Positions 1 through 64,000 of a DNA stretch of 64,000 nt are shown piece by piece; position 1 is the stretch's first letter; each line of letters starts with the position of its first letter. The notes below the pieces were generated by a model. The model saw nothing but the letters and a program-made list of their open reading frames with translations. It was not told where the DNA came from and searched no databases. Location of the stretch: positions 124,001 through 188,000 of IMG/VR virus record IMGVR_UViG_3300035183_000733. One strand, written 5' to 3'. The position numbers were made by a program, and so were the translations under genes.

Positions 1-180
1 GCTGAACTGGTGAGTCCACTTTATGCCGAGATCTCTGAGCTGCTTCTCGATGTCTTCGTTCCACTTAGAACCGGTCATAATGTGCACCTCGTGCCCGTTA
101 TCAACGAGCAATGTCGTTAGCACCGAAAAAACTTTGGGCAGCGCATCTATCACGCCATGAATGTCGAATCCGAACTTCAT
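1..180 (-). CDS. HAD-superfamily phosphatase-like protein (5' part, runs off window)
   Basis: Manual translation MKFGFDIHGVIDALPKVFSVLTTLLVDNGHEVHIMTGS: hydrophobic-D-x-H-G-V variant of HAD motif I and MTG motif II; ATG overlaps the upstream TGA (ATGA). Confidence 0.55.
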   Translation of the reverse strand, partial: MKFGFDIHGVIDALPKVFSVLTTLLVDNGHEVHIMTGSKWNEDIEKQLRDLGIKWTHQFS

Positions 181-527
181 CTGAACCTCCTTAATTTACT
201 TATAGATTTGTAGTTTGTCATTATCAAAACGAACATAGATAGTGCACCAATTATCAGGAACACCCAACGCAGCCAGGATACATAAGGGGCCCACCCTGCA
301 GTGGTAATATCCGGTATCATCCAGCACACGTTCATCAACAGCCAGCAATTGGTGGCTACTGCAACGAGCACCTTGATCAGATGGTAGTCCGCGTGCCAGA
401 ACATAAGCATGGTCGAGTATACTGTCGGCACTATCAGTACGGCCGCGAGCGTATCTTGGTCGGACATCCAGCAGACGTCCATCAAGAACCATAGTATCGA
501 CGATATGTCCTCAATCAGTTTCTTCAT
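177..527 (-). CDS. small multi-pass membrane protein
   Basis: 116 aa, about four hydrophobic segments with an internal WxxxxxCWM repeat. Confidence 0.65.
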   Translation of the reverse strand: MKKLIEDISSILWFLMDVCWMSDQDTLAAVLIVPTVYSTMLMFWHADYHLIKVLVAVATNCWLLMNVCWMIPDITTAGWAPYVSWLRWVFLIIGALSMFVLIMTNYKSISKLRRFR

Positions 528-658
528 GCGTTTATTCCCCTTGCGTTTAATTTCTTGATAACAATCTTCTCCTCATCGCGTAGCTTGGCGGCCTCCTCGT
601 ATTTTTGATTGCGCATTGTGCGGTTCTTTTCCTCCTTTATTCTGCGCAGCTCGAGCAT
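524..658 (-). CDS. 44-aa stand-alone UVR (UvrB/C, ClpC middle-domain) motif protein
   Basis: Not in ORF track; MLELRRIKEEKNRTMRNQKYEEAAKLRDEEKIVIKKLNARGINA; start overlaps the nadE TGA and stop overlaps the next ATG. Confidence 0.7.
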   Translation of the reverse strand: MLELRRIKEEKNRTMRNQKYEEAAKLRDEEKIVIKKLNARGINA

Positions 659-1575
659 CAGGTCCTCGATTTCTTTGTCGAGTCTATCAAGCTCGGGTTG
701 CTTCTAACCGCGCACACGGGGATAGCCACCATCTTGTGACGGTTGGCCCTGTTTCTCGTTCTGTATATGTCGAGCACTTGCTGCTGTCTGTCAGTCAGAT
801 CATGTTCGAGAGGCTTCTGCATTCTATCGGTCTCCTCGTAATCCATGGCCCACTCGAGCTCGGCATACGTGGCGCCGATCTGGTCCTCGTCCGTGCGGCC
901 GTCGTCCCAGAGGCCGTCAGTCGGTCTCGCATCCTGTATCTCGGAGATAATGCCCAGGCACTTGGCCAGCTCATAAACCTCGGTCTTGTTGAGGTCGGCT
1001 ATCGGGCTTAAGTCGACCCCGCCATCTCCATACTTGGTGAAAAAACCCACGCCGAAATCCTCGATGCGATTGCCGGTGCCTGCAACGAGCAACTTATGCT
1101 TGGTCGCCAGATAGTACAGGGCAGTCATCCGCATGCGGGCCCTCGTGTTAGCCCTCGACAGGAATTCGGTCTCACGACCTACTTTCTTCTCCAGTCCATT
1201 GTACGGTGAGTTGGGGAACCTGGTAGTGAACACGGAATCGATGTCGTTAAGCGCGAGCATGAAGTGCTCGTACACGCTGGTGAGGTCGTAATGCACGACG
1301 TCAATATTATGCACGCGCTGTTCCTCCGAGATCCTTACAAGGGAGTCAATGTGCTTGTGTGCCCGCCTGACTTCGTCGGTCTTCTGCGCTATTGGCATGA
1401 CAACGCACACGGTGCGCAACCCTGTCATTGAGCACAGCTTGGAAACTACAGCAGAATCTACTCCGCCCGATACTCCGACCACGAAACCGTTCACGTTGGC
1501 ATTGGTAGCATAATCCTTTAACCACTTAACTATGTGGTTTGCCACCGCCGGCATTTTTAAAACTTTACCGGACAT
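658..1575 (-). CDS. nadE: NH3-dependent NAD+ synthetase
   Basis: GVSGGVDSAV PP-loop, RANTRARMRM, GTGNRIE..GFFTKYGDGGVD..PIADL.K, PTDGLW....DEDQIGATYAELE. Confidence 0.95.
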   Translation of the reverse strand: MSGKVLKMPAVANHIVKWLKDYATNANVNGFVVGVSGGVDSAVVSKLCSMTGLRTVCVVMPIAQKTDEVRRAHKHIDSLVRISEEQRVHNIDVVHYDLTSVYEHFMLALNDIDSVFTTRFPNSPYNGLEKKVGRETEFLSRANTRARMRMTALYYLATKHKLLVAGTGNRIEDFGVGFFTKYGDGGVDLSPIADLNKTEVYELAKCLGIISEIQDARPTDGLWDDGRTDEDQIGATYAELEWAMDYEETDRMQKPLEHDLTDRQQQVLDIYRTRNRANRHKMVAIPVCAVRSNPSLIDSTKKSRT

Positions 1576-2401
1576 TATCTGAATTTATTAGTTTCACCAT
1601 TGTATACGACAGACCGAAATCCTTGGCGACCTCGCCTATCTTCTTTGTTTTACACGCTTCACGAATCTTGGCGTCTCGCTGCTGGCGCTCCTTGGGTGTG
1701 AGTTTCTTCTTCTTGTCCTTGTGCACACCATTGCTGTGCCAGATGCTGTACACGTAATCCTTGCACAGTCCGTGCTTGTCTGCCGTGTACTGTGCCGAGA
1801 ATCCGCCGATCTTGCCCATCTGCACGATGTTCTCGTCGCGGTATCTCTGCGACTCCTTGAACAGATTGTACCCGAGGTTGGATTTTATCTCCCTCATAGT
1901 TTTCTCTCCGTACTTGGATGTGATGCCGCGGTACCAGGTTTTCCATGTTCGGTCGATGCCGCCCGGGTTTTCCTCGGACTTCATGTTCTCGTTGGACTTT
2001 ATCATCTCCTGGTAGTTGGCGACTTCGTTCTTTATCTCGGACAGCGTACGTTCAATGCGTACGTGTTTCAAATCAGTGACATTGTCACGCACAACCTGAC
2101 GGACCCTCGTTGGGGTTATCTCAAAGCGGCTGCCAATGTCCTCCGGCGTCTCGCCCTTCTCGGCAAGCTCGATGATCTGGCGATCCCTGTCCGACAGGTT
2201 GCCCTTGCGGTCATACTGTCCCTTGCGGCCTATGCGCACCCCAATAGCTCGGAGAATGCTGCGTACGTAAAATTTGCCAATCTCCTGTTCATCAGAGATT
2301 TTCTGAATAGCATCGTCCGGCGACACATCGACAGACACGAGCTCCGCATAACGGGCCGCAATCTGCTTGTTCCTCTCTTTGGTGTCTATTCTTTTAGTCA
2401 T
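1565..2401 (-). CDS. protein with four tandem HTH units, putative regulator
   Basis: Repeated R(D/N)xxI...HTH units, e.g. DRDRQIIELAEKGETPEDIGSRFEITPTRVRQVV and QRDAKIREA..KKIGEVAKDFGLSYTMVKLI. Confidence 0.6.
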   Translation of the reverse strand: MTKRIDTKERNKQIAARYAELVSVDVSPDDAIQKISDEQEIGKFYVRSILRAIGVRIGRKGQYDRKGNLSDRDRQIIELAEKGETPEDIGSRFEITPTRVRQVVRDNVTDLKHVRIERTLSEIKNEVANYQEMIKSNENMKSEENPGGIDRTWKTWYRGITSKYGEKTMREIKSNLGYNLFKESQRYRDENIVQMGKIGGFSAQYTADKHGLCKDYVYSIWHSNGVHKDKKKKLTPKERQQRDAKIREACKTKKIGEVAKDFGLSYTMVKLINSDNVR

Positions 2402-2610
2402 GATTCCTCTTTTTAAAACTTGTATTTGGCGGCGTAATCCACCACGTTAGGTCAACACCCTTGTTACCGGCATTAGCATAGTTAATCGCATTCTGCGTCT
2501 GTACTGCCTCAATTCCACCTTGCGGTCGGGTATAATGTATGCGAACTTAATATTCGGGTACTTATACCGTATTTCTCGAAAGAGACAAAGAGACAAAGTA
2601 CTTGTCCCAA

Positions 2611-2841
2611 TCAAAGTTTGTCGTTTTCATTTTGCTTCTTCTTTTTGCGGGTAAACGTCCACCAAAGATAGAGCACGCATGCGATTCCGAGGGCAAGCAA
2701 TCCGTACTGGAAGATTGCCACGAATACGAAGGCGAACGCCTTGATGGCGAACAGTAACGCCAGGATGAGTACGGTAAGTATACTGATGATAACTGCGTGT
2801 TTCATATATAATTTAGATTGGTTTAGGGAAATCTCTTTCAT
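2611..2841 (-). CDS. small membrane protein
   Basis: 76 aa, long hydrophobic stretch followed by a basic tail. Confidence 0.55.
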   Translation of the reverse strand: MKEISLNQSKLYMKHAVIISILTVLILALLFAIKAFAFVFVAIFQYGLLALGIACVLYLWWTFTRKKKKQNENDKL

Positions 2842-3649
2842 TAGGGTTGTACCTGATATTGGTTAATGGCTTGCCCTTTCTGTACGCGTTCCATGTGATA
2901 ATCGTCCACGCAACCATATCACTGTCTGGAGAATTTTTACGTGAGGCCATCTCGGATATAAGTCTGTTACGCAGGACAAACACCGGATGACTCTTGCTAA
3001 GATTCTCTCCGGTGGCAAGCATATTGAAAAATTCCATTGCCTGTTCACGAGATTGTTTTCCTGGCAATTCGCTGAATACCCAATAGAGCGCGCCTACGTA
3101 TCGTGCGTGTATGCACGCTTTGAACTTATTCTTAACCTTGGCCGCAAGATTAGAAACCTCATCCAATTGTTCGACGTGTTGCATCGCAAATTCGAGAACC
3201 TCTTGGTTGTTCATTTTCGCGGCACCTGAGCCATCGTGATAACGTACGAAACGATTCTTCTTCATGTTACAGTAAACACGAATGATACCAGCCTTCTGAT
3301 TGGCATTGCTGAATTTCTGAATTCCAAGCACATCACCAGCGCTTCTCGATTTACCGGTATCTATTGCGGCGAAAGCGGTAGGAGATAAATTACGGGCGAC
3401 GAGGAACTCAAGCGGTTTTCCGTATCTGATAAGTGCAGTCAACCGGTGTTGACCATTGATTAGGTTCCCATTCGTGTCGAACCCTATAGCATCAGTGGTA
3501 GTTTCCCACAGACCCTTATTCATTGATTGTAGCCACTCATCAACCTTTCTGTTGTTCAATGGACGGTTTTCTTTATTTTTCTCCAAGTACAACTTGGCTA
3601 ACTGCGGAGAGATACGCTCCACTCCAACATCGATCATCATTTTTGACAT
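2813..3649 (-). CDS. ParB/Srx-like N-terminal domain protein
   Basis: NRPLNNRKV...IGFDTNGNLINGQHRLTAL matches the ParB-like DGQHR core. Confidence 0.7.
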   Translation of the reverse strand: MSKMMIDVGVERISPQLAKLYLEKNKENRPLNNRKVDEWLQSMNKGLWETTTDAIGFDTNGNLINGQHRLTALIRYGKPLEFLVARNLSPTAFAAIDTGKSRSAGDVLGIQKFSNANQKAGIIRVYCNMKKNRFVRYHDGSGAAKMNNQEVLEFAMQHVEQLDEVSNLAAKVKNKFKACIHARYVGALYWVFSELPGKQSREQAMEFFNMLATGENLSKSHPVFVLRNRLISEMASRKNSPDSDMVAWTIITWNAYRKGKPLTNIRYNPNERDFPKPI

Positions 3650-3689
3650 AACTTTAACTTTTATGGTTTCTTTTTGATTGATTACTTAG

Positions 3690-3697
3690 TAAAGGTA
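3690..3697 (-). promoter_or_regulatory. Bacteroidota-type -7 promoter variant (TACCTTTA)
   Basis: Minus strand cgTACCTTTA in AT-rich intergenic DNA ~40 nt upstream of the 3649 start. Confidence 0.5.
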
Positions 3698-3740
3698 CGA
3701 AATTTTTGACAATATAGTTTACATCTCAGCGGAAATCACT

Positions 3741-5978
3741 TCAAGCCCATTTTATTTCGAGTTTATCTTGTTGTTTTATCTTCTTATAGCAGGTGCCGCA
3801 CATGAACATATAAAACGTCATGCCGTTCGATTCTCTCCTGCTGCACGGATCGTTTATCCTCAAATACGGGTGCGTCTGGCCGAGTATGCTATTGCCGGTA
3901 TACGGTATCAAATTATGAGCCCTGTACTGTCTGAAGTACTTGTGCAACTGCTTGCGATCAGTGAGGCCAAGCAACCACATCAGCTCTTTGTAATGACGTA
4001 TGTGCACGCCTTTGACTATTTTGGATTGGTTCGGTGCGAGCCTCGTGGTACGACAAGGTATACAATCCTCCTCGTGGTATTGCTTCTTGCCTATTCCTGT
4101 GCCACGCTTGACACATACACCCTTCTTATCCATCTCAAAAACAGAACCGCATTCGCCAAGCTCCAAATCGGTGCTGAATCCGGAACTGGATCTCATCCCC
4201 ACGAAACTTATCTCCTTGGCCATGGTCATGCGTTCAACTATAGCGTCATAGTTGTCCTGGAACTGCTTGTCAAGCCACTTGTACGCCTCGTCCTTCATAT
4301 CACTGAGTTCCTTAACCTTCGAGTACAACTTGTTCTTCTCATCCTCGAGGACAGTCCACTCCGCAAGGCTCTCCAATTTTTTCGGGGTTGTCAGCCAGGA
4401 CGCGTTGTAATGTGTCGACTTGCGCACAACATCATAGGTCTGGATCGCAATTGCTGTAGGCTTCTCCTCGCCTTCCTCCAGGGTCTCAAGAAGTTCCTTG
4501 AATATCTCCTTGTGCTCGTCGGTCCAGTATTCCATGTGCGTCGGTGCAACAGGGTCAATCTTGGCGCCCTCGAGCAATTTAAGGTCCATGTGCTCCGACG
4601 CGAGCATTATCTGCTCGGTCTCCACGTTAGAACCAAGGTACTGTATCATCTCCTTCATCAGTAGGACCACGAACGTCTGCTGCCCGGCCTTTAGCTCGGA
4701 AAACTGCTTGAAGAATACTTCGGCGCGGCGGTACACGATTATCTCACCGCTGTGCGCGTAGGCCACCGTGTGTCCGTCTCTGCGAGCGTACATGTCATGT
4801 ATGTAATACTTATCGTCAGATTGCGCGTAAACGAAATCGTAATCCACGGCAAGCTTATCGAGCTTCTTCTTGAACAGGTTCTTCATGTGCTCCTCGAGCT
4901 CTGACCCTTTATCGCGGCGGTCAAAGTAACTGGAAAACTTTTTGTCCTGCTCTACCTGGAAGTCGACAAACTTCTCGCGTATGAACGAATCGTTTTTAGC
5001 GAGCTTATCGTTGCTGCCTCTCAGTTCGTCCATCTCGTGAAACAGGTTGAACGGCAGATCGCACTCGGCATAGTGATCGTCTGCGTCTCTCCAGGCGCTG
5101 CGTCTCTCCAGGCGCACACGCTTCTGATACGGGTTGTCAAAGTCTACCTGGTCGGTGACTATCCAGATGGTGCTGCCCTTGTGTAACGTGAACAGCCAGT
5201 TCGAATATATCGGGTGAACCTCATCGAGCTTGCCAAACATGGTTATGAACACCTTGTTCTCGGCTTGCTTGCTAAGGAACTCTTGCTGGTTCTGTATGTG
5301 AGTAAGCCACATTGTGAGATCCTGGCTGAACCCGATAACAGTGGAGATGTGGTACTCGTCATTTATGCCGATAGTGTCCCCTCCCTCCTTGTACTTGTAC
5401 GCTGTGAACTTACCGTCAACCACCAATTTGTTGATCGCCTCGAGGACGGCAGGATCGATATTAGTCTCCCCGGTTTTAAGCTGGGACGATATTCCGGTAA
5501 CCATCGGGTCGAACTCGTTGGCCTTCCACTCCTTGTAAAGTTTCACGATGTCGAGAACTATGTAGGCGAACTTGCGCTGGCGCTCAATTTCTTCCTCGTT
5601 GAAGTCATCGGCCCCGCCATACCCGAACATGTCAACCCATCCGGCACCCCATCTGTCGGGTGTCGGGATGCGCTCGTACAGACCAGTGATGCCCAAGCCA
5701 TAGTTGAGGCTCGCCTCGATCTTTGCCTTGTACACGGTCTTGCGCAGGTCCTCGGTAGACGTTATCCTGCGGCTGCCCTTCTCATCCCACTCCTTCTGCT
5801 CGCGCTCCATATCCCAGTCGAAAAAATCTGTGATGCGGTCGCACAGCGCTACCAAGCGGTCCTTATAGTTGCCTTGTGTTTGTAGTTTTTCCATTTTTTC
5901 TTGACCAACTTTTGGTTTTCCACAGAAGTAAAGGCCGGGTCTGTCCTTCTTAAAATTGGAATTTTTATTAAATTTCAT
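3741..5978 (-). CDS. large hypothetical protein with C-terminal Cys cluster
   Basis: 745-aa ORF; CIPC and CGTC near the C-terminus; no family recognised. Confidence 0.75.
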   Translation of the reverse strand: MKFNKNSNFKKDRPGLYFCGKPKVGQEKMEKLQTQGNYKDRLVALCDRITDFFDWDMEREQKEWDEKGSRRITSTEDLRKTVYKAKIEASLNYGLGITGLYERIPTPDRWGAGWVDMFGYGGADDFNEEEIERQRKFAYIVLDIVKLYKEWKANEFDPMVTGISSQLKTGETNIDPAVLEAINKLVVDGKFTAYKYKEGGDTIGINDEYHISTVIGFSQDLTMWLTHIQNQQEFLSKQAENKVFITMFGKLDEVHPIYSNWLFTLHKGSTIWIVTDQVDFDNPYQKRVRLERRSAWRDADDHYAECDLPFNLFHEMDELRGSNDKLAKNDSFIREKFVDFQVEQDKKFSSYFDRRDKGSELEEHMKNLFKKKLDKLAVDYDFVYAQSDDKYYIHDMYARRDGHTVAYAHSGEIIVYRRAEVFFKQFSELKAGQQTFVVLLMKEMIQYLGSNVETEQIMLASEHMDLKLLEGAKIDPVAPTHMEYWTDEHKEIFKELLETLEEGEEKPTAIAIQTYDVVRKSTHYNASWLTTPKKLESLAEWTVLEDEKNKLYSKVKELSDMKDEAYKWLDKQFQDNYDAIVERMTMAKEISFVGMRSSSGFSTDLELGECGSVFEMDKKGVCVKRGTGIGKKQYHEEDCIPCRTTRLAPNQSKIVKGVHIRHYKELMWLLGLTDRKQLHKYFRQYRAHNLIPYTGNSILGQTHPYLRINDPCSRRESNGMTFYMFMCGTCYKKIKQQDKLEIKWA

Positions 5979-6019
5979 GGTTATTGAGATTAGGTTATTA
6001 GTAGGTTTTCATTACTTCG

Positions 6020-6027
6020 TAAAGATA
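6020..6027 (-). promoter_or_regulatory. Bacteroidota-type -7 promoter variant (TATCTTTA)
   Basis: Minus strand ttcgTATCTTTA ~40 nt upstream of the 5978 start; same ttcgtatcttta at 54776-54787 on plus. Confidence 0.5.
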
Positions 6028-6097
6028 CGAAGTTTATTTGAATAAAATAAATCTGTGGAAAATATCATAACTACTTGATAGCCAGTATTATGAATAG

Positions 6098-6125
6098 AAA
6101 AGCCCTGGAAATTTTCCAGGGCTTT
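6098..6125 (-). terminator. intrinsic terminator
   Basis: Inverted repeat aaagccctggaa/ttccagggcttt followed by a U run on minus. Confidence 0.8.
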
Positions 6126-6127
6126 GA

Positions 6128-6338
6128 TGTGGTGCCGGTTCGGGGAGATTTCAGAAACATTGCTGAGTATTCATATCTTTATATCATAAGTTTTAATTCC
6201 TAAGATACTAAGTTTTGAAAGCAACTTCGAATTTCTAAAGCCATCTTAACGCTATCAGGACACGACTGCAACATAAGTTGGAAGATCCGATACTCTGCGC
6301 GCGGCTTGCGCCGGTCTCGTACGCCTCCCCTCCCCGAC
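6128..6338 (-). ncRNA. candidate structured ncRNA (~210 nt), family unknown
   Basis: UCGGGGAG(6337-6330)/CUCCCCGA(6147-6140) closing helix, GAGUAU/AUACUC inner helix, CGGC-GCAA-GCCG and CAAC-UUAU-GUUG hairpins; lies between a stop codon and a terminator. Confidence 0.6.
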
Positions 6339-6770
6339 TTATAGTGTAACTTCAGTGCTGTGGTTGTACTGGTCGATGATCTCCTGGAGCTTCTCGATCT
6401 CGTTCTCCTTGCTCTCAATAGCTGCGAGAACTTCCGCCTGCTTCACCTGAGTCTCGTACTCGGTCATAGTGCTGCCGTAGTCAGTATGATTGCCCTCCTT
6501 GGTGTCCAGATTACGCAAGAATGCGATCTGTGAGCGCAACTCTCCGATGTGGAGGATGTGTCTGTTGATGGGCTGATTTGCTGCTGCTATAGCGGACTTA
6601 ATGTGCACGAGCTTATCAGTTAGCTCTTCAAGCTCCTTCAATTTAGCTACCGCGTCAATCGGACGCTGGTTACCCTTGATAACCGAGTTGTGCTGGTTGA
6701 TCAGCTTCTGCGTCTCGGTGATCTTCTTAGTCAATTTATTCTTCTCTTTTAGTGCTGCTGAAAGTTTCAT
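6339..6770 (-). CDS. coiled-coil protein resembling the DIP1984/DUF6847 type
   Basis: MKLSAALKEKNKL...HIKSAIAAAN...ELRSQIAFL...IEKLQEIIDQYN pattern, recalled from the family and not searched. Confidence 0.6.
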   Translation of the reverse strand: MKLSAALKEKNKLTKKITETQKLINQHNSVIKGNQRPIDAVAKLKELEELTDKLVHIKSAIAAANQPINRHILHIGELRSQIAFLRNLDTKEGNHTDYGSTMTEYETQVKQAEVLAAIESKENEIEKLQEIIDQYNHSTEVTL

Positions 6771-6835
6771 CTGTGTATCATTTTAAGTTGTACGAATATA
6801 ATCAATAATAAAATTGCGGTCAAGTTATCTCATAA

Positions 6836-7078
6836 TTATTTCCAGAACGCTGGACGTATCCCCCGTTCGCGTACTTCCTGCATCAGGTACTTTTCCGCGT
6901 CCTCGAACGTCTAAAAGTCGCGGTACGTGATGTTGCCGTCTTTGTCGGTAATTTCGAAATTGGAAGCAACTGTGGTCCACCTCTTGATCCTGCCCTGGCG
7001 CCGCTCTATAGTCTCATCTTTGGACGGTAAAAGTAAACGCTTAACGTTAGAACAGATCCTGTATGTTACGTCGCTCAT
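6836..7078 (-). pseudogene. 80-codon gene interrupted by an in-frame TAG (6911-6913)
   Basis: ATGA-coupled start; MSDVTY...ITYRDF*TFEDAEKYLMQEVRERGIRPAFWK then TAA. Confidence 0.55.
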
Positions 7079-7443
7079 TCGTCATTCCTCCTGTACAGCT
7101 TATTGAGGGCTTGCACTATGGTGTCACGGATCGCAGCAGGTTCCATTCCGGACGACTCGGGATTAACTCCGTCGTCGAAATCGCTGAAGAATCCCACGAG
7201 CGTGTCACCGACCTCCACGCTGACGAACTGCTTACGGAAGTACCAGTCTATCACGATGGTCCCGTGCGGTTGTGTGGTGATGTGTTCCTCTGGTTTGATA
7301 ATCTCCCGGTAGTATTTGGGTAACGACGCCAGAAACTTCGTCGCGTTCTCCTTGCATTCTTTGCTCGGAGCCTTGCCAAAAAAACCTTCCTCGTCGGCGG
7401 TTTCTGGCTTTTTGTTTAGTGCTGATATTAGCTGTTGGTTCAT
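7075..7443 (-). CDS. hypothetical protein
   Basis: 122-aa ORF in the co-directional cluster. Confidence 0.65.
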   Translation of the reverse strand: MNQQLISALNKKPETADEEGFFGKAPSKECKENATKFLASLPKYYREIIKPEEHITTQPHGTIVIDWYFRKQFVSVEVGDTLVGFFSDFDDGVNPESSGMEPAAIRDTIVQALNKLYRRNDE

Positions 7444-7561
7444 TCGTAGAGCTTAAATGTCCATAAAAAATTCAGTTTGAAAGCATCACGAGCCAAGAAT
7501 TGTTCCGGTAATCAATGCCCGTTTCCTTTTCTCTTTCGCCCCTTCAGAAATTATTCAATAA

Positions 7562-7585
7562 AAAAGCGAACTTAGGTTCGCTTTT
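7562..7585 (-). terminator. intrinsic terminator downstream of tmRNA
   Basis: aaaagcgaac-ttag-gttcgctttt perfect hairpin. Confidence 0.7.
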
Positions 7586-7663
7586 AGGGCCGACCGGTAT
7601 GACTAAATATCTTAACCAGTAGCATCCACCAGTTCATTTTTCGAGGAATGAACAAACCTTCAG

Positions 7664-8095
7664 TGGAACCGGGCGGATTCGAACCGCCGTCCAAAAAACC
7701 TCATGACCAGCCTTCTACACGTTTAGGAACGTTTCCAAACCTTCCGAACAGGATGAGATTTTCTAACCTCCCAAAATATCCCAGACTTTCGATCCGGACC
7801 ATCTACCCACGTTACCAGCTTTGACCCGCCGTTGCGTAGGCTCATAGGGGTTGAAGTTTTGGGGTCACTGGACCTGGTCCAGCTTCCCGGTGTTAGGCGA
7901 ACTCAAGTTCTTCTACTTGAGCAGCAACAGGCTGAGCCTTGGTTGCCTTCTCGACTGCTAACACGTCGGCAAGTCCGCCGACCTCGTTAGTGATGTTGCC
8001 ATCTAAAACGTAGACTCATTTTTTACGTGTTGATTCCACAGTAACACGACGTGCTTCTCTGAACCATTGGATCTCTGTCGATGCCGTACGGTCCC
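7664..8095 (-). ncRNA. ssrA: tmRNA
   Basis: 5' GGGACCG pairs with 3' CGGUUCC-A including the G3.U Ala identity pair; 5' ..UCGACAG; T-arm GGCGGUUCGAAUCCGCC; internal tag ORF 7893-8000; CCA not encoded. Confidence 0.9.
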
Positions 8096-8367
8096 ATAGC
8101 ATTCATATATATTCAAGAAATTAACAAAAGTTTCATTACGGGTACAAATGCAACTATAAATCCTCTATCTCGGAGCGGTTGAATTTCCGGCGGATCTTGT
8201 CTATCTCGGACTTGGCCATTAGCGTGCCCACCCGGTCACATACACCTTGCCGCCCGCGTTCTTTACCAGCTTTAGACCGACGAACACTACTGCGTCGATT
8301 TTCTCCTTCATCTTAGGAGTTTGTGTGTTGGCCTTCCCATCTATTAACAGGAACTTTGCCTCGTTGT

Positions 8368-8865
8368 TTATCCATTCTTTTCGTAAATAGTTATCTTGTA
8401 TTTTATCGATGGCTCCACGCTCGGAGTTATCTCCACCGCGATCGTCCACTCGGGGCCGATCTCTGGGAAGAACACGTCGCCCTCGAACTCCTGTTCTATG
8501 GACGTGATGTACATCCTGTCCGCCAGGCCCATGCACTGCTTGTACACATCGGCCCCGCCGATTATGAATATCTCCTCGTCGCCGGTCTTCTTGGCCGCCT
8601 CGATGGCCGCCTCGATGCTCTGTACCACAACGGCGCCCTCGGCCGCGTAACCTTCCTGCCGCGTGACCACTATGTTGGTGCGGTCCTTGAGAGGCCTGAA
8701 CTTGGCAGGTATGGACTCGTAGTTCTTGCGGCCGGTTATCACGCAGTGCCCGGTGGTCGTGTCCTTGAAGAACTTCATGTCCTCCGGCAGGTGCCACGGC
8801 AGTTTATTGTCCTTACCGATTACTCCGTTCTTTGATACGGCTGCTATAATAGAAATCTTACTCAT
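8368..8865 (-). CDS. folA: dihydrofolate reductase
   Basis: NGVIGKDNKLPWHLPEDMKFFK..T..GRKNYESI...RPLKDRTNIV, IIGGA, GDVFFP. Confidence 0.95.
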   Translation of the reverse strand: MSKISIIAAVSKNGVIGKDNKLPWHLPEDMKFFKDTTTGHCVITGRKNYESIPAKFRPLKDRTNIVVTRQEGYAAEGAVVVQSIEAAIEAAKKTGDEEIFIIGGADVYKQCMGLADRMYITSIEQEFEGDVFFPEIGPEWTIAVEITPSVEPSIKYKITIYEKNG

Positions 8866-9259
8866 GTTTTTTCTTCCTGTATGTTTTATGGTCCATCCAC
8901 CCGATCTCCGTCAAATATCCCAAATCCCTGCGCCTCCTGCCTGTGAAGAACAAAGTGTATACGCTCGGAGAGTGTAATTGTTCTATCTTGTGGAACTGCT
9001 CAGCCTTGCGCCCGACGAACTTGCCGGGCCCGAGTATCAGAGTGTCGTACCTCCCTTTCCTGCCGTCCCTCGCCGGCATCCTCTCGGAAAAGAACCCCCT
9101 CAGCACAAAGGACGTGTAATTCCAGGGGTGGTCGTGCATGTGCTTATCCTCGTCCGCCTTGTATATCCCGTGTATGTAAATGGAGAACCATGGCGTCTCT
9201 ATTATACGCCAGCGCTTGAAGTGCAGCTCGCCGTCACGGCTCTTTATTTCCTTTATCAA
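8858..9259 (-). CDS. cupin-fold protein
   Basis: HMHDHPWNYTSFVLRGFFSE and FHKIE metal-binding cupin motifs. Confidence 0.65.
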   Translation of the reverse strand: MIKEIKSRDGELHFKRWRIIETPWFSIYIHGIYKADEDKHMHDHPWNYTSFVLRGFFSERMPARDGRKGRYDTLILGPGKFVGRKAEQFHKIEQLHSPSVYTLFFTGRRRRDLGYLTEIGWMDHKTYRKKKHE

Positions 9260-9273
9260 AAAACAGTCCCATA

Positions 9274-10128
9274 TTACTTAAGCATTTGCATTGCTATGTC
9301 TGCGCCGGGCACGTGGTTCATCAGCGCCATAACTACGTACAGCGCGGCCAGCACCAAAAGGTAAAGCGCCATCGACTTTATCATCATGCGCCCGTCCATT
9401 TTCTCCGTAGTATCGCGGTGCTTCTCTATCAGCTCGTCCATGATCTTCGCGCTCTCATCGGTCAGGTTGGGCTTGTGCTTCTCCAGTTCGGTCAACGTCT
9501 GCTGTATCTTGTGGCTCTGGTACTCGAAGTAAAGCTCGAGGCCACCGATTATTATCAGGACGACAAACGTCCACAGGCCGAGAAACACGACGGCCGCAAG
9601 CATGGCAAGCAGCGCAAGCAGCATGTACGCGAACCCAACGCGCTTGTCTATCGACAAGGTTATTGATTTCAGCACCCTGCCTCCGTCCAGTGGGGTAACA
9701 GGGAACAGATTAAGTATGTTGACCATGGCCATCCACGATGCGCACGCGGCAAATAGGGGGTCCATGGTGGCGCAGTATATGACAAGAGACACCACCGATA
9801 GGGCGAACCCGAATATGGGCCCCATCATAGCGATGTAGACCTCATCCCACCTCGACTTGGCCATGCCGTCCGAGACCGCGAGACCGCCGACGAACGGTAT
9901 CAGGTAGATGCCCTTGGTCTTTATGCCGCAACGCTGCATAGCCCAGATATGACCGTACTCGTGGACTATCAGCATGGACAATATTATCACGGAAAATTGC
10001 CAGGTGAATATGTATGCGTAAGCGGCGAACGAAACGCCGGCGAGAACGAACTTTGTGCTTTTTGCGAGTATGCTCAGGATCTTTGATCCTATCTTCAGAG
10101 CTATCGCTAATAATCCGAATTTTTTCAT
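9274..10128 (-). CDS. site-2 protease (peptidase M50)
   Basis: HEYGH, IAMMGP, NLFPVTPLDGG motifs within hydrophobic segments. Confidence 0.9.
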   Translation of the reverse strand: MKKFGLLAIALKIGSKILSILAKSTKFVLAGVSFAAYAYIFTWQFSVIILSMLIVHEYGHIWAMQRCGIKTKGIYLIPFVGGLAVSDGMAKSRWDEVYIAMMGPIFGFALSVVSLVIYCATMDPLFAACASWMAMVNILNLFPVTPLDGGRVLKSITLSIDKRVGFAYMLLALLAMLAAVVFLGLWTFVVLIIIGGLELYFEYQSHKIQQTLTELEKHKPNLTDESAKIMDELIEKHRDTTEKMDGRMMIKSMALYLLVLAALYVVMALMNHVPGADIAMQMLK

Positions 10129-10133
10129 CTACA

Positions 10134-10141
10134 CAAATATA
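10134..10141 (-). promoter_or_regulatory. Bacteroidota sigma-A -7 element TAnnTTTG
   Basis: Exact TATATTTG on minus just upstream of the 10128 start. Confidence 0.55.
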
Positions 10142-10143
10142 AC

Positions 10144-10169
10144 AAAAAAGGACACCCTGTCGGTGTCCT
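10144..10169 (-). terminator. intrinsic terminator
   Basis: AGGACACC-gacag-GGTGTCCT followed by TTTTT on minus. Confidence 0.75.
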
Positions 10170-10229
10170 GCGCGGAATACGGCTCGCGTGGCCAGTGCCT
10201 TCGTCCTTTGGGCGATGCTAAATTATATA

Positions 10230-10652
10230 TCAGAAGTTGACGGTTATCGTCTTCTTCTTGAAATCGATCTCAATGTCATTGGGGTACATGGAACCACCAA
10301 ACTCAAACTCGCTGGAAAGCACACCGTTCATTTCCCACTCTCCGTCGCCCTTGATGATGCTGAACTCAACCTCATTCTCGCCGTCCTTGTCGTCCGAAGG
10401 TGTGACTACTGTGTAATAGCCGCTGACCCTATGTATAACTGGGGCCATGCTGTTTATGCCAGACTTGCGGTTATCGAAGTTCATCTCCCACACGACGGTC
10501 AGGTCGTTTGCATCTATGTACTGATCCTTGGACTTGTCCACCACAGTGTCCTCACCGTAGTAGCTGACATCGCGGCGCTGCACCTCGGAAGTAAACCCGA
10601 AGTCATACATCTCCGCCTTCTCGTTAAGTTCGGTGAACCTCTTGATCCTCAT
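10230..10652 (-). CDS. putative internal head protein (CTS-like N-terminus)
   Basis: Starts [11 protein letters not shown]. Confidence 0.6.
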
Positions 10653-11074
10653 AACAAAAGTGTTTTTATTAAGTAAGTCACAAGTCCAACGCCAAACATG
10701 ATGGTCCTGTTTAATGGGGTCAACAACTTCTCAGTCTTGGCCGTGGAAGTCTTGCTATGATCGAACCACCCCTTGTCGTACACCCCGTCCAGGTGATGCC
10801 TCGTCACGTAGTAGGAACCGTCGTGCATGAACGGGAACATCAGTATCATGGAGGCCACGTAATACGCGGTCCATGGTAAGCTTTGCATCTGCGCGTAGAA
10901 CGCGACGGCAGCGATGAATGCCACCTGGGCACGCTGCGCCGTGAAGAACGCGTGCTCGTCAACTCCCTTGTGCGCGTCGCACTTTACTTTAGCTGAGAAA
11001 TAGTAAGCCTCGCGCACGCCCTCGAAGGCGGCGTAAGCTATCCACAGTGCGAGTATGCCGAGTATGCCGTACAT
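10649..11074 (-). CDS. membrane protein
   Basis: 141 aa with three hydrophobic segments. Confidence 0.65.
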
Positions 11075-11077
11075 GAA

Positions 11078-11530
11078 TTACTTCTTGTCCTTACCTTTGT
11101 CCTTGCTCTTGGAGGTCTTCTTTGCAGCAGGCTTCTTCTTAGGCTCCGCTTTCTTCTTAGGCTCCGCTTTCTTCTTAGGCTCCGCTTTCTTCTTAGGCTC
11201 CTCTGCCTTCGGCTCTTCCACAATGGGAGCTCCAGCCTTAGGCTCTTCCACCTTCTCTTCAACCACCGGAGCAACTGGCTCGACTATTACCTCGTCCTTG
11301 GGCTGCTCGGTCTCTACCGCAACCTCGGCGTGCATAGGAACTGGTGACACCGACGGGTCCAAAGTCAATGGGTACGCCATGGTCTCTTTCGGCTGGCAGT
11401 TGCTGTTGCTGTCACATCCGCAGTCCTTCTTATGGATCGGCTCCGAACCAGCAGGTACGCTTTTCGCGGCCTTGGCAATGATTACCGCCAGGATGACGAC
11501 AAATGCAATTACTGATACAATAACAAACAT
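11078..11530 (-). CDS. membrane-anchored Lys/Glu/Pro-rich protein
   Basis: N-terminal TM helix, low-complexity body, EPKKK(A) repeats. Confidence 0.65.
   Translation of the reverse strand: MFVIVSVIAFVVILAVIIAKAAKSVPAGSEPIHKKDCGCDSNSNCQPKETMAYPLTLDPSVSPVPMHAEVAVETEQPKDEVIVEPVAPVVEEKVEEPKAGAPIVEEPKAEEPKKKAEPKKKAEPKKKAEPKKKPAAKKTSKSKDKGKDKK
11133..11200. repeat. 18-bp tandem repeat x ~4 (encodes AEPKKK)
   Basis: ttcttcttaggctccgct repeated. Confidence 0.9.
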
Positions 11531-11542
11531 ATCAATTGTGGT

Positions 11543-11947
11543 TTAGTTTTCTTCGTCCTTTTCTTTCTCGTCCTCGGACTCTTCGGACTCTTCGGACTCA
11601 AAATCGTCTATAGATTTGAGCTTCTTCAACTCCTCATCGTCCGGATCGAGGTAGTCGTCAGTAGCCATGAAATTACCGTACTTGAGCGGTCCAGTATACC
11701 CGACGGTCTCGCCCGGGAAGTCCTGCGACATTCCCATGCCCGAGATCTCTCCCTGGTACCTGCTGAACGATGAGCTGTCCGCCTCGTCGACACCCTCGGC
11801 CTTCTCAATGTCCGGTTTCTTGTCGGCGTAGTCGTTCCACGTCCAGATAGACCTCTTGTAATTCTTACGTACGAGCTCGTATCCCTTGTCTCCGGGATAT
11901 GGCTTGATTGCAGACTTCGGTGGTTTGTATGATGATGTGTCGCTCAT
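11543..11947 (-). CDS. hypothetical acidic protein
   Basis: 134-aa ORF; CTS-like LKKLKSIDDFESE near the C-terminus. Confidence 0.6.
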   Translation of the reverse strand: MSDTSSYKPPKSAIKPYPGDKGYELVRKNYKRSIWTWNDYADKKPDIEKAEGVDEADSSSFSRYQGEISGMGMSQDFPGETVGYTGPLKYGNFMATDDYLDPDDEELKKLKSIDDFESEESEESEDEKEKDEEN

Positions 11948-12330
11948 TACTGTGCGAATACGCCGATGACATCCTTTATTTTTAGCGTGACCGGCTTCTT
12001 GTTGCGGTCCTGCGTCTTGATGTTGTCTCCCTCGATCTCCATTACGACGAACTCGCGCTGCCAGTACTTTGGGTTCTGGACGACTATGAGAACCGGTCGC
12101 TGCTTGCTCGGATCCTTCTCTTCCGCAGCCGCATCCATCTTCCCCTTAATGAATCCGGCAAGGTCCTTCTGGTCGACCATCTCCTTGTCATTCTGTGCAA
12201 CGTCTTTGAACACCGGCACGAGTCCCTCGTTTAGTTCTGGATCGGTGCCGCGCTCCTCGTCATTGGGTTCCCTCGGAGCCTCAGCATCCTTCTTCTCGAA
12301 GAGGTCGCTTATTTTCTTAATGTGCTTCAC
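11947..12330 (-). CDS. putative internal head protein (CTS-like N-terminus)
   Basis: Starts MKHIKKISDLFE. Confidence 0.6.
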   Translation of the reverse strand: MKHIKKISDLFEKKDAEAPREPNDEERGTDPELNEGLVPVFKDVAQNDKEMVDQKDLAGFIKGKMDAAAEEKDPSKQRPVLIVVQNPKYWQREFVVMEIEGDNIKTQDRNKKPVTLKIKDVIGVFAQ

Positions 12331-12686
12331 GAAAAGTAGACTTTCATTTTTGTGTCCGGCTCAACGGCCAGCTCCATATTCTCTATCGCGTACTTGTGGT
12401 TCGCATGCGATGCCGGCAATTCGAGATCTCTCCTTAATGTGCCAGCCGTGTTGGCTCCGGTATCGTTATCGAAGAACCTCCACCACAAACCTGCTTTTTT
12501 AGATCCGCCCTTTATTTTCCTCGCACGTCCGTCCAACGCATCGAGCTCGTCCATGAGCTCTACGAGGTCCCTGTTCTCGAGGTAATTCATGAATGCAGTC
12601 TTCAGGTCTGGCACCAGCGCTTGCAGCGCGGCGTCGAGGTTATCCTCGTTTACCGAAAAATCCTCAAATAGTTTTATATTCTTCAT
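12327..12686 (-). CDS. putative internal head protein (CTS-like N-terminus)
   Basis: Starts MKNIKLFEDFSVNE. Confidence 0.65.
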   Translation of the reverse strand: MKNIKLFEDFSVNEDNLDAALQALVPDLKTAFMNYLENRDLVELMDELDALDGRARKIKGGSKKAGLWWRFFDNDTGANTAGTLRRDLELPASHANHKYAIENMELAVEPDTKMKVYFS

Positions 12687-12688
12687 TT

Positions 12689-12860
12689 ATCAATTGTGGT
12701 TTAGTTTTCTTCGTCCTTTTCTTTCTCGTCCTCGGACTCTTCGGACTCAAAATCGTTTAGTTCTGGATCGGTGCCGCGCTCCTCGTCATTGGGTTCCCTC
12801 GGAGCCTCAGCATCCTTCTTCGTTTACCGAAAAATCCTCAAATAGTTTTATATTCTTCAT
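12689..12860. repeat. collapsed tandem duplicate of 11531-12686
   Basis: Three co-linear pieces matching 11531-11607 (one 9-bp repeat unit fewer), 12228-12293 and 12647-12686. Confidence 0.9.
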
Positions 12861-13387
12861 TTAACAATGTAGTTTAGTTTGCCGGCTTCTACCTCCTGCA
12901 TCTTCCAAGCGCCCTGGCCACCTGGCCACTTGTCGAGATGCGCAGTCATCTTAGACGTGTACTGAGTGTTCCTCAGGTTAGCCTGCATCTCGTCGTAGAA
13001 CTTGGTAACTTTCGGATTCTTCTGCAGGTAGTCCTCAACGCATTTGCAGAGCATCTCGAGTACTTTGTTGAGTTCACGCTCGTCGACCTCGATGTGGTTG
13101 TCGTTGGTCTCGAAATTTCCCTTGTCGATAACAGCCTGATCGATAGCATCGACCGGCAATTCCGTTATGGACAGCACTGAGTATTCGGCCTTGCCCTCAG
13201 ATGGTTGTGCGAACTTGCTGAACTTGCCGATGCTTATCACGAAACCGCGCTGAGTCTCCGCCCCTACCTTGAAGAAGTAGTTAGCCACGTCGCCGTTCTT
13301 GGCGTAGAAAAAAGGAAGATCGCCGTAGCCGTCCTCGTTTACGTAGTTCTCGTTTACGAACCTATCGAATGTGAATATCTTCCTCAT
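12857..13387 (-). CDS. putative internal head protein (CTS-like N-terminus)
   Basis: Starts MRKIFTFDRFVNENYVNE. Confidence 0.65.
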   Translation of the reverse strand: MRKIFTFDRFVNENYVNEDGYGDLPFFYAKNGDVANYFFKVGAETQRGFVISIGKFSKFAQPSEGKAEYSVLSITELPVDAIDQAVIDKGNFETNDNHIEVDERELNKVLEMLCKCVEDYLQKNPKVTKFYDEMQANLRNTQYTSKMTAHLDKWPGGQGAWKMQEVEAGKLNYIVK

Positions 13388-13713
13388 TAGTCCTCCATTT
13401 TGTATTTGATGTCCTTGATGTGCGGGAAGTACGCCTTGGCCTCTTCCGGCACCATCTTATTGCCGTAGTCCGCGATAGCGAATGCGTCCTGCCGCTCGTC
13501 ACGCTCATCGGCCACGCCCATGTAAGCGGTCCAGTAGTTCATCTTCGTGTTGTGCACGGCAACGATACCTACCGTCCCCCATTTACCGGCTCCGCGCCAC
13601 TCAACGCCAATGATTGTGCGCTCGTCATCGAGCTTCTTCCAAGCGTTGGCCTTCTCCGCTTCGAGCGCCTCATTGCGGGTCGTCTCGAACTCTCCGAATT
13701 TCTTAAGTCCCAT
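13387..13713 (-). CDS. putative internal head protein (CTS-like N-terminus)
   Basis: Starts MGLKKFGEFETTRNE. Confidence 0.6.
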   Translation of the reverse strand: MGLKKFGEFETTRNEALEAEKANAWKKLDDERTIIGVEWRGAGKWGTVGIVAVHNTKMNYWTAYMGVADERDERQDAFAIADYGNKMVPEEAKAYFPHIKDIKYKMED

Positions 13714-14112
13714 TACTTCTTAAGAGTTAGTTTTACGGACTCGTCCGCCTCATTGATGCGTTAAAATTGTTTATTTTGCTCATTGTAGTGGTAACTATTT
13801 CTTTTCTTATATATCATTCAGAAATTTCTGTTCTTCGGGTATTTCGTGAAGTTAAATGTCATGTCCGGGGACTGGTCGATGAGCCCCTGAGTTATATATA
13901 TCGATTTCGACCCACGGAAGTCCAGTCCAGTCCAGTCCTCGCTCGAAAAAGTGCTCTGCCCGCACAAACCATCTTCGGCGTGACAACGAGGTCGGGCCGT
14001 TGACCATGCACCAGGGTCTAATCTGTATCTGGGTAAAAAAATTAAAAACCGTTCCCTCTACGGAACGGTTATTGTAGAGAATGAATGTTATCTGCTTGGT
14101 ACTGTGCATCCA

Positions 14113-16041
14113 TTACTGATTGGCGGGTTCTTTGCTATTATGGATGTCGTTCCTAAGTATAGGATACAAGCCCTGCACCGTCTTTGGCACGTGCGTCTTG
14201 AACTCGCCGAACTTGTCCTCGTCCACGAGCTTGCGCACGTCGGTACCCGATATGATCCTCCGAGTCTCCATCACCTCGAACTTCTCGTCGAGGTCGAGCT
14301 CGTTGTTGCGCTTGAAGTTAAACTCGAGCTGCTTGCGGTAGTCGTTTATCCTGTCAGGACCCGCGCCCCACAGTATCGGCTCGAACTCCGGCCTCAGCGA
14401 ATCTATGATGTCCTGTATGAAGCCCCTGCCGACTATCCTGTAGCCGATCACGAGGTCGTTGGTGTCCTTGTGCAGGTTGCCAAGCATCGTCCTCAGTGTG
14501 GATATAGTGAACGGGCTGTTGCCCGACTTGTTGTGTCCCGGATGCACGGCGACTATTACGACGGGCAAGCCGTTGGCCTCGTTAAGTTCCTTCACCATCT
14601 CGGCGTGCCCGTTGTGGAACGGCTGGAACCTTCCGACTATTATGTTAACCCTCTTTCCCTTCTTCTTGGATTTCTTCTTGACGTCCTCCTCTTCTTTCGG
14701 CTCATCGGCGGACAAAAGGTCCATAGTGTTTTTGAGCCCGGTCATTTCAGGATCGGAATCATCCACAGAATCACCATCGGTGTCTGCGTCCTCGTCCTCA
14801 ACTTCGGGCCTGCCCCTCTGTGCTATGAACTCGCCGAACAATGGCACGTCGTTTTCGTTGAGGCTCTCCCTTAGGTTCTGTGATAGGTGGTTGTTTATCT
14901 TGTCTATGGTGCCATTGAACTGGCGGATAACCTCCTGGCTGAAGAAGTTGTTTGCCTTCTTCTTGTGCTTGCGCAGAGATGCCAGCATTATCTTGAACAG
15001 TTTCTTGTACGAGTCCGCCGAGTCTATGAGATCGAGCGCCTCCTGGTTCGGTATCATCTGCCTGTTGAGGTCGAACTCCTTTTTCTTCATGTAAGCCGGC
15101 TCGGAGAAGTTGATGTTCTTGTAGTCCTCCCCCCTTTCGGATATGAACTTTATGAATAGGTCGCAGATGAAGTTTATGTACCTGTCGTCGAAGTTACGCC
15201 CCTTCGGCTTGAACTTCTTTAGGTTTAGGTTCTCGACGTAGTTGGCTATGTCGATGAGCGTCATGTAATAGATGTCGTTCGGCGTGTCGTTCGTCTCGTT
15301 GACCCTGTTCTGCGCCATCTGCGAAAATATCGGGTCCACCATCTTGGCAAGCACCACGTCATCGTCGTCGCTGCCGAACCTAAACACTATTCCCTCTATT
15401 GGCTTCTCCAGATCCTTGTTCAGGACCGTGCTGCGCATCTTTGGGTTCAGAATGGATATTACGTACTTCACGAAGGACTCGGTCTTGAACTTCTTCTCGA
15501 GCTCGGCCTGCGGCGTGTCGAGGAAGTCGAGGATCTTTATCCTCTGGTCGTCGTTGAGAACGCCCTGGAATATTATCGGCGCGCGCTCCACCTGCAGGAT
15601 GTCTGCCCACTTATCGAGCTCTTCCTTGTCCTGGATTGTACGGACCATCTTGCCGGCCGAGTTTTTCACGTGAATGTACGACAGCACCAATCCGTTCTTC
15701 GGGAGCTTGTCATAAACAAGCTCCTGCGGATTTGAGTTGGCGAAGTACTCCATACCGAACCTCCATCCACTGGGTAGCTTGGCAAGCACCTTGTCGCCAA
15801 GGCTGTTGATATGCTCGATAGGTGCCTCGTAATAACGCACGAGGGTCCTGTCCACCTGGGAAATTGGGTTTGTAGTGTTGCGCTTGAAGAATTCGATCTT
15901 CTTGCTGATCGGATTCTTCTCTACACCAAAGGCGCTCGCGTCGAGCTTTTCGTTTATAGTGACATAACTGTCGAATAGTTTGTCCAGAAAATCTTTGCCC
16001 TTCTTTTTGTAGATTTCGTTTAAGTGTGCTATTCCCGCCAT
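14113..16041 (-). CDS. RNA-ligase-like nucleotidyltransferase fused to a HIGH-motif (cytidylyl/NMN adenylyltransferase-like) domain
   Basis: N-terminal EKLDAS, FGMEY, PIIFQG, EGIVFR, AKMVDP (ligase motifs I-V); C-terminal GRFQPFHNGH and ISGTDVR. Confidence 0.75.
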   Translation of the reverse strand: MAGIAHLNEIYKKKGKDFLDKLFDSYVTINEKLDASAFGVEKNPISKKIEFFKRNTTNPISQVDRTLVRYYEAPIEHINSLGDKVLAKLPSGWRFGMEYFANSNPQELVYDKLPKNGLVLSYIHVKNSAGKMVRTIQDKEELDKWADILQVERAPIIFQGVLNDDQRIKILDFLDTPQAELEKKFKTESFVKYVISILNPKMRSTVLNKDLEKPIEGIVFRFGSDDDDVVLAKMVDPIFSQMAQNRVNETNDTPNDIYYMTLIDIANYVENLNLKKFKPKGRNFDDRYINFICDLFIKFISERGEDYKNINFSEPAYMKKKEFDLNRQMIPNQEALDLIDSADSYKKLFKIMLASLRKHKKKANNFFSQEVIRQFNGTIDKINNHLSQNLRESLNENDVPLFGEFIAQRGRPEVEDEDADTDGDSVDDSDPEMTGLKNTMDLLSADEPKEEEDVKKKSKKKGKRVNIIVGRFQPFHNGHAEMVKELNEANGLPVVIVAVHPGHNKSGNSPFTISTLRTMLGNLHKDTNDLVIGYRIVGRGFIQDIIDSLRPEFEPILWGAGPDRINDYRKQLEFNFKRNNELDLDEKFEVMETRRIISGTDVRKLVDEDKFGEFKTHVPKTVQGLYPILRNDIHNSKEPANQ

Positions 16042-16054
16042 AACTTTCTGTTTA

Positions 16055-16522
16055 TTAGTTAAGGTTTATCTTTATCTTCTTCTTGTTTTTATATATCACC
16101 TCTTGATCGCCTATCGTTACCTGACCGTTTAGCGGCAACGTGAAGTTCAGGATGACATTCTCTATGGCGGTGATCACGACCTCGAGGAACCTCCTTGATT
16201 TGTACTTCAGCGCATTGGGATCTATGCTTTTTATGTACCCATACAGCTCTATCAGGTTCTCGTCCTTCTGGTGCTGTATTATCTCGTACAGGTCGCTCTC
16301 CACTTCATATACAACCTCGTCCCCTATCCATATATCCCAGTTGCCAGTGAAGTTGGGACCCATGAACCCGGAATCGCCTCGCATCGTCACGAACGATACA
16401 GTCTCGTCCTCGTGCTTCTCTGCACCTATCACGCTCTCGCCTAAGAACAACTGCAGCGCGACAATCAGGAAGCTATTACTATTCTGCACCATCGGGTTTC
16501 TATTTCTTTTTGAGTTCATCAT
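16055..16522 (-). CDS. hypothetical protein
   Basis: 155-aa ORF in the co-directional cluster. Confidence 0.6.
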   Translation of the reverse strand: MMNSKRNRNPMVQNSNSFLIVALQLFLGESVIGAEKHEDETVSFVTMRGDSGFMGPNFTGNWDIWIGDEVVYEVESDLYEIIQHQKDENLIELYGYIKSIDPNALKYKSRRFLEVVITAIENVILNFTLPLNGQVTIGDQEVIYKNKKKIKINLN

Positions 16523-16599
16523 CTATTTTATACCCCACAACCCAATCTGTTTCATATACCCATATAAACCCCTTATGTGTTAGTTCTACGCTCAGTCTT

Positions 16600-16731
16600 T
16601 GGGATTAGCTCGAATGCAAAATTATCTTCGCCATATTTGTTCCAAGCCCTCTGTATGCACATTTTTATGAACATTACCCAATTAAAAATCACCTGTGTTT
16701 TTTATTTACTATGCGATATATGCCAGGTATA
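16600..16731 (-). pseudogene. degenerate GIY-YIG homing endonuclease
   Basis: Fragments PGIYRIVNKNTGDF* and, in a shifted frame, QRAWNKYGEDNFAFELI. Confidence 0.75.
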
Positions 16732-17625
16732 TTATTTTTCAAGTTCGGCCGGGATTTCCAACTTAACCCGTTTTAAAAATTTAATACAATTCCGTTTGAT
16801 TTCGTCCAATTTATCATGGAACATATAATCGGGTTTATTTATATATTCGAACACCTGCTCGAATGTTTCTGCATCTTTGGGCCGTATTCCAGGACCCAGC
16901 ACGAACTCCAGAAAGTCCTTTGGAGACCTGGTTATCAGCTCCTCGTGCTCCGGTTGTATGACCGGATTCTTGAGCAGTTTCTTCTTACCAACGTACGATT
17001 TCCTTATCTTGCTGAGACCGTCGTTGAGCCTCATCATGTAGCCGGAGAACCCGAGCAAGTTGCCGTGCTCGTCGCGTTCCTCCTCTCCCGTTAGCACCGA
17101 CAGGATGGCGGCGAACAGCCAGTTCCTGTGCGCGCTCTTGTACTTGCTCTCGCCCTTCTTGTAGTTGGGGGAATGGTATATGAACTTCGCCCACTCCATA
17201 TTCTTCAGCGGGAGGAAGTCCACCTGTACGTAACCGAGGTTGGGATCACCCTTGATAGGGTACGACATCGACACGACCTCGAGGCCGCGCATCCACTTTA
17301 TCTGGAACTCGGGGAACTTGCGCTTTAGCAAGTCGTACACCTGCTTTAGGCCCTGCGTCTCTACGACGCCCTGCTTCTCACAGAACTCCTTCATGGGTAT
17401 GCCCACGTCGAGGTCACCAGATACGTCCTCGTCGGACTCCTTCTTGCCGGCAGAGCCTATGAGCAGTGCGTCGGTGCCCCAGCTCGAAATACCGAGTGCC
17501 GGGAACACGTTGTCTTGTATCGAGTCAAGCGTAGCCTGCACCTCGCTCTGCTTGATGCTGCGGGTGTTGTCAAGCGCGTTGCCGCCCTCGAAAAGAAAGT
17601 CGTTGAATGTGTGGATATGCTTCAC
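16732..17625 (-). CDS. pol-beta-superfamily nucleotidyltransferase with CTS-like N-terminus
   Basis: MKHIHTFNDFLFE-GGNA; IGSAGKK..SGDLD; VQVDF third Asp. Confidence 0.7.
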   Translation of the reverse strand: MKHIHTFNDFLFEGGNALDNTRSIKQSEVQATLDSIQDNVFPALGISSWGTDALLIGSAGKKESDEDVSGDLDVGIPMKEFCEKQGVVETQGLKQVYDLLKRKFPEFQIKWMRGLEVVSMSYPIKGDPNLGYVQVDFLPLKNMEWAKFIYHSPNYKKGESKYKSAHRNWLFAAILSVLTGEEERDEHGNLLGFSGYMMRLNDGLSKIRKSYVGKKKLLKNPVIQPEHEELITRSPKDFLEFVLGPGIRPKDAETFEQVFEYINKPDYMFHDKLDEIKRNCIKFLKRVKLEIPAELEK

Positions 17626-17654
17626 GATTTATATATCCACAAAAACGGTGATAA

Positions 17655-17775
17655 TTAGGGCTCTGAGTCCTCGCCGAACAGATCCTCGCCCCCTGTAGTC
17701 CGGATAATTCTCCCTGCCATTCACCCAGAATACGGCCAATACGGCTATAACTGGCAACATAAGCAATCCTATCAC
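17655..17775 (-). pseudogene. small membrane protein gene with a +1 homopolymer frameshift
   Basis: GTG start MIGLLMLPVIAVLAVFWVNGRENYPDYRG; removing one base of the C5 run at 17689-17693 gives EDLFGEDSEP then TAA. Confidence 0.4.
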
Positions 17776-17783
17776 AATCTCTC

Positions 17784-18725
17784 CTATTTTTGTTTAACAA
17801 CAAAGAGGCAGCTGTTCGCACCGTCGGAAATTTCCGGGATCACGTACCCATCCTCACCGTCAACAAATATGGACGAAATATCGGCACTCGGCGCATCGTT
17901 GGCGCCAGAATAGTGGTCAACAGACATGCCCTTGGTGTTGTTTGACATCTTGTCCATGGACACCCAAACCACCTCGGAATCATTGGTTAAGTCGTACTTC
18001 TCGAACCAGTTAGAAACCTCCTGTTCGGAGAACAGTCCCAGCTCGTCCACGAAATACTTTACGAACTCCTTCATGGTCCAACGCTTGTCCCAGTGGTTGT
18101 AGTATATCTTGGACTTGTTCTCGTTGATTTTAGTATTGCGAGGATCGAACACAACGTATACAGTGTAAGTTCCCTTCCCGTAATAATTCGTGGTGCACTT
18201 CTTTAGGATTATCCCGTCGTATCCGCGCTTCTCTAACGAAGCTCTGTACTTATCGGCACCGCCAGCATCCTTTATTTCGTCAAAATATATCTGCACCGAG
18301 TCCATATCGTTATCGGCATCGTAGTCCTTGTGTTTGTCATCGATGACGTAAGGCTTATCTATACTGATGGTCACGTTCATAACACGTCCCTTGCCGCTCT
18401 TGGACACGTATTTGCCCTTGTCGGCATCGAAGTGCGTTAGACCTGCGAAGAACTCGGCCATTGTATCGTTATCGGTGAAGAACACGCCCATGCCATTATC
18501 GGGGGAGTCTGTGCCGTACATCCCGTTGGCCTCATCATGACTGACCTGGAACTTATCGAATTTAGGAGACTTTGTACCGTGCAGCACATTGTAAGTGGAT
18601 TCGAACACGAACTGCTCGAACATCTTTATGCGGCGCGGCTCCTTGCCACACGTGTGCGGTATGGCTATCCTGGTTTTTACCCCGTGCTCCTGCATAGAGC
18701 ATGCCTTGCAATAACGTTTTTTCAT
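17784..18725 (-). CDS. ADP-ribosyltransferase-like (ART-PolyVal-type) domain protein
   Basis: LHGT..KFDKF, GMGVFFTD...AEFFA, GYDGII, VVFDP; internal IKMFEQFVFE CTS-like peptide. Confidence 0.6.
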   Translation of the reverse strand: MKKRYCKACSMQEHGVKTRIAIPHTCGKEPRRIKMFEQFVFESTYNVLHGTKSPKFDKFQVSHDEANGMYGTDSPDNGMGVFFTDNDTMAEFFAGLTHFDADKGKYVSKSGKGRVMNVTISIDKPYVIDDKHKDYDADNDMDSVQIYFDEIKDAGGADKYRASLEKRGYDGIILKKCTTNYYGKGTYTVYVVFDPRNTKINENKSKIYYNHWDKRWTMKEFVKYFVDELGLFSEQEVSNWFEKYDLTNDSEVVWVSMDKMSNNTKGMSVDHYSGANDAPSADISSIFVDGEDGYVIPEISDGANSCLFVVKQK

Positions 18726-18757
18726 ATCTTATATATACGCCCCCGAGGTTACCAAAC

Positions 18758-18787
18758 AAGGAGGCCCGACGTTAATCGGGCCTCCTT
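18758..18787 (-). terminator. intrinsic terminator after uvsW
   Basis: aaggaggcccga/tcgggcctcctt hairpin. Confidence 0.75.
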
Positions 18788-20343
18788 TATCTGCGAAGAT
18801 CTATATTGAATTCCTTGTACGGGAACTTCTCCTTCTCGTATATCTTGATGCGTTCGTACATGTGGTTGAGCAAGTAGTTGGGCTTGCCGCCGTGACTGAA
18901 GTCGTCCACGAAGTCCACCACTATCGCCGTCTCCTTATCCGCGTGCAGCCTCATCATACGGCCTATCGATTGTTTGATGATGTTCTCGCTCTTGTACGAC
19001 TCGACAAGGAAGATGTTGTGCAGGTTCTTTATGGATATACCTGTCGAGAAAGTACCGAAGCTTGCTATGAGAATCCTGTTCTCACCCGCTTCCATCCTCT
19101 TCTTGTACTCGTCCCTCAGGCTGTTGTCGGTGTCGCCGTCGACGTAGTACACCTCCTTCTTCGGGTCCTTCTCCCTGATGAGGTCGTATATCGCGCGGCC
19201 GTACCCCTCCTCCACACTCTGGAACAGGACGATGGAGTTCTTGGTGGTCCTTAGTATAAAGTCCACCACAAAGTTCAGCCTCTCCCTCGATCGTATCACG
19301 AGCTTCTTCTCGAGGTTGAATATGTCGGAGCCCTCGAGGTCGGTCCTCGTCTGCTTCAACCTGGCGAGCTGCGCTCTGGTCTCGTCGTTGAGGTAGTTCA
19401 TCCTTACTATGCGGATGTCCACCGGAGTCGCGTACTTGTTCTGGAACAAGAAGTCCGCTGACACCTCGTTAACCATAGGTCCGAGACAAACCTGCGATGT
19501 AAAGAAGTCTGCCGAATCCCTACCTGCCGCCGTGAGCGTGCCGGACAGACCGAACCTGTACCTGCCGCCGCCTCCGTTCGCTATCTTGCCGATTATCTCC
19601 TTTATCGACTTGGCCGGCGTCTGGTGCGCCTCGTCCACGAACGCGCAATCGAAAGAGCCGAGCATCTCCCGCTCGAACTTTACGAGCGTCTGCCAAGTGC
19701 CAATGACCACGTTGGCCTCCGAGCGTATTTCCTTCGCGCCGTCGCCGACCTGCTGGAACTTCATACCCACCCTGTACGCTCCGTACTCCTGGAAGTCCTC
19801 TATTCCCTGCACCACGAGGTTCAGTGTCGGTACTATCATTATGAAACGCTTGATGCGCTTTGTGTGAAGCATGAACGCGATAGCCATGAAGGTTATCAGC
19901 GTCTTGCCGGCCGACGTGGCGAGCTCCTGGCTCGTGCGCCTGAACTTGCAGATCAAGAACGCCGCCTTTATCTGGTAGTCGCGCGGTTTCTTGTTCGGGT
20001 CTCCGCCAATACCATCCTTAAAGAACTCGTTCACCCAAGCGGTGAACTCCTCCATTGTGAGGCCGTCGTCGATGGTGTCTCTCAAACCGTCGATGGTGAC
20101 GCCGAGACCGTACTGCTTCGATACGTTGAGCAACTCGGCCCACAGGCCTATTGGCAGGAACCTCTTCTTCTTGAAGAACTCTATGTTACCGTCCCAGGAC
20201 TTGTTCTTGCTGTACTTCTTCCTGAAGAAATGGTTAGCGACCTTCTTGGTGAAGGAGATCTCAATTTGGCGTAGGTCGAGCTCGTCGTCGTATTCGACGA
20301 GCCTCAACCACTCACCATTGTCCATTACCTCGAAGTGCATCAT
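18787..20343 (-). CDS. uvsW: UvsW-like SF2 DNA helicase
   Basis: PRDYQ, LATSAGKT, IVPTLNLVVQ, FVDEAH, RFGLSGT, GTFSTGISIKNLHNI, QSIGR.MR. Confidence 0.9.
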   Translation of the reverse strand: MMHFEVMDNGEWLRLVEYDDELDLRQIEISFTKKVANHFFRKKYSKNKSWDGNIEFFKKKRFLPIGLWAELLNVSKQYGLGVTIDGLRDTIDDGLTMEEFTAWVNEFFKDGIGGDPNKKPRDYQIKAAFLICKFRRTSQELATSAGKTLITFMAIAFMLHTKRIKRFIMIVPTLNLVVQGIEDFQEYGAYRVGMKFQQVGDGAKEIRSEANVVIGTWQTLVKFEREMLGSFDCAFVDEAHQTPAKSIKEIIGKIANGGGGRYRFGLSGTLTAAGRDSADFFTSQVCLGPMVNEVSADFLFQNKYATPVDIRIVRMNYLNDETRAQLARLKQTRTDLEGSDIFNLEKKLVIRSRERLNFVVDFILRTTKNSIVLFQSVEEGYGRAIYDLIREKDPKKEVYYVDGDTDNSLRDEYKKRMEAGENRILIASFGTFSTGISIKNLHNIFLVESYKSENIIKQSIGRMMRLHADKETAIVVDFVDDFSHGGKPNYLLNHMYERIKIYEKEKFPYKEFNIDLRR

Positions 20344-20349
20344 GGCATT

Positions 20350-20562
20350 TTATTCTTTTTGGACGAGCACCTTGCAATCAACAAGGAACTCGATTGTCTG
20401 AATATTCGGCATATACACGCCGCCAAGTCCTCCCGGAGACGGGTCACCCATCTGTAAAAATTTCTCCACCGCCTCAGTGACGAGCTCGGCAAAAAGCTCA
20501 TCGCACCCACCCGTGTACCGGCGAAGCCTTGAAGAATCTATCTTGTAGTCTGTTATATTCAT
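20350..20562 (-). CDS. hypothetical protein
   Basis: 70-aa ORF between co-directional genes. Confidence 0.5.
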   Translation of the reverse strand: MNITDYKIDSSRLRRYTGGCDELFAELVTEAVEKFLQMGDPSPGGLGGVYMPNIQTIEFLVDCKVLVQKE

Positions 20563-20567
20563 ATTAG

Positions 20568-21119
20568 TTATGAATTTTCCCGCATGAAATTATTTAAGTT
20601 GCTGATGTACTTAATAGAAAATGACATATTTATTGTCTGTTTCTCAATGTCATGGAAGAAATTAACTTGGTCCTCTATCACCTTTATAGTGGCTATCAGA
20701 TCGGCAAGATCACCCTCAACCATCGCGTCAACCTGATTATTAGTAAATTTTTTGGATGCGTTAACGTACCTATCCGTAGCCTGTTTTTTTTCTTTACGTA
20801 ATCTTGTGAGTAATTTGTTTAAAACCCTAACGTACTCGTGCATCTTCTCCCTTGCCTCACCTTGTATATTGAACAATTCTAAATGTGCTCTGACGGCCTC
20901 GTCCGCATTACCGTTTTGATGTGCCTTTGATACGCTAATAATTCTCTGTGTAAACTGGGATCGCTCAATCGCGTATAGTTCCTCGGGATCGGTATCAGCC
21001 AACATCCTATTTTGCATCAACTCCTCCTGCTTAGATATTGCAGCGTGGAGATTCATGCCCGAGTCCCCGTGCATGTGATCGAGCTTGAATATGTCGTGCA
21101 CGTTATTATCCTTGTTCAT
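20568..21119 (-). CDS. UvsY-like recombination mediator (tentative)
   Basis: Helical protein beside uvsW with C-terminal QVDAMVEGD...VNFF..IEKQTINMSFSIK, resembling UvsY. Confidence 0.45.
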   Translation of the reverse strand: MNKDNNVHDIFKLDHMHGDSGMNLHAAISKQEELMQNRMLADTDPEELYAIERSQFTQRIISVSKAHQNGNADEAVRAHLELFNIQGEAREKMHEYVRVLNKLLTRLRKEKKQATDRYVNASKKFTNNQVDAMVEGDLADLIATIKVIEDQVNFFHDIEKQTINMSFSIKYISNLNNFMRENS

Positions 21120-21129
21120 CTCTATTATA

Positions 21130-21555
21130 TCAAAATAAACTGTTTTTGTTCCTCTTGCCGACGCTCACGATCTTGGCCTTTTTATTGACAATCTTGGCCT
21201 CCTTTGGCTCGTCAAAATCCACGTCAATCTTCACCTCGTCGACGTCGGCCTTGAACTCTATCGGGGCCTTGAGCGTTCCCTTGACCTTCGCCTTGTCTGG
21301 GTCCCACTCGTCGAGCTGCCTCTGGTTCTCGTCGTTTATCTCAGAAGGGGAGTTCATCGTCTGTGTTCTGTTTTTTAATGCGGTCTCGTAGTTATTTATT
21401 GCCTCATCGATTGTGAAATCGTCGTATCCGACAGGTCCCCGGTTGTCGCGCACGTGCGTATACCCAGCCTCCTTGGCCAGCTGCAGCGCCAGGCCGTAGT
21501 ACGAGGCCGCCTCGTGAGAATTTATTATCTGGGTCTCCACATGAAGAATCTTCAT
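21130..21555 (-). CDS. hypothetical protein
   Basis: 141-aa ORF. Confidence 0.6.
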   Translation of the reverse strand: MKILHVETQIINSHEAASYYGLALQLAKEAGYTHVRDNRGPVGYDDFTIDEAINNYETALKNRTQTMNSPSEINDENQRQLDEWDPDKAKVKGTLKAPIEFKADVDEVKIDVDFDEPKEAKIVNKKAKIVSVGKRNKNSLF

Positions 21556-21616
21556 GTTCTCGAGCCATGGCGCGTCCTTGGGATGTACCTTGTCCTCGGT
21601 ATTTGTGTGCCATCTG

Positions 21617-22741
21617 TTATATGTTTATTCCGTCAAGTTTGTGCTGCGTGAAGTAGTCCTCGAAGTCGTACTTCTTGTTGTTCGCCCACTCGTAAACGCG
21701 TACGTCGTTCAAGTCCTTTATCTTGTGCGCGGGTATCTCGTTGTCGGACAGGAACTTCTTCCACATGAACACGCTGTCGCCAGCCGCCAGGTACTCGAGC
21801 GCCTTGTTGCGACCCGCCTCGTCGTTGTCCTGGAACCACCTCTTGTTGTCCAGGTCGAACGGCCACTCGTTATTTATGGAGCACGTCGCGGCCGAGTTGC
21901 CCCCGAAGCAGAAGTGGTCGAGCGGGCCCTCGAATATAGTTATCATCCTGTTGAAGTCCATCTGGAGCACGCCAAATATCGTGCTGAGGTGGTTCACCTT
22001 CGACACGTACTCGAGGAACGCAGGATCGTTGCGGCGCATGAACTTCGACCACACGTCCTCGATGCCGTAGGTCTTGTACTTCGCTCCCGTCTTCTCTGCC
22101 TCGCCGAACTGTCTCGTCTGCATGCCGAATATCCAGTCGCCGGACTTGTCGAGATTGAATATGAAGAGCCGCTTCCTGTAGTTGTCCCACGCGAAATGGT
22201 TGCCGAGCTTCTGCTGCCTCTTGGACAGGTACACGCCGATGGGGTGGTTCTCCCAGATGTTGTAGAGCTTGCACGCCTTCATCATGTCCGCCCTCGGCAC
22301 GAGGGCCTTGGAGAAATCTATGGACGACATCGCGTCCACATTCAGCTCATAACTCCGCATCTTGCTGAGCCGAGACGTCTTCTTGCTCTCGTCTATGCTC
22401 AGGCGCGCCGCCACCTTCTCGTCCTCGGTCAGCTCGTCGTAGCAGTCGAAGTCCTTGAGGAACCAGATGAAGTCGGTGTACTTCTCGCATCCCGCGTTGT
22501 AGCACTTGAAGTAAAGCCAGTTGGTGTAGAAGTTGCCCCTCTTCTTGCGAGGGTCTGCCGAGTCGCCGCAGTACGGGCAGCAGAAGTTCTGCCTCACGCC
22601 CTTGTGTAGTACGGTCTGTCTCTCAGAGTCGCCGGGGAACCTCTTCCTGAGCACAGCGTGCAGCAGCGTGTCCACCCTGTCAAGCGACATCTGTACCTGC
22701 GGCTTGGATTCGCCGGACATCTTGAATTCTAAATTCTGCAT
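21617..22741 (-). CDS. T4 gp61-like DNA primase
   Basis: Zn finger CCPYCGDS...KRG...FKCYNAGC; TOPRIM IFEGPLD and QDNDEAG. Confidence 0.85.
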   Translation of the reverse strand: MQNLEFKMSGESKPQVQMSLDRVDTLLHAVLRKRFPGDSERQTVLHKGVRQNFCCPYCGDSADPRKKRGNFYTNWLYFKCYNAGCEKYTDFIWFLKDFDCYDELTEDEKVAARLSIDESKKTSRLSKMRSYELNVDAMSSIDFSKALVPRADMMKACKLYNIWENHPIGVYLSKRQQKLGNHFAWDNYRKRLFIFNLDKSGDWIFGMQTRQFGEAEKTGAKYKTYGIEDVWSKFMRRNDPAFLEYVSKVNHLSTIFGVLQMDFNRMITIFEGPLDHFCFGGNSAATCSINNEWPFDLDNKRWFQDNDEAGRNKALEYLAAGDSVFMWKKFLSDNEIPAHKIKDLNDVRVYEWANNKKYDFEDYFTQHKLDGINI

Positions 22742-22779
22742 CGATTGTATCTTGATTGTGCGTTAATGATAATGAAGAA

Positions 22780-22807
22780 GAGAGGAAGCCTTACGGGGCT
22801 TCCTCTC
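22780..22807 (-). terminator. hairpin after gp32-like gene
   Basis: gagaggaagcc/ggcttcctctc 11-bp stem. Confidence 0.7.
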
Positions 22808-22845
22808 AGAATTGACGCGGCCTTACGGGACCTTGTCGTACGCCC

Positions 22846-23811
22846 TTACAGGTTGTTGTAGAGGTCGTCGAGGCTCGATACAGAACCACTGCCTTTTGTC
22901 TCCGCCTTAGAAGCGGCCTTCGCGCCGGTACCGCCCATCAGGTCGTCGAAGCTGGTCGATGGCCTGGCTGCCGGAGTCTCCGATGCCGTGCCGTCCGATG
23001 CAGGGGTCTTGGTTCCGGCCTTGCCTGCGCCACCGAGGATCTGCTCCACGAGCCTTCCGTCAGGTATGATGTTGCGAATGGCGTTCAGGACTTTCTCGTA
23101 CTGCTCCTCGGTCCACTCCTTGTAGTCGTACTTCTCGAGCTCTGGCGAGTTAGCCTTGAGCCACTCCACCACGCGAGCCATGTCCTCCTTTGTCCTCTGG
23201 ATAGGCTTGCCTTCCAGGACGAGCGGGGTCTTGTCACCCACGAACTCGCAGAGGTCGTAGTTGTTCCACTTCTGCTTCTTCACGATGTGAAGCGCGAAAA
23301 GCTTGCCGTTGAAGAGGTCGTACGGGTTGATTGGCTCGCCGAACTCCGATGGCTTAAGAAGCGCCTCGATTTTCTGGTTGATCTTGATGCCGAATTTGAA
23401 CACCATGATTTTGCCCTCGAGCTCAGGCTGGTTCGGATCTTTGATGATCTGAACGAGGCTGAAGAAGTTGTCGTTCCTCGAGAACTTCTCTGCCAGCTCC
23501 TGGTCGCGTACTGATGTGCTCTTCTTGAGCTTCCAGAACGTGTCCGCGAGTATCGACTTCTTGCCCACTGTAGCGGGATCGTCGACACCGAAGCTCTCCC
23601 CCGAGATAGGGTCTTCGAGCCAGTAGTAGCTCTTCTTGATTTTAGACTTCTCGCTGTTCCTCACGTTAGGGAGGAAGCGGATAAGCGCTTTGTAGATGCC
23701 GTCGCGTCCTTTGTCGGCGGATGGCGCATAGATCTCTCCGGCCTTACCGGTCTTCTGCGGAGTAATTAGATTCTCCGATGAGAGGTTGAAAATGTCGAAC
23801 TCGTTGCTCAT
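22846..23811 (-). CDS. T4 gp32-like single-stranded DNA-binding protein
   Basis: ALIRFLP, YQIIKDP.QPELEGKIMVFKFG.KI-type core, WNNYD.CEF, acidic SLDDLYNNL tail; start set at ATG 23811. Confidence 0.85.
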   Translation of the reverse strand: MSNEFDIFNLSSENLITPQKTGKAGEIYAPSADKGRDGIYKALIRFLPNVRNSEKSKIKKSYYWLEDPISGESFGVDDPATVGKKSILADTFWKLKKSTSVRDQELAEKFSRNDNFFSLVQIIKDPNQPELEGKIMVFKFGIKINQKIEALLKPSEFGEPINPYDLFNGKLFALHIVKKQKWNNYDLCEFVGDKTPLVLEGKPIQRTKEDMARVVEWLKANSPELEKYDYKEWTEEQYEKVLNAIRNIIPDGRLVEQILGGAGKAGTKTPASDGTASETPAARPSTSFDDLMGGTGAKAASKAETKGSGSVSSLDDLYNNL

Positions 23812-24229
23812 GACTTTGATGCTTTTTAATTTGACTTTAAATGAACTTTGATTGGGCGCTGAATGTACTCCGACGTTCAATCGTCCCTTTTACTCTCCCC
23901 CCCCTCACATGTTTCGGCCAGGGGGGTCCGAGTTTTTCCGTGCGCTAAATTTTCCAGTCTTCGGGAACATTTGCACCAAACAGGCGTAAAAAAATTAACC
24001 CAAGATGCCCCGGGATTAGATATACCTTCGACTGTTGATCTAACCACAGAACCGAGTCTCTCGCTAAAACTGAGAACTTCACAGGATCCGTCGCGCTCCA
24101 ACCGTCCAATGCGGCCCGAAGGGCGATGTTGTCTGTCTGATTTATATACCGGGAGGTCCATAGCGCCTTGTACGCGCTTTTGCTACAAATATTTCACACC
24201 GGTCGGATATATACCCTAAAGATTTCCGC

Positions 24230-24886
24230 ATGAGAATATTAGGGATTGACCCATCGCTCTCGTCCACGGCCGTCTGCGTCATGTCCGACGACGCCACAGA
24301 GTTTTACTGTTTCACCAGGGGGAAGACCACTAAGTGGTCCAAGGTGGCTGAGCCTTTCGCCAGGATGGTCCTGGTCGATTACGACGGTCGCGGGCAGTAC
24401 TCCGACTCCGAGGTGCAGAAGCTGGTGGACTATCAGCGCAACGCGAACCACATAGTAGACACTCTCGAGCTCAAGCCTGGTGACCAGGTGCTCATCGAGG
24501 GATACGCGTTCCGCGCACCTGGCGCGATCGTCGACCTCGTTATGTTCGGTACGTTCCTCCGGAAGAGGATACTCGACGCCGGGGCAGAGCTGAGGATAGT
24601 CGCGCCGATGTCGCTCAAGAACGAGTTCGCCAAGCTGACGTACGGTGCCGATAAGAAGGGCGTGGCGAGGAACCCGGCAGGGGTCGCTGGCGGCAAGTTT
24701 ACAAAGCACGAGATGCTCGAGGCGATGTTCGCGCTCGATCTACCTTACGTGAGGGAGTCCGGGTTCAGGAAGAACCTGTCGACGTATTACGACGAGATGA
24801 TGAATATGGCGGCCATACCTTCGCCGATAAACGATTGTGTGGACGCCAAGGCGCTCTGCGTTCTCAGGAAAGAGGGCAAGCTGTGA
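24230..24886 (+). CDS. RuvC-like Holliday junction resolvase
   Basis: ILGIDPSLSSTAVC, VLIEGY, DCVDA acidic catalytic pattern. Confidence 0.8.
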   Translation: MRILGIDPSLSSTAVCVMSDDATEFYCFTRGKTTKWSKVAEPFARMVLVDYDGRGQYSDSEVQKLVDYQRNANHIVDTLELKPGDQVLIEGYAFRAPGAIVDLVMFGTFLRKRILDAGAELRIVAPMSLKNEFAKLTYGADKKGVARNPAGVAGGKFTKHEMLEAMFALDLPYVRESGFRKNLSTYYDEMMNMAAIPSPINDCVDAKALCVLRKEGKL

Positions 24887-25299
24887 GGAGGTGCGCGCAA
24901 TACACCATTGATGGCCGGCTCTTGATGGAGTGGGACTCTCCGGCCTCAGCCGCGAGGGATTTGTCTCTGTCCAGGAGTGGGATCGTCCGTGCATGCAAGG
25001 GCGAGCTGAAGACGTGCGGCAATTTCAGGTGGTCGTATGTCGAAGACAGGGCGCCGGAGGACATAGGCGACGAGCAGGTCATGTTCCTGTACGGCATTGT
25101 GCCTGCCGGCATGGAGACGCTCGGTCGCTGGAGGACCATAAGGGCTGCTGCGAGGGACCTCGGCGTGGACTCGTCGCTCGTCTGCAAGGTTGCCAATGCT
25201 AAAAGATTCTCGTGGGACGGCGTCGTGTTCGTCTGGGCCGAAACAGTTGACGAGGCACGAGTATTATGTATAGAGAGAGCAATATCAAGAATATCATGA
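24883..25299 (+). CDS. NUMOD1 DNA-binding repeat protein (no nuclease domain seen)
   Basis: QYTIDGRLLMEWDS..SAARDL..SRSGIVRACKGELKTCGNFRWSY plus a second copy; GTG overlaps the upstream TGA. Confidence 0.7.
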   Translation: MRRCAQYTIDGRLLMEWDSPASAARDLSLSRSGIVRACKGELKTCGNFRWSYVEDRAPEDIGDEQVMFLYGIVPAGMETLGRWRTIRAAARDLGVDSSLVCKVANAKRFSWDGVVFVWAETVDEARVLCIERAISRIS

Positions 25300-25514
25300 A
25301 AAAATACATTGACAGACTCGGCGTGGGCTTCACGGAGTGGATGACATCGCCCGAACAGATTGAATTATTCGAGAGGATGTGCGCCGCACAGGACCGCTGC
25401 CACAGGCCCGTCAAGGAGTGCTATATGGACGTGGCGGAGTCCCTGAATCTCGAGGCGCAGATAAAGGGCAGGCCTAAGCGCGCATTCATACAGGCCGACC
25501 CGCGTTTGAACTAA
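25296..25514 (+). CDS. hypothetical protein
   Basis: ATGA-coupled 72-aa ORF starting MKKYIDRLG. Confidence 0.55.
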   Translation: MKKYIDRLGVGFTEWMTSPEQIELFERMCAAQDRCHRPVKECYMDVAESLNLEAQIKGRPKRAFIQADPRLN

Positions 25515-25525
25515 CCGAAAATAAA

Positions 25526-25552
25526 AAGCCCCGATTTTTCAAATCGGGGCTT
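25526..25552. terminator. bidirectional terminator
   Basis: aagccccgattt/aaatcggggctt between convergent genes. Confidence 0.8.
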
Positions 25553-25580
25553 CTTTTATCTTACGAATTCGTCTTTGTAC

Positions 25581-25724
25581 TTACTTGGCCGCGAACTTGT
25601 GCAGCTCGTCGAGCGTATCAAGCACCCACGCCTCGACCGAATCGTCTCCGTCGAAGGAGTCCTTTGTGCCTTCACCCAACTGGTCTGTCAGGAACGAGTT
25701 CATGTCGTCGGCCGTATTTTTCAT
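25581..25724 (-). CDS. small acidic hypothetical protein
   Basis: Manual translation MKNTADDMNSFLTDQ...ELHKFAAK (47 aa). Confidence 0.4.
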   Translation of the reverse strand: MKNTADDMNSFLTDQLGEGTKDSFDGDDSVEAWVLDTLDELHKFAAK

Positions 25725-25878
25725 CTTGTATCGTGTTATTTCATCACCATGAAGGTGTACTTCCCTTTAGGGAATTTTTTGATCTCCTCGGCGCCATGCG
25801 CGATTGCGATTACTTTACCGTCGTCGCCCCACTTGTCGCGGGAACCAAGAGGGAGTGGGAAAATAAACAGGAGGATAA

Positions 25879-26235
25879 ATGAGCATAGTGACGAAATTCG
25901 AATTGTTTGAGTCCGAAAGCGTTCCGTTGTACGACCTATGGACAATATACATGGGGATCGTAGACGGGATAAATGACATCATATCCGAAGAGGGCGAGCT
26001 CAGCGATGCGTACTGGAAGGAGAACGTGGAGAAGGACCTTGACGAGATAACCAGCTACGTGAAGATGAAGCACCAGGTGGACGAGAAGAAAGCAGAGATT
26101 CTAAAGAACCTGGAGGAACTACTGGACGGGCTCGAGGGTGCGATAGGATTCGGCAGCGTAAGCGAGGATAGGTACTTCAAGAAAGGCGTCATAAACAAGG
26201 CGAAGAAGTTTCTAAATAAATACAAGGACAGATGA
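25879..26235 (+). CDS. putative internal head protein inside the inverted segment
   Basis: Starts MSIVTKFELFESE. Confidence 0.6.
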   Translation: MSIVTKFELFESESVPLYDLWTIYMGIVDGINDIISEEGELSDAYWKENVEKDLDEITSYVKMKHQVDEKKAEILKNLEELLDGLEGAIGFGSVSEDRYFKKGVINKAKKFLNKYKDR

Positions 26236-26518
26236 AAAAATAATGCTATTCGAGCAGTTCCTCAACGAGGGAAAACGCAACAAGTTCTATCTCTTGAACT
26301 CAGGCGAGAAGATCGACACGTCGAATCCGATGTCGAACGGCCTCGTGTCCGGCCGGGAAGGATCCGGCAAGGAGGAGGACAAGATGACCTACCTGTTCGT
26401 CAAGACGTACAAGTACAAGAACCCGATCGTCATCGCCGGCAGCGACAAACCGGAAGGCTACGGCGTGGACACGGAAGGCGAGAAGTCAAATATCGCGCTG
26501 CTCGACGACATAAACCGC
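26232..26518 (+). pseudogene. 5' part of a CTS-bearing gene split by the inversion
   Basis: ATG AAAAAA TAATG is one A short of MKKIMLFEQFLNE; the 3' part lies at 25736-25837 on minus. Confidence 0.6.
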
Positions 26519-26732
26519 ACTACGTCCCACAAAGCGCACAGCACATCCTCGGTGATACTTTCTGGTCCACGTCCTTGTGCGTGCAGTACTCGCGTTCGAG
26601 CTCCACGAACTTGCAGTTGGCGCAGTTCGTACCCTTTATGCCTTACGGCAATGTTATCAGGTCTGCAGCCTTTGCGCGTTCGAGTTTCTCGGCCGCCGTG
26701 CCGTGTTCGTTTATCTCTCTTATGTACTTCAT
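26519..26732 (-). pseudogene. Cys-rich CTS-bearing gene with internal TAA, broken by the inversion
   Basis: MKYIREINE...LITLP*GIKGTNCANCKFV..YCTHKDV..RMCC; TAA at 26643-26645. Confidence 0.55.
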
Positions 26733-27298
26733 TTCTTCTCCGTCCAAGCTTTGCTTATTGCTGCGCCGAGCGCGGTTGACACGAGCCTGCTTGTGAACAT
26801 GTCATAGAGAATGCCCTTCTCTATACCGAGCGCCTTTGCTATGATACGGCCAATCATCGGTCCGGCAAGGAATCCTGCCGCGCCTCCGACCAATTTGCCG
26901 AAGAATCCCTCGTCGAGGTTGCGTATGTCGCCGTCGTACTCGTTCTCGAAAACGACCATCATTTCGTCGAGCTGCTGGTTCTCCTCCTCGGTGAGGTAGG
27001 ATATGCCATTGCTCTTGCTCGCCACATGGTCCTTGTACAATGGTACCGCCTCGTTCTCGTTTGCGGCCTCCGCCCTTTTTATTCTCGCCTTGATGGCGTT
27101 CTGTATCATCTTGAATTCCGGCTCGTCGTTGCCCAGTGTCCATGTCAGTGCATTGTCCGCGTTCCTTGCCGGGTATATCGTGAACGTTTCTGTATTTAGG
27201 ATGTCCTTTAGCGTGTTTGCGATTCCGGCTTCTCGTGCCTGTTTGCCCTCGTTGAGTTCACCCTGCTTCTTGCTCCTGTATTCGTTGAATAACTCCAT
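26729..27298 (-). CDS. putative head/ejection protein with C-terminal glycine-zipper hydrophobic hairpin
   Basis: MELFNE..LNE; LDE-GFFGKLVGGAAGFLAGPMIG...LVSTALGAAI. Confidence 0.6.
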   Translation of the reverse strand: MELFNEYRSKKQGELNEGKQAREAGIANTLKDILNTETFTIYPARNADNALTWTLGNDEPEFKMIQNAIKARIKRAEAANENEAVPLYKDHVASKSNGISYLTEEENQQLDEMMVVFENEYDGDIRNLDEGFFGKLVGGAAGFLAGPMIGRIIAKALGIEKGILYDMFTSRLVSTALGAAISKAWTEKK

Positions 27299-27300
27299 GA

Positions 27301-27572
27301 TTATTTGTGTTTCTTTGCGTCTTTGTCGAACCTCGAGTGCTACTTCTTCATCTTCTTCAGCGCGTCGAGCTTTACCGTCTTTACAAACTTGCCCTTGTCG
27401 TATATGCTGTACGTGCCGAGCGTCTTGCCCGGCTTGTACGTGTCGACGATATTGTTCATTATAGGGTCACTTTGTAAATTATAGAGTTATCCTCGAACAT
27501 ACCATGCACCTCCTCTATCTTGGAGCGGCTCGCCTCGTTCAGTTTGCTGAATTCTTTAAAATTGTGGATCAT
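27301..27572 (-). pseudogene. CTS-bearing gene with -1 homopolymer frameshift and internal TAG
   Basis: MIHNFKEFSKLNE..KVT; one extra base in the G3 run at 27464-27466 continues PIMNNIVDTYKPG..KKMKK*(27340-27342)HSRFDKDAKKHK. Confidence 0.45.
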
Positions 27573-27590
27573 GACTCGTTTATTATTTTC

Positions 27591-28394
27591 TTATATATCA
27601 TCGTCCTCTACGGGATTCTTGAAGTTAACGGTGCCTGATTGCAGGCGCGCGAGCAATTTCGACACAGCAAGGTTCTTGTCCATTCCGGCCTTCTTTGCTG
27701 AGGCCTTTGGCTGGGGCATGAATCTTCTGTTGGGTGAGCCGGCGAGCTTCTTCCCTGTTATTTCTACCAGGTTCTCTGCCATGTCCCGGAGCCCCGTTAC
27801 TTTCAGCACGGATTGCGGCACGTTCTTCTCGATCCACCCGATTGCGGTTTTTTCGTCCACGTCGAACGCATCCTTGCCGGGTCCCGGGTCTTTCGTCTTT
27901 ACCTCGCCGAATTCGACAGCTATCGCCATCTGGACCGCCTTCAGTATGTCTATTGGGCCGAGCCCGGGTATGTTGAGGTTGTACGCCTGTATCTTGGCGT
28001 TGGGGGCTATCATGTACGCAGTCGTCCACCTGTGGTGGCCGTCTATGATGTACTTGCCGTTGGCTATTATTATAGGGTTGTCCATTGACAGTACTTTGTT
28101 TGCGGCTATGTCCCTGGCGAATTCGGGCATCTTCTCGAGCGAGTCGTCCAGCGATAGTTCCGATTGCGTCGGTGTGAGCGAGCTAATAGTTACAGCTATT
28201 TCATCGGCAGATACCACCTCGTCGTGCTTGAGCCCGTCGAGCTTGCCTGCCGCCATTACGGATAGGACCCTCGGATTGCTGACCGCGTCTTTCAGTTCCT
28301 TTACGAATTTTTCGTAAGGCAGCGACATGAGCTTCTTTATCTCGTCTCCGGCCAGGCTCTCGTTCAGCTGATTAAATTTCTTGAGGTGCCTCAT
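27591..28394 (-). CDS. ParB/Srx-like domain protein with CTS-like N-terminus
   Basis: MRHLKKFNQLNE; LTPTQ...PIIIANGKYIIDGHHRW. Confidence 0.7.
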   Translation of the reverse strand: MRHLKKFNQLNESLAGDEIKKLMSLPYEKFVKELKDAVSNPRVLSVMAAGKLDGLKHDEVVSADEIAVTISSLTPTQSELSLDDSLEKMPEFARDIAANKVLSMDNPIIIANGKYIIDGHHRWTTAYMIAPNAKIQAYNLNIPGLGPIDILKAVQMAIAVEFGEVKTKDPGPGKDAFDVDEKTAIGWIEKNVPQSVLKVTGLRDMAENLVEITGKKLAGSPNRRFMPQPKASAKKAGMDKNLAVSKLLARLQSGTVNFKNPVEDDDI

Positions 28395-28945
28395 TAGTCG
28401 CGTTTTACTATTAGGTCCATCTTGTTGAATCTGAACGTTGCATCGAACGTCTTGAACTCCGGCTGGTTGTCGGAGTAACTCAGCTGTATCTCGGATATTC
28501 CGGTCAGCACGAGCTTGTTGAACCTCGCGGTCATTATGATGTGGCCCTCCTGGTTGAGGAAGTCGATGTTGAGGTCGTCGAAGTACGGCGGGTTCTCCTC
28601 GAGGACCTCGAGGTACTTGAGCGCGTTCTCCATGAATATCCAGTAGTTGATGTATCCGTCGAGCGCCTTCATCGTCACCGTCATGTCGCGGGTGAACAGG
28701 TCGTACACGGGCTTGGAGTTCTTGTAGTTCTGCTCCTTGCCGAACTTCCTTGTCTGCGACACTGGCTCCATGCTGAGGCTCGGGAACGTAACCGACTGAA
28801 CGTGCGCGTTCATCATGGTGTGCACCGTGTCGAACGGTAGCGGGTTGCGCTTCACATACGGCAAGTACTTGTCCTCGATGTCCTTGTCGAAGAAACCCCT
28901 CGGGAAGTTGAAGATAAAATTACTGCTCCTGCTATTGATAATCAT
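28394..28945 (-). CDS. tail-tube/baseplate-junction-like virion protein (tentative)
   Basis: QSVTFPSLSMEP..., ISEIQLSYSD..FKTFDATFRF, reminiscent of gp19/gp48/gp54-type folds. Confidence 0.4.
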   Translation of the reverse strand: MIINSRSSNFIFNFPRGFFDKDIEDKYLPYVKRNPLPFDTVHTMMNAHVQSVTFPSLSMEPVSQTRKFGKEQNYKNSKPVYDLFTRDMTVTMKALDGYINYWIFMENALKYLEVLEENPPYFDDLNIDFLNQEGHIIMTARFNKLVLTGISEIQLSYSDNQPEFKTFDATFRFNKMDLIVKRD

Positions 28946-28956
28946 CTACGTCGTTG

Positions 28957-31053
28957 TTACTTTGACTCTGAGTTGCCCTTGCTCTTTACCTCGACCTTTG
29001 TCTTGACCGGGGCCACCGGAGCCACCTGCGCGACTATCGATGTCTGCAGCGTTACCACAGCGGGTTTGACGCCCGGTATCTGCGCCTGGATCTCGTTGGC
29101 CGTTACCGGATTAAGGTTGGAGGGCAACTTGATGCCGCCTTCTATCACAGGCTTCAGTTCATTCTTCACGTCGACCGTGCCCGTCGTTGTCTTTACCGAG
29201 CCGGCCTTTATCTGATGTAGAGCGGCCTCGAGCGCCTTGTTCTTCGCCTCGAGCGTGCGGATGACCTCCTCGCTCTTTGCGTTAGTGGAGGACTTCTTGG
29301 CTATCTTGTCTTCGTTCGCCTGGTATTGCGCGCGTTCGTCCACGTGGTAGAACTTGCCCTGGTATATCGTCGTCTCTGATCCGTCTGGAAATCTCGACGT
29401 TATCCAGAATTGTCTGTTCGACGACTTGAGGATCGTCTCCGCATCGGATCCCTGCACCTTGTACACGAGGTCACCCTTGGTCGGATCTCCTATTACGGAT
29501 TCGGGGAGATGGGGGAACCTGAGCTTCTCGCCGTTGTCGTTTATGAACACGAGGAAGTACTCCGCGTTCATGCCGAGGTCGAGCGGCACTGGGACTCCGC
29601 CGGTTGATTTCTCCGTCCTGAGTATTGTGAACTTGAAGAAGTTGTCGAACGGCGCCAGTATTATTCCCGCTTCGCCTTGCCCGTAAACGGTCGACGACGC
29701 AGCAGTCTTGTCCGCCCTGAGCTGTCCATTCTGGTCGAGGAACACCGTCTCCTTCGACACCGTCATTATGGACCTGTCGAAGAACGCCGGGGCGACCTTC
29801 GTATTAACCGGAACCACCTCCGTCACCGTGTTCAAGAACGCCTCGTTCTGCATCACTGGGCCGGACACAATCTTGTTGTACACCTTCAGGGGCTCTGGCT
29901 CGTTGAGGAGCTGGATCTTCTGTATGTACCTGCCCCACATCTTGGGGTTGTAGCTCGTGACGCTCGCGACCCTGATGATCTGCATGGAGTCGAACTTGTT
30001 GTACATCCTGACGGTGTATTCTATGGTGAAGCTGAATGCCGTAGCAGCGTTTAGTATGACCGGTCTAAACAGGTTCGGCCGGTCGAACGCGTCCTCCTGT
30101 ATGGACTGCACACGAGCGGTCGTCTTGAAGTTGCTGCCTATCTGCTCTATGACTTGTATCTCGTGTATGACCACCCAGTTGTTCCCCGGAAGCGCGTTGG
30201 CGTTGAATATGAAGTCCTCGATGAACCCGCCGTCCCATGAGGCGAAGTACTCGTAGTAGTCGCCACCGTTGCTCTCTTGTATCACAGCGCTGAGGCTCGC
30301 GTACTCGTCGGCCTGGTTTATGGCCACCGTCTTTGATGGTCCCGTGTTGTAGATATTGTACCTCGCCGCACCGACCTTCTGCGCAGTGGTGCTAACGATG
30401 TTGGTCGCAGTTATCTCGATTGGTGCGCCGCGGAGAAGTCCCATGCCATTGCTGGTTATCTTCGCGATAAGTGTGTTGACCTGCGACGGGTTGCCCTCAA
30501 GTGAGTAGTATATGTCGTTGTTGAGCTTGACGCTCGGTATCTTCACCACGAGGTACTTGTCGTACAACCTATCTCCGAGGAATATCGGTTTCGGATTGTA
30601 CTCGAACCAGTCGCCGTCCTTCAGGAACACGACCTCCATCATTGTCAGCTTCTTGCCGGATCGCTCGCTCGCTTTCACGTCGAGTATGACGCCGTCGAGC
30701 CCTTCAAAGTTGTACCCAGCAAGCAGGTGGAATATCACCGTGTCGTACGGGACATTAGCCGCCGTCACCGTGGATACGGCGAGCTGCGTGTCGTAGCTGA
30801 GCCAGTCCGGAACCTGGTCCTTGTCGAGGTCGGCGTGCTTTGCGGGCGATATTTTGATCGCGCTGCGCTCGCGCACGTTGTTGGTGACGGTCGTTGCCGA
30901 GTCCTGGTTCAGGATCTGGTTCTCGCCGGTGTGCCCGTTGATTACCTTCGTCAATGTATAGCTGAGGTTCTCTGGTAGCACGGGGTCCGTGTACCTGAAC
31001 TCCATGAGGATGAAGTCGGTCAGCTGAATGAACTTGCTTGTGTAGTTTGCCAT
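28957..31053 (-). CDS. large virion structural protein (putative)
   Basis: 698-aa beta-rich ORF in the structural context. Confidence 0.6.
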   Translation of the reverse strand: MANYTSKFIQLTDFILMEFRYTDPVLPENLSYTLTKVINGHTGENQILNQDSATTVTNNVRERSAIKISPAKHADLDKDQVPDWLSYDTQLAVSTVTAANVPYDTVIFHLLAGYNFEGLDGVILDVKASERSGKKLTMMEVVFLKDGDWFEYNPKPIFLGDRLYDKYLVVKIPSVKLNNDIYYSLEGNPSQVNTLIAKITSNGMGLLRGAPIEITATNIVSTTAQKVGAARYNIYNTGPSKTVAINQADEYASLSAVIQESNGGDYYEYFASWDGGFIEDFIFNANALPGNNWVVIHEIQVIEQIGSNFKTTARVQSIQEDAFDRPNLFRPVILNAATAFSFTIEYTVRMYNKFDSMQIIRVASVTSYNPKMWGRYIQKIQLLNEPEPLKVYNKIVSGPVMQNEAFLNTVTEVVPVNTKVAPAFFDRSIMTVSKETVFLDQNGQLRADKTAASSTVYGQGEAGIILAPFDNFFKFTILRTEKSTGGVPVPLDLGMNAEYFLVFINDNGEKLRFPHLPESVIGDPTKGDLVYKVQGSDAETILKSSNRQFWITSRFPDGSETTIYQGKFYHVDERAQYQANEDKIAKKSSTNAKSEEVIRTLEAKNKALEAALHQIKAGSVKTTTGTVDVKNELKPVIEGGIKLPSNLNPVTANEIQAQIPGVKPAVVTLQTSIVAQVAPVAPVKTKVEVKSKGNSESK

Positions 31054-31056
31054 CTT

Positions 31057-31155
31057 TTATAATATTTTATGTTCCCACAGGAATCCACCTGCTTGCTTGA
31101 TTTTGCCAGAACATGTCGAATCTGTCCTAATAATTTTTTCCGCCTCTATTTCTAT
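31057..31155 (-). pseudogene. NUMOD1 (homing endonuclease C-terminal) remnant
   Basis: ..STCSGKIKQAGGFLWEHKIL* with no start codon. Confidence 0.6.
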
Positions 31156-31157
31156 TT

Positions 31158-31967
31158 TTAAAATTGTATAGGGTCATAAGATAATCCTATCCCAATAAAT
31201 GGTCCTATCTTCATGTTGCCGCGGAGGTCGCTGCCGATGCCGAACCCAATCTGTGGTCCGATGCCGAAACGCTTCTTCTTCGCGACCGGTGTCGTTAGGT
31301 CCGGCTTCTTCGGTATCAATATCACGCCGTCGAGGTCGTTGAACTTAACAAGCGGTGATCCGGATCTTGCCCACACCTCGTAGTTGTCCTTGTTCTCCTT
31401 GAATCCCATGACCAGCTTTACCTTCATGTTGTTCTCAAATATGGTAGTCGTGCTCGAGAATATCGTGTTGTTGTCGAGCTTAAACTTGCTCTCGCCCCTG
31501 AGGTTCCACACGAGCGCGCTGTCCGCGTAAGTGTCCTTGAACGTCAGTCCGTATGTCTTGCCGTCCGGGTACCTCACAAGGTCATTCGATATTGTGATCT
31601 CTCCGCGGTCCACGCCGACGCCGGCCTTGACGAGGCTCTTGACCGTGCCTATCTCCTTCTTGAGCTCGGAGTACAAGTCGTTGTTCAGCTTCTCGAGGTC
31701 TTCCACCTTGGTGACGAACGAGCTCTTGACTGCCTCGAGTTCACCGGCGCGGTTCTTCATGTAGCGAACGGAGTCGTTGAGCGCCCTGATGTTCTGCGCG
31801 TTGACGAGCTCCTGTCTCTTCATCTCGTCCTTCAGTTGCGCCTGTTTCTGACATCCTCTGAAATAGAACATGACGAGCAGTACAATTGCCGCTATCATCA
31901 AAAACTGTCTTTTGTTGGGGTTGCGGACCCAATCCATCAACCAATTAAATACGCTCGATGTATTCAT
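31158..31967 (-). CDS. membrane-anchored coiled-coil protein, spanin-like candidate
   Basis: N-terminal TM, coiled coil, C-terminal KKKRFGIGPQIGFG..PFIGIGLSYDPIQF beta-hairpin. Confidence 0.5.
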   Translation of the reverse strand: MNTSSVFNWLMDWVRNPNKRQFLMIAAIVLLVMFYFRGCQKQAQLKDEMKRQELVNAQNIRALNDSVRYMKNRAGELEAVKSSFVTKVEDLEKLNNDLYSELKKEIGTVKSLVKAGVGVDRGEITISNDLVRYPDGKTYGLTFKDTYADSALVWNLRGESKFKLDNNTIFSSTTTIFENNMKVKLVMGFKENKDNYEVWARSGSPLVKFNDLDGVILIPKKPDLTTPVAKKKRFGIGPQIGFGIGSDLRGNMKIGPFIGIGLSYDPIQF

Positions 31968-32241
31968 TGTCTTGTGCTTTATTTTGTGTTTCTTCTACCC
32001 ATTCCAAAGTGCGCGGGTCCAGCTTGCCGGGTCCGTATTTGAAGGCCATGTTGACCATCATCATTTCCTCGTCTGCCCTCGCGAGATCGAGCTCAGTGAC
32101 GAGCATCTCCTTCCTCTCCTGCATCTCCTTCAGCTGCGACTCCAGGTCCATTATCTTGCCGTGCAGGTCCTTGTAGTTCGTCAACTTTTCTATTATGGCG
32201 GCGAGGTCGTCCGCGGATAACTTTTTCCTAATCTGATCCAT
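31945..32241 (-). CDS. small coiled-coil protein
   Basis: 98 aa with heptad pattern; AATATATA motif upstream. Confidence 0.6.
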   Translation of the reverse strand: MDQIRKKLSADDLAAIIEKLTNYKDLHGKIMDLESQLKEMQERKEMLVTELDLARADEEMMMVNMAFKYGPGKLDPRTLEWVEETQNKAQDNEYIERI

Positions 32242-32343
32242 GTTCTGCCTATTTTCTTATATATTCGTATCAAAATAGGCACCCATGGACTTTACAAGGT
32301 CGAAAGTTGCAAGCTCAGAGACAACCACACATGGGGCGATTTC

Positions 32344-32697
32344 GTGCTCGAGGACCTCGGAGAAGGCAAGGGCCAGATAATGATAAACTCAGACTACGGC
32401 ACCTGGACGTACTACTGGGGCGCGATGGACAAGGGCATCAGAGAATTCCTTATCGGCTGCGACACGTCGTACCTGATGGGCAAGTTCGGCGGTGCCAGGA
32501 CATGGTTCGATTCGGAGGCCACGAGACAGAACTTCAAGAACACGCTCGACGAGAGCCTTAAGAACGGGGAACTAACCAAGGAGGATCACGAGGAGCTCAT
32601 GGAGGAGATCGACAACTCGGATTTCAACTCCGCGGCAAAGACAGAGCGACGGTCAATTGACGAATTTGACAATTCACTTTTTGCCAAAGGAATCTGA
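32344..32697 (+). CDS. hypothetical phage protein, possibly truncated at both ends
   Basis: SDYGTWTYYWGAM..FL..CDTSYL core; frame stays open upstream without a clean ATG. Confidence 0.5.
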   Translation: MLEDLGEGKGQIMINSDYGTWTYYWGAMDKGIREFLIGCDTSYLMGKFGGARTWFDSEATRQNFKNTLDESLKNGELTKEDHEELMEEIDNSDFNSAAKTERRSIDEFDNSLFAKGI

Positions 32698-32730
32698 TGT
32701 CGCGTTGCATCCTAACATAAAAACAGAAAA

Positions 32731-33711
32731 ATGAAATTAAAAGTCCTATTCCCGTGCAACCCGCTTGAGAACAAGCAGGTCGACCCGGATTACCAAAGCG
32801 AATTCGCCGCGGTCAAGTTACTCGGGGGCGAGGTTCGTCTGTTCGATTTTGACGTCTTCAAGAAGGCCGTTCGCACGGCCGAGGAAGCCGACGGTGGTTC
32901 ACCAGAGTTCAAGGAGGCGCTCGCCGAAATGACAATGTCGTTCCAGGACGGCAACCCCGGTAAAGAGTCGGTCGACTGGGTATACCGTGGCTGGATGATG
33001 ACGCCAACCGAGTACGAGTACTTCTACGACGCATGCAACGACCTTGGAATGAAGTTGCTGAACTCGCCAACGCAGTACGTGGCGTGCCACATGTACCCGC
33101 TCGTACACAACTACATAAAGGAGTACGCCATCGACACGTACATCCAGGAGGAGACAGGCGACCAGTTCGACTACGAGAAGATGCGCAGTTACTTCGAGAA
33201 CAAGTACGGCGGGCTGACGCTCGACCGCAAAGTGTTCGTCAAGGACTGGGTTAAATCCGCCAAGGAAACAGAGAACGCGTCCGTCATACAGGACTGGGAG
33301 GACGAAGCGGCAGCGAGGCAGACTGTTTCGAACATGCGCGCCGAGCGCGGGAATAGCTTCAACGAGGGCTACGTGTTCAAGAAGTACGTGGACTTCCGCA
33401 AGCGCCCCGACGGCAAGCCAGAGGAGTGGCGGGCATTCTTCGTTTACGACAGGCTCGTGAGCTTCTCGCCCACGCACGGGGTTGGAAGCTTGGACATAGC
33501 GCCGCCGCAGTGGCTGCTCGATATTGCCAAGAGGATACCGAGCGACTTCTACACAATAGACATCGGGATGCTTAACGATGGCGAGCTCGTGATAATAGAG
33601 ACCGGAGACGGAGGAGTGTCCGGATTGTCTCCAGATCAGCTCCCGGTATCTTTCTACTCGTCCGTATTATCGAAACTCGAGGAACACACTGTGCTCGTAA
33701 GAGAGAATTGA
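32731..33711 (+). CDS. ATP-grasp protein (DUF4343/R2K-type)
   Basis: VYRGWMM, VFVKDWVKSAK, VFKKYVDF, EEWRAFF, FYTIDIG..VIIETGDGGVSGL. Confidence 0.75.
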   Translation: MKLKVLFPCNPLENKQVDPDYQSEFAAVKLLGGEVRLFDFDVFKKAVRTAEEADGGSPEFKEALAEMTMSFQDGNPGKESVDWVYRGWMMTPTEYEYFYDACNDLGMKLLNSPTQYVACHMYPLVHNYIKEYAIDTYIQEETGDQFDYEKMRSYFENKYGGLTLDRKVFVKDWVKSAKETENASVIQDWEDEAAARQTVSNMRAERGNSFNEGYVFKKYVDFRKRPDGKPEEWRAFFVYDRLVSFSPTHGVGSLDIAPPQWLLDIAKRIPSDFYTIDIGMLNDGELVIIETGDGGVSGLSPDQLPVSFYSSVLSKLEEHTVLVREN

Positions 33712-33781
33712 TATGAATATATTTGAAACAATTAAAGAACATAATTGAGGCGATGATTTCGCCCACGCCACTGATATAACA

Positions 33782-34795
33782 ATGGGAGGATCACTATCAA
33801 ACAAGAGGCTCGAGGCCCAAGAATTCGAACAGCTGACTATGAGGCTTGGACAGCGTCTGTGTAAAATACTCATACCGGCCGGAGTCATGTGGATGATGGT
33901 CCCGTATTATCGAAAGAAGAAGGATTTCGGCGACGTCGACTACGTGGTGAAGGCCGATGCCGGGGACATAATCCCGCTCGTCGAACAGGAGTTCAACCCG
34001 GAGTCCATGCTCGTGAACGACGGCATAATATCATTCACGTTCGAGGGGTTCCAGGTGGACCTTATATGCACCTCTAAAAATTTCGATACCTCCGTCGCAT
34101 ACTTCAGCTACAACGACATAGGCAACCTGCTCGGCAGGATATACCGCAAGCTCGGGCTGAAGTTCGGCCACGAGGGCCTGCTGTATCCGTTGCGCGACGA
34201 ACGGGGCTCTGTGCGCAAGAACATAGTCGTGTCCACCGAGATGATAAAAATACTCGGGTTCATAGGGTGCAGCTACAAGACGTGGTCCGAGGGATTCAGC
34301 ACAATGGAGCAGATGTTCCGGTTCGTGGCGTCCAGCCAGTACTTCGACAGGTCCATATACGAGGGCGAGCTGTCCGCCATAAACAAGAAGCGAGACAAGA
34401 AGCGCAAGACGTTCAGCTACTTCTTGAACTGGCTCGAGATAGCACAACCGGACAACAGGTACGCATTCAAGTCAAGGGACGCCCGGGACGAGTACATACC
34501 GTCGATAGAGGCGTATTTCGGGGTATCCATAGAGGATCAGCGCAAGGAGCTCGAAGCCGAGCTCGCCAAGGAGTCCAGGTTCAAAGAGAAGTTCAACGGC
34601 GATTTGCTGATGATGCTGACGCCACTGAAGGGCCTACATCTTGGCCAGTTTGTCGGCATGTACAAGAAGAAGATGCTCGGTATCGAAGGCGAACTGACGA
34701 AAGACCACAATGACGCGTTCGAGGACCTCATCCTATCCATGGAGCAGGACGACATAAATATGAGCGTGATAAACTTTTACGACGGGATAAAATGA
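33782..34795 (+). CDS. PolX/pol-beta-like nucleotidyltransferase
   Basis: KDFGDVDYVV, FQVDLI, YFSYNDIGNLLG..KLGLKFGHEGL. Confidence 0.65.
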   Translation: MGGSLSNKRLEAQEFEQLTMRLGQRLCKILIPAGVMWMMVPYYRKKKDFGDVDYVVKADAGDIIPLVEQEFNPESMLVNDGIISFTFEGFQVDLICTSKNFDTSVAYFSYNDIGNLLGRIYRKLGLKFGHEGLLYPLRDERGSVRKNIVVSTEMIKILGFIGCSYKTWSEGFSTMEQMFRFVASSQYFDRSIYEGELSAINKKRDKKRKTFSYFLNWLEIAQPDNRYAFKSRDARDEYIPSIEAYFGVSIEDQRKELEAELAKESRFKEKFNGDLLMMLTPLKGLHLGQFVGMYKKKMLGIEGELTKDHNDAFEDLILSMEQDDINMSVINFYDGIK

Positions 34796-35043
34796 ATCAG
34801 ATCAACCAAAGGCTGAGGGACTTCATGAAGTCGGACCTCAAGGACATGCTGTCCAAGTGCACGCCTGGCGAACAACACCGCTTCAAGCAAATGTACTCTC
34901 ACAAAAACCTGGACATCGACATCAATACGGCCGTGGATAATTTCGTCGACGGCAATGGGATGTCCACACCCGACCTGCTGTGGAAGATCAACAATGCGAT
35001 GAACCAATGCGAGAGGACGATTAAGAAGAAGATTGAAGCATGA
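34792..35043 (+). CDS. hypothetical protein
   Basis: 83-aa ATGA-coupled ORF. Confidence 0.6.
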   Translation: MNQINQRLRDFMKSDLKDMLSKCTPGEQHRFKQMYSHKNLDIDINTAVDNFVDGNGMSTPDLLWKINNAMNQCERTIKKKIEA

Positions 35044-35300
35044 TACTTATAGGCAGCCGTGCCATAAAGGAACACTTCCCTGATTTCAAACGTACGCACC
35101 ACCGGTGGTGGCGAGGGAGATCGCGAGCACGTCGAGCGCGTAGTACACGTACATTTTCCGGCACGACCTGTACATCCGATACACTGGATTTTACTGCAGC
35201 CAGGAGGGCACAGAGTGGGACTCGGATTTTGAGCAGGTGTTCCCGCGCAAAATAATCACAACTAATCCGCCGCCGAACGAGGTGATAAAACAGACGAAGC
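35040..35300 (+). pseudogene. chimeric remnant: NTase-like N-terminus joined to a frameshifted paralog of 35301-35690
   Basis: MILIGSRAIKEHFPDFKR breaks off after ~19 codons; downstream fragments read GGGEGDREHVERVV and DLYIRYTGFYCS; 17-bp identity gagcacgtcgagcgcgt at 35125 and 35514. Confidence 0.55.
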
Positions 35301-35690
35301 ATGAATACAGAATTGGGACAGCAGATAGTCGACTTCCTATACGCGCTCGCGGACGAGCGCGAGAAGGACATCCGGTGGGTAATCGAGAACTGGATAGACG
35401 ATGAGATCGACGAGGACCCGGAAGATGAGGACAACATCATAATACAGAAGATCGAGAAGATGTTCGGTAAGATGGAGTTTGTATCGTCCGACGGCGGTCA
35501 CGAGGGTGGAGGAGAGCACGTCGAGCGCGTGATCAGATTCGGCGACGTTCACATTCGTTTCACCGGGTACTACGACAGTAATAACGGTATAGAATTCGAT
35601 GGAGGATTCGAATACGTGTTGCCTCGCAGGACTCTCAAGATGGTGTACGAAACGCCAGATGAACGAGGCGACAAAAAAGACGAAGTTTAG
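35301..35690 (+). CDS. acidic hypothetical protein
   Basis: 129 aa; GGHEGGGEHVERV..IRFTGYYDSNNG. Confidence 0.6.
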   Translation: MNTELGQQIVDFLYALADEREKDIRWVIENWIDDEIDEDPEDEDNIIIQKIEKMFGKMEFVSSDGGHEGGGEHVERVIRFGDVHIRFTGYYDSNNGIEFDGGFEYVLPRRTLKMVYETPDERGDKKDEV

Positions 35691-36637
35691 TACTGCTTGG
35701 ACGTGGTGCCGTCCTTGTATATTATTATCTTCAGGCCGGGCTCTGTCAACTGGACTTCCCTTCCGAGCACGTCCGTTATTTTCAAGATCTCCTTTACTGG
35801 GGCCGCTGGGTTATTGACCACAATAATCCCGGAGTAGTCAAAAACGCCGTTAAAGTCGACTTGCCTGAACCTGTAGTAGTTGAATCCCCTCTGGTACTTG
35901 TTGTCCACGAAGGAGTAGTTGGTAGTTGTATGACTGTTGCCGGCGCCGTTCACCGTTCCTATGACCGTCCAGTTTATTCCGTCTGTGCTGCGCTCGATCT
36001 CGAACCTGTCGTTGTTTATCTCGGTGGCACAAGACCATTTTAGTAGATTGCCCGTGTCGGTAGCTACGCCCTCAAATGATAGTAGTTCTATCGGCAGTAT
36101 CGAGCACGAGAACGTGGCAGTCGTGTTGTACGCGCCCCAGTTCCAGTTCAAGTTAAATCCACTGTTGGCAGAAAAGTTGTCCACAAGTATTATGTACGAC
36201 TCCCCGGAATTGACCGTCATGGCCATCACCCATCTGTCGCCGAACACGTCTTCCGATAAATCGAGCGCGCCATTGCCAACTCCGGTGTTACCGCCTCCTG
36301 CTGCATAAGAACACCTCAATGGCGCTGTTGTCGGAGGGCAAGCTGGTGATGTACCCCACACAGCGAAATCGAAATCGTCCGAGTTCACATTTGGGTTTAT
36401 ACGAAACACCATTGTGCCGCCAGTGAGTATGTTAACCTGCAGCCACACCGAACGGTGCTCTATGCCGAGGCACCCGCGGTTCGTAGCGTTCAGCTCTTGT
36501 ACGCCAGCATTACTTGGCGTGAAAGTGAAGGTGCTCGTGTTAAACAAGCAGTACGCTGGACAATCGCTCGACTGTCCGTACGATACTAATACCGCAAGCA
36601 GGAATCCTATTATCGTTATTATTCTCTTAAACTTCAT
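35687..36637 (-). CDS. secreted protein with T9SS-type C-terminal region
   Basis: Signal peptide ..VSYG-Q; LPIELLSFEG..ATEINNDRFEIERS..YYRFRQVDFNG domain; short CTD ITDVLGREV..IIIYKDGTTSK. Confidence 0.75.
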   Translation of the reverse strand: MKFKRIITIIGFLLAVLVSYGQSSDCPAYCLFNTSTFTFTPSNAGVQELNATNRGCLGIEHRSVWLQVNILTGGTMVFRINPNVNSDDFDFAVWGTSPACPPTTAPLRCSYAAGGGNTGVGNGALDLSEDVFGDRWVMAMTVNSGESYIILVDNFSANSGFNLNWNWGAYNTTATFSCSILPIELLSFEGVATDTGNLLKWSCATEINNDRFEIERSTDGINWTVIGTVNGAGNSHTTTNYSFVDNKYQRGFNYYRFRQVDFNGVFDYSGIIVVNNPAAPVKEILKITDVLGREVQLTEPGLKIIIYKDGTTSKQY

Positions 36638-36927
36638 TTGATTGCCCTTTCGAACTTATCCACTGTGTAACCATGCTGCGCTGATTCTGCGCTGAATGAG
36701 CTATCACCCACAAGAACGTACGACTCAAATTTGAACAGGTCAGTAGTGTCATTGAATATTGGGAACGTCTCGAACCTGTACCTAATGTATTCAGTAGCTT
36801 CCTTAGCACTGCCTATGTTGTCAACACCAGCAAGCCCAATGGTGTATTCGTACTTAGGTTTCTGCGGCGTCGGCAGAGTGAACCCAAGCGTGACCATAAC
36901 AGTTAGAAATGATAAAATGTACTTCAT
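36634..36927 (-). CDS. small secreted protein
   Basis: N-terminal signal-like hydrophobic stretch. Confidence 0.55.
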   Translation of the reverse strand: MKYILSFLTVMVTLGFTLPTPQKPKYEYTIGLAGVDNIGSAKEATEYIRYRFETFPIFNDTTDLFKFESYVLVGDSSFSAESAQHGYTVDKFERAIK

Positions 36928-36929
36928 GC

Positions 36930-37259
36930 TTACGAGTTTAGTTGTTGTGTTTCGTCTGGCAACGCCGGTTGGTCCGGATTGGCGACATCTCCTTGCGGCA
37001 GCTCCTTAGCTGAATCGGCGGGTGTTCCAGAGTCCTTGCTCTTGCGGTAGCCGAGCAAGCCGGCGCCGATGGTTATGACCACGATGCTCTGCGTCATGAT
37101 GTCGTTCTTGGAGTCTATGAAATAGTCGGTGACTCCTACGAGGAACCCTATAAGGCCCACGCCCATGGTGAATACGCCCATAGTTCCTGATCCGGACGTT
37201 TTGCCGTCCGAGTTGGACGTCATCTGCGCCCAGGAGAATTTGTTTATGTCCGCTCTCAT
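36930..37259 (-). CDS. two-TM membrane protein, holin candidate
   Basis: Two hydrophobic helices and a charged tail. Confidence 0.4.
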   Translation of the reverse strand: MRADINKFSWAQMTSNSDGKTSGSGTMGVFTMGVGLIGFLVGVTDYFIDSKNDIMTQSIVVITIGAGLLGYRKSKDSGTPADSAKELPQGDVANPDQPALPDETQQLNS

Positions 37260-37267
37260 CGTTTTAA

Positions 37268-37573
37268 TTAGTTATTTTGTTGGGGCTCCGGTGGAGTCGC
37301 CGGGTTCTGCTCGCGTATGTACGCTTGTATCTTTGCGAGGACGAACTTGTGCGCCTCCTCGTAGATGATGCCCTGCGCTTGGTCGAGCACCTCCTGCAGC
37401 GTGTATCCTTCGGAATCCAACTTGTTTATGTCGAACTTTACGGATACTATGCGACGCAAGTACTCGCAGTCGTGATAAGTCGTGTCTGCGGTCTTGACTT
37501 TTATCTTCGTCAGTATCGAGCGACCCTCCGGGTGTGATGCCAGCGTGGCATCTATTATCTCCATTGTGTTCAT
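37268..37573 (-). CDS. hypothetical protein
   Basis: 101-aa ORF directly downstream of the fibre gene. Confidence 0.55.
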   Translation of the reverse strand: MNTMEIIDATLASHPEGRSILTKIKVKTADTTYHDCEYLRRIVSVKFDINKLDSEGYTLQEVLDQAQGIIYEEAHKFVLAKIQAYIREQNPATPPEPQQNN

Positions 37574-37575
37574 GA

Positions 37576-40500
37576 TTACAATCCGTGTTTGAATGCTCTG
37601 AAAAAGTATGAAAATGTAGCTGAACCAGACATTGTGAATGCACTACCATATCCGGGATATGTCGATTCCAACCTGACCGCGACTTTATTACCGGCCGGTA
37701 CAAGAAATTCTATGCCACCATGGACATCGCTGAGTTGGCGACGATACATTGTTCCACCGGTACCGTTTAATCTTAATTCCCATATAACAAGACCGCTACT
37801 GTTACCACTACCGACCGCCACAATGGTTCTATCGTATGCGACAGCGGCAATCTCAAGATGAAATAATTGTACACCACTCGACACCGTTGTCGTACCGACA
37901 CCAGTTTTTGTAAACGTTACGATTAAAGCATCGCCTACGGTGGATTGGGTGGCAACTATTGGGGCAGATCCACCGGTTGATATTCCAACAAAGGATGATG
38001 CAGTAGGACCAGGATTAACGAACGTGCTCTTAACTGCCTGCACAGAACCGTATGATTGTACAACGTCGGATGAGTTGGCGTTACCGAGCTGCACGGTGGC
38101 TCCTGATGATATGGACCCGATCGTTACCTGTGTCGACGGCGTTATGTTTACCGCGTATGTAGAACCGGCCGCTCCGACAGCCACGATACCGTTCAGTCCA
38201 GTGTTCGCTCCAGGACCTGCATCTATCAGCACGTGACCGCCCGTTGCTGGGCCGCCTCCGGTGTTCGCCGCACCGCCTGATATGCTGAGGGCTATGCCGC
38301 TACCTCCAACAACGCCGTTCTGCGCGACGCTGATCTTCGGCTTGAAGAATTGTCCTATGAATTGCAGACCAGACGCGCTGAAGTTGGCGACTGGATACAA
38401 ACTCGCGCCGCTGTTTACGGCGATGGATATTCTACCGCGTTGGTTGGTCGGGTTCGTTCCCGATACCTCGTAGTACTCTCCCATGACTGCACCAATGGAC
38501 CTCTGCGCACCTGAGCCATTCTTGACCGCGTATTCCAGCATAACTGGAATGCCTGTGAGATAAGGGCTTGGACCTCCGCCAAAAGTAGTTCCCGTGTTCC
38601 TGCCCTCGAGCAGGAGTACACGCGCCATGTCGCCTACCTCCGATACTACGCCGAACTGCGGCACCGGCACAGCGGTGGATGCGAATATTATCGGGGAGGA
38701 ACTGATCCTGTAGCGTGGAGTTCCAAAACTTATATCACCAGGCGCGAACAGTGTGGTGGCCAAGTACGAAGCGGGGCCTGCCGTGCTTGCGTGCGTGGCA
38801 GTCACGAGCGATATAGTGTTGGCGAATGTTGTGTTCACGACCGGAGATCCGCTCCAGCCTATCATTATCGCGTCGTTAGCGTTCGACTGGTTACCGTTGC
38901 CACCGAGGACAACGGACCTTAGCCCTGCCGCCTTGTTATTGGTACCTACCGTGAACGATACGTCGCCTACGTCGGAAGCGTAATTGAGAATGTTTGACCT
39001 CGATCCTATGGTCACGGCGCCGTAAACTTGGAACTTCGTCTGAGGCTTGGCCTCGACGACTGTTCCGGCCGTTAATGTCGCGTTTGCCGCTTGGAATGGA
39101 ACGAAATCAAGATAGTCTATGCCGTTGTGAACCGGCGCTCCACTCCACGGGCCCTTATACCACTTGCCGGTTGTGAGAACCGCAGGACCAGCGGTGATGT
39201 ACTCGCTGAACCTGTCGCCTATACCCACGAATCCGTCTCCGAATCCCGAATAGTTGGTGCTGTCGTTTATTACAATCGACTTCTGACCAGTTGACCAGTT
39301 GTACCCACTAAGGGTGGTGATGTCGTTCGCCCACATCTGTGTGACTGTAGGGTTGGACTGCGTGCCTGCGTAGACTGCGCCTGACCTGATTCGGAAGAAT
39401 CCATTACCGTCGGACCTCGACCAGAAGTATGTCTCGCCATTTGACCAAGCCGATACCTGGTTTCTCATGCCGGCAGTAAGAGTATCGCCTGCCGCGAGGC
39501 TCGTCGACATCAGCCTTGTATTCGCGCTGTCCCATCCCTGGAATATGAGACCACCGTCCGATGCACTGCCGGAAGCGGGGTGCCCGGCCGTGATGCCGTG
39601 TATGGAATAATCGCCAGCGCCAGTTCCGGGCGCGAGGTGTATGTTCGAGTGTCCTGATGTACCGAATCCTGCGGCCGCGTTGTAGCTCTGCACGTTAAGC
39701 TTTGCACCTACAAGTCCGCCAAGCAGGGTTCCTGTCGCGGTCTTGATGTAGTCCGGGTCGCCCATCCACATGCGCGGGAGTCCGCCTCCGCCAGATGGAC
39801 CAGAGTCCGCCGCGAAGTAGTATCCGTCATTGGCCGTACCGCCTGTACCGAATCTTAATGCCGGCCTTGGTGGGTTGACGAATGTGAAGACTCCTACGGT
39901 CGTGTTGGCAGATGTTGCGCCGCCTCCGAGTGCTATGAAGTGGTTATACGTGGCGTCGGTCTTGTGCTCTATGCGCATCTCCGAAGATCTCCACGGCATG
40001 CCGGAAGATTCGAAGAAGCTTCTCACGTTCCTGAAGTTGAGCTGGTCTGTGTTGAACCCCGATACTTTTGCCCTCCAGCGTGCCCACATGTTTGTGGCGC
40101 CGGCCGTTACCGGAAGCTGCACGTTGAGCTGGTCGTACCTGAAATCGTAAGGCGTAGCATCACCGGCGACGGCGTTGCTGAAAGCGTTGGCTACGCCTAT
40201 GGACCCGCTGTCATTTATGGAGAACAACCTCTCGGTCGAACTCGTCAATGCGTTGTGTCCGCCCACGTGCCAGTTTAATCCGGATGGTGTGTTGTAGAAC
40301 GACATCAACCTCTCGGTAGGGTTGAGCTGTATTTTGAACGCGTTGCTGTTGAACTCGTACCTGCTTATGCTGCCCGTGCCCGTCTGCTTTATTAAGTCGA
40401 GAGATGTTCCAAATGCAGAGAACTCGATGTTGCCGGTTGGGTTTACGAGCTCCCACGAGTATTCGGTATTTGCGATTATGGTATTTACGGAGATGTACGA

Positions 40501-41067
40501 TTGCTTTGCCGCAAGGTTCTCTGCGCCAGACTCGAGCACACCGAACATCTGCTGTGGCGAGCCCGGAGATCCGATAAGTTTTAGCTTGTACGGCCCCGTC
40601 TGTGGCGCTCCAACGCCGTAGTTTATCGGGGATAGAACGAGGGACTTGAGCGGCGTAGGGCTGCTGAATATAACACGGTCAGAGTCACCGATGGCGTCCT
40701 TGAACACGCCGGAAACCGTGAGGTTGCCGATGAGCGTCCACGATGGGGGCGAACCCGCGTACTGGTAGATGTTGAGCGTATTAGTGTCGAACCAGTAATC
40801 GCCTTCGGCTGGAGCCGGCGTTATCGGACCAAACGAGATGGGGTCCGTGTTCTCCACGTACCACTTGGTGCCAGGCACGCCCGGGTCACCCTGGAATCCC
40901 TGGATGCCCTGACTTCCAGGTACACCCTGGATGCCCTGGATGCCCTGAATACCTGGAGGACCCCCGCCCATATTCAAAATCTGGTCGAAGTTAAAGTTGC
41001 ACTTGTCCGTGAACAACTGCTGGTCGTCGCTCGGTATAAGCCTGAATAGATTTAGTACGGTTGCCAT
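37576..41067 (-). CDS. tail fibre-like protein with short collagen-like segment
   Basis: 1163 aa, G/S/T/A-rich; GPPGIQGIQGIQGVPGSQGIQGFQGDPGVPG; EGDYWFDT motif. Confidence 0.7.
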   Translation of the reverse strand: MATVLNLFRLIPSDDQQLFTDKCNFNFDQILNMGGGPPGIQGIQGIQGVPGSQGIQGFQGDPGVPGTKWYVENTDPISFGPITPAPAEGDYWFDTNTLNIYQYAGSPPSWTLIGNLTVSGVFKDAIGDSDRVIFSSPTPLKSLVLSPINYGVGAPQTGPYKLKLIGSPGSPQQMFGVLESGAENLAAKQSYISVNTIIANTEYSWELVNPTGNIEFSAFGTSLDLIKQTGTGSISRYEFNSNAFKIQLNPTERLMSFYNTPSGLNWHVGGHNALTSSTERLFSINDSGSIGVANAFSNAVAGDATPYDFRYDQLNVQLPVTAGATNMWARWRAKVSGFNTDQLNFRNVRSFFESSGMPWRSSEMRIEHKTDATYNHFIALGGGATSANTTVGVFTFVNPPRPALRFGTGGTANDGYYFAADSGPSGGGGLPRMWMGDPDYIKTATGTLLGGLVGAKLNVQSYNAAAGFGTSGHSNIHLAPGTGAGDYSIHGITAGHPASGSASDGGLIFQGWDSANTRLMSTSLAAGDTLTAGMRNQVSAWSNGETYFWSRSDGNGFFRIRSGAVYAGTQSNPTVTQMWANDITTLSGYNWSTGQKSIVINDSTNYSGFGDGFVGIGDRFSEYITAGPAVLTTGKWYKGPWSGAPVHNGIDYLDFVPFQAANATLTAGTVVEAKPQTKFQVYGAVTIGSRSNILNYASDVGDVSFTVGTNNKAAGLRSVVLGGNGNQSNANDAIMIGWSGSPVVNTTFANTISLVTATHASTAGPASYLATTLFAPGDISFGTPRYRISSSPIIFASTAVPVPQFGVVSEVGDMARVLLLEGRNTGTTFGGGPSPYLTGIPVMLEYAVKNGSGAQRSIGAVMGEYYEVSGTNPTNQRGRISIAVNSGASLYPVANFSASGLQFIGQFFKPKISVAQNGVVGGSGIALSISGGAANTGGGPATGGHVLIDAGPGANTGLNGIVAVGAAGSTYAVNITPSTQVTIGSISSGATVQLGNANSSDVVQSYGSVQAVKSTFVNPGPTASSFVGISTGGSAPIVATQSTVGDALIVTFTKTGVGTTTVSSGVQLFHLEIAAVAYDRTIVAVGSGNSSGLVIWELRLNGTGGTMYRRQLSDVHGGIEFLVPAGNKVAVRLESTYPGYGSAFTMSGSATFSYFFRAFKHGL

Positions 41068-41108
41068 CTATGTTTTATTCTCATTTATCTTCCTTATATA
41101 TCCCTGAC

Positions 41109-44100
41109 TTATATTCGCCCGATGTCGAACGATATAGCTATGGACACCTCGGATGCGGTGTCAATCTTGTACTCGAAACTGTACAAGAAATCCGAAATCC
41201 TCGTCACTGTGAAGTTCTTGTCGTGCGAGTAGCCATTTATCAGCTTGTTGGCGTCCGAAAGGTCTCCCCTAACTATTGGCAATGCAAGGGTGTTGTCCTT
41301 GTACTTCTTCGTATAAGGGTCTGCCTGCTTCACCTCGTAAACCGGCAGCACGTTCAGCGTCAAGTATTCTACGACGTCGTCGTCGATGGAGTCCGGATCG
41401 CCGACGCCGAACTCTGGCATCAGGAGTTTTACGAACTCCGCATTGGCCCCTGTCTCCACGAAGAACCTGAGCAACCTCTTCTTTATGTTGACGAGCCCGC
41501 TGACGGTGGTAGCATTCTGCGTCCACGCAATCTCGGAATCCACGTTGTCCATGTTTATTAGGGCAAGCGTAGCTACCTCCTCCACGGTGAAGTCCTGCAA
41601 CCTTATGCTGTCCTGCGTCTTCATTATCTTAGTGCCCATGAAGTTCTTGATCTCCTTCATCTCGCGAGTTCCCGCCTGGTTTACGAAGTTGGTCTTGCTG
41701 CTGAACATCCTCCAGAACCCAGGGTCCCAACTCGAGCGGAACACGAAGTGATCCTTCTGGTCTATAGCAATCTCGCCCACGAGCGGGTACAGTGACTTGT
41801 ATTTGTCGTTGTTCGCAAGATCGAGCACCTTGCTGTTGGACACCTTGAGGTAGTTCATGTTCTTTATCAGACCAAAGTCCTTCACGTTGGGATTGAAAGT
41901 GGCTTGCTTGAACGACAGGTCAAATGAAGGTCCTGCAATCTCGTCTTGCTTTTGTCCCTTGAAGAACAAAACGTTCCTGAATTTTGGTTCGTAAGGTCCG
42001 TCGTATCGGTACTGAATTGATGCAGAGTTGACCTTGGTCAGGTTCACCCCTATGATAGGCACGTTGTTGAATTCTTCTGGCTTGTCCTCATCAATCAGCG
42101 GTATTAGCGATTCGAGCTTGTTTATAGTTGCTGGTTCGAGGAGTTCGAGATAGAATTCGTCGCTCGTCTCTACGTTGGTAAAACCGTTCCACCTGTACGT
42201 CTTATACTTGACGTACTGGCTGTACTCGTTTATCTTCTGTGCGATCGTTGCGAATGCCACCCTCTGCATTATAGGAGTGTAAAAGTTGGTTCCACCTTCT
42301 TTTTGGTACGTTGCGAATCCCTGCCACTCGAAGGACGATCCGAACGGTATCGATATTGCGTTTGACGCAACAGGTAGGTCGAACTGATCGACGCTGAACG
42401 GTGCGTAAAAGTTGTCATACGGGGACGACGGATCCTGTGGGTATCCGGGTGTCCCTGGTATACCGAACAGGATTTGCGTCTGTGTGGTGCTGTGCGGGTA
42501 TGGGAACTTGGTGTCGCCGAACACGAACTTGCCGTAGAAGGTGTTCTCCTTCCTGAAGTTCTGAATCTCGTCCCTGAGGTCCCAATCGTAGTCCGGATTG
42601 TTGTACACGTAAGCGTATGTGAAGGGGCCTATCGGCCCCGATGGTGAAGCCATGGTGAGCGATGTGCTCAGCTTGATGTCTCCAATCTGGTGCACGTCGG
42701 TTCCGGTTAGCAGTAGAGTTCCGGAGTTGTTGTATATGTGCTCCACCTTCTTGCTCTTCAGTGAGTACAGAGTAATGTAATCTGTGGATATGTCCACCAG
42801 ATCCTGATACCTAACTTCCGGCGAGTATATGCTGCCCATGTTATTTGGATCGATGAGCGACAGCGTCCTGTAGTCCTCCAGTATTAGGTCTATCACTATG
42901 GTCACGGTCTTGAACGTCTCGTTGTTGTAGACGTTTATAGTGACCGGAGATTCTACGACTTCTGGCGTCTCCTTGTGCACTCTCAGTATACATGAAAATT
43001 TGTAACCATCAAACTTAGTCGATCCCTGCTTGAACGGTGGTTTGATAGCGCGCAACTGAGGCGCAGCAGTGTCTCTGATTACTTCCTTTATCTGGACCTT
43101 CACGCCACGGAAGAAAGTTTCGCACACACCGGTCTCCGAGTTGAAGTCGAATATGGTGTACCTGTCTTGGTCCGGAGTGTTTGCTGACGGTTGGAATGTG
43201 AAATACTCCAAGAAGTAATCTTGTGCGCTCGGATCCGCATTATTGAGATCTGATATGTCCAGCTTGTCCGGAAAGAAGTAGTAGTTGTCGTTCAATGACG
43301 ATTCTGGATAGTTGTGCGGCTGCCCCTCGAGATAGTACCACTCGTGCGTGAACGCTTCCGGATTCTGTGTCTTCTGTGTGAAAGAAGGCGAGAAGTTGAA
43401 CGATCCAAAAACTGGGTGCGTGTTGAGCCTGTATCCGTTATCGCGAATGTCTGTCCCACCTGAATAGACCCACTTGCTCGTGGACGGCATCATCCTCGAC
43501 TTTATGGCAAACTCTTTAAGGAAGTTCTCCTTTAGGTAATCATATTCTGACGGTACCGTATTGAAGAAGAACTTGTCCCTCTGCGTGAATAACAGCGTGC
43601 TCTTGTCCACAGCCTCTTCCTCGACAGTCAAGAAATCCCTGAACGTAAAGAATCCCGGGAAAGAACGGATGTCGCCATCAAGTGTGCGAGCATCAAGATC
43701 AATTACGACAGGCGTGCCTATAGAATACGTGTATGTAGGAAACAGTGGCTGAGCTACAAAAGTAGATCCAGTATTGTAAACGGTAGGTGCGTTGTTGTTA
43801 AAAGGATCTACGTAGTTTATGGATTCTGTAGTATCACCGAGTACAACATACGTGTGACCGGCTATCAGTGTTTCATACGGCATCACCGCGCGTTGATAGA
43901 ATACAAGCGCCACGACCACTGGTGTTCCGTTAACGACCGTGAAGGAGTCAACGCCGGATACCCCGTAGAATGCGGCACCGCCGAACACGGAAGAACCGTT
44001 GTAATCTATTTCGTCGGAAGGTTCGCCGAGTACGAGGTACCTGCGTCCGGCTACTATCATGTTAGGCTCGTCTGCCGGTATGTCGAAGTATCTGTGGTAC

Positions 44101-46541
44101 TCTCTTATTGGAGTCCTCGAATACGATGAGCTGAAGAAGTCGCCGTCTATGTCCTTCAGGTTGAAGAACGAGAACAGACCGACTTTAGGCCTGAACAGGT
44201 TGTACGCGGTGAACGTCTTCGTGGTTGTGCCAACGAGCGGTTCATCGAGCAGGTCATCGATATACGCGACGCCAAAATCGTTCCAGCCATCGAGACCCGC
44301 TATGTCGCTACCACCGGTTTCGAGTATGGGATCGTCTACATATCTTCCGACGTGAACTATCTTTGCGAGTCCGAGCTTGGACTTAACGAATACCTCCCCG
44401 TTATTAGTGAGCCTCTCAAAGTTCTCGAGGTCGTACCTGAATCTTATCTTGTTGTTGTCGGTGCCTCCCTCGAAGTACACCTTCTGTGCCGAGCTCGTTA
44501 CGAGCTGGCGCTGTAGTTCCATCCTGGTGAAGTCCGTTACATCAATGTTGCAGAAGAACGCATTCGGCGCGCTTGATCCTGAACGCATCCTTATCACCAC
44601 TTCGCTGTCTATTGCTATGGCGTCCCAAGTGCGTTGCTCTATCCTGTTGAATGCCGATGCTATTGACTGTGCAATCTCGGACAATGTCCCGTATGGGTGG
44701 AAGTAGATAGGGTTGTAGTTGTTAGCCGCGAGCGACTGGCCAGGACCCCATCCCTCTACAATGGATATGTGCCCATTTGTGGTGGTGAGGTCAATTGGCA
44801 AGTTTATGTTGAACGTAGTATATCCCAGCGAGAACACTGCGGCCGAAACTATGGTTCTCTTGATGCGGACGTTCTGTCCGTATTGGATCTCTATCTCGTC
44901 GCCTACGTTGTAGTAGGGGACGTAGTTTCCGTATATCGACACAAGCGTGCCGTTGGCCGGAATCGTGAACACCCTGCGGAGGTCGTTAGCCGTTATCTCG
45001 TCGAACGGCCCGTCGACGTCCGTCTGTGATCCGATGTTCCAGTGTATCTTTATTTTATCGCCGGGGTACAGTTGGTCCTTCACGTTCAGCACCATGTACG
45101 ATCTTCCCTTGTCGGTCAGCAGCGAACCGAACCCCTCAATCAGTCTCCTGCCTTCTCCTGCGAAGTCACCGAGGTTCACCGATTTGTTGCGGATCTGAAT
45201 ATCGGTGTCAGTTGTGTTGTACGTGCCGATGACCTCTGGGTTTTGGTTGAACGAGTAGAACAATCCTTTCTTGTCCTGCACCCAGTAGAGGCGCGGCTCG
45301 AAATTGGCACCGGTGAAATCGTTCGAACTCGGGATGAATCCGTCGGGGTTCATGTAATACAGTCGCACGCCGTCCTCGTTGTTCTGGTAGAACGCCTCGC
45401 CCTGGTCCCTGTAACCGCGGTTAGGACGCTTAGGTGCCGGAGTGTTGCCCGAAACACCTCTGTTTGCGAACAGTTTGTCGCCGTCGAGCTCGAAGCTTCC
45501 CGTAGGTATCTCGTTAACGTAAAACCCGAAGTACCTTGGTATGCTATAGAGGCTTGCCGACTCGTCGTTGAACAGGAACTCCATGTTGAGCAGGTGCGGA
45601 CAAATAATGCCGTGCCTCTGGAACCCGTTAGTCACGTACTCCTCGAACTCCATCTGCGTCTGCGCGGACTGCCAGTATTTGCGCATAAACTCGCCCTTGC
45701 TCGATAGAATACCGTCCTGGTACGCTATTCCGTTCCAGGTAGTCATCAGCCCGTCCTCGAACTTAGTCGTTATAGGCGCGGCAGGAAATCTCGGGTTGTT
45801 CCTGAAATTACGTATGTACTGCCCTATCTTGCTCGAAGATGTGAGGTCGAACGTCTTTATTATCTGCGCTCTCTTCATTATGCTGTTGAACTGCGCAACG
45901 TCGTCAATTGGGAGGTCCTTGTTTTCATTCAAGCTCACGACCTTGCCGCTACCCTGGTAAACTGTATAGGTTGTAGAGACGTTGCTGGTGAAGGTGTCGC
46001 CGTCCACGTAGAGGTTGTTCTCATAGACCACCTGGTATCCATCCCCGACAACCTTGTATTCTGTAGGTGTATCAATAACTATAGACCCGCTCGGGACGTC
46101 GTCGTTGTACGGGAAGTCTGTGGGTTCGTCTACCCTCAGGATTATGAAGTAGTTCGGTATGTCCTCCCTCAGCCACAACGGCGCGAGGTACGAATACGCC
46201 TCGTCGTAAAGTTTGCTGATTAGTGGTTCGGCACCCATTGAATAGAACAGCTCAAGCTGTGATGCGAACTTCGTGCCGGTGGACTCCGGATTGGAGTCCT
46301 GACGCACCTCGAACAATACTTCCGGTGGGACGGACCCGATGAAATCGCGCACGTCCACGTCGAAGCTGGAAGTTTGAGAGAGCCGGAACTTCTTGAACTC
46401 CGAACCGGACAGGACCTTGTTGGCGTCTATGGTGTTTAGCCAGATGTCGCCCTTGGAGTCAACCGTTAGTTTTATGTTTCCCGACAACTTCGGATTGGTT
46501 CTCACCAATCCGAAGGACGAGGTCTTATCGCTTAAGTTCAT
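41109..46541 (-). CDS. giant virion structural protein (baseplate/tail, putative)
   Basis: 1810-aa intact beta-rich ORF among structural genes. Confidence 0.65.
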   Translation of the reverse strand: MNLSDKTSSFGLVRTNPKLSGNIKLTVDSKGDIWLNTIDANKVLSGSEFKKFRLSQTSSFDVDVRDFIGSVPPEVLFEVRQDSNPESTGTKFASQLELFYSMGAEPLISKLYDEAYSYLAPLWLREDIPNYFIILRVDEPTDFPYNDDVPSGSIVIDTPTEYKVVGDGYQVVYENNLYVDGDTFTSNVSTTYTVYQGSGKVVSLNENKDLPIDDVAQFNSIMKRAQIIKTFDLTSSSKIGQYIRNFRNNPRFPAAPITTKFEDGLMTTWNGIAYQDGILSSKGEFMRKYWQSAQTQMEFEEYVTNGFQRHGIICPHLLNMEFLFNDESASLYSIPRYFGFYVNEIPTGSFELDGDKLFANRGVSGNTPAPKRPNRGYRDQGEAFYQNNEDGVRLYYMNPDGFIPSSNDFTGANFEPRLYWVQDKKGLFYSFNQNPEVIGTYNTTDTDIQIRNKSVNLGDFAGEGRRLIEGFGSLLTDKGRSYMVLNVKDQLYPGDKIKIHWNIGSQTDVDGPFDEITANDLRRVFTIPANGTLVSIYGNYVPYYNVGDEIEIQYGQNVRIKRTIVSAAVFSLGYTTFNINLPIDLTTTNGHISIVEGWGPGQSLAANNYNPIYFHPYGTLSEIAQSIASAFNRIEQRTWDAIAIDSEVVIRMRSGSSAPNAFFCNIDVTDFTRMELQRQLVTSSAQKVYFEGGTDNNKIRFRYDLENFERLTNNGEVFVKSKLGLAKIVHVGRYVDDPILETGGSDIAGLDGWNDFGVAYIDDLLDEPLVGTTTKTFTAYNLFRPKVGLFSFFNLKDIDGDFFSSSYSRTPIREYHRYFDIPADEPNMIVAGRRYLVLGEPSDEIDYNGSSVFGGAAFYGVSGVDSFTVVNGTPVVVALVFYQRAVMPYETLIAGHTYVVLGDTTESINYVDPFNNNAPTVYNTGSTFVAQPLFPTYTYSIGTPVVIDLDARTLDGDIRSFPGFFTFRDFLTVEEEAVDKSTLLFTQRDKFFFNTVPSEYDYLKENFLKEFAIKSRMMPSTSKWVYSGGTDIRDNGYRLNTHPVFGSFNFSPSFTQKTQNPEAFTHEWYYLEGQPHNYPESSLNDNYYFFPDKLDISDLNNADPSAQDYFLEYFTFQPSANTPDQDRYTIFDFNSETGVCETFFRGVKVQIKEVIRDTAAPQLRAIKPPFKQGSTKFDGYKFSCILRVHKETPEVVESPVTINVYNNETFKTVTIVIDLILEDYRTLSLIDPNNMGSIYSPEVRYQDLVDISTDYITLYSLKSKKVEHIYNNSGTLLLTGTDVHQIGDIKLSTSLTMASPSGPIGPFTYAYVYNNPDYDWDLRDEIQNFRKENTFYGKFVFGDTKFPYPHSTTQTQILFGIPGTPGYPQDPSSPYDNFYAPFSVDQFDLPVASNAISIPFGSSFEWQGFATYQKEGGTNFYTPIMQRVAFATIAQKINEYSQYVKYKTYRWNGFTNVETSDEFYLELLEPATINKLESLIPLIDEDKPEEFNNVPIIGVNLTKVNSASIQYRYDGPYEPKFRNVLFFKGQKQDEIAGPSFDLSFKQATFNPNVKDFGLIKNMNYLKVSNSKVLDLANNDKYKSLYPLVGEIAIDQKDHFVFRSSWDPGFWRMFSSKTNFVNQAGTREMKEIKNFMGTKIMKTQDSIRLQDFTVEEVATLALINMDNVDSEIAWTQNATTVSGLVNIKKRLLRFFVETGANAEFVKLLMPEFGVGDPDSIDDDVVEYLTLNVLPVYEVKQADPYTKKYKDNTLALPIVRGDLSDANKLINGYSHDKNFTVTRISDFLYSFEYKIDTASEVSIAISFDIGRI

Positions 46542-46548
46542 CTATTCG

Positions 46549-49500
46549 TTATTGAGCGTTGTTGTTAGTAGTCTGAGACCTGATAGCGCTTAGCCTGTCG
46601 AGTGCTACGTTAGGCACGAATACTGGCTGGACTAACGTATCTTGTTCGTACTTACATGACACCTCCACGTCGAAGGACACGAGCGACTCGTTCCTTATCT
46701 GTATGTCGATGCCTATTTTCTTTGTATAAGTAATGTTCGATATGTTTCCAGTAGAGCGATACCCGCCGACGTAAGCCAGCTTGTCCGAACACCTGAATTG
46801 GAACACCAGCGGTATGTTGACTGCTTTCTCCTCGCCGAACTCGAGTAGCCTCTTTGCGAGCTCCGTCGTTCCGTCCACCGCTATTGCTGTGTAGTCGAGA
46901 GGCGCGAGGAACAGGTATGCGCCGCACGTGTACCTTCCCACAAGGAACTCGTCGTTCTTGTAGAAGCCGAGCTTGGCCGGATAATGTGTAGGGTCGGTCG
47001 CGCCTGACGTGTAAACCGCCGGCTGCACGTAGGCGAGCTGCTGCTTAGGATCTGTCTGAGTCACGTCCTTCCAGAAGAAGTCCGAGTGCATGTACTTAGG
47101 GTACAGCATAGGTGATGTTGATGACACGAATTGTGGAAGGAACGTAGAAGGTCCGAACGCACCCGTAATATCCGGGTGGTCTTTGTGCAAACAGAATTCC
47201 GACAGAAATCCGCCGCCAGTGCCGATACCAGACCCGTTCCAGATGTTAGGGTCGACCGGACCCGTAGCCGTACCGGGATCGGTAGGGAACAGGTAGCATC
47301 CGTTTATCGGCGAAGACGGGTTGAGCACGCCAGGTACGCCCTGATTTGCCGTTGTCGCCATGCCACTGACGTTGACGGTCTTGCCGTATAGTATCTCGTC
47401 GAGACCCACGTTCTTGTACCTCATGTAAGCCCATAGTCCTTTCACCTGTGCCGACTGGAACGGTGACTGGTGGAATATGGAGTTGACGTTCGGCTGCACT
47501 ATACCGGTGAGGGTGAGCGGAGCGTGGTCGTACCTCCTGTTGTTCGCGTAGTCTGTGTTGCTGTTACCGAACGAAGCGTCCACTATTGTTCCCTGGCCGC
47601 CGAACATGTAGCTGGCGAGCTCGAGTGCAGTGGCCGCGCTGTTCTCCACGCGCAGGATGTATGTCTTTGTTATGACCTTGCCGTGTTCGAATGTTACGGA
47701 TGTGCCAGAACCTGTCTTGATGAGGTCCTTGTAGTATCCCGCGAACAATGATGTCGAAGAGTTCGGCGTGACCTTGATGACGTTTCCATCTGAGTCGATG
47801 AGGTAAAGAACGAGTGTGCCCTTTGCCTTTTCGATGAGTTGTCTCAATGTTGTCAGTTCGGTGTCGATGCTCTTCAGCTTCTCAAACAGGTCGATGACCT
47901 TACCCTCTGCAGTAAAGAATCCTGATTGTATGTCGGACGATGCGTGTGCATAGTACCTGTCTCCGCTCGTGAATGATGACAGCAAGTGTAAGTCGAGACC
48001 TCTGGCGTTCAGTTCCTCTTGGAACTTTACACGGGTCTCCTCATTAGCAGCCTCCGTCAAGGATGCCGCGTTGTCGTCCGCTATCTGGAGATCCTCCGGG
48101 AACGGCACGGTTATTATCGCGCTCCAGTCCGACTCGAGCGGGTTAAGGGGCCATCCGGCCTCCGATATTGACTTGATGCGTATCTGTACCTGCTCTCCCT
48201 TGGAGATCGGTATGTCCACCTGGTTGATGTTGACCGCCTCGTTGTCCTGCACGTCCTCTACGTCCCACTCATAGAAACCTGTGGTCTCGTTGTAGATGCG
48301 CTTGCGAACATCTGATTTTATCTCGGTCCAGTTTGAAAATGAACCCGATTTTCTCGTCCCGTCGTTGTCGAGGAACGCCATCTCGCGGTTCTGTGGCGCG
48401 TTGCCGTCCTTCTTTATGTAGCGGTACGCTATCTTGAACTGTATAACCTCCTGATCGCCGGTCTTCGTGCTCGGCTTTGGTGCTGGTATCGGGAAGAACC
48501 CGCGTATAGCGTACTTGGTTGATGACAGAACGGTAGGGTTCTCCTTCGTCTTAGTCGCGAGCTCTTTCACGACCGAACTATACAAGTTCACCTTGGATAT
48601 TTTCTCGCGAGCAAGCGTCTCAAGGTCGGCCTTTATCTTACGCTTCTCTGCGTCGGACTTGGTGCTCGAGTTATTGTTGAGATCGTTCTTCTTGTTGTTG
48701 ATAGATTCGTCGATAGCGCGTATCTCGTTTTCGAGTTTAACCTTAGATGTCAGCTTCTGCTTGATCTCTTCGGCCTCTTTAGTATCCTTCTTGTGTTCGT
48801 TTATAGCAACTACCTGGAAGTTCGTCACGTCGAGCGTCGGCGCGTTTGGTATCTCTCCAAGTACGCTCGGTATGATCTTTTCCTTGGCAGCATTTATGAA
48901 CTGCATGCCGAAATCGACCACCTGTGTCTTATAGAACGTCTCGAGTGACAGGTTACCCGACGTTGTAGGTATTATGAGCTCATTGGTCCATACTCCAACG
49001 CCAGGCGAGTAGCTGCTCGCTGCCACATCAAAGTTAGCATCGATCGGCTTCAAGAATATCACCTGACGCTCGTCGAATCCGACGTTGACTTGCACCTCTT
49101 TGCTCCTGAATGGTGGTGAGTATATCGTTAGTATGTCCGCGCCCAGTGTTATGGACTGCGATCCGGTGAGACGCTTGAATACCACAGAGTTCTCCGCAGC
49201 GTCGAGCGATTCTATCTCGTACTTGGAACCATCTTGGGTTATCACAGCATCCCCTATCTTGAGGGTCTTGGTGTTCTCGAGGCCGCTTAGTATGTCGGTG
49301 TACGAGAGCCTGTTGAGCTTGTACTTCCGCTTCTTTACAGTGATGGTCTTGCTGTTGGATGTGACGTCTACCTCCTCGTCGGAAATCTTGAGCACGTCGA
49401 ACGTGCCCTTGTACCTCACAACGGACAGCGGCAAATCCACCGTATCCTCGTCCACGAAGAACGCGATGTTCTGCCTGTCAAGGTCTATTAGAAACTGTTG

Positions 49501-50037
49501 GAACTGGATGTCGTTCTTGCCCTTGTAATTGTCGTCGAAGAACTTTTTCTGCTCGTCGGTATTGGCCGCGACTATGATACGTTTCACGACCGCCCTGCGC
49601 ATGTCTTCTGGGACGAGCCCGGTCACGTCAAACGATACGTAAAGCAACGGGTTAAGGAAACTCTCGAAGAACCAGTTGTTCTTGATACGGAACTCGGCTG
49701 GTACTTGCAGCGTGCTGATGGCAGCGGGATCCTTTAGGATTGACGCCTCGAATATCTTCTTGGTCGTGCCGTCCGGTAACTTCACGAGCGTCGACGTGTC
49801 GCCGAGACCGGACAACTGTAGGATATTGTTGTCGATGCGGCTTATCTCTTGCTTGATGAAACCGAACGAAGGTATCACGTACTGCGTCTCCGTCCCGTCG
49901 TCCTGTATCACGGAGATAGGCACGGATTCTTGGTTGCTGGTAGTGGCCTCCGATATTTTTGATATGATCTCCAAGGAGTTCCTCTGGAGTATCATGAACT
50001 GCTCAAGCAGCGAGGTTATCGAGTTTTTGGTTCCCAT
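46549..50037 (-). CDS. large virion structural protein with coiled-coil segments
   Basis: 1162-aa ORF; TATATATA motif upstream. Confidence 0.65.
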   Translation of the reverse strand: MGTKNSITSLLEQFMILQRNSLEIISKISEATTSNQESVPISVIQDDGTETQYVIPSFGFIKQEISRIDNNILQLSGLGDTSTLVKLPDGTTKKIFEASILKDPAAISTLQVPAEFRIKNNWFFESFLNPLLYVSFDVTGLVPEDMRRAVVKRIIVAANTDEQKKFFDDNYKGKNDIQFQQFLIDLDRQNIAFFVDEDTVDLPLSVVRYKGTFDVLKISDEEVDVTSNSKTITVKKRKYKLNRLSYTDILSGLENTKTLKIGDAVITQDGSKYEIESLDAAENSVVFKRLTGSQSITLGADILTIYSPPFRSKEVQVNVGFDERQVIFLKPIDANFDVAASSYSPGVGVWTNELIIPTTSGNLSLETFYKTQVVDFGMQFINAAKEKIIPSVLGEIPNAPTLDVTNFQVVAINEHKKDTKEAEEIKQKLTSKVKLENEIRAIDESINNKKNDLNNNSSTKSDAEKRKIKADLETLAREKISKVNLYSSVVKELATKTKENPTVLSSTKYAIRGFFPIPAPKPSTKTGDQEVIQFKIAYRYIKKDGNAPQNREMAFLDNDGTRKSGSFSNWTEIKSDVRKRIYNETTGFYEWDVEDVQDNEAVNINQVDIPISKGEQVQIRIKSISEAGWPLNPLESDWSAIITVPFPEDLQIADDNAASLTEAANEETRVKFQEELNARGLDLHLLSSFTSGDRYYAHASSDIQSGFFTAEGKVIDLFEKLKSIDTELTTLRQLIEKAKGTLVLYLIDSDGNVIKVTPNSSTSLFAGYYKDLIKTGSGTSVTFEHGKVITKTYILRVENSAATALELASYMFGGQGTIVDASFGNSNTDYANNRRYDHAPLTLTGIVQPNVNSIFHQSPFQSAQVKGLWAYMRYKNVGLDEILYGKTVNVSGMATTANQGVPGVLNPSSPINGCYLFPTDPGTATGPVDPNIWNGSGIGTGGGFLSEFCLHKDHPDITGAFGPSTFLPQFVSSTSPMLYPKYMHSDFFWKDVTQTDPKQQLAYVQPAVYTSGATDPTHYPAKLGFYKNDEFLVGRYTCGAYLFLAPLDYTAIAVDGTTELAKRLLEFGEEKAVNIPLVFQFRCSDKLAYVGGYRSTGNISNITYTKKIGIDIQIRNESLVSFDVEVSCKYEQDTLVQPVFVPNVALDRLSAIRSQTTNNNAQ

Positions 50038-50116
50038 TATTTTTCCTATTTGAAAATTTTCTGCCCAATCTGGGCTTCACTTATATATATTACAAGTAAA
50101 AACAAGCCCCATTTTA

Positions 50117-51082
50117 ATGGTCAATGATTTCGATAAGTTTTCCGGCGATTCAGAGATGGTCCAGATATTCAACACTGGTGACGTCAAAGCATTCTACGGC
50201 CAGCCAGAATCCGACCATTTCGGCACCTTTTTGATAGTGCAAAAGTGCGACCTGGGCACGCCGGTGCTCGTTTACGATTGGGCTGCAGACTCGAAACAGT
50301 TCCTGAATTTGCAGAAAGCGTTCACCAGAAACCTCTATAACAACTACACAGAAATTAAGCTCGGCAAGCTGAATACGCTCAGAAAGCTCGTTGCTGACGG
50401 CGTGTCTTGGCTGCCAAAGACGGCGTTTACCGCCGATGACGGGTGGGGTGGGGTGAAGTTCCCTGCTATATGCAAGGCCGCCAATTCGTACGATTCCAAG
50501 GGCGTTGAGAAGATAGACAAGAAGAGGGATGTGCCGGACTACATCGACATAGTGCAGGAGATCATCCCGATAGACAGGGAATTCAGGATAGTTGCCTTCA
50601 GGGGCAAGTCCAACGATACGATTCAGGTCCTACAGATACTCGAGAAATCGCCCAAGAACGAAAAGGCCAAGGACCTCCGCGTGGACGAAGCATTGTCCAA
50701 GGAGGATCTCAAGAACCGCCCCAATACAAAATTCAAGTGGACCCTGCTCGACCCGGCCAAGGAGAAGGCAATCATAGACGCATCCGCGAAGATAATAAAG
50801 TACATATTCGCCGACAATCCCGGCCTGAATTTCTCCGGGTTCGATATAGCCGTAGATGTCGATGGTAAGGCTTGGTACATAGAGCACAACATGCTGCCGG
50901 CCCCGGTCGGCCCCACGTTCCTACTGCTATACAAGGCCATCTTTGAAGACTGGTATAAGAGGCGTCTCGGTCAAGACATGCGGACCAAGCTCGAATCCCT
51001 CGCAACCAAATACTGCCAAGGCACCGCCAGGAAGATCGACTTCGAGTGGGACAACCCGATGCCAGAACCTATTTCCATATAA
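50117..51082 (+). CDS. RimK-like ATP-grasp protein
   Basis: FPAICKA.NSYDSKGVEK, IVQEII..DREFRI, GFDIAV..GKAWYIEHN. Confidence 0.7.
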   Translation: MVNDFDKFSGDSEMVQIFNTGDVKAFYGQPESDHFGTFLIVQKCDLGTPVLVYDWAADSKQFLNLQKAFTRNLYNNYTEIKLGKLNTLRKLVADGVSWLPKTAFTADDGWGGVKFPAICKAANSYDSKGVEKIDKKRDVPDYIDIVQEIIPIDREFRIVAFRGKSNDTIQVLQILEKSPKNEKAKDLRVDEALSKEDLKNRPNTKFKWTLLDPAKEKAIIDASAKIIKYIFADNPGLNFSGFDIAVDVDGKAWYIEHNMLPAPVGPTFLLLYKAIFEDWYKRRLGQDMRTKLESLATKYCQGTARKIDFEWDNPMPEPISI

Positions 51083-51106
51083 CTTTTATTTTGTCAATAA
51101 AGTCTT

Positions 51107-51114
51107 TATCTTTG
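51107..51114 (+). promoter_or_regulatory. Bacteroidota sigma-A -7 element TAnnTTTG
   Basis: Exact TATCTTTG 25 nt upstream of ATG 51140. Confidence 0.6.
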
Positions 51115-51139
51115 TTTGTATAACTCAAAAAACAAGAAA

Positions 51140-51559
51140 ATGAAAAGAAACCAAGAAGGCCACGAGGCCGCCGTGTCCGAAATCTATAAACGGACATCCA
51201 TCAAAAATCCTCGCAAATTGAACCTCGAACGCATCTGCAAGAAGCACAAAATTTGCCGCATCATCGGAAGATCGCTCATTTCAGCCGGGTACCTCGAGAG
51301 AATGGAAGACGGTCGCTACCGTTGGATCGGACGCAAGAATCCATCGATCCCATCTGTAGTCGAGGACGCGGTTAAATACAGCACCCAATACAAATACGGA
51401 AGCAGGCAGGTGATCAAACCTCAGCCGAAAAAAGCGAAGACGCCACGCGTTAATGTAACCGGCCACGGTCACAAGCAGCAGACCATCGAGCTTGCTAAAA
51501 AATTCGCGGGTCATGGAGAGATTGCTTTCGCCAACCAGTTGATGGACCGCATCAAATAA
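51140..51559 (+). CDS. basic hypothetical protein, possibly DNA-binding
   Basis: Lys/Arg-rich ORF after a host-type promoter. Confidence 0.55.
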   Translation: MKRNQEGHEAAVSEIYKRTSIKNPRKLNLERICKKHKICRIIGRSLISAGYLERMEDGRYRWIGRKNPSIPSVVEDAVKYSTQYKYGSRQVIKPQPKKAKTPRVNVTGHGHKQQTIELAKKFAGHGEIAFANQLMDRIK

Positions 51560-51580
51560 TACCGGACTTAAACCAAAAAT

Positions 51581-51607
51581 AAAAAGCCGCTCTCGAAGCG
51601 GCTTTTT
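51581..51607. terminator. bidirectional terminator
   Basis: aaaaagccgct/agcggcttttt between convergent genes. Confidence 0.85.
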
Positions 51608-51608
51608 A

Positions 51609-53687
51609 TTATCGTATCTGGTCTATTATGAAAACGTAGTTGTCCGGGTCCACACAGGTGATGTCGAATATTGGTTTGTCTCCGGCGTCGTCGAACTGCG
51701 CTCCGGTGAGCGCTCCTATTATGACCCCGTAAGATCCAGCACCGAGTCTGTTCTCCGAGTCTGTGACGAGGAGAATGCTGTACGTGCTCATGTCGAGTAT
51801 GTCCTCGAACACCAGCCTAAATGTTTGTCCGCGCTGCCATCTCGTGCTCTTGTCTTCTATCCTTAGGTAGATGTCGCCCGTCGCCGTTATAGTCAGGCCA
51901 TTTGTGAAGTGCCTGAAGTAGTTTGTGAATGGCTGCAGAACCACGGTGAGTCCGGTCGATACGTCACCCTGGTAAGGCACTGTAGACTGGATGTTGAATG
52001 CTTGGTTGGTGTTAGATAGCGTAACCTGGTTCGGAGTGCTCCTGTCAACGAGTAGTCCAAGTCCCTGCTTGATAACGTCAAGGTTGTACGATACGTCGAG
52101 GCTCGTCCTGCCTTGCACGAGGTTGTTCAGCTCGTCGATGTACTTGTTGATCAAGGCCATTATTGACCCGGAGTTGTCCAGCATCGCTTGGTTGGCGATG
52201 AGTGTCTCTTCCAGCTCGGTTATTCTGAGATCGAGCTCTTCGTACTGTTCCTGGTTGATGATGAGAGACTCGAGCTCAAGAATCTTGTCCTTGAGCGCGG
52301 CAATCTCCGCAACTTGGTCTGTTAGTATGGTTGACGCGTTCTGTAGGATATTCATCGTGTCGACGAACAGCTCCATAGAAAACGTGTTGTAATCGTTTAT
52401 TGCTTTCTCTACACCTACGTTATCTACCGAGGTATCAAACTTGATATTGAGTTTGAAACCGTACGCGTTACCATTAAGTTTGGTTACTACGTTTGGCTTG
52501 AACTTCGCGAAGCGTGGTATCCCGTACTCCGTAGAGATCTGCTCTACGTTCTCAAGGAACAGCACACCGTATAGGTTGGTTGCGAAGTCCTCCGGGTTGT
52601 TCGGATCGTACACGTCGTAGTACACGAGTACGGCGTTGAACTCGAAAGGCTGTGCATCAACAGTGGAGTTGTACTCCATCAGAGTAGATATTCTCGGATT
52701 GTCCACGATCGGCTTGTAGCTGTTCGGGTCGAAGTCGAGCATGATACCGTCCAACCTGCTGCGGATGTAATCTACTTGGGTAGGTCCGTATATCTTCCTT
52801 ATCTTGTCATTAAGTACGTCTGTGAATACCGGGTCGGTAAAGTAAGCGTTAGGACCAGACTTGGGATCATACCAGTTTTGCGGTATATCGTATGCGCTTG
52901 TGAATGTGTTATAGAAGAAGCTTTGTGGCTGAGTCAGTGTGTCCTGGTCGAAGAACGCATTTATTGATAGTCCGGCCGGGTGAACGTCGTAGTAGTGCCT
53001 GCCCTGTAGTATCTCGTTGTCGAGCGGGTCTACCGGTTCGTTTATGAACAGCCCGTCCTCCGGATAGTTTGCGTCCGCCAGCGTCTTGAACATGACGAGC
53101 GGCGTGTTGCCGTCTGACGTAGGTATGTGTATGTATAGCTCCGAGTAGGCGTTTGTGCTGTTCTGCACGGAGTTCACTATCTCGATGTCGCCGAGGTACT
53201 GAACCACGCGGTAGTATCTGTTGGGGCCCGTAAGAACCTCAGGTTCCTCCGTATATCTCGGGTTGGTGAGCTGATTTAGCGTGCTCTGCATAGCGTTAGC
53301 CGCAACGAACCTTATTGCGCCGAGTTCCTTTAGCCACTTGAAGAATACGCGCTCTGATATGTTCTGCTTCACGTTCCGGTTGTACGTGTCCTGTGATACG
53401 AGGGTTGCCTCGAGGTTAAGACAGTAGTTCTGGAACGATTCTGCGAGGTTCACGTCCTGATCCGGGTCGAGACCGTTGATCATGTGACCGTCGATGGCCA
53501 TGAACTGGATCTTGTTGTCCGAGAACGCAGGCGTGGCGATGTTCGGTATGTTCAAGAGCGCGAACTTCGTGAACTTGAACTTGTTGACGTTGCTGTTGAA
53601 CGTCATCGCGATGTCTTCTGCAGAGGACGAGAAAGTGTAGAACGTTCCGCCCTGTACTTGTAATGGTTTTATGAATGGGGTGACCAT
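51609..53687 (-). CDS. virion structural protein (putative baseplate)
   Basis: 692 aa; FNAVLVYYDVYD..NLYGVLFL core and a coiled-coil segment. Confidence 0.6.
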   Translation of the reverse strand: MVTPFIKPLQVQGGTFYTFSSSAEDIAMTFNSNVNKFKFTKFALLNIPNIATPAFSDNKIQFMAIDGHMINGLDPDQDVNLAESFQNYCLNLEATLVSQDTYNRNVKQNISERVFFKWLKELGAIRFVAANAMQSTLNQLTNPRYTEEPEVLTGPNRYYRVVQYLGDIEIVNSVQNSTNAYSELYIHIPTSDGNTPLVMFKTLADANYPEDGLFINEPVDPLDNEILQGRHYYDVHPAGLSINAFFDQDTLTQPQSFFYNTFTSAYDIPQNWYDPKSGPNAYFTDPVFTDVLNDKIRKIYGPTQVDYIRSRLDGIMLDFDPNSYKPIVDNPRISTLMEYNSTVDAQPFEFNAVLVYYDVYDPNNPEDFATNLYGVLFLENVEQISTEYGIPRFAKFKPNVVTKLNGNAYGFKLNIKFDTSVDNVGVEKAINDYNTFSMELFVDTMNILQNASTILTDQVAEIAALKDKILELESLIINQEQYEELDLRITELEETLIANQAMLDNSGSIMALINKYIDELNNLVQGRTSLDVSYNLDVIKQGLGLLVDRSTPNQVTLSNTNQAFNIQSTVPYQGDVSTGLTVVLQPFTNYFRHFTNGLTITATGDIYLRIEDKSTRWQRGQTFRLVFEDILDMSTYSILLVTDSENRLGAGSYGVIIGALTGAQFDDAGDKPIFDITCVDPDNYVFIIDQIR

Positions 53688-53710
53688 CTATACTTTCCTT
53701 TCTTTGATTA

Positions 53711-54433
53711 TTAGATAAGAGTCATCATGTTCTGACCGATAACAATCCAGCCAGCATTAGATACGCTGTACATGAGCGTGATGCTCGACTTGAATGGATT
53801 GACGTCGAAGTCGATGCTGCCTGTGTTGTAGCCTACGATGTTCGCCACGTCGAGTCCGCATGCGCCAGTCCCCTTCTTTATCAATGTTATCGTGTGTCCG
53901 TCGAGGAGAGATCCGTCTGGTGATAGTGTCAGAAGTGCCGGGGATGCGGTTCCGTCAAATATGATAATCCTGTCGGAGTTGAGCACTGTGTGCGTGTTTG
54001 TCACGCCGATGTCGAGGTACCCGTTTACGAGACCGCCCTGTAACGCTACCACGTCGAGGAAGTCTGCCTGCCCTTGCTGCAACAGGGAGCCCTGGTTCGT
54101 TACGCTTCCGCCGAGTGATACATTAACGGTTGTAGCCGTCAGTGTTGATCCGAGTGTCAGGGATGTGGCGGTCATCAGTCCGCTCGATCCGGTCAGTGTT
54201 ATGGTCGGAGATCCGTTTGCCGGCAACTGGATGGAGTTAAATGCTCCTACCTTTCCCTTAATCTGTCCACCTGTGGCGGCAGATACGTCAAGGTTACCAG
54301 ATGTCAGCGAGATGTTGAACACCGCCTCGAGGGTGTCTATCTCACTCTTGAGCGAGTTGAAGTTGGCGTTAATGGTGAGCCTCGAACCTGAGAACGAGTC
54401 CGTGCCAAGTATCTCTGTGATAATTACGGCCAT
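53711..54433 (-). CDS. short fibre/virion protein (putative)
   Basis: EILGTDSFSGSRLTINANF N-terminus, G/S/T-rich; GATATATA upstream. Confidence 0.55.
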   Translation of the reverse strand: MAVIITEILGTDSFSGSRLTINANFNSLKSEIDTLEAVFNISLTSGNLDVSAATGGQIKGKVGAFNSIQLPANGSPTITLTGSSGLMTATSLTLGSTLTATTVNVSLGGSVTNQGSLLQQGQADFLDVVALQGGLVNGYLDIGVTNTHTVLNSDRIIIFDGTASPALLTLSPDGSLLDGHTITLIKKGTGACGLDVANIVGYNTGSIDFDVNPFKSSITLMYSVSNAGWIVIGQNMMTLI

Positions 54434-54852
54434 GGTAGTTTAGTTTTTATCTTTTGTAGTATATATCCGGACCGAAAAAATGCCCCGTCTCATTAAAGCA
54501 ATTTGTACAGCGTATTTTCCTTCGGCATGTACACCTCTCGATCCAGCTTGATGGATCCACAGAAGCAGCTTCCATACGCTGCGTTTCCCTCCAGGGTGGT
54601 TTATCTTGTCGCCATGTTGCACACGAACACACACTATGCGCCGAATCCACCTTGGTCTCTATCCTTATCATTCTCAATTTTATGCGGAAATTTGGTCAAG
54701 GTTTCCGCATTTTATATTATTGATTGCCAAGTGGTTACAATTATTTTGTTAAATTGTTTTTTATTTCAAATAAAGTTCGTATCTTTACTATATCAAATCA
54801 AGCAAACAAATGGAAAAATGTATTGTAACCCTTAAAAATGTGAAGACCTTCC

Positions 54853-55074
54853 GTGGGACCGAAGGAGATGAAGAAGCTCGAGAGAAAATTTGACAACCAT
54901 CTTATATGGGGGATACCGGGCGCGGTAGCGTACACTCAGGTGAAGTTCCCAGCGTCCCTTTCTAAATATCCAACAGACAAGCTGCAGGCGGCCATCGACA
55001 AATACAAGGTGAATTTCAAGCCGGGTGAGGTTTTTTGGAACACCAATTTGGAGGCATTAAAACTTAAAGCGTAA
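54853..55074 (+). CDS. hypothetical protein
   Basis: 73-aa GTG-start ORF downstream of TATCTTTA (54780-54787). Confidence 0.45.
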   Translation: MGPKEMKKLERKFDNHLIWGIPGAVAYTQVKFPASLSKYPTDKLQAAIDKYKVNFKPGEVFWNTNLEALKLKA

Positions 55075-55094
55075 CTAATCAACTCAAAAATAAA

Positions 55095-57197
55095 ATGAAA
55101 AAGTCAATTCTAATGTTGGCTATCGGCCTGATGGCCGGTACCATTAACGCTCAGACGTGGTTGCCTTGCGGCGCCGGTGTTAGTTATCTGGTTAATTGCA
55201 TGGAGGTTTATTCCGGTAATCTGTACATAACGAATTACACGAACCCCAATCCGGGCGACATCGACCGTTGGAACGGCACAACAATGACCAACGTGTACAA
55301 CTCAATTTACCAGTACGGCGACCTCGCCACTTCTGGTTCTACAATTTACACCACTGGTTTAAGTATGGGTCAAGGCCTCTACAACTCTGCCACTGGCAAT
55401 TCCGGAACGTGGACACAGATTGGCACATTCCTCGGAGGTCAAATGCAATTATGCTGGTTCAATGGCCAGCTATACCGCTCAAACATGTCCGGCGCCTCGG
55501 TGCAGCGCCTTGTTGGAACCACGTGGACCAACGTGCCATTGACCTATGCTTCGACCGTTGGAACGCCTGAAATCAAGGACCAGGGCTCGTTGCTATACCT
55601 CGGCGGGCGATGGAACTTGGGCGCTACCTACTATGGTTTAACCACAATCAACACATCTAATGTGCAGGCCGCGTACGGACCTACAATCACCTCGGGCCAG
55701 ACCGTGACCGATTTCGTATTCAGTGGAACAAACCTTTATGTTTGTATGAGTGGTGCCGGACCGCTTGGCGGTTTTTTCAGACAGAACGGTTCCACATGGG
55801 ATCCTATCTTGACCGGATACAACTCGATTAGTCGTTGCGAGACATACGGAGGCAAGCTGTACTTTACTGCCGGAACTTCTCCGTGCACAATCTACTGTTA
55901 CGACCCAACTCAGATAATCAGTGGCACTAACCCGAGCACCATCGCGACTATTTCTGCCGGTGGTGTTACAGACATGCAAGTCTACAACAACTCGCTCTAT
56001 ATTGGAGGTTCGTTCACGAGCGTGAACACCGTTTCATCCGGAGTAGTCGCTGCCAATAACATCATACGTTATAGCGTGCCATTCCCGGCGGCCTCTTTCA
56101 GCACATCTCCAGGTTCACTATGTGGTCTTGGTACAATGACAACAACAAACACTTCAACAGGTGCAACATCATATCAATGGTATGTGAACGGAACACCTTA
56201 CGCGACATCAACCAACACAACCGTTAACGCATGGACATACACCAGTCCTACTCCGTTCGTGGCTGGCACGTTCACTGTTTGCCTTACCGCTATCAATGGT
56301 CTTATTCGCGATTCAGTTACTCAAGTAATAAACACACTGGCTAATCCTATACCTCCAACGATTAGTGCGCTCGGCTCTACGACTTTTTGTAACGGTGGTA
56401 GCACAACTCTTCTGTGCTCTGCTTCTCCTAACTACTCTTGGAGTTCAGGCCAGACTACGTCGTCAATTTCTGCGACTACTTCCGGCACATACTATTGTAA
56501 TGCCGTGGCTGCGAACGGGTGTGCGACTCCATCCACTAATTCTATCACTGTAACTGTTTATGCCAACCCTACCGCGTCCATCACCGCGTCCGGTCCTACG
56601 ACCTTCTGTGCTGGTGACAGCGTGACGTTGACAGGTTCTGGCGCCCCAAACTATTCGTGGTCGCCAACCGGCAGCACGAGCTCTACTATCAACGTCAACT
56701 CCACAGGAGCTTATATGTTGACCGTGACAGATTCAAACGGATGTATTGGCACTGCCACTCAGTCTGTGACCGTTAACCCGTTGCCAACGCCTACGATCAC
56801 GCAGGTTGGCGCGGATTTGACAACCGGTACTTACTCCACATATCAGTGGTTGTTAAACGGTAGCATCATACCTACAGCAAACACTCAGACGTGGACACCA
56901 GTGTCAAACGGTAACTACCAGGTCGTAGTATTCAATGCGAGCGGCTGTTCGGATACGTCGGCCGTGTTTATTTGGATGAGCACGGGCATGAGTGAATTTA
57001 CGAACGGAACCGGATACACCATCACTAAGGTCGATGGAACGATCCGTGTGACGTTAGAAAAAAATGATAGGGTTGAGGTGTACGACTTGCTTGGCAACCT
57101 CGTATATTCGTCAACACAACAATACCACTCGATCGCTGTTACACCTGGAGTGTACGTGATCAGGGGAAGAAATTTTGTAAGGAAAGTTGGTTTGTGA
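55095..57197 (+). CDS. secreted beta-propeller/Ig-PKD repeat protein with T9SS type-A-like CTD
   Basis: Signal peptide ..TINA-Q; G.TTFC.G..TL...YSWS..T.S.I.V..TG.Y repeats; C-terminal VYDLLGNLVY..PGVYVI..FVRKV. Confidence 0.8.
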   Translation: MKKSILMLAIGLMAGTINAQTWLPCGAGVSYLVNCMEVYSGNLYITNYTNPNPGDIDRWNGTTMTNVYNSIYQYGDLATSGSTIYTTGLSMGQGLYNSATGNSGTWTQIGTFLGGQMQLCWFNGQLYRSNMSGASVQRLVGTTWTNVPLTYASTVGTPEIKDQGSLLYLGGRWNLGATYYGLTTINTSNVQAAYGPTITSGQTVTDFVFSGTNLYVCMSGAGPLGGFFRQNGSTWDPILTGYNSISRCETYGGKLYFTAGTSPCTIYCYDPTQIISGTNPSTIATISAGGVTDMQVYNNSLYIGGSFTSVNTVSSGVVAANNIIRYSVPFPAASFSTSPGSLCGLGTMTTTNTSTGATSYQWYVNGTPYATSTNTTVNAWTYTSPTPFVAGTFTVCLTAINGLIRDSVTQVINTLANPIPPTISALGSTTFCNGGSTTLLCSASPNYSWSSGQTTSSISATTSGTYYCNAVAANGCATPSTNSITVTVYANPTASITASGPTTFCAGDSVTLTGSGAPNYSWSPTGSTSSTINVNSTGAYMLTVTDSNGCIGTATQSVTVNPLPTPTITQVGADLTTGTYSTYQWLLNGSIIPTANTQTWTPVSNGNYQVVVFNASGCSDTSAVFIWMSTGMSEFTNGTGYTITKVDGTIRVTLEKNDRVEVYDLLGNLVYSSTQQYHSIAVTPGVYVIRGRNFVRKVGL

Positions 57198-57218
57198 GTT
57201 TGGTTTGATTGATGGAAG

Positions 57219-57250
57219 AGACCCTGGCGAAAGCTGGGGCTTTTTCTTTT
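57219..57250 (+). terminator. intrinsic terminator
   Basis: ccctggc-gaaa-gctgggg followed by a T run. Confidence 0.7.
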
Positions 57251-57527
57251 ATCCAACCAGGGTGTTCGTGAAGGTGTCATCGAACTTGCTCTTCCAGGCC
57301 GTTTGCGCCGCCTCTGACGAGAAGAGAATCCCGTGCCTTGAGTACGCCAGGGCCTGTCCGCCTTTGACCACCACGACGCACGGTATCGGGTACATGTTCC
57401 TGTACCCGGTGGTGGCTTTGAACCCGGAGTCTATCCCGTCCATGTACACCTCGTATCCTTTTATGCTTCCCTTGTGCGTCCCCTCTGGCATGTTGGGCAG
57501 GTCGTAGTATGGCTTTATGTTTCTCAT
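57249..57527 (-). CDS. hypothetical protein
   Basis: 92-aa ORF abutting phoH. Confidence 0.6.
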   Translation of the reverse strand: MRNIKPYYDLPNMPEGTHKGSIKGYEVYMDGIDSGFKATTGYRNMYPIPCVVVVKGGQALAYSRHGILFSSEAAQTAWKSKFDDTFTNTLVG

Positions 57528-58310
57528 TTAATTCTTGTTCTTTGTGTCGGGCAGGGATCCTTCCGCCTGCGCCTTCTCGTAGTTGTCCACTATCTTTATG
57601 AGCAGCGGGTGACGCACGATGTCTTCCCTTGTGAACTTGAAGTTGAATACGAGTTCGTCCTCGCCGAGGATCTTCTCTATGAAGAAGTCGAACGCAACGT
57701 ACCTCTTGTTGATGTCGTTCTGGTGCTGGTCTCCTATGAGCATCATCTTGGTGTTCTTGCCCATCCTCGTTACGAGTGTGAGCAGCTGCTTCACGTCGCA
57801 GTTCTGGAGCTCATCGGCAATGATGTAGCAGTCCTTAAGCGTACGGCCGCGCATGAACGCGATAGGAACGAATTCTATTACCTTGGAGAACATAGCGGAC
57901 TTAAGGTCCTTGGGCTCCATCATCTCGTTGAGGTTGTCGAGGAACGATGCTACAAACGGTGCTACCTTTTCGTCGAGGTCGCCAGGTAGGAATCCAGTTT
58001 CCTCTCCGGAAGTTTCGAGCGGCTTCACCAGGTAGATCTTCTTTATCTCACCCTTGCGCAGAGCCTCGACCGCTGCATAACATGCAGTGAATGTCTTCGA
58101 CGTTCCCGGGGGACCGGTGATGGTTGTGATTACGCTTTTCGATATACCCTTGTACAAGTCCTGCTGCTTCGGCGAAAGAACCACCTTTTTGAAGTGAGTG
58201 AACTCTTGTACCACCTTCGCGTCGTCGTATGCTTCCTGCATTTCGTAGTTGGACAGCTTCTTCTTGCCGTTCTTCTTGATGCGGTCTTTGCTCTCTTTGG
58301 ATAAACCCAT
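57528..58310 (-). CDS. phoH: PhoH-like ATPase
   Basis: GPPGTSKT, GFLPGDLDEK, AFMRGRTL, IADELQN, TRMG, GDQHQND, DIVRHPL. Confidence 0.95.
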   Translation of the reverse strand: MGLSKESKDRIKKNGKKKLSNYEMQEAYDDAKVVQEFTHFKKVVLSPKQQDLYKGISKSVITTITGPPGTSKTFTACYAAVEALRKGEIKKIYLVKPLETSGEETGFLPGDLDEKVAPFVASFLDNLNEMMEPKDLKSAMFSKVIEFVPIAFMRGRTLKDCYIIADELQNCDVKQLLTLVTRMGKNTKMMLIGDQHQNDINKRYVAFDFFIEKILGEDELVFNFKFTREDIVRHPLLIKIVDNYEKAQAEGSLPDTKNKN

Positions 58311-58331
58311 TATGTTTAAGTTGGTTATGCT

Positions 58332-58961
58332 TTATATATCGTCGCGTCCCTTGAGATGCTTCAGCTTCTTCTCTACCTTTTTTATCTTTATTATCTCAGG
58401 GTTGTACACCACAAGGTGGTACACCTGCGGCAGCTTATGCAGATATGCGTCGTATCCTATGGCCGTCATCGATTTTCCGAATTCCTTCGAGTCTCTGCCA
58501 TACAGGTCGTTGTACAGCCCGAGCGCCGCGTCGAGCATGTTGTCGTTGTCCATGGCGGCCTCTACTGCCATCTCCTTCGCCATATCGATGTCCTGCGCGT
58601 AATTCTGCAGGTTCATCTCGAGCTCCTCTTTGTCCGGATACAGGTCTATGAACTTCCTGAGCTTAGCCTCGTCCGGTTTAGTCTTCTTGTCGAGCACGCG
58701 TTCCGGATCGAGCTCCATGGTTGCGGTGTATATCCAGCCTGGGTCCGATCCGTAGCTTCCCTCTGCATAACCAGACGCCTGCCACTTGAGCCTGCTCCAG
58801 TATATGCCGGGTCCCATCGCGTTCCTGTCGCGGGAATAGTCTTCGGCGTCGAGGTAACGGCCGACGAAGGTGTCAAGCTTCTGCCTGTCCCCGTGATACC
58901 ACAATCCGTCTATGAGTTTCTTGCTTATCATTTGTTGTCGAGAAATCTTTTTTACATGCAC
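58332..58961 (-). CDS. ADP-ribosyltransferase-like (ART-PolyVal-type) domain protein
   Basis: WYHG..KLDTF, GPGIYWS...ASGYA, GYDA, VVYNP; true start uncertain. Confidence 0.55.
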   Translation of the reverse strand: MHVKKISRQQMISKKLIDGLWYHGDRQKLDTFVGRYLDAEDYSRDRNAMGPGIYWSRLKWQASGYAEGSYGSDPGWIYTATMELDPERVLDKKTKPDEAKLRKFIDLYPDKEELEMNLQNYAQDIDMAKEMAVEAAMDNDNMLDAALGLYNDLYGRDSKEFGKSMTAIGYDAYLHKLPQVYHLVVYNPEIIKIKKVEKKLKHLKGRDDI

Positions 58962-59247
58962 TTATTGTCCGTGTAATCCGTGTAATCCATATTTGCTTCT
59001 TAAGTAAGGAGTCGTTGCAGTCGAGATAATCCGTGTAGAGCACGTGATACACGACTGGTATTCTTACGACCTTCTTCCTGAACGGACCGTTTATAGATGC
59101 GCCCGAAGCCTCGTTCTCGAGGAACCTATCGACCTCCTTGTTGACCTTGTTTTTCTGAACCGCCGTTATTTTTGAACCGCATGGATCTTGCGCGAAAAGC
59201 GACAGTGACATCATAATCGCAGCGAATAGTGATAACAGCTTCTTCAT
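58952..59247 (-). pseudogene. internally deleted M43 (pappalysin-like) secreted metalloprotease
   Basis: Signal ..SLFA-Q, RIPVVYHVLY, then out-of-frame MDYTDYTDNKCM* Met-turn fragment; no HExxH remains. Confidence 0.65.
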
Positions 59248-59260
59248 AACTGTTTAGTTT

Positions 59261-62200
59261 TTATTTGAGGTCTAATGGAGTTTTGCCGAATGTTTTGTAT
59301 CCGGACGCTTTCACGTATCCCTTGCGCAGCACGTGCGCGGGGTTGCCATGCGTATCGTCTACCCAGCATTCTATAGAATATGTCGACTCTTCGATGAAGT
59401 TGAATATCAAGTTCTCGTGCTTTACGTCTATGACGGTCTCGCCGGTGGCCTCGTTGATGATGACCCACCTGGTGTTGTCTTTTCCAGGTATCTCGGAGTG
59501 GTTGTGGATGAAGAACACAGGCACGCCAAGTGGGACCTCGAAATCGTCCTTGAATACTCTGAGGTCGTTGTTGCTGAATGACTGTGATCCAGCCCAAGAC
59601 GGTAGGTGCCCACGGTGCTGTGCCCATGGAGTAGGGTATTCTGGACCGAGCGGCTCGGTCTTCACAAATCCCTTTGCCTGCCAGTACGCATAGCTGCTCG
59701 ACGCATTACTTATCAGGTCCTGCAAAGGCGTGTCGAGGAACAGCATGTTAGGATCTATAGACGGGTAAGTCGCGAGTAAATTCGTCAAGTCGTTCTGCTG
59801 CACGAGCCACGTAGGATACGTCCAGCTGTATGGGTCTCCCACGATGCCGCCAGGTGACGACGCCTGCATATAGTCGACGAAGTGCCAACCGTCCGCCCCG
59901 CTCGCCTTGGCGCTCGCCTTGATGTACGGAGGTGATGCTGGCCCCTCGAACACGTGGAAGTCGAACTTCATCAATCCTGGATTTGTGGACGCCTGTAGCT
60001 GCGCAACCGCCTCGAACAGATCGAGCGGCGCTATCGATGGCGACTGATCCACAAACGTGAACCAAGGATAATCGTCTATCCTTATCTGGTCTCCGATCTG
60101 CGGGTTGTATATCTTGAATCCGCCGAGGAAGTCGCCGTGGTAGTCCATCATGTCCCACGTCGAGTGGTACAGCTCGTCCCATGACACGTCCATGTTCATC
60201 CACCTGAGCGCGTATGTGGTACCGAACCTTCTCGCCGGGTTGTCTTTCTCCTCGCTCTCCGCTATGACGACGTTGAGGTCCGCGTAGTTGCCGGTGTACG
60301 GACTTAGTATCTGCGCGTCCTCTTGGTTCCTGTAGCGCTTCCAGTTTATCAGCTGTTCGTGCACGGGTGAATTGTAAAGGCTGATGCCCTCTATAGGAAA
60401 CTCCCACGTAGAACCGGCGAGGTCGTCCCAGGTGTCTGTGGTGCTGTCCCACTGGTATACTGGGAAGTTTCTCCATCTTGCGAATGCTGCAATCTGCAGC
60501 TCCCTTGCGAGGACTTCTATGTATTCGTTCTTTATCTCTACTGACTTTGCGTTGAACATGTCGTACATGTTCATAGTGACCCTGTACTTGCCTGTGTACG
60601 GCAGAAAGTGTGGGAGGTTGTAGTAGTCCTGTATCCTACCCCTTATAGAGAAGTAATAAGGCCTGTCCCCGAATTTCTCTATTATCCACTCTATCTCGTA
60701 GAACATGGAGAAGTCTATCGTATCCCAGGTGAAAGTATTGACATCAGTATCGTCCCATGCGATGTCCAGGTCATCCCACGTGAATTGGGAGATCTTGCCC
60801 TTTAGAATGACGGGACAGCCTGCGACTACGCCCGGCTCGTCCTCTATGTACTTGTCCTTCTCGTCTCTGTACGGCCACGGGAATTTCTTGAGCTCGTCGT
60901 AGAATTCGGTTATGGATTCTAACAGCCCTGGCACGGCGTACGGCGGATAGTGCTGGCCCGTACTGTACGGGTTCACGAGGTTGTCGTAATTGTCGACTGG
61001 CAGGTCGAGTCCTGGACTGAACCTCGTGGTCATGAACCTGCGGATGTCGCGGATGTAACCCACCTGCGGGTCCGCCTCGAATTCTATATCGGCGCCGACT
61101 TTCTGCGGTATGACCTTGAGCTCGTCGGTCCAGCTTCTGGTGCCGTACCTTTCAAAGTAGATACCCTCGCCGACTATGTCGACTATCCTCGCGTTAAGCG
61201 GTACGTACTCGCGCTTGAGTTTCTCTTTGAGAGCGAAAAGCTTCAAGAGCACCTCCTCGTTAGAGAACATGAATGCGTTTTGTGTCCCCGGTATTCCGAA
61301 CTGGTCCACCTCTCCGGTCTCCACCGTTATGTCATAGAACAGACCGAAATTGCCGGTCTTCCTGTATGTCTTGCTCGGTATTAGCGGGTGCTTTAACAGC
61401 GGCTTGTTCGTCTCGTTGAACAGCTGATCTATCTGCATCTGCAATACTTTACCGTAGTTCTCTGAGCTCTCGTCCACATTCAGCCAGTACTCCTTGATGC
61501 GCATGTCCTGGTAGCCGAAGAACCTCACTATGTTGATGAGACCCTTGTACGCGCCCATGTACGGGAATATGTCCTCTCCCGCGACGAACATCTCCTTACG
61601 CTTCTCGTTCAGCATCTGGTAGTCCGGGAGCGCCTCTTTTATGTCGTAATCGCGAAGCATTATCGCGTCGCTGTGCGTGAGCTTGCGACCGAAGTTCTCG
61701 AGCATCAATCTCAATCGGTCGTCCTCGCCGACGGTCTCGCCCTGTAGGGCTATCTTCGCGACTATCCTCGGCGTAGGGAACGACATGTCCTCGATGATGA
61801 GCGTACGGTCGTATATGTCCTCGTCTGGTGACGTGAATCCGAGGTTTATCTTTAGTGGCTCGGAGTTGATGCTCACCACTATCTTCTGCTCATCAGGACT
61901 TATCTCCGTGTACGCTACTGCTGGGTTGCCGTAGTCTATGGTCTCGTACCTCGTAATGTATGGAACACCGTCTTCCTCGGTGACCTGAAACTGGAATATG
62001 TTGGCCTCAGCATCGTTGGTCTCCCACCTCGCACGCCAAACTTCCTGTGTCGGGGATGTCTGTTGACCCAGTACTGGGAATGTGAGCGTGTCTGCTCCAG
62101 GAGATCCGTATATTACGTTCTCGAGTATGAATATGTGTTCGTTTTCGTACAGGCCAATTGACACCTTGGAGAAGTACATATTGCCCTCCCAGTATCCGGT

Positions 62201-62269
62201 CTCCTCGTTGAAGGAGAAGTTCAGGTTATTGCCGGTCTTATCGTAAAATTTCAGGTGCTTATATGACAT
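59261..62269 (-). CDS. baseplate wedge-like protein
   Basis: 1002 aa; GAYKGLINIVRFFGY-type segment and C-terminal PKD-like repeat. Confidence 0.6.
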   Translation of the reverse strand: MSYKHLKFYDKTGNNLNFSFNEETGYWEGNMYFSKVSIGLYENEHIFILENVIYGSPGADTLTFPVLGQQTSPTQEVWRARWETNDAEANIFQFQVTEEDGVPYITRYETIDYGNPAVAYTEISPDEQKIVVSINSEPLKINLGFTSPDEDIYDRTLIIEDMSFPTPRIVAKIALQGETVGEDDRLRLMLENFGRKLTHSDAIMLRDYDIKEALPDYQMLNEKRKEMFVAGEDIFPYMGAYKGLINIVRFFGYQDMRIKEYWLNVDESSENYGKVLQMQIDQLFNETNKPLLKHPLIPSKTYRKTGNFGLFYDITVETGEVDQFGIPGTQNAFMFSNEEVLLKLFALKEKLKREYVPLNARIVDIVGEGIYFERYGTRSWTDELKVIPQKVGADIEFEADPQVGYIRDIRRFMTTRFSPGLDLPVDNYDNLVNPYSTGQHYPPYAVPGLLESITEFYDELKKFPWPYRDEKDKYIEDEPGVVAGCPVILKGKISQFTWDDLDIAWDDTDVNTFTWDTIDFSMFYEIEWIIEKFGDRPYYFSIRGRIQDYYNLPHFLPYTGKYRVTMNMYDMFNAKSVEIKNEYIEVLARELQIAAFARWRNFPVYQWDSTTDTWDDLAGSTWEFPIEGISLYNSPVHEQLINWKRYRNQEDAQILSPYTGNYADLNVVIAESEEKDNPARRFGTTYALRWMNMDVSWDELYHSTWDMMDYHGDFLGGFKIYNPQIGDQIRIDDYPWFTFVDQSPSIAPLDLFEAVAQLQASTNPGLMKFDFHVFEGPASPPYIKASAKASGADGWHFVDYMQASSPGGIVGDPYSWTYPTWLVQQNDLTNLLATYPSIDPNMLFLDTPLQDLISNASSSYAYWQAKGFVKTEPLGPEYPTPWAQHRGHLPSWAGSQSFSNNDLRVFKDDFEVPLGVPVFFIHNHSEIPGKDNTRWVIINEATGETVIDVKHENLIFNFIEESTYSIECWVDDTHGNPAHVLRKGYVKASGYKTFGKTPLDLK

Positions 62270-62285
62270 GTATTATAATCCTTGC

Positions 62286-63146
62286 TTAATTATACCACTT
62301 TATGTTCGGTAGTTCCATTATTTCCTTGCCCATTTCTGACAGCATCTTGCCCATGGAACTGTAAGTGAGCGCACGCCAGTGTAAAGGTGTCTTGCCCGTC
62401 TTAGAGTTCAGCACGATTTTCAACCGTTCGCCGGATAGATTCTTCTCACTCATTCCGAGCGCTTTGAGCATATTCGGCTTGCTACTGAACCCGACCTTTT
62501 GTGGCTTGATCTTACCGTCTTGTATTGTCAGCCTATAATAATCATCGCCAAGCAGAACCATGTTGGCATCCTGTGCATCGGTATTGTCTGCTTTTTTCCT
62601 ACCGTATGATAATACTCTCTGTATCGGTATCGCGTAGAGCCTGGTCGTCCCATCCGGTTGTTTCTCCCCGGTCATTAGTATCATGCTCCCGAGTCCGGCC
62701 TTCGTAAAATTCTCGTTGACATTCTCGTTCATTATCTCTGCATCATCTTGATCGAACACTGCAACCATGTTACCGTCGCGTACCGTGTGACCGTCGAACT
62801 TCTGTAAACGTTCTTTGATGAACAGCGCGTCGTATCCCTGTGATATTAGCTTGGCCTTCCAATTTTTGAAAAACTCGGTATCCTTGGTGTGCTCCATTCG
62901 TATTGCGTCCCACTCGTCCATAGTTATAACTTTCGGATTCTCGTAAGTCAGCTTGCATTTCATGATGTTCTCTCCGAACATCTTGGCAAGCTCTGCATCA
63001 TCAGCAAACCAAATACCGAAAGCCGATGGGCCGCTCTTAGTTTTTGACATATCAAACTTGTCAAACTTACTGTCGGTACCATGATACCAAACAGAACCAT
63101 CGGTATTCTCGGACTCAAATAAGCTATAAGTTTTTATGTGCTTCAT
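62286..63146 (-). CDS. CTS-bearing ADP-ribosyltransferase-like domain plus a second domain
   Basis: Start reset to ATG 63146 (ATGA coupling): MKHIKTYSLFE; WYHGT..FDKF, FGIWFADD..AKMF, GYDA, VAVFD; NENVNE linker. Confidence 0.6.
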   Translation of the reverse strand: MKHIKTYSLFESENTDGSVWYHGTDSKFDKFDMSKTKSGPSAFGIWFADDAELAKMFGENIMKCKLTYENPKVITMDEWDAIRMEHTKDTEFFKNWKAKLISQGYDALFIKERLQKFDGHTVRDGNMVAVFDQDDAEIMNENVNENFTKAGLGSMILMTGEKQPDGTTRLYAIPIQRVLSYGRKKADNTDAQDANMVLLGDDYYRLTIQDGKIKPQKVGFSSKPNMLKALGMSEKNLSGERLKIVLNSKTGKTPLHWRALTYSSMGKMLSEMGKEIMELPNIKWYN

Positions 63147-64000
63147 ATCTTTGGTTTTCCCACCATTAGTTTTATGTGTTCTTTTCCGCCTATATCGCGA
63201 CCGTACCATCCGTCGCCTAGCATATCTGGGTCCGTAGGATGTTTGCCATAGAACATTATATCTTTACCTGGCATCAACTTTTTTATCTCGTCCTTGTCGT
63301 TGATGACGTTGATGTGATACTTGTTTATCAATATCTGCGCGAGCTTGCCGGACACCTCACTGTAGTAACCTATCTTAGATAAATCTTTAGCCTTATGCTC
63401 AAGATACACTTTCTTCGTGTCCTTCTGTCCGTCGTGTCCGACTCCGGAGAATTTTATACCGTATTTTGTCTTCTGTCCGAACACAATTAGATCGAGGTCG
63501 GGGCTTCCATGAATATCGACTCCGCTCCAGAAGTTCCAATCCTTGTCGGCAAAGACGTCCTCTGGCTTTTTGATTTTTGCATGACCACCTATTTCTGAGT
63601 ACGCTGTCGATATTAGATCGAAGAACTCCTTAGAAAGTTCCGGGTGTTCCTTTGGATTTATCTCCACCCACTGGTTTCTCTTCGGATCGAGTATCTCGCC
63701 AGACTTCTCGTCCATCTTAACGAGCTGCAGCACGTGTTTCTGGAATTCTTCGCGAGAAATACGGTGCTCGAGATCGTCCATTATTATCTCAGTGTTCCCG
63801 CTGTAATTATCGGCGAGCCACTTCTTCGTAATATTGGGGTCTATCCATGTATCCTTCTTGCCGAGTATAACAGTCATAGTCGGGGTGGCGCTTGCTGTTC
63901 GGTCCACTTGCACATCGGTCGATTGCTTATGCAAAGCCGGGTTGAATAATATGCCTGGAACGTTCAGCTTTCTGCACAGCCAAAACGCGAGGAACCCGCC
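63143..64000 (-). CDS. YqiA/YcfP-like alpha/beta hydrolase C-terminal half fused in frame to a second domain (5' end outside window)
   Basis: Frame open to the window edge: GGFLAFWL..GILFNPAL..VILGKKD..ID..EHRI, then an unrelated LISTAYSEIGG domain. Confidence 0.55.
   Translation of the reverse strand, partial: GGFLAFWLCRKLNVPGILFNPALHKQSTDVQVDRTASATPTMTVILGKKDTWIDPNITKKWLADNYSGNTEIIMDDLEHRISREEFQKHVLQLVKMDEKSGEILDPKRNQWVEINPKEHPELSKEFFDLISTAYSEIGGHAKIKKPEDVFADKDWNFWSGVDIHGSPDLDLIVFGQKTKYGIKFSGVGHDGQKDTKKVYLEHKAKDLSKIGYYSEVSGKLAQILINKYHINVINDKDEIKKLMPGKDIMFYGKHPTDPDMLGDGWYGRDIGGKEHIKLMVGKPKI

What the first reader, a model, noticed from the sequence alone, without database searches (positions are those of the whole stretch)
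35687..59247. Phage-encoded type IX secretion cargo
Three host-like secreted proteins: 55095-57197 (propeller plus Ig/PKD repeats and a type-A-like CTD), 35687-36637 (LPIEL..F domain plus short CTD) and a deleted M43 protease (58952-59247). All have Gln right after the predicted signal-peptide cut (INA-Q, SYG-Q, LFA-Q), the Bacteroidota Q-rule. They would need the host T9SS to reach the surface of the infected cell. Gliding and T9SS components are implicated in phage sensitivity in Flavobacterium (established), so these could block superinfection by jamming or masking the T9SS, change adhesion or aggregation, or deter grazers (inference).
Basis: partly seen in the sequence, partly recalled or inferred. 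Interest (0 to 1): 0.7.

Follow-up and report, generated by a model that had tools for sequence, protein, structure and literature searches.

The report
Jumbo-phage secreted T9SS-like surface proteins
A 374-kb phage of Bacteroidota carries two intact genes and one decayed gene for exported, host-like proteins; one probably uses the host's type IX secretion system, and another ends in a shortened tail that turns out to be typical of phages.

Summary
All three ORFs exist and each has a signal peptide with Gln right after the predicted cut. They lie about 35-59 kb into a window of a 373,759-bp virus record, between phage genes. Independent assemblies carry the same gene order.

- **P0001 (55095-57197):** a propeller, Ig repeats and a 75-aa C-terminal domain. 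The domain scores below the curated CTD cut-offs (17.9 vs 27 bits; 20.1 vs 23). Other evidence says it is a divergent type-A CTD: hhalign 91.7%, best PDB hit the RgpB CTD, seven confident predicted strands, and an invariant C-terminal Lys. A collinear homologue in a 482-kb phage ends in a canonical CTD.
- **P0002 (35687-36637):** a T9SS-associated galactose-binding-like domain, an 'LPIEL' Ig-like domain and a 35-40-aa mini tail. Bacterial LPIEL proteins mostly continue into a full CTD (64 of 70). Viral ones mostly carry the mini tail (54 of 56). Whether T9SS reads the mini tail is open.
- **P0003:** the 86-aa stump of an M43 peptidase. Its intact 309-aa orthologue has no CTD, so it is not T9SS cargo by signal.

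Phage-encoded T9SS cargo has been reported before. The phage-typical mini-tail module appears undescribed. The proposed functions (exclusion, adhesion) remain untested.

The parts
55095..57197 (+). P0001, 700 aa. Signal peptide 55095-55151 (INA|Q); about 7-bladed propeller-like domain 55152-56084; PKD/Ig-like repeats 56085-56969; divergent type-A-like CTD 56970-57194.
   Evidence: dN/dS is 0.13 against the L005 orthologue.
57222..57249 (+). Terminator-like hairpin plus T-run just after P0001. P0001 is a lone + strand gene between - strand genes, which is a moron-like layout.
   Evidence: and the ORF map.
35687..36637 (-). P0002, 316 aa. Signal peptide 36575-36637 (SYG|Q); galactose-binding-like N-domain of the T9SS-associated kind 36107-36574; LPIEL Ig/FN3-like domain 35810-36106; conserved mini tail 35690-35809.
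   Evidence: dN/dS is 0.06.
36634..36927 (-). 97-aa exported small protein, whose stop overlaps the P0002 start by 4 nt. It is the conserved upstream partner of P0002 homologues in phages and in bacterial chromosomes.
   Evidence: E 8e-13 to bacterial L009; E 8e-11 to phage L008.
58873..59247 (-). P0003, the remnant of an M43 metallopeptidase gene. Residues 1-86 (58990-59247) are intact, including the signal peptide (LFA|Q). The rest is deleted and read out of frame. The zinc motif is absent.
58332..58931 (-). 199-aa gene downstream of the M43 remnant (phrog_25279). It overlaps the tail of the P0003 ORF. It is a context gene and not part of the secreted set.
57528..58310 (-). PhoH-like ATPase, a phage-typical accessory gene that flanks P0001.
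   Evidence: 187 bits. It is 99% identical in L005.

Best explanation
The window is part of a jumbo phage of an unidentified Bacteroidota host. The phage keeps host-derived genes for exported, adhesin-like proteins.

**Export across the inner membrane.** All of these proteins cross it by Sec and signal peptidase I. The Gln exposed at the cut marks adaptation to Bacteroidota.

**P0001.** It most likely then crosses the outer membrane through the host T9SS, using a divergent but complete seven-strand type-A CTD. It would end up on or off the surface of the infected cell. This step is inferred.

**P0002.** It belongs to a very large family that is mainly viral. In this family, varied ligand-binding N-domains (GBD, MAM, CUB) are joined to one fixed C-terminal module. 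That module is the LPIEL domain, which in bacteria sits directly before a type-A CTD, followed by a 35-40-aa tail that keeps only the 'N/D-x-x-G-x-x-V', 'G-x-x-I-x-x-Y' and C-terminal Lys elements of a CTD. The always-terminal position and the varied cargo suggest that the module is a sorting or anchoring tag. Whether T9SS reads the tag is not shown.

**The M43 gene.** It is a decayed passenger. Its intact form would be exported but has no CTD.

**Payoff to the phage.** The likely gain is remodelling of the infected cell's envelope, for example adhesion, masking of receptors, or exclusion of other phages. This is inference.
For: **Phage identity and contiguity**
- The record is a 373,759-bp virus record that CheckV rates 100% complete.
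- Phage replication genes and jumbo-phage homologues surround the finding.
- A separately built Logan contig from runs that may be the source sample matches the stretch exactly, and independent samples carry syntenic relatives.
- GC content shows no anomaly at these genes.

**Selection**
- dN/dS is 0.13 for P0001 and 0.06 for P0002.
- The signal peptide with [AS]-Q is kept in all P0001 orthologues.

**P0001 C-terminal domain**
- hhalign against 14 real CTDs gives 91.7%, E 8e-7. The control against the LPIEL module gives 15%.
- The best PDB sequence hit of the family profile is the RgpB CTD, aligned over its full length (E 0.033). NucA and RemA CTDs are also among the top 9 hits.
- Seven strands are predicted at pLDDT 84-96.
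- G685-V-Y687 and K697 are invariant in the family. This matches the fold motifs and the PorV-contacting Lys described in PMC10994853.
- A collinear homologue in a 482-kb phage (26% identity over 588 aa, E 3e-16) ends in a CTD that scores 35.2 bits against a cut-off of 27.

**P0002**
- Homologues with the same N-domain and LPIEL domain carry full PF18962 CTDs.
- Atlas neighbours of the N-domain are type A and type B sorting-domain proteins (TM about 0.9).
- The mini tail is found in 54 of 56 viral ORFs against 6 of 70 bacterial ORFs (Fisher p = 4e-26).
- The full module always ends at the C-terminus.
- 33 of 36 distinct viral members have [AGS]-Q within residues 15-36, where a signal-peptide cut would fall.
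- The nearest Atlas clusters are 59-100% viral.
Against: - The curated CTD models do not reach threshold for P0001. Its first strand lacks the PNP motif.
- The mini tail cannot form the seven-strand sandwich that PMC11285876 and PMC10994853 describe as the T9SS signal. It shows no significant profile similarity to CTDs.
- The mini tail is not exclusive to phages. It also occurs in clear bacterial chromosomal contexts.
- The host is unknown, so the presence of a T9SS is assumed from the taxonomy of homologues.
- No expression data exist; no RNA run was listed.
- The N-terminal 330 aa of P0001 are poorly modelled.
- Loss of the M43 gene shows that not all of this cargo is needed.
- The viral and bacterial samples were each the best 80 hits to a query that itself has a mini tail, so they are not random samples.
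Confidence: 0.6

Rival explanations
1. The proteins are exported by Sec but are not T9SS cargo. They stay in the periplasm or on the inner face of the outer membrane. On this reading, the P0001 end domain is just another Ig-like domain. The P0002 mini tail is a CTD cut down so that the protein is no longer translocated. It could still bind and occupy T9SS parts as a decoy.
For: - The CTD HMMs are below cut-off.
- The mini tail has about 3 strands and only 4-27% hhalign probability against CTDs.
- The M43 orthologue has no CTD at all.
- The complete sandwich is reported as essential for secretion (PMC11285876).
Against: - The P0001 domain aligns over its full length with the RgpB CTD, and it corresponds in position to a canonical CTD in a collinear phage homologue.
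- A fixed terminal module on varied N-domains looks like an address tag and not like a remnant.
Confidence: 0.22
2. They are virion proteins: Ig-like decoration or tail-fibre parts.
For: - The P0001 Ig region hits phrog_3995 'tail protein' and the Shigella phage Sf14 tail protein.
- P0002 lies in one transcription direction with a 1163-aa ORF that has a weak collagen-repeat match.
Against: - Cleavable Sec signal peptides obeying the Q-rule are conserved in both families. Virions assemble in the cytoplasm.
- In other phages, P0002 homologues sit among nucleotide-metabolism genes.
- P0001 is a lone opposite-strand gene with its own terminator.
Confidence: 0.07
3. They are neutral passengers picked up from the host and are on their way to decay.
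For: - The M43 gene is already broken.
- P0001 diverges far faster than its flanking genes: 84% against 98-99% aa identity.
Against: - dN/dS is 0.13 and 0.06.
- Orthologues at 66-86% identity remain intact.
- GC content is the same as the phage's.
- At least 230 viral contigs carry the module.
Confidence: 0.08
4. Host contamination or a chimeric assembly.
For: The proteins look like host proteins.
Against: - Phage genes flank them on both sides.
- The same junctions appear in two other samples.
- The genes lie 160-183 kb into a 374-kb contig.
Confidence: 0.02

Closest known systems
T9SS-CTD cargo genes of 'Cryophage' (Bellas et al. 2020, PMC7468147)
   Same: These are phage-encoded proteins with T9SS type-A sorting domains. 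They are highly variable between phage variants, just as P0001 diverges much faster than its flanking genes.
   Different: In Cryophage the cargo is glycoside hydrolases and a PA14 protein, and the CTDs are recognised by annotation. Here the cargo is a propeller-Ig adhesin-like protein whose CTD falls below HMM thresholds, and the phage is a jumbo phage.
crAss-like BACON-repeat ORFs with T9SS sorting domains (de Jonge et al. 2019, PMC6949934)
   Same: These are genes of Bacteroidota phages that join carbohydrate-binding or Ig-like repeats to a T9SS sorting domain.
   Different: They belong to gut crAss-like phages and lie next to head and tail genes. Their role is also unresolved.
Q-rule signal-peptide proteins of Porphyromonas gingivalis phages (Matrishin et al. 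2023, PMC10367356)
   Same: These are phage proteins of unknown function whose signal-peptide cleavage exposes Gln. The authors read this as adaptation to host secretion.
   Different: No CTD or T9SS link is reported there, and the phages are temperate and small.
Bacterial type-A CTD cargo (RgpB, RemA, NucA; Aureispira GhpA)
   Same: They share the overall layout: signal peptide, Ig-like arrays, a terminal seven-strand domain and a conserved C-terminal Lys. The family profile's best PDB hit is the RgpB CTD, and the best fold hits of the repeats are GhpA.
   Different: P0001 lacks the PNP motif and scores below the curated cut-offs. P0002 has only a fragment-sized tail.
Phage superinfection-exclusion envelope proteins such as T5 Llp (from my own knowledge, not tested here)
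   Same: These are phage-encoded exported proteins that alter the infected cell's surface.
   Different: They are small lipoproteins that block a known receptor. No receptor or exclusion effect is known for the proteins here.

Membership tests
T9SS type-A CTD cargo (P0001) | N-terminal Sec signal peptide | tested here: met
   Read from the sequence. It is conserved with [AS]-Q in the orthologues. No SignalP run was possible.
T9SS type-A CTD cargo (P0001) | PF18962 or TIGR04183 score above the curated cut-off | tested here: not met
   17.9 bits against 27, and 20.1 bits against 23.
T9SS type-A CTD cargo (P0001) | Homology of the terminal domain to known CTDs | tested here: met
   hhalign 91.7%, E 8e-7, with a control at 15%. 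The RgpB CTD is the best PDB hit. The domain corresponds in position to a canonical CTD in a collinear phage homologue.
T9SS type-A CTD cargo (P0001) | Seven-strand beta-sandwich at the extreme C-terminus | tested here: inconclusive
   AF2 gives five strand elements in 641-699 at pLDDT 84-96. I read the two long ones as two strands each, which gives seven. The sandwich packing was not inspected.
T9SS type-A CTD cargo (P0001) | Conserved Lys near the C-terminus and the G-x-Y fold motif | tested here: met
   K697, G685 and Y687 are invariant in 7 family members.
T9SS type-A CTD cargo (P0001) | PNP motif in the first strand | tested here: not met
   'YTITKVDG' stands where homologues have 'IYPNPSNG'.
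T9SS type-A CTD cargo (P0001, P0002) | Export depends on a host T9SS | not testable with these tools
   The host is unknown and no experiment was possible.
T9SS type-A CTD cargo (P0002) | Complete CTD | tested here: not met
   The tail has about 40 aa and 3 predicted strands. There is no HMM hit. hhalign gives 4-27%.
T9SS type-B CTD cargo | PF13585 CHU_C domain | tested here: not met
   No match at E <= 1 in the whole phage genome.
Peptidase M43 (P0003) | HEXXHXXGXXH zinc site and Pfam PF05572 | tested here: not met
   Both are absent from the window's ORF. Both are present in the syntenic orthologue P0243 (50.7 bits, HEIGHWLGLLH).
Bacteroidota Q-rule substrates (PMC5837995) | Gln at +1 of the signal-peptidase-I cut | tested here: met
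   3 of 3 here, and 5 of 5 genome-wide among SPI-type signals. The cleavage sites are predicted by eye.

The most novel reading that the evidence does not exclude
The 'LPIEL domain plus mini tail' is a distinct C-terminal sorting module that is predominantly phage-borne. It would be either a third, minimal class of T9SS signal, or a truncated CTD that engages the T9SS without completing transport. Many Bacteroidota phages would use it to place varied ligand-binding domains in the envelope of infected cells. The conserved small upstream partner protein could be its dedicated helper.
Probability: 0.3. Interest if true: 0.8.

Novelty: new variant of a known kind. Interest (0 to 1): 0.6.

Why it matters
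T9SS signals are currently sorted into types A and B and are studied only in bacteria. Phage use of the system rests on two or three passing genomic remarks.

This locus offers one testable phage cargo with a divergent CTD. It also led to a very large, unannotated family in which phages have swapped the full CTD for a fixed 35-40-aa tail.

Suppose the tail is still read by the T9SS. That would define the minimal signal. Suppose it is not. Then phages have repeatedly converted surface cargo into periplasmic proteins or T9SS-binding proteins. Either result bears on how phages remodel Bacteroidota cell surfaces, on superinfection exclusion, and on the design of secretion tags.

Tried and rejected
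- **Pfam, NCBIfam and PHROG scans** of P0002 and P0003 gave nothing useful.
- **PDB sequence search** with P0003 found only noise.
- **Foldseek on P0002** gave generic jelly-roll plus Ig hits, such as MAM-Ig and GH2, with no enzymatic lead.
- **Foldseek on the whole P0001 model** was dominated by the Ig repeats, so the CTD could not be tested by fold alone. Its N-domain model is poor.
- **Mini-tail profile against PDB:** only a non-significant hit at the C-terminus of 7jvi_A (E 0.13).
- **Literature search** for the Pfam name 'FIDD' found nothing.
- **Genome-contig scan with A9** failed for lack of a conserved stretch, so A2 was used instead.
- **IMG/VR scan for P0001 relatives** gave only two weak Ig hits. 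Cultured phages have no homologue of either protein beyond Ig or LPIEL pieces.
- **RNA runs:** none was listed.
- **Host contamination** was rejected.
- **Phage-exclusive mini tail** was rejected, because bacterial chromosomal examples exist.
- **Complex prediction** was not used. The host's PorV and SprA are unknown, and CTDs are reported to be species-specific (PMC11285876).


Full report
**Setting.** The window is bases 124001-188000 of a 373,759-bp IMG/VR virus record that CheckV rates complete. Its GC content is about 50% with no local anomaly at the three genes. The window holds a phage helicase, primase, SSB and polymerase fragment, a PhoH gene, and several very large ORFs. The only relatives of these large ORFs are in jumbo phages of Bacteroidota and allies: Lak, Tenacibaculum pT24 and PTm1, Chryseobacterium MA9V, Flavobacterium MaF61, and 460-735-kb uncultured phages. 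The source is a microbial-mat metagenome.

**Are the genes on the phage?** Yes.
- A 75,735-bp Logan contig in each of two mat runs spans 53500-59400 without a difference. These runs may be the source sample, so this shows only that a second assembler gives the same joins.
- Independent support comes from a 65,358-bp wastewater contig (L005). It carries the same order: 1808-aa, 1162-aa, 321-aa, 692-aa and 240-aa genes, the P0001 orthologue, PhoH, a 199-aa gene, M43 and a 1002-aa gene. Flanking proteins are 98-99% identical.
- A 13.5-kb contig (L002) carries the P0002 neighbourhood.

**Signal peptides and the Q-rule.**
- All three ORFs begin with a basic n-region, a hydrophobic core and a small-x-small site followed by Gln.
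- A crude scan of about 500 ORFs in the genome found few convincing signal peptides. Every one of the signal-peptidase-I type has Gln at +1. That makes five with P0003, which was added by eye.
- The Q-rule is a Bacteroidota trait of Sec/SPI substrates in general. It is not specific to T9SS cargo (PMC5837995, PMC10653852). It has already been noted in P. gingivalis phages (PMC10367356).
- It therefore argues for host phylum and for real export, not for T9SS use.

**P0001 (55095-57197, + strand).** The gene stands alone on the + strand between - strand genes and is followed by a terminator-like hairpin.
- *Architecture.* The first 330 aa carry seven G-x-LY repeats about 42 aa apart. AF2 models this part poorly, but its Atlas neighbours are DUF5122/Rax2 propellers, including Bacteroidota clusters that end in Por_Secre_tail. 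Residues 331-625 are PKD/Ig-like repeats. Their best PDB fold matches are the Ig arrays of GhpA, the grappling-hook protein of Aureispira.
- *Terminal domain, negative result.* The last 75 aa fail the curated models: PF18962 gives 17.9 bits against 27, and TIGR04183 gives 20.1 against 23.
- *Terminal domain, positive results.* Four other lines of evidence agree that it is a CTD.
  1. A profile of the C-termini of seven family members matches a profile of 14 bona fide CTDs at 91.7%, E 8e-7. The same profile matches the LPIEL module at only 15%.
  2. Among 177,635 PDB sequences, its best hit is the isolated RgpB CTD, aligned end to end (E 0.033). The NucA and RemA CTDs from translocon complexes are also in the top nine.
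  3. AF2 predicts strands through 641-699 at pLDDT 84-96 that I read as seven. The family keeps G685-V-Y687 and K697 invariant. Lauber et al. state that the conserved motifs specify the fold and that a near-invariant C-terminal Lys touches PorV (PMC10994853).
  4. A 482-kb, CheckV-complete phage record (G003) encodes a 634-aa protein collinear with P0001 from the signal peptide onward (26% identity over 588 aa, E 3e-16). Its end is a canonical CTD scoring 35.2 bits against a cut-off of 27. P0001's 'YTITKVDG' aligns with its 'IYPNPSNG'.
- *Selection.* P0001 is under purifying selection (dN/dS 0.13). It evolves far faster than its neighbours, at 84% against 98-99% aa identity. The signal peptide and CTD are its most variable parts. 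This echoes the variability reported for Cryophage cargo (PMC7468147).

**P0002 (35687-36637, - strand).** AF2 gives a confident model (pLDDT 91): a jelly-roll N-domain, an Ig/FN3-like domain, and three short terminal strands.
- *N-domain.* Its Atlas structural neighbours (TM about 0.9) are the N-domains of T9SS type A and type B sorting-domain proteins. Some relatives carry Pfam GBD_T9SS_assoc.
- *Relatives with a full CTD.* A word-based search found 1,893 relatives. Those with the same two domains often continue into a full PF18962 CTD. In a joint alignment, P0002's tail lines up with the 'D-x-x-G-x-x-V' strand, the 'G-x-Y' strand and the terminal Lys of those CTDs. The PNP strand and two middle strands are missing.
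- *The tail is not a private deletion.* The motif N-x-x-G-Q-E-V ... G-x-x-I-x-x-Y-x-D-G-x-x-x-K recurs in 67 of about 105 scorable relatives.
- *Viral versus bacterial distribution.*
  - An IMG/VR scan found at least 230 viral contigs, many of 130-508 kb, that match P0002 mostly over residues 181-316.
  - Among parsed ORFs, 54 of 56 viral ones carry the mini tail. Among GTDB species genomes, 64 of 70 continue into a CTD-sized tail with YPNP (Fisher p = 4e-26).
  - 33 of 36 distinct viral proteins have [AGS]-Q within residues 15-36, where a signal-peptide cut would fall. The background rate for such a dipeptide is 11% of windows.
  - The Atlas independently labels the nearest clusters of the module as 59-100% viral, with MAM or CUB N-domains. 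The bacterial neighbours carry Por_Secre_tail.
- *Size of the family.* An exhaustive profile search found 120,899 cluster representatives with the LPIEL domain, often in tandem. Wherever the whole module matches, it ends within a few residues of the C-terminus, in proteins of 140-1,328 aa.
- *Caveats.*
  - Both samples are best-hit lists.
  - The mini tail also occurs in genuine bacterial chromosomes (L009 and L172, next to ribosomal genes) and in Crocinitomicaceae MAGs.
  - Profile similarity of the tail to CTDs is not significant.
  - The seven-strand sandwich is described as the T9SS signal and as essential (PMC10994853, PMC11285876).
- *Conclusion for P0002.* I therefore treat T9SS dependence of P0002 as open. 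A fixed terminal module on varied N-domains is what a sorting or anchoring tag looks like. A truncated CTD could equally mean loss of translocation.

**A partner gene.** The 97-aa ORF just upstream of P0002 (36634-36927, 4-nt overlap) has a signal peptide. It is homologous to the ORF in the same position in phage L002 (76% identity), phage L008 (E 8e-11) and bacterial L009 (E 8e-13), and more weakly in bacterial L172. The unit that moves between hosts and phages is thus a two-gene cassette.

**P0003 (58873-59247, - strand).**
- Residues 1-86 are 97% identical to the start of P0243, a 309-aa Peptidase_M43 (50.7 bits, HEIGHWLGLLH) at the syntenic site of L005.
- The relative has 646 nt where the window has 36. 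Traces of the gene's end ('DYTDNKCM', 'KKGFLDNK') remain out of frame.
- The intact protein ends with the catalytic domain and has no CTD. It would be exported, but nothing marks it as T9SS cargo. Its loss here shows it is dispensable.

**Comparison with what is known.**
- Phage-encoded proteins with T9SS sorting domains have been reported in Cryophage, where the authors called it a unique occurrence (PMC7468147), and in crAss-like contigs (PMC6949934).
- Four of five other large viral records I checked hold a PF18962 match above cut-off. Two of those records are classed as proviruses and may include host DNA.
- The general idea is therefore known and P0001 is a new member.
- I found no description of the LPIEL-plus-mini-tail module. 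The Pfam and NCBIfam copies used here do not model it.

**Function.** Nothing here tests superinfection exclusion, T9SS jamming, adhesion or grazing defence. These ideas remain reasonable inferences from the adhesin-like domains and from the documented role of gliding and T9SS genes in phage sensitivity of Flavobacterium (10.1101/2020.10.02.323337; PMC9804748). No RNA run was listed.

Noticed in passing
window 36634-36927 (-): A 97-aa exported protein forms a conserved two-gene cassette with P0002 homologues in both phages and bacterial chromosomes. It has no family match.
   Followed up: partly
window 55095-57197 versus L005 9812-11917: P0001 is a divergence hot spot. It shows 84% aa identity and dS 0.75, while flanking genes show 98-99% and dS 0.30-0.47. 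The CTD and signal peptide are its least conserved parts.
   Followed up: partly
window 57251-57531 and 54457-55307: The wastewater relative lacks 281 nt between P0001 and PhoH. It also has replaced segments upstream of P0001, so the gene sits between indel-prone spacers.
   Followed up: no
L006 (41.5-kb contig), 10001-11896: A 75%-identical P0001 homologue lies in a quite different neighbourhood, with serine recombinases, a DNA methylase, SprT-like and GmrSD-like genes. This suggests the gene moves as a cassette.
   Followed up: no
G000:C1:268555-270276, 250947-251300, 302745-302915 (outside the window): These are further exported proteins of the same phage. One is a 573-aa protein with an AWA|Q signal peptide, a later membrane span and a long charged coiled region. 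Another is a protein of about 117 aa with GSA|Q. The third is a 56-aa lipoprotein-like ORF. None has a CTD match.
   Followed up: no
window 58332-58931 (-): A 199-aa gene (phrog_25279) has a weak, sub-threshold match to ART-PolyVal ADP-ribosyltransferase (E 0.022).
   Followed up: no
window 37576-41067 (-): A 1163-aa ORF in the same direction as P0002 has a weak collagen-repeat match near its N-terminus (18 bits, below cut-off). It may be a fibre protein.
   Followed up: no
L173 (G003:C1:170500-174500), 1066-2970 (-): A 482-kb phage record encodes a 634-aa protein with a signal peptide (TA|Q), a propeller, SprB-like repeats and a canonical type-A CTD. It is a clear-cut phage T9SS cargo candidate.
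   Followed up: partly
LPIEL domain, P0002 residues 178-276: This domain family has 120,899 cluster representatives and is often tandemly repeated, up to 19 times. The best 80 genome hits are in Bacteroidota apart from one Melioribacteraceae MAG and one MAG titled only 'bacterium'. It was not recognised by the Pfam or NCBIfam copies used.
   Followed up: partly
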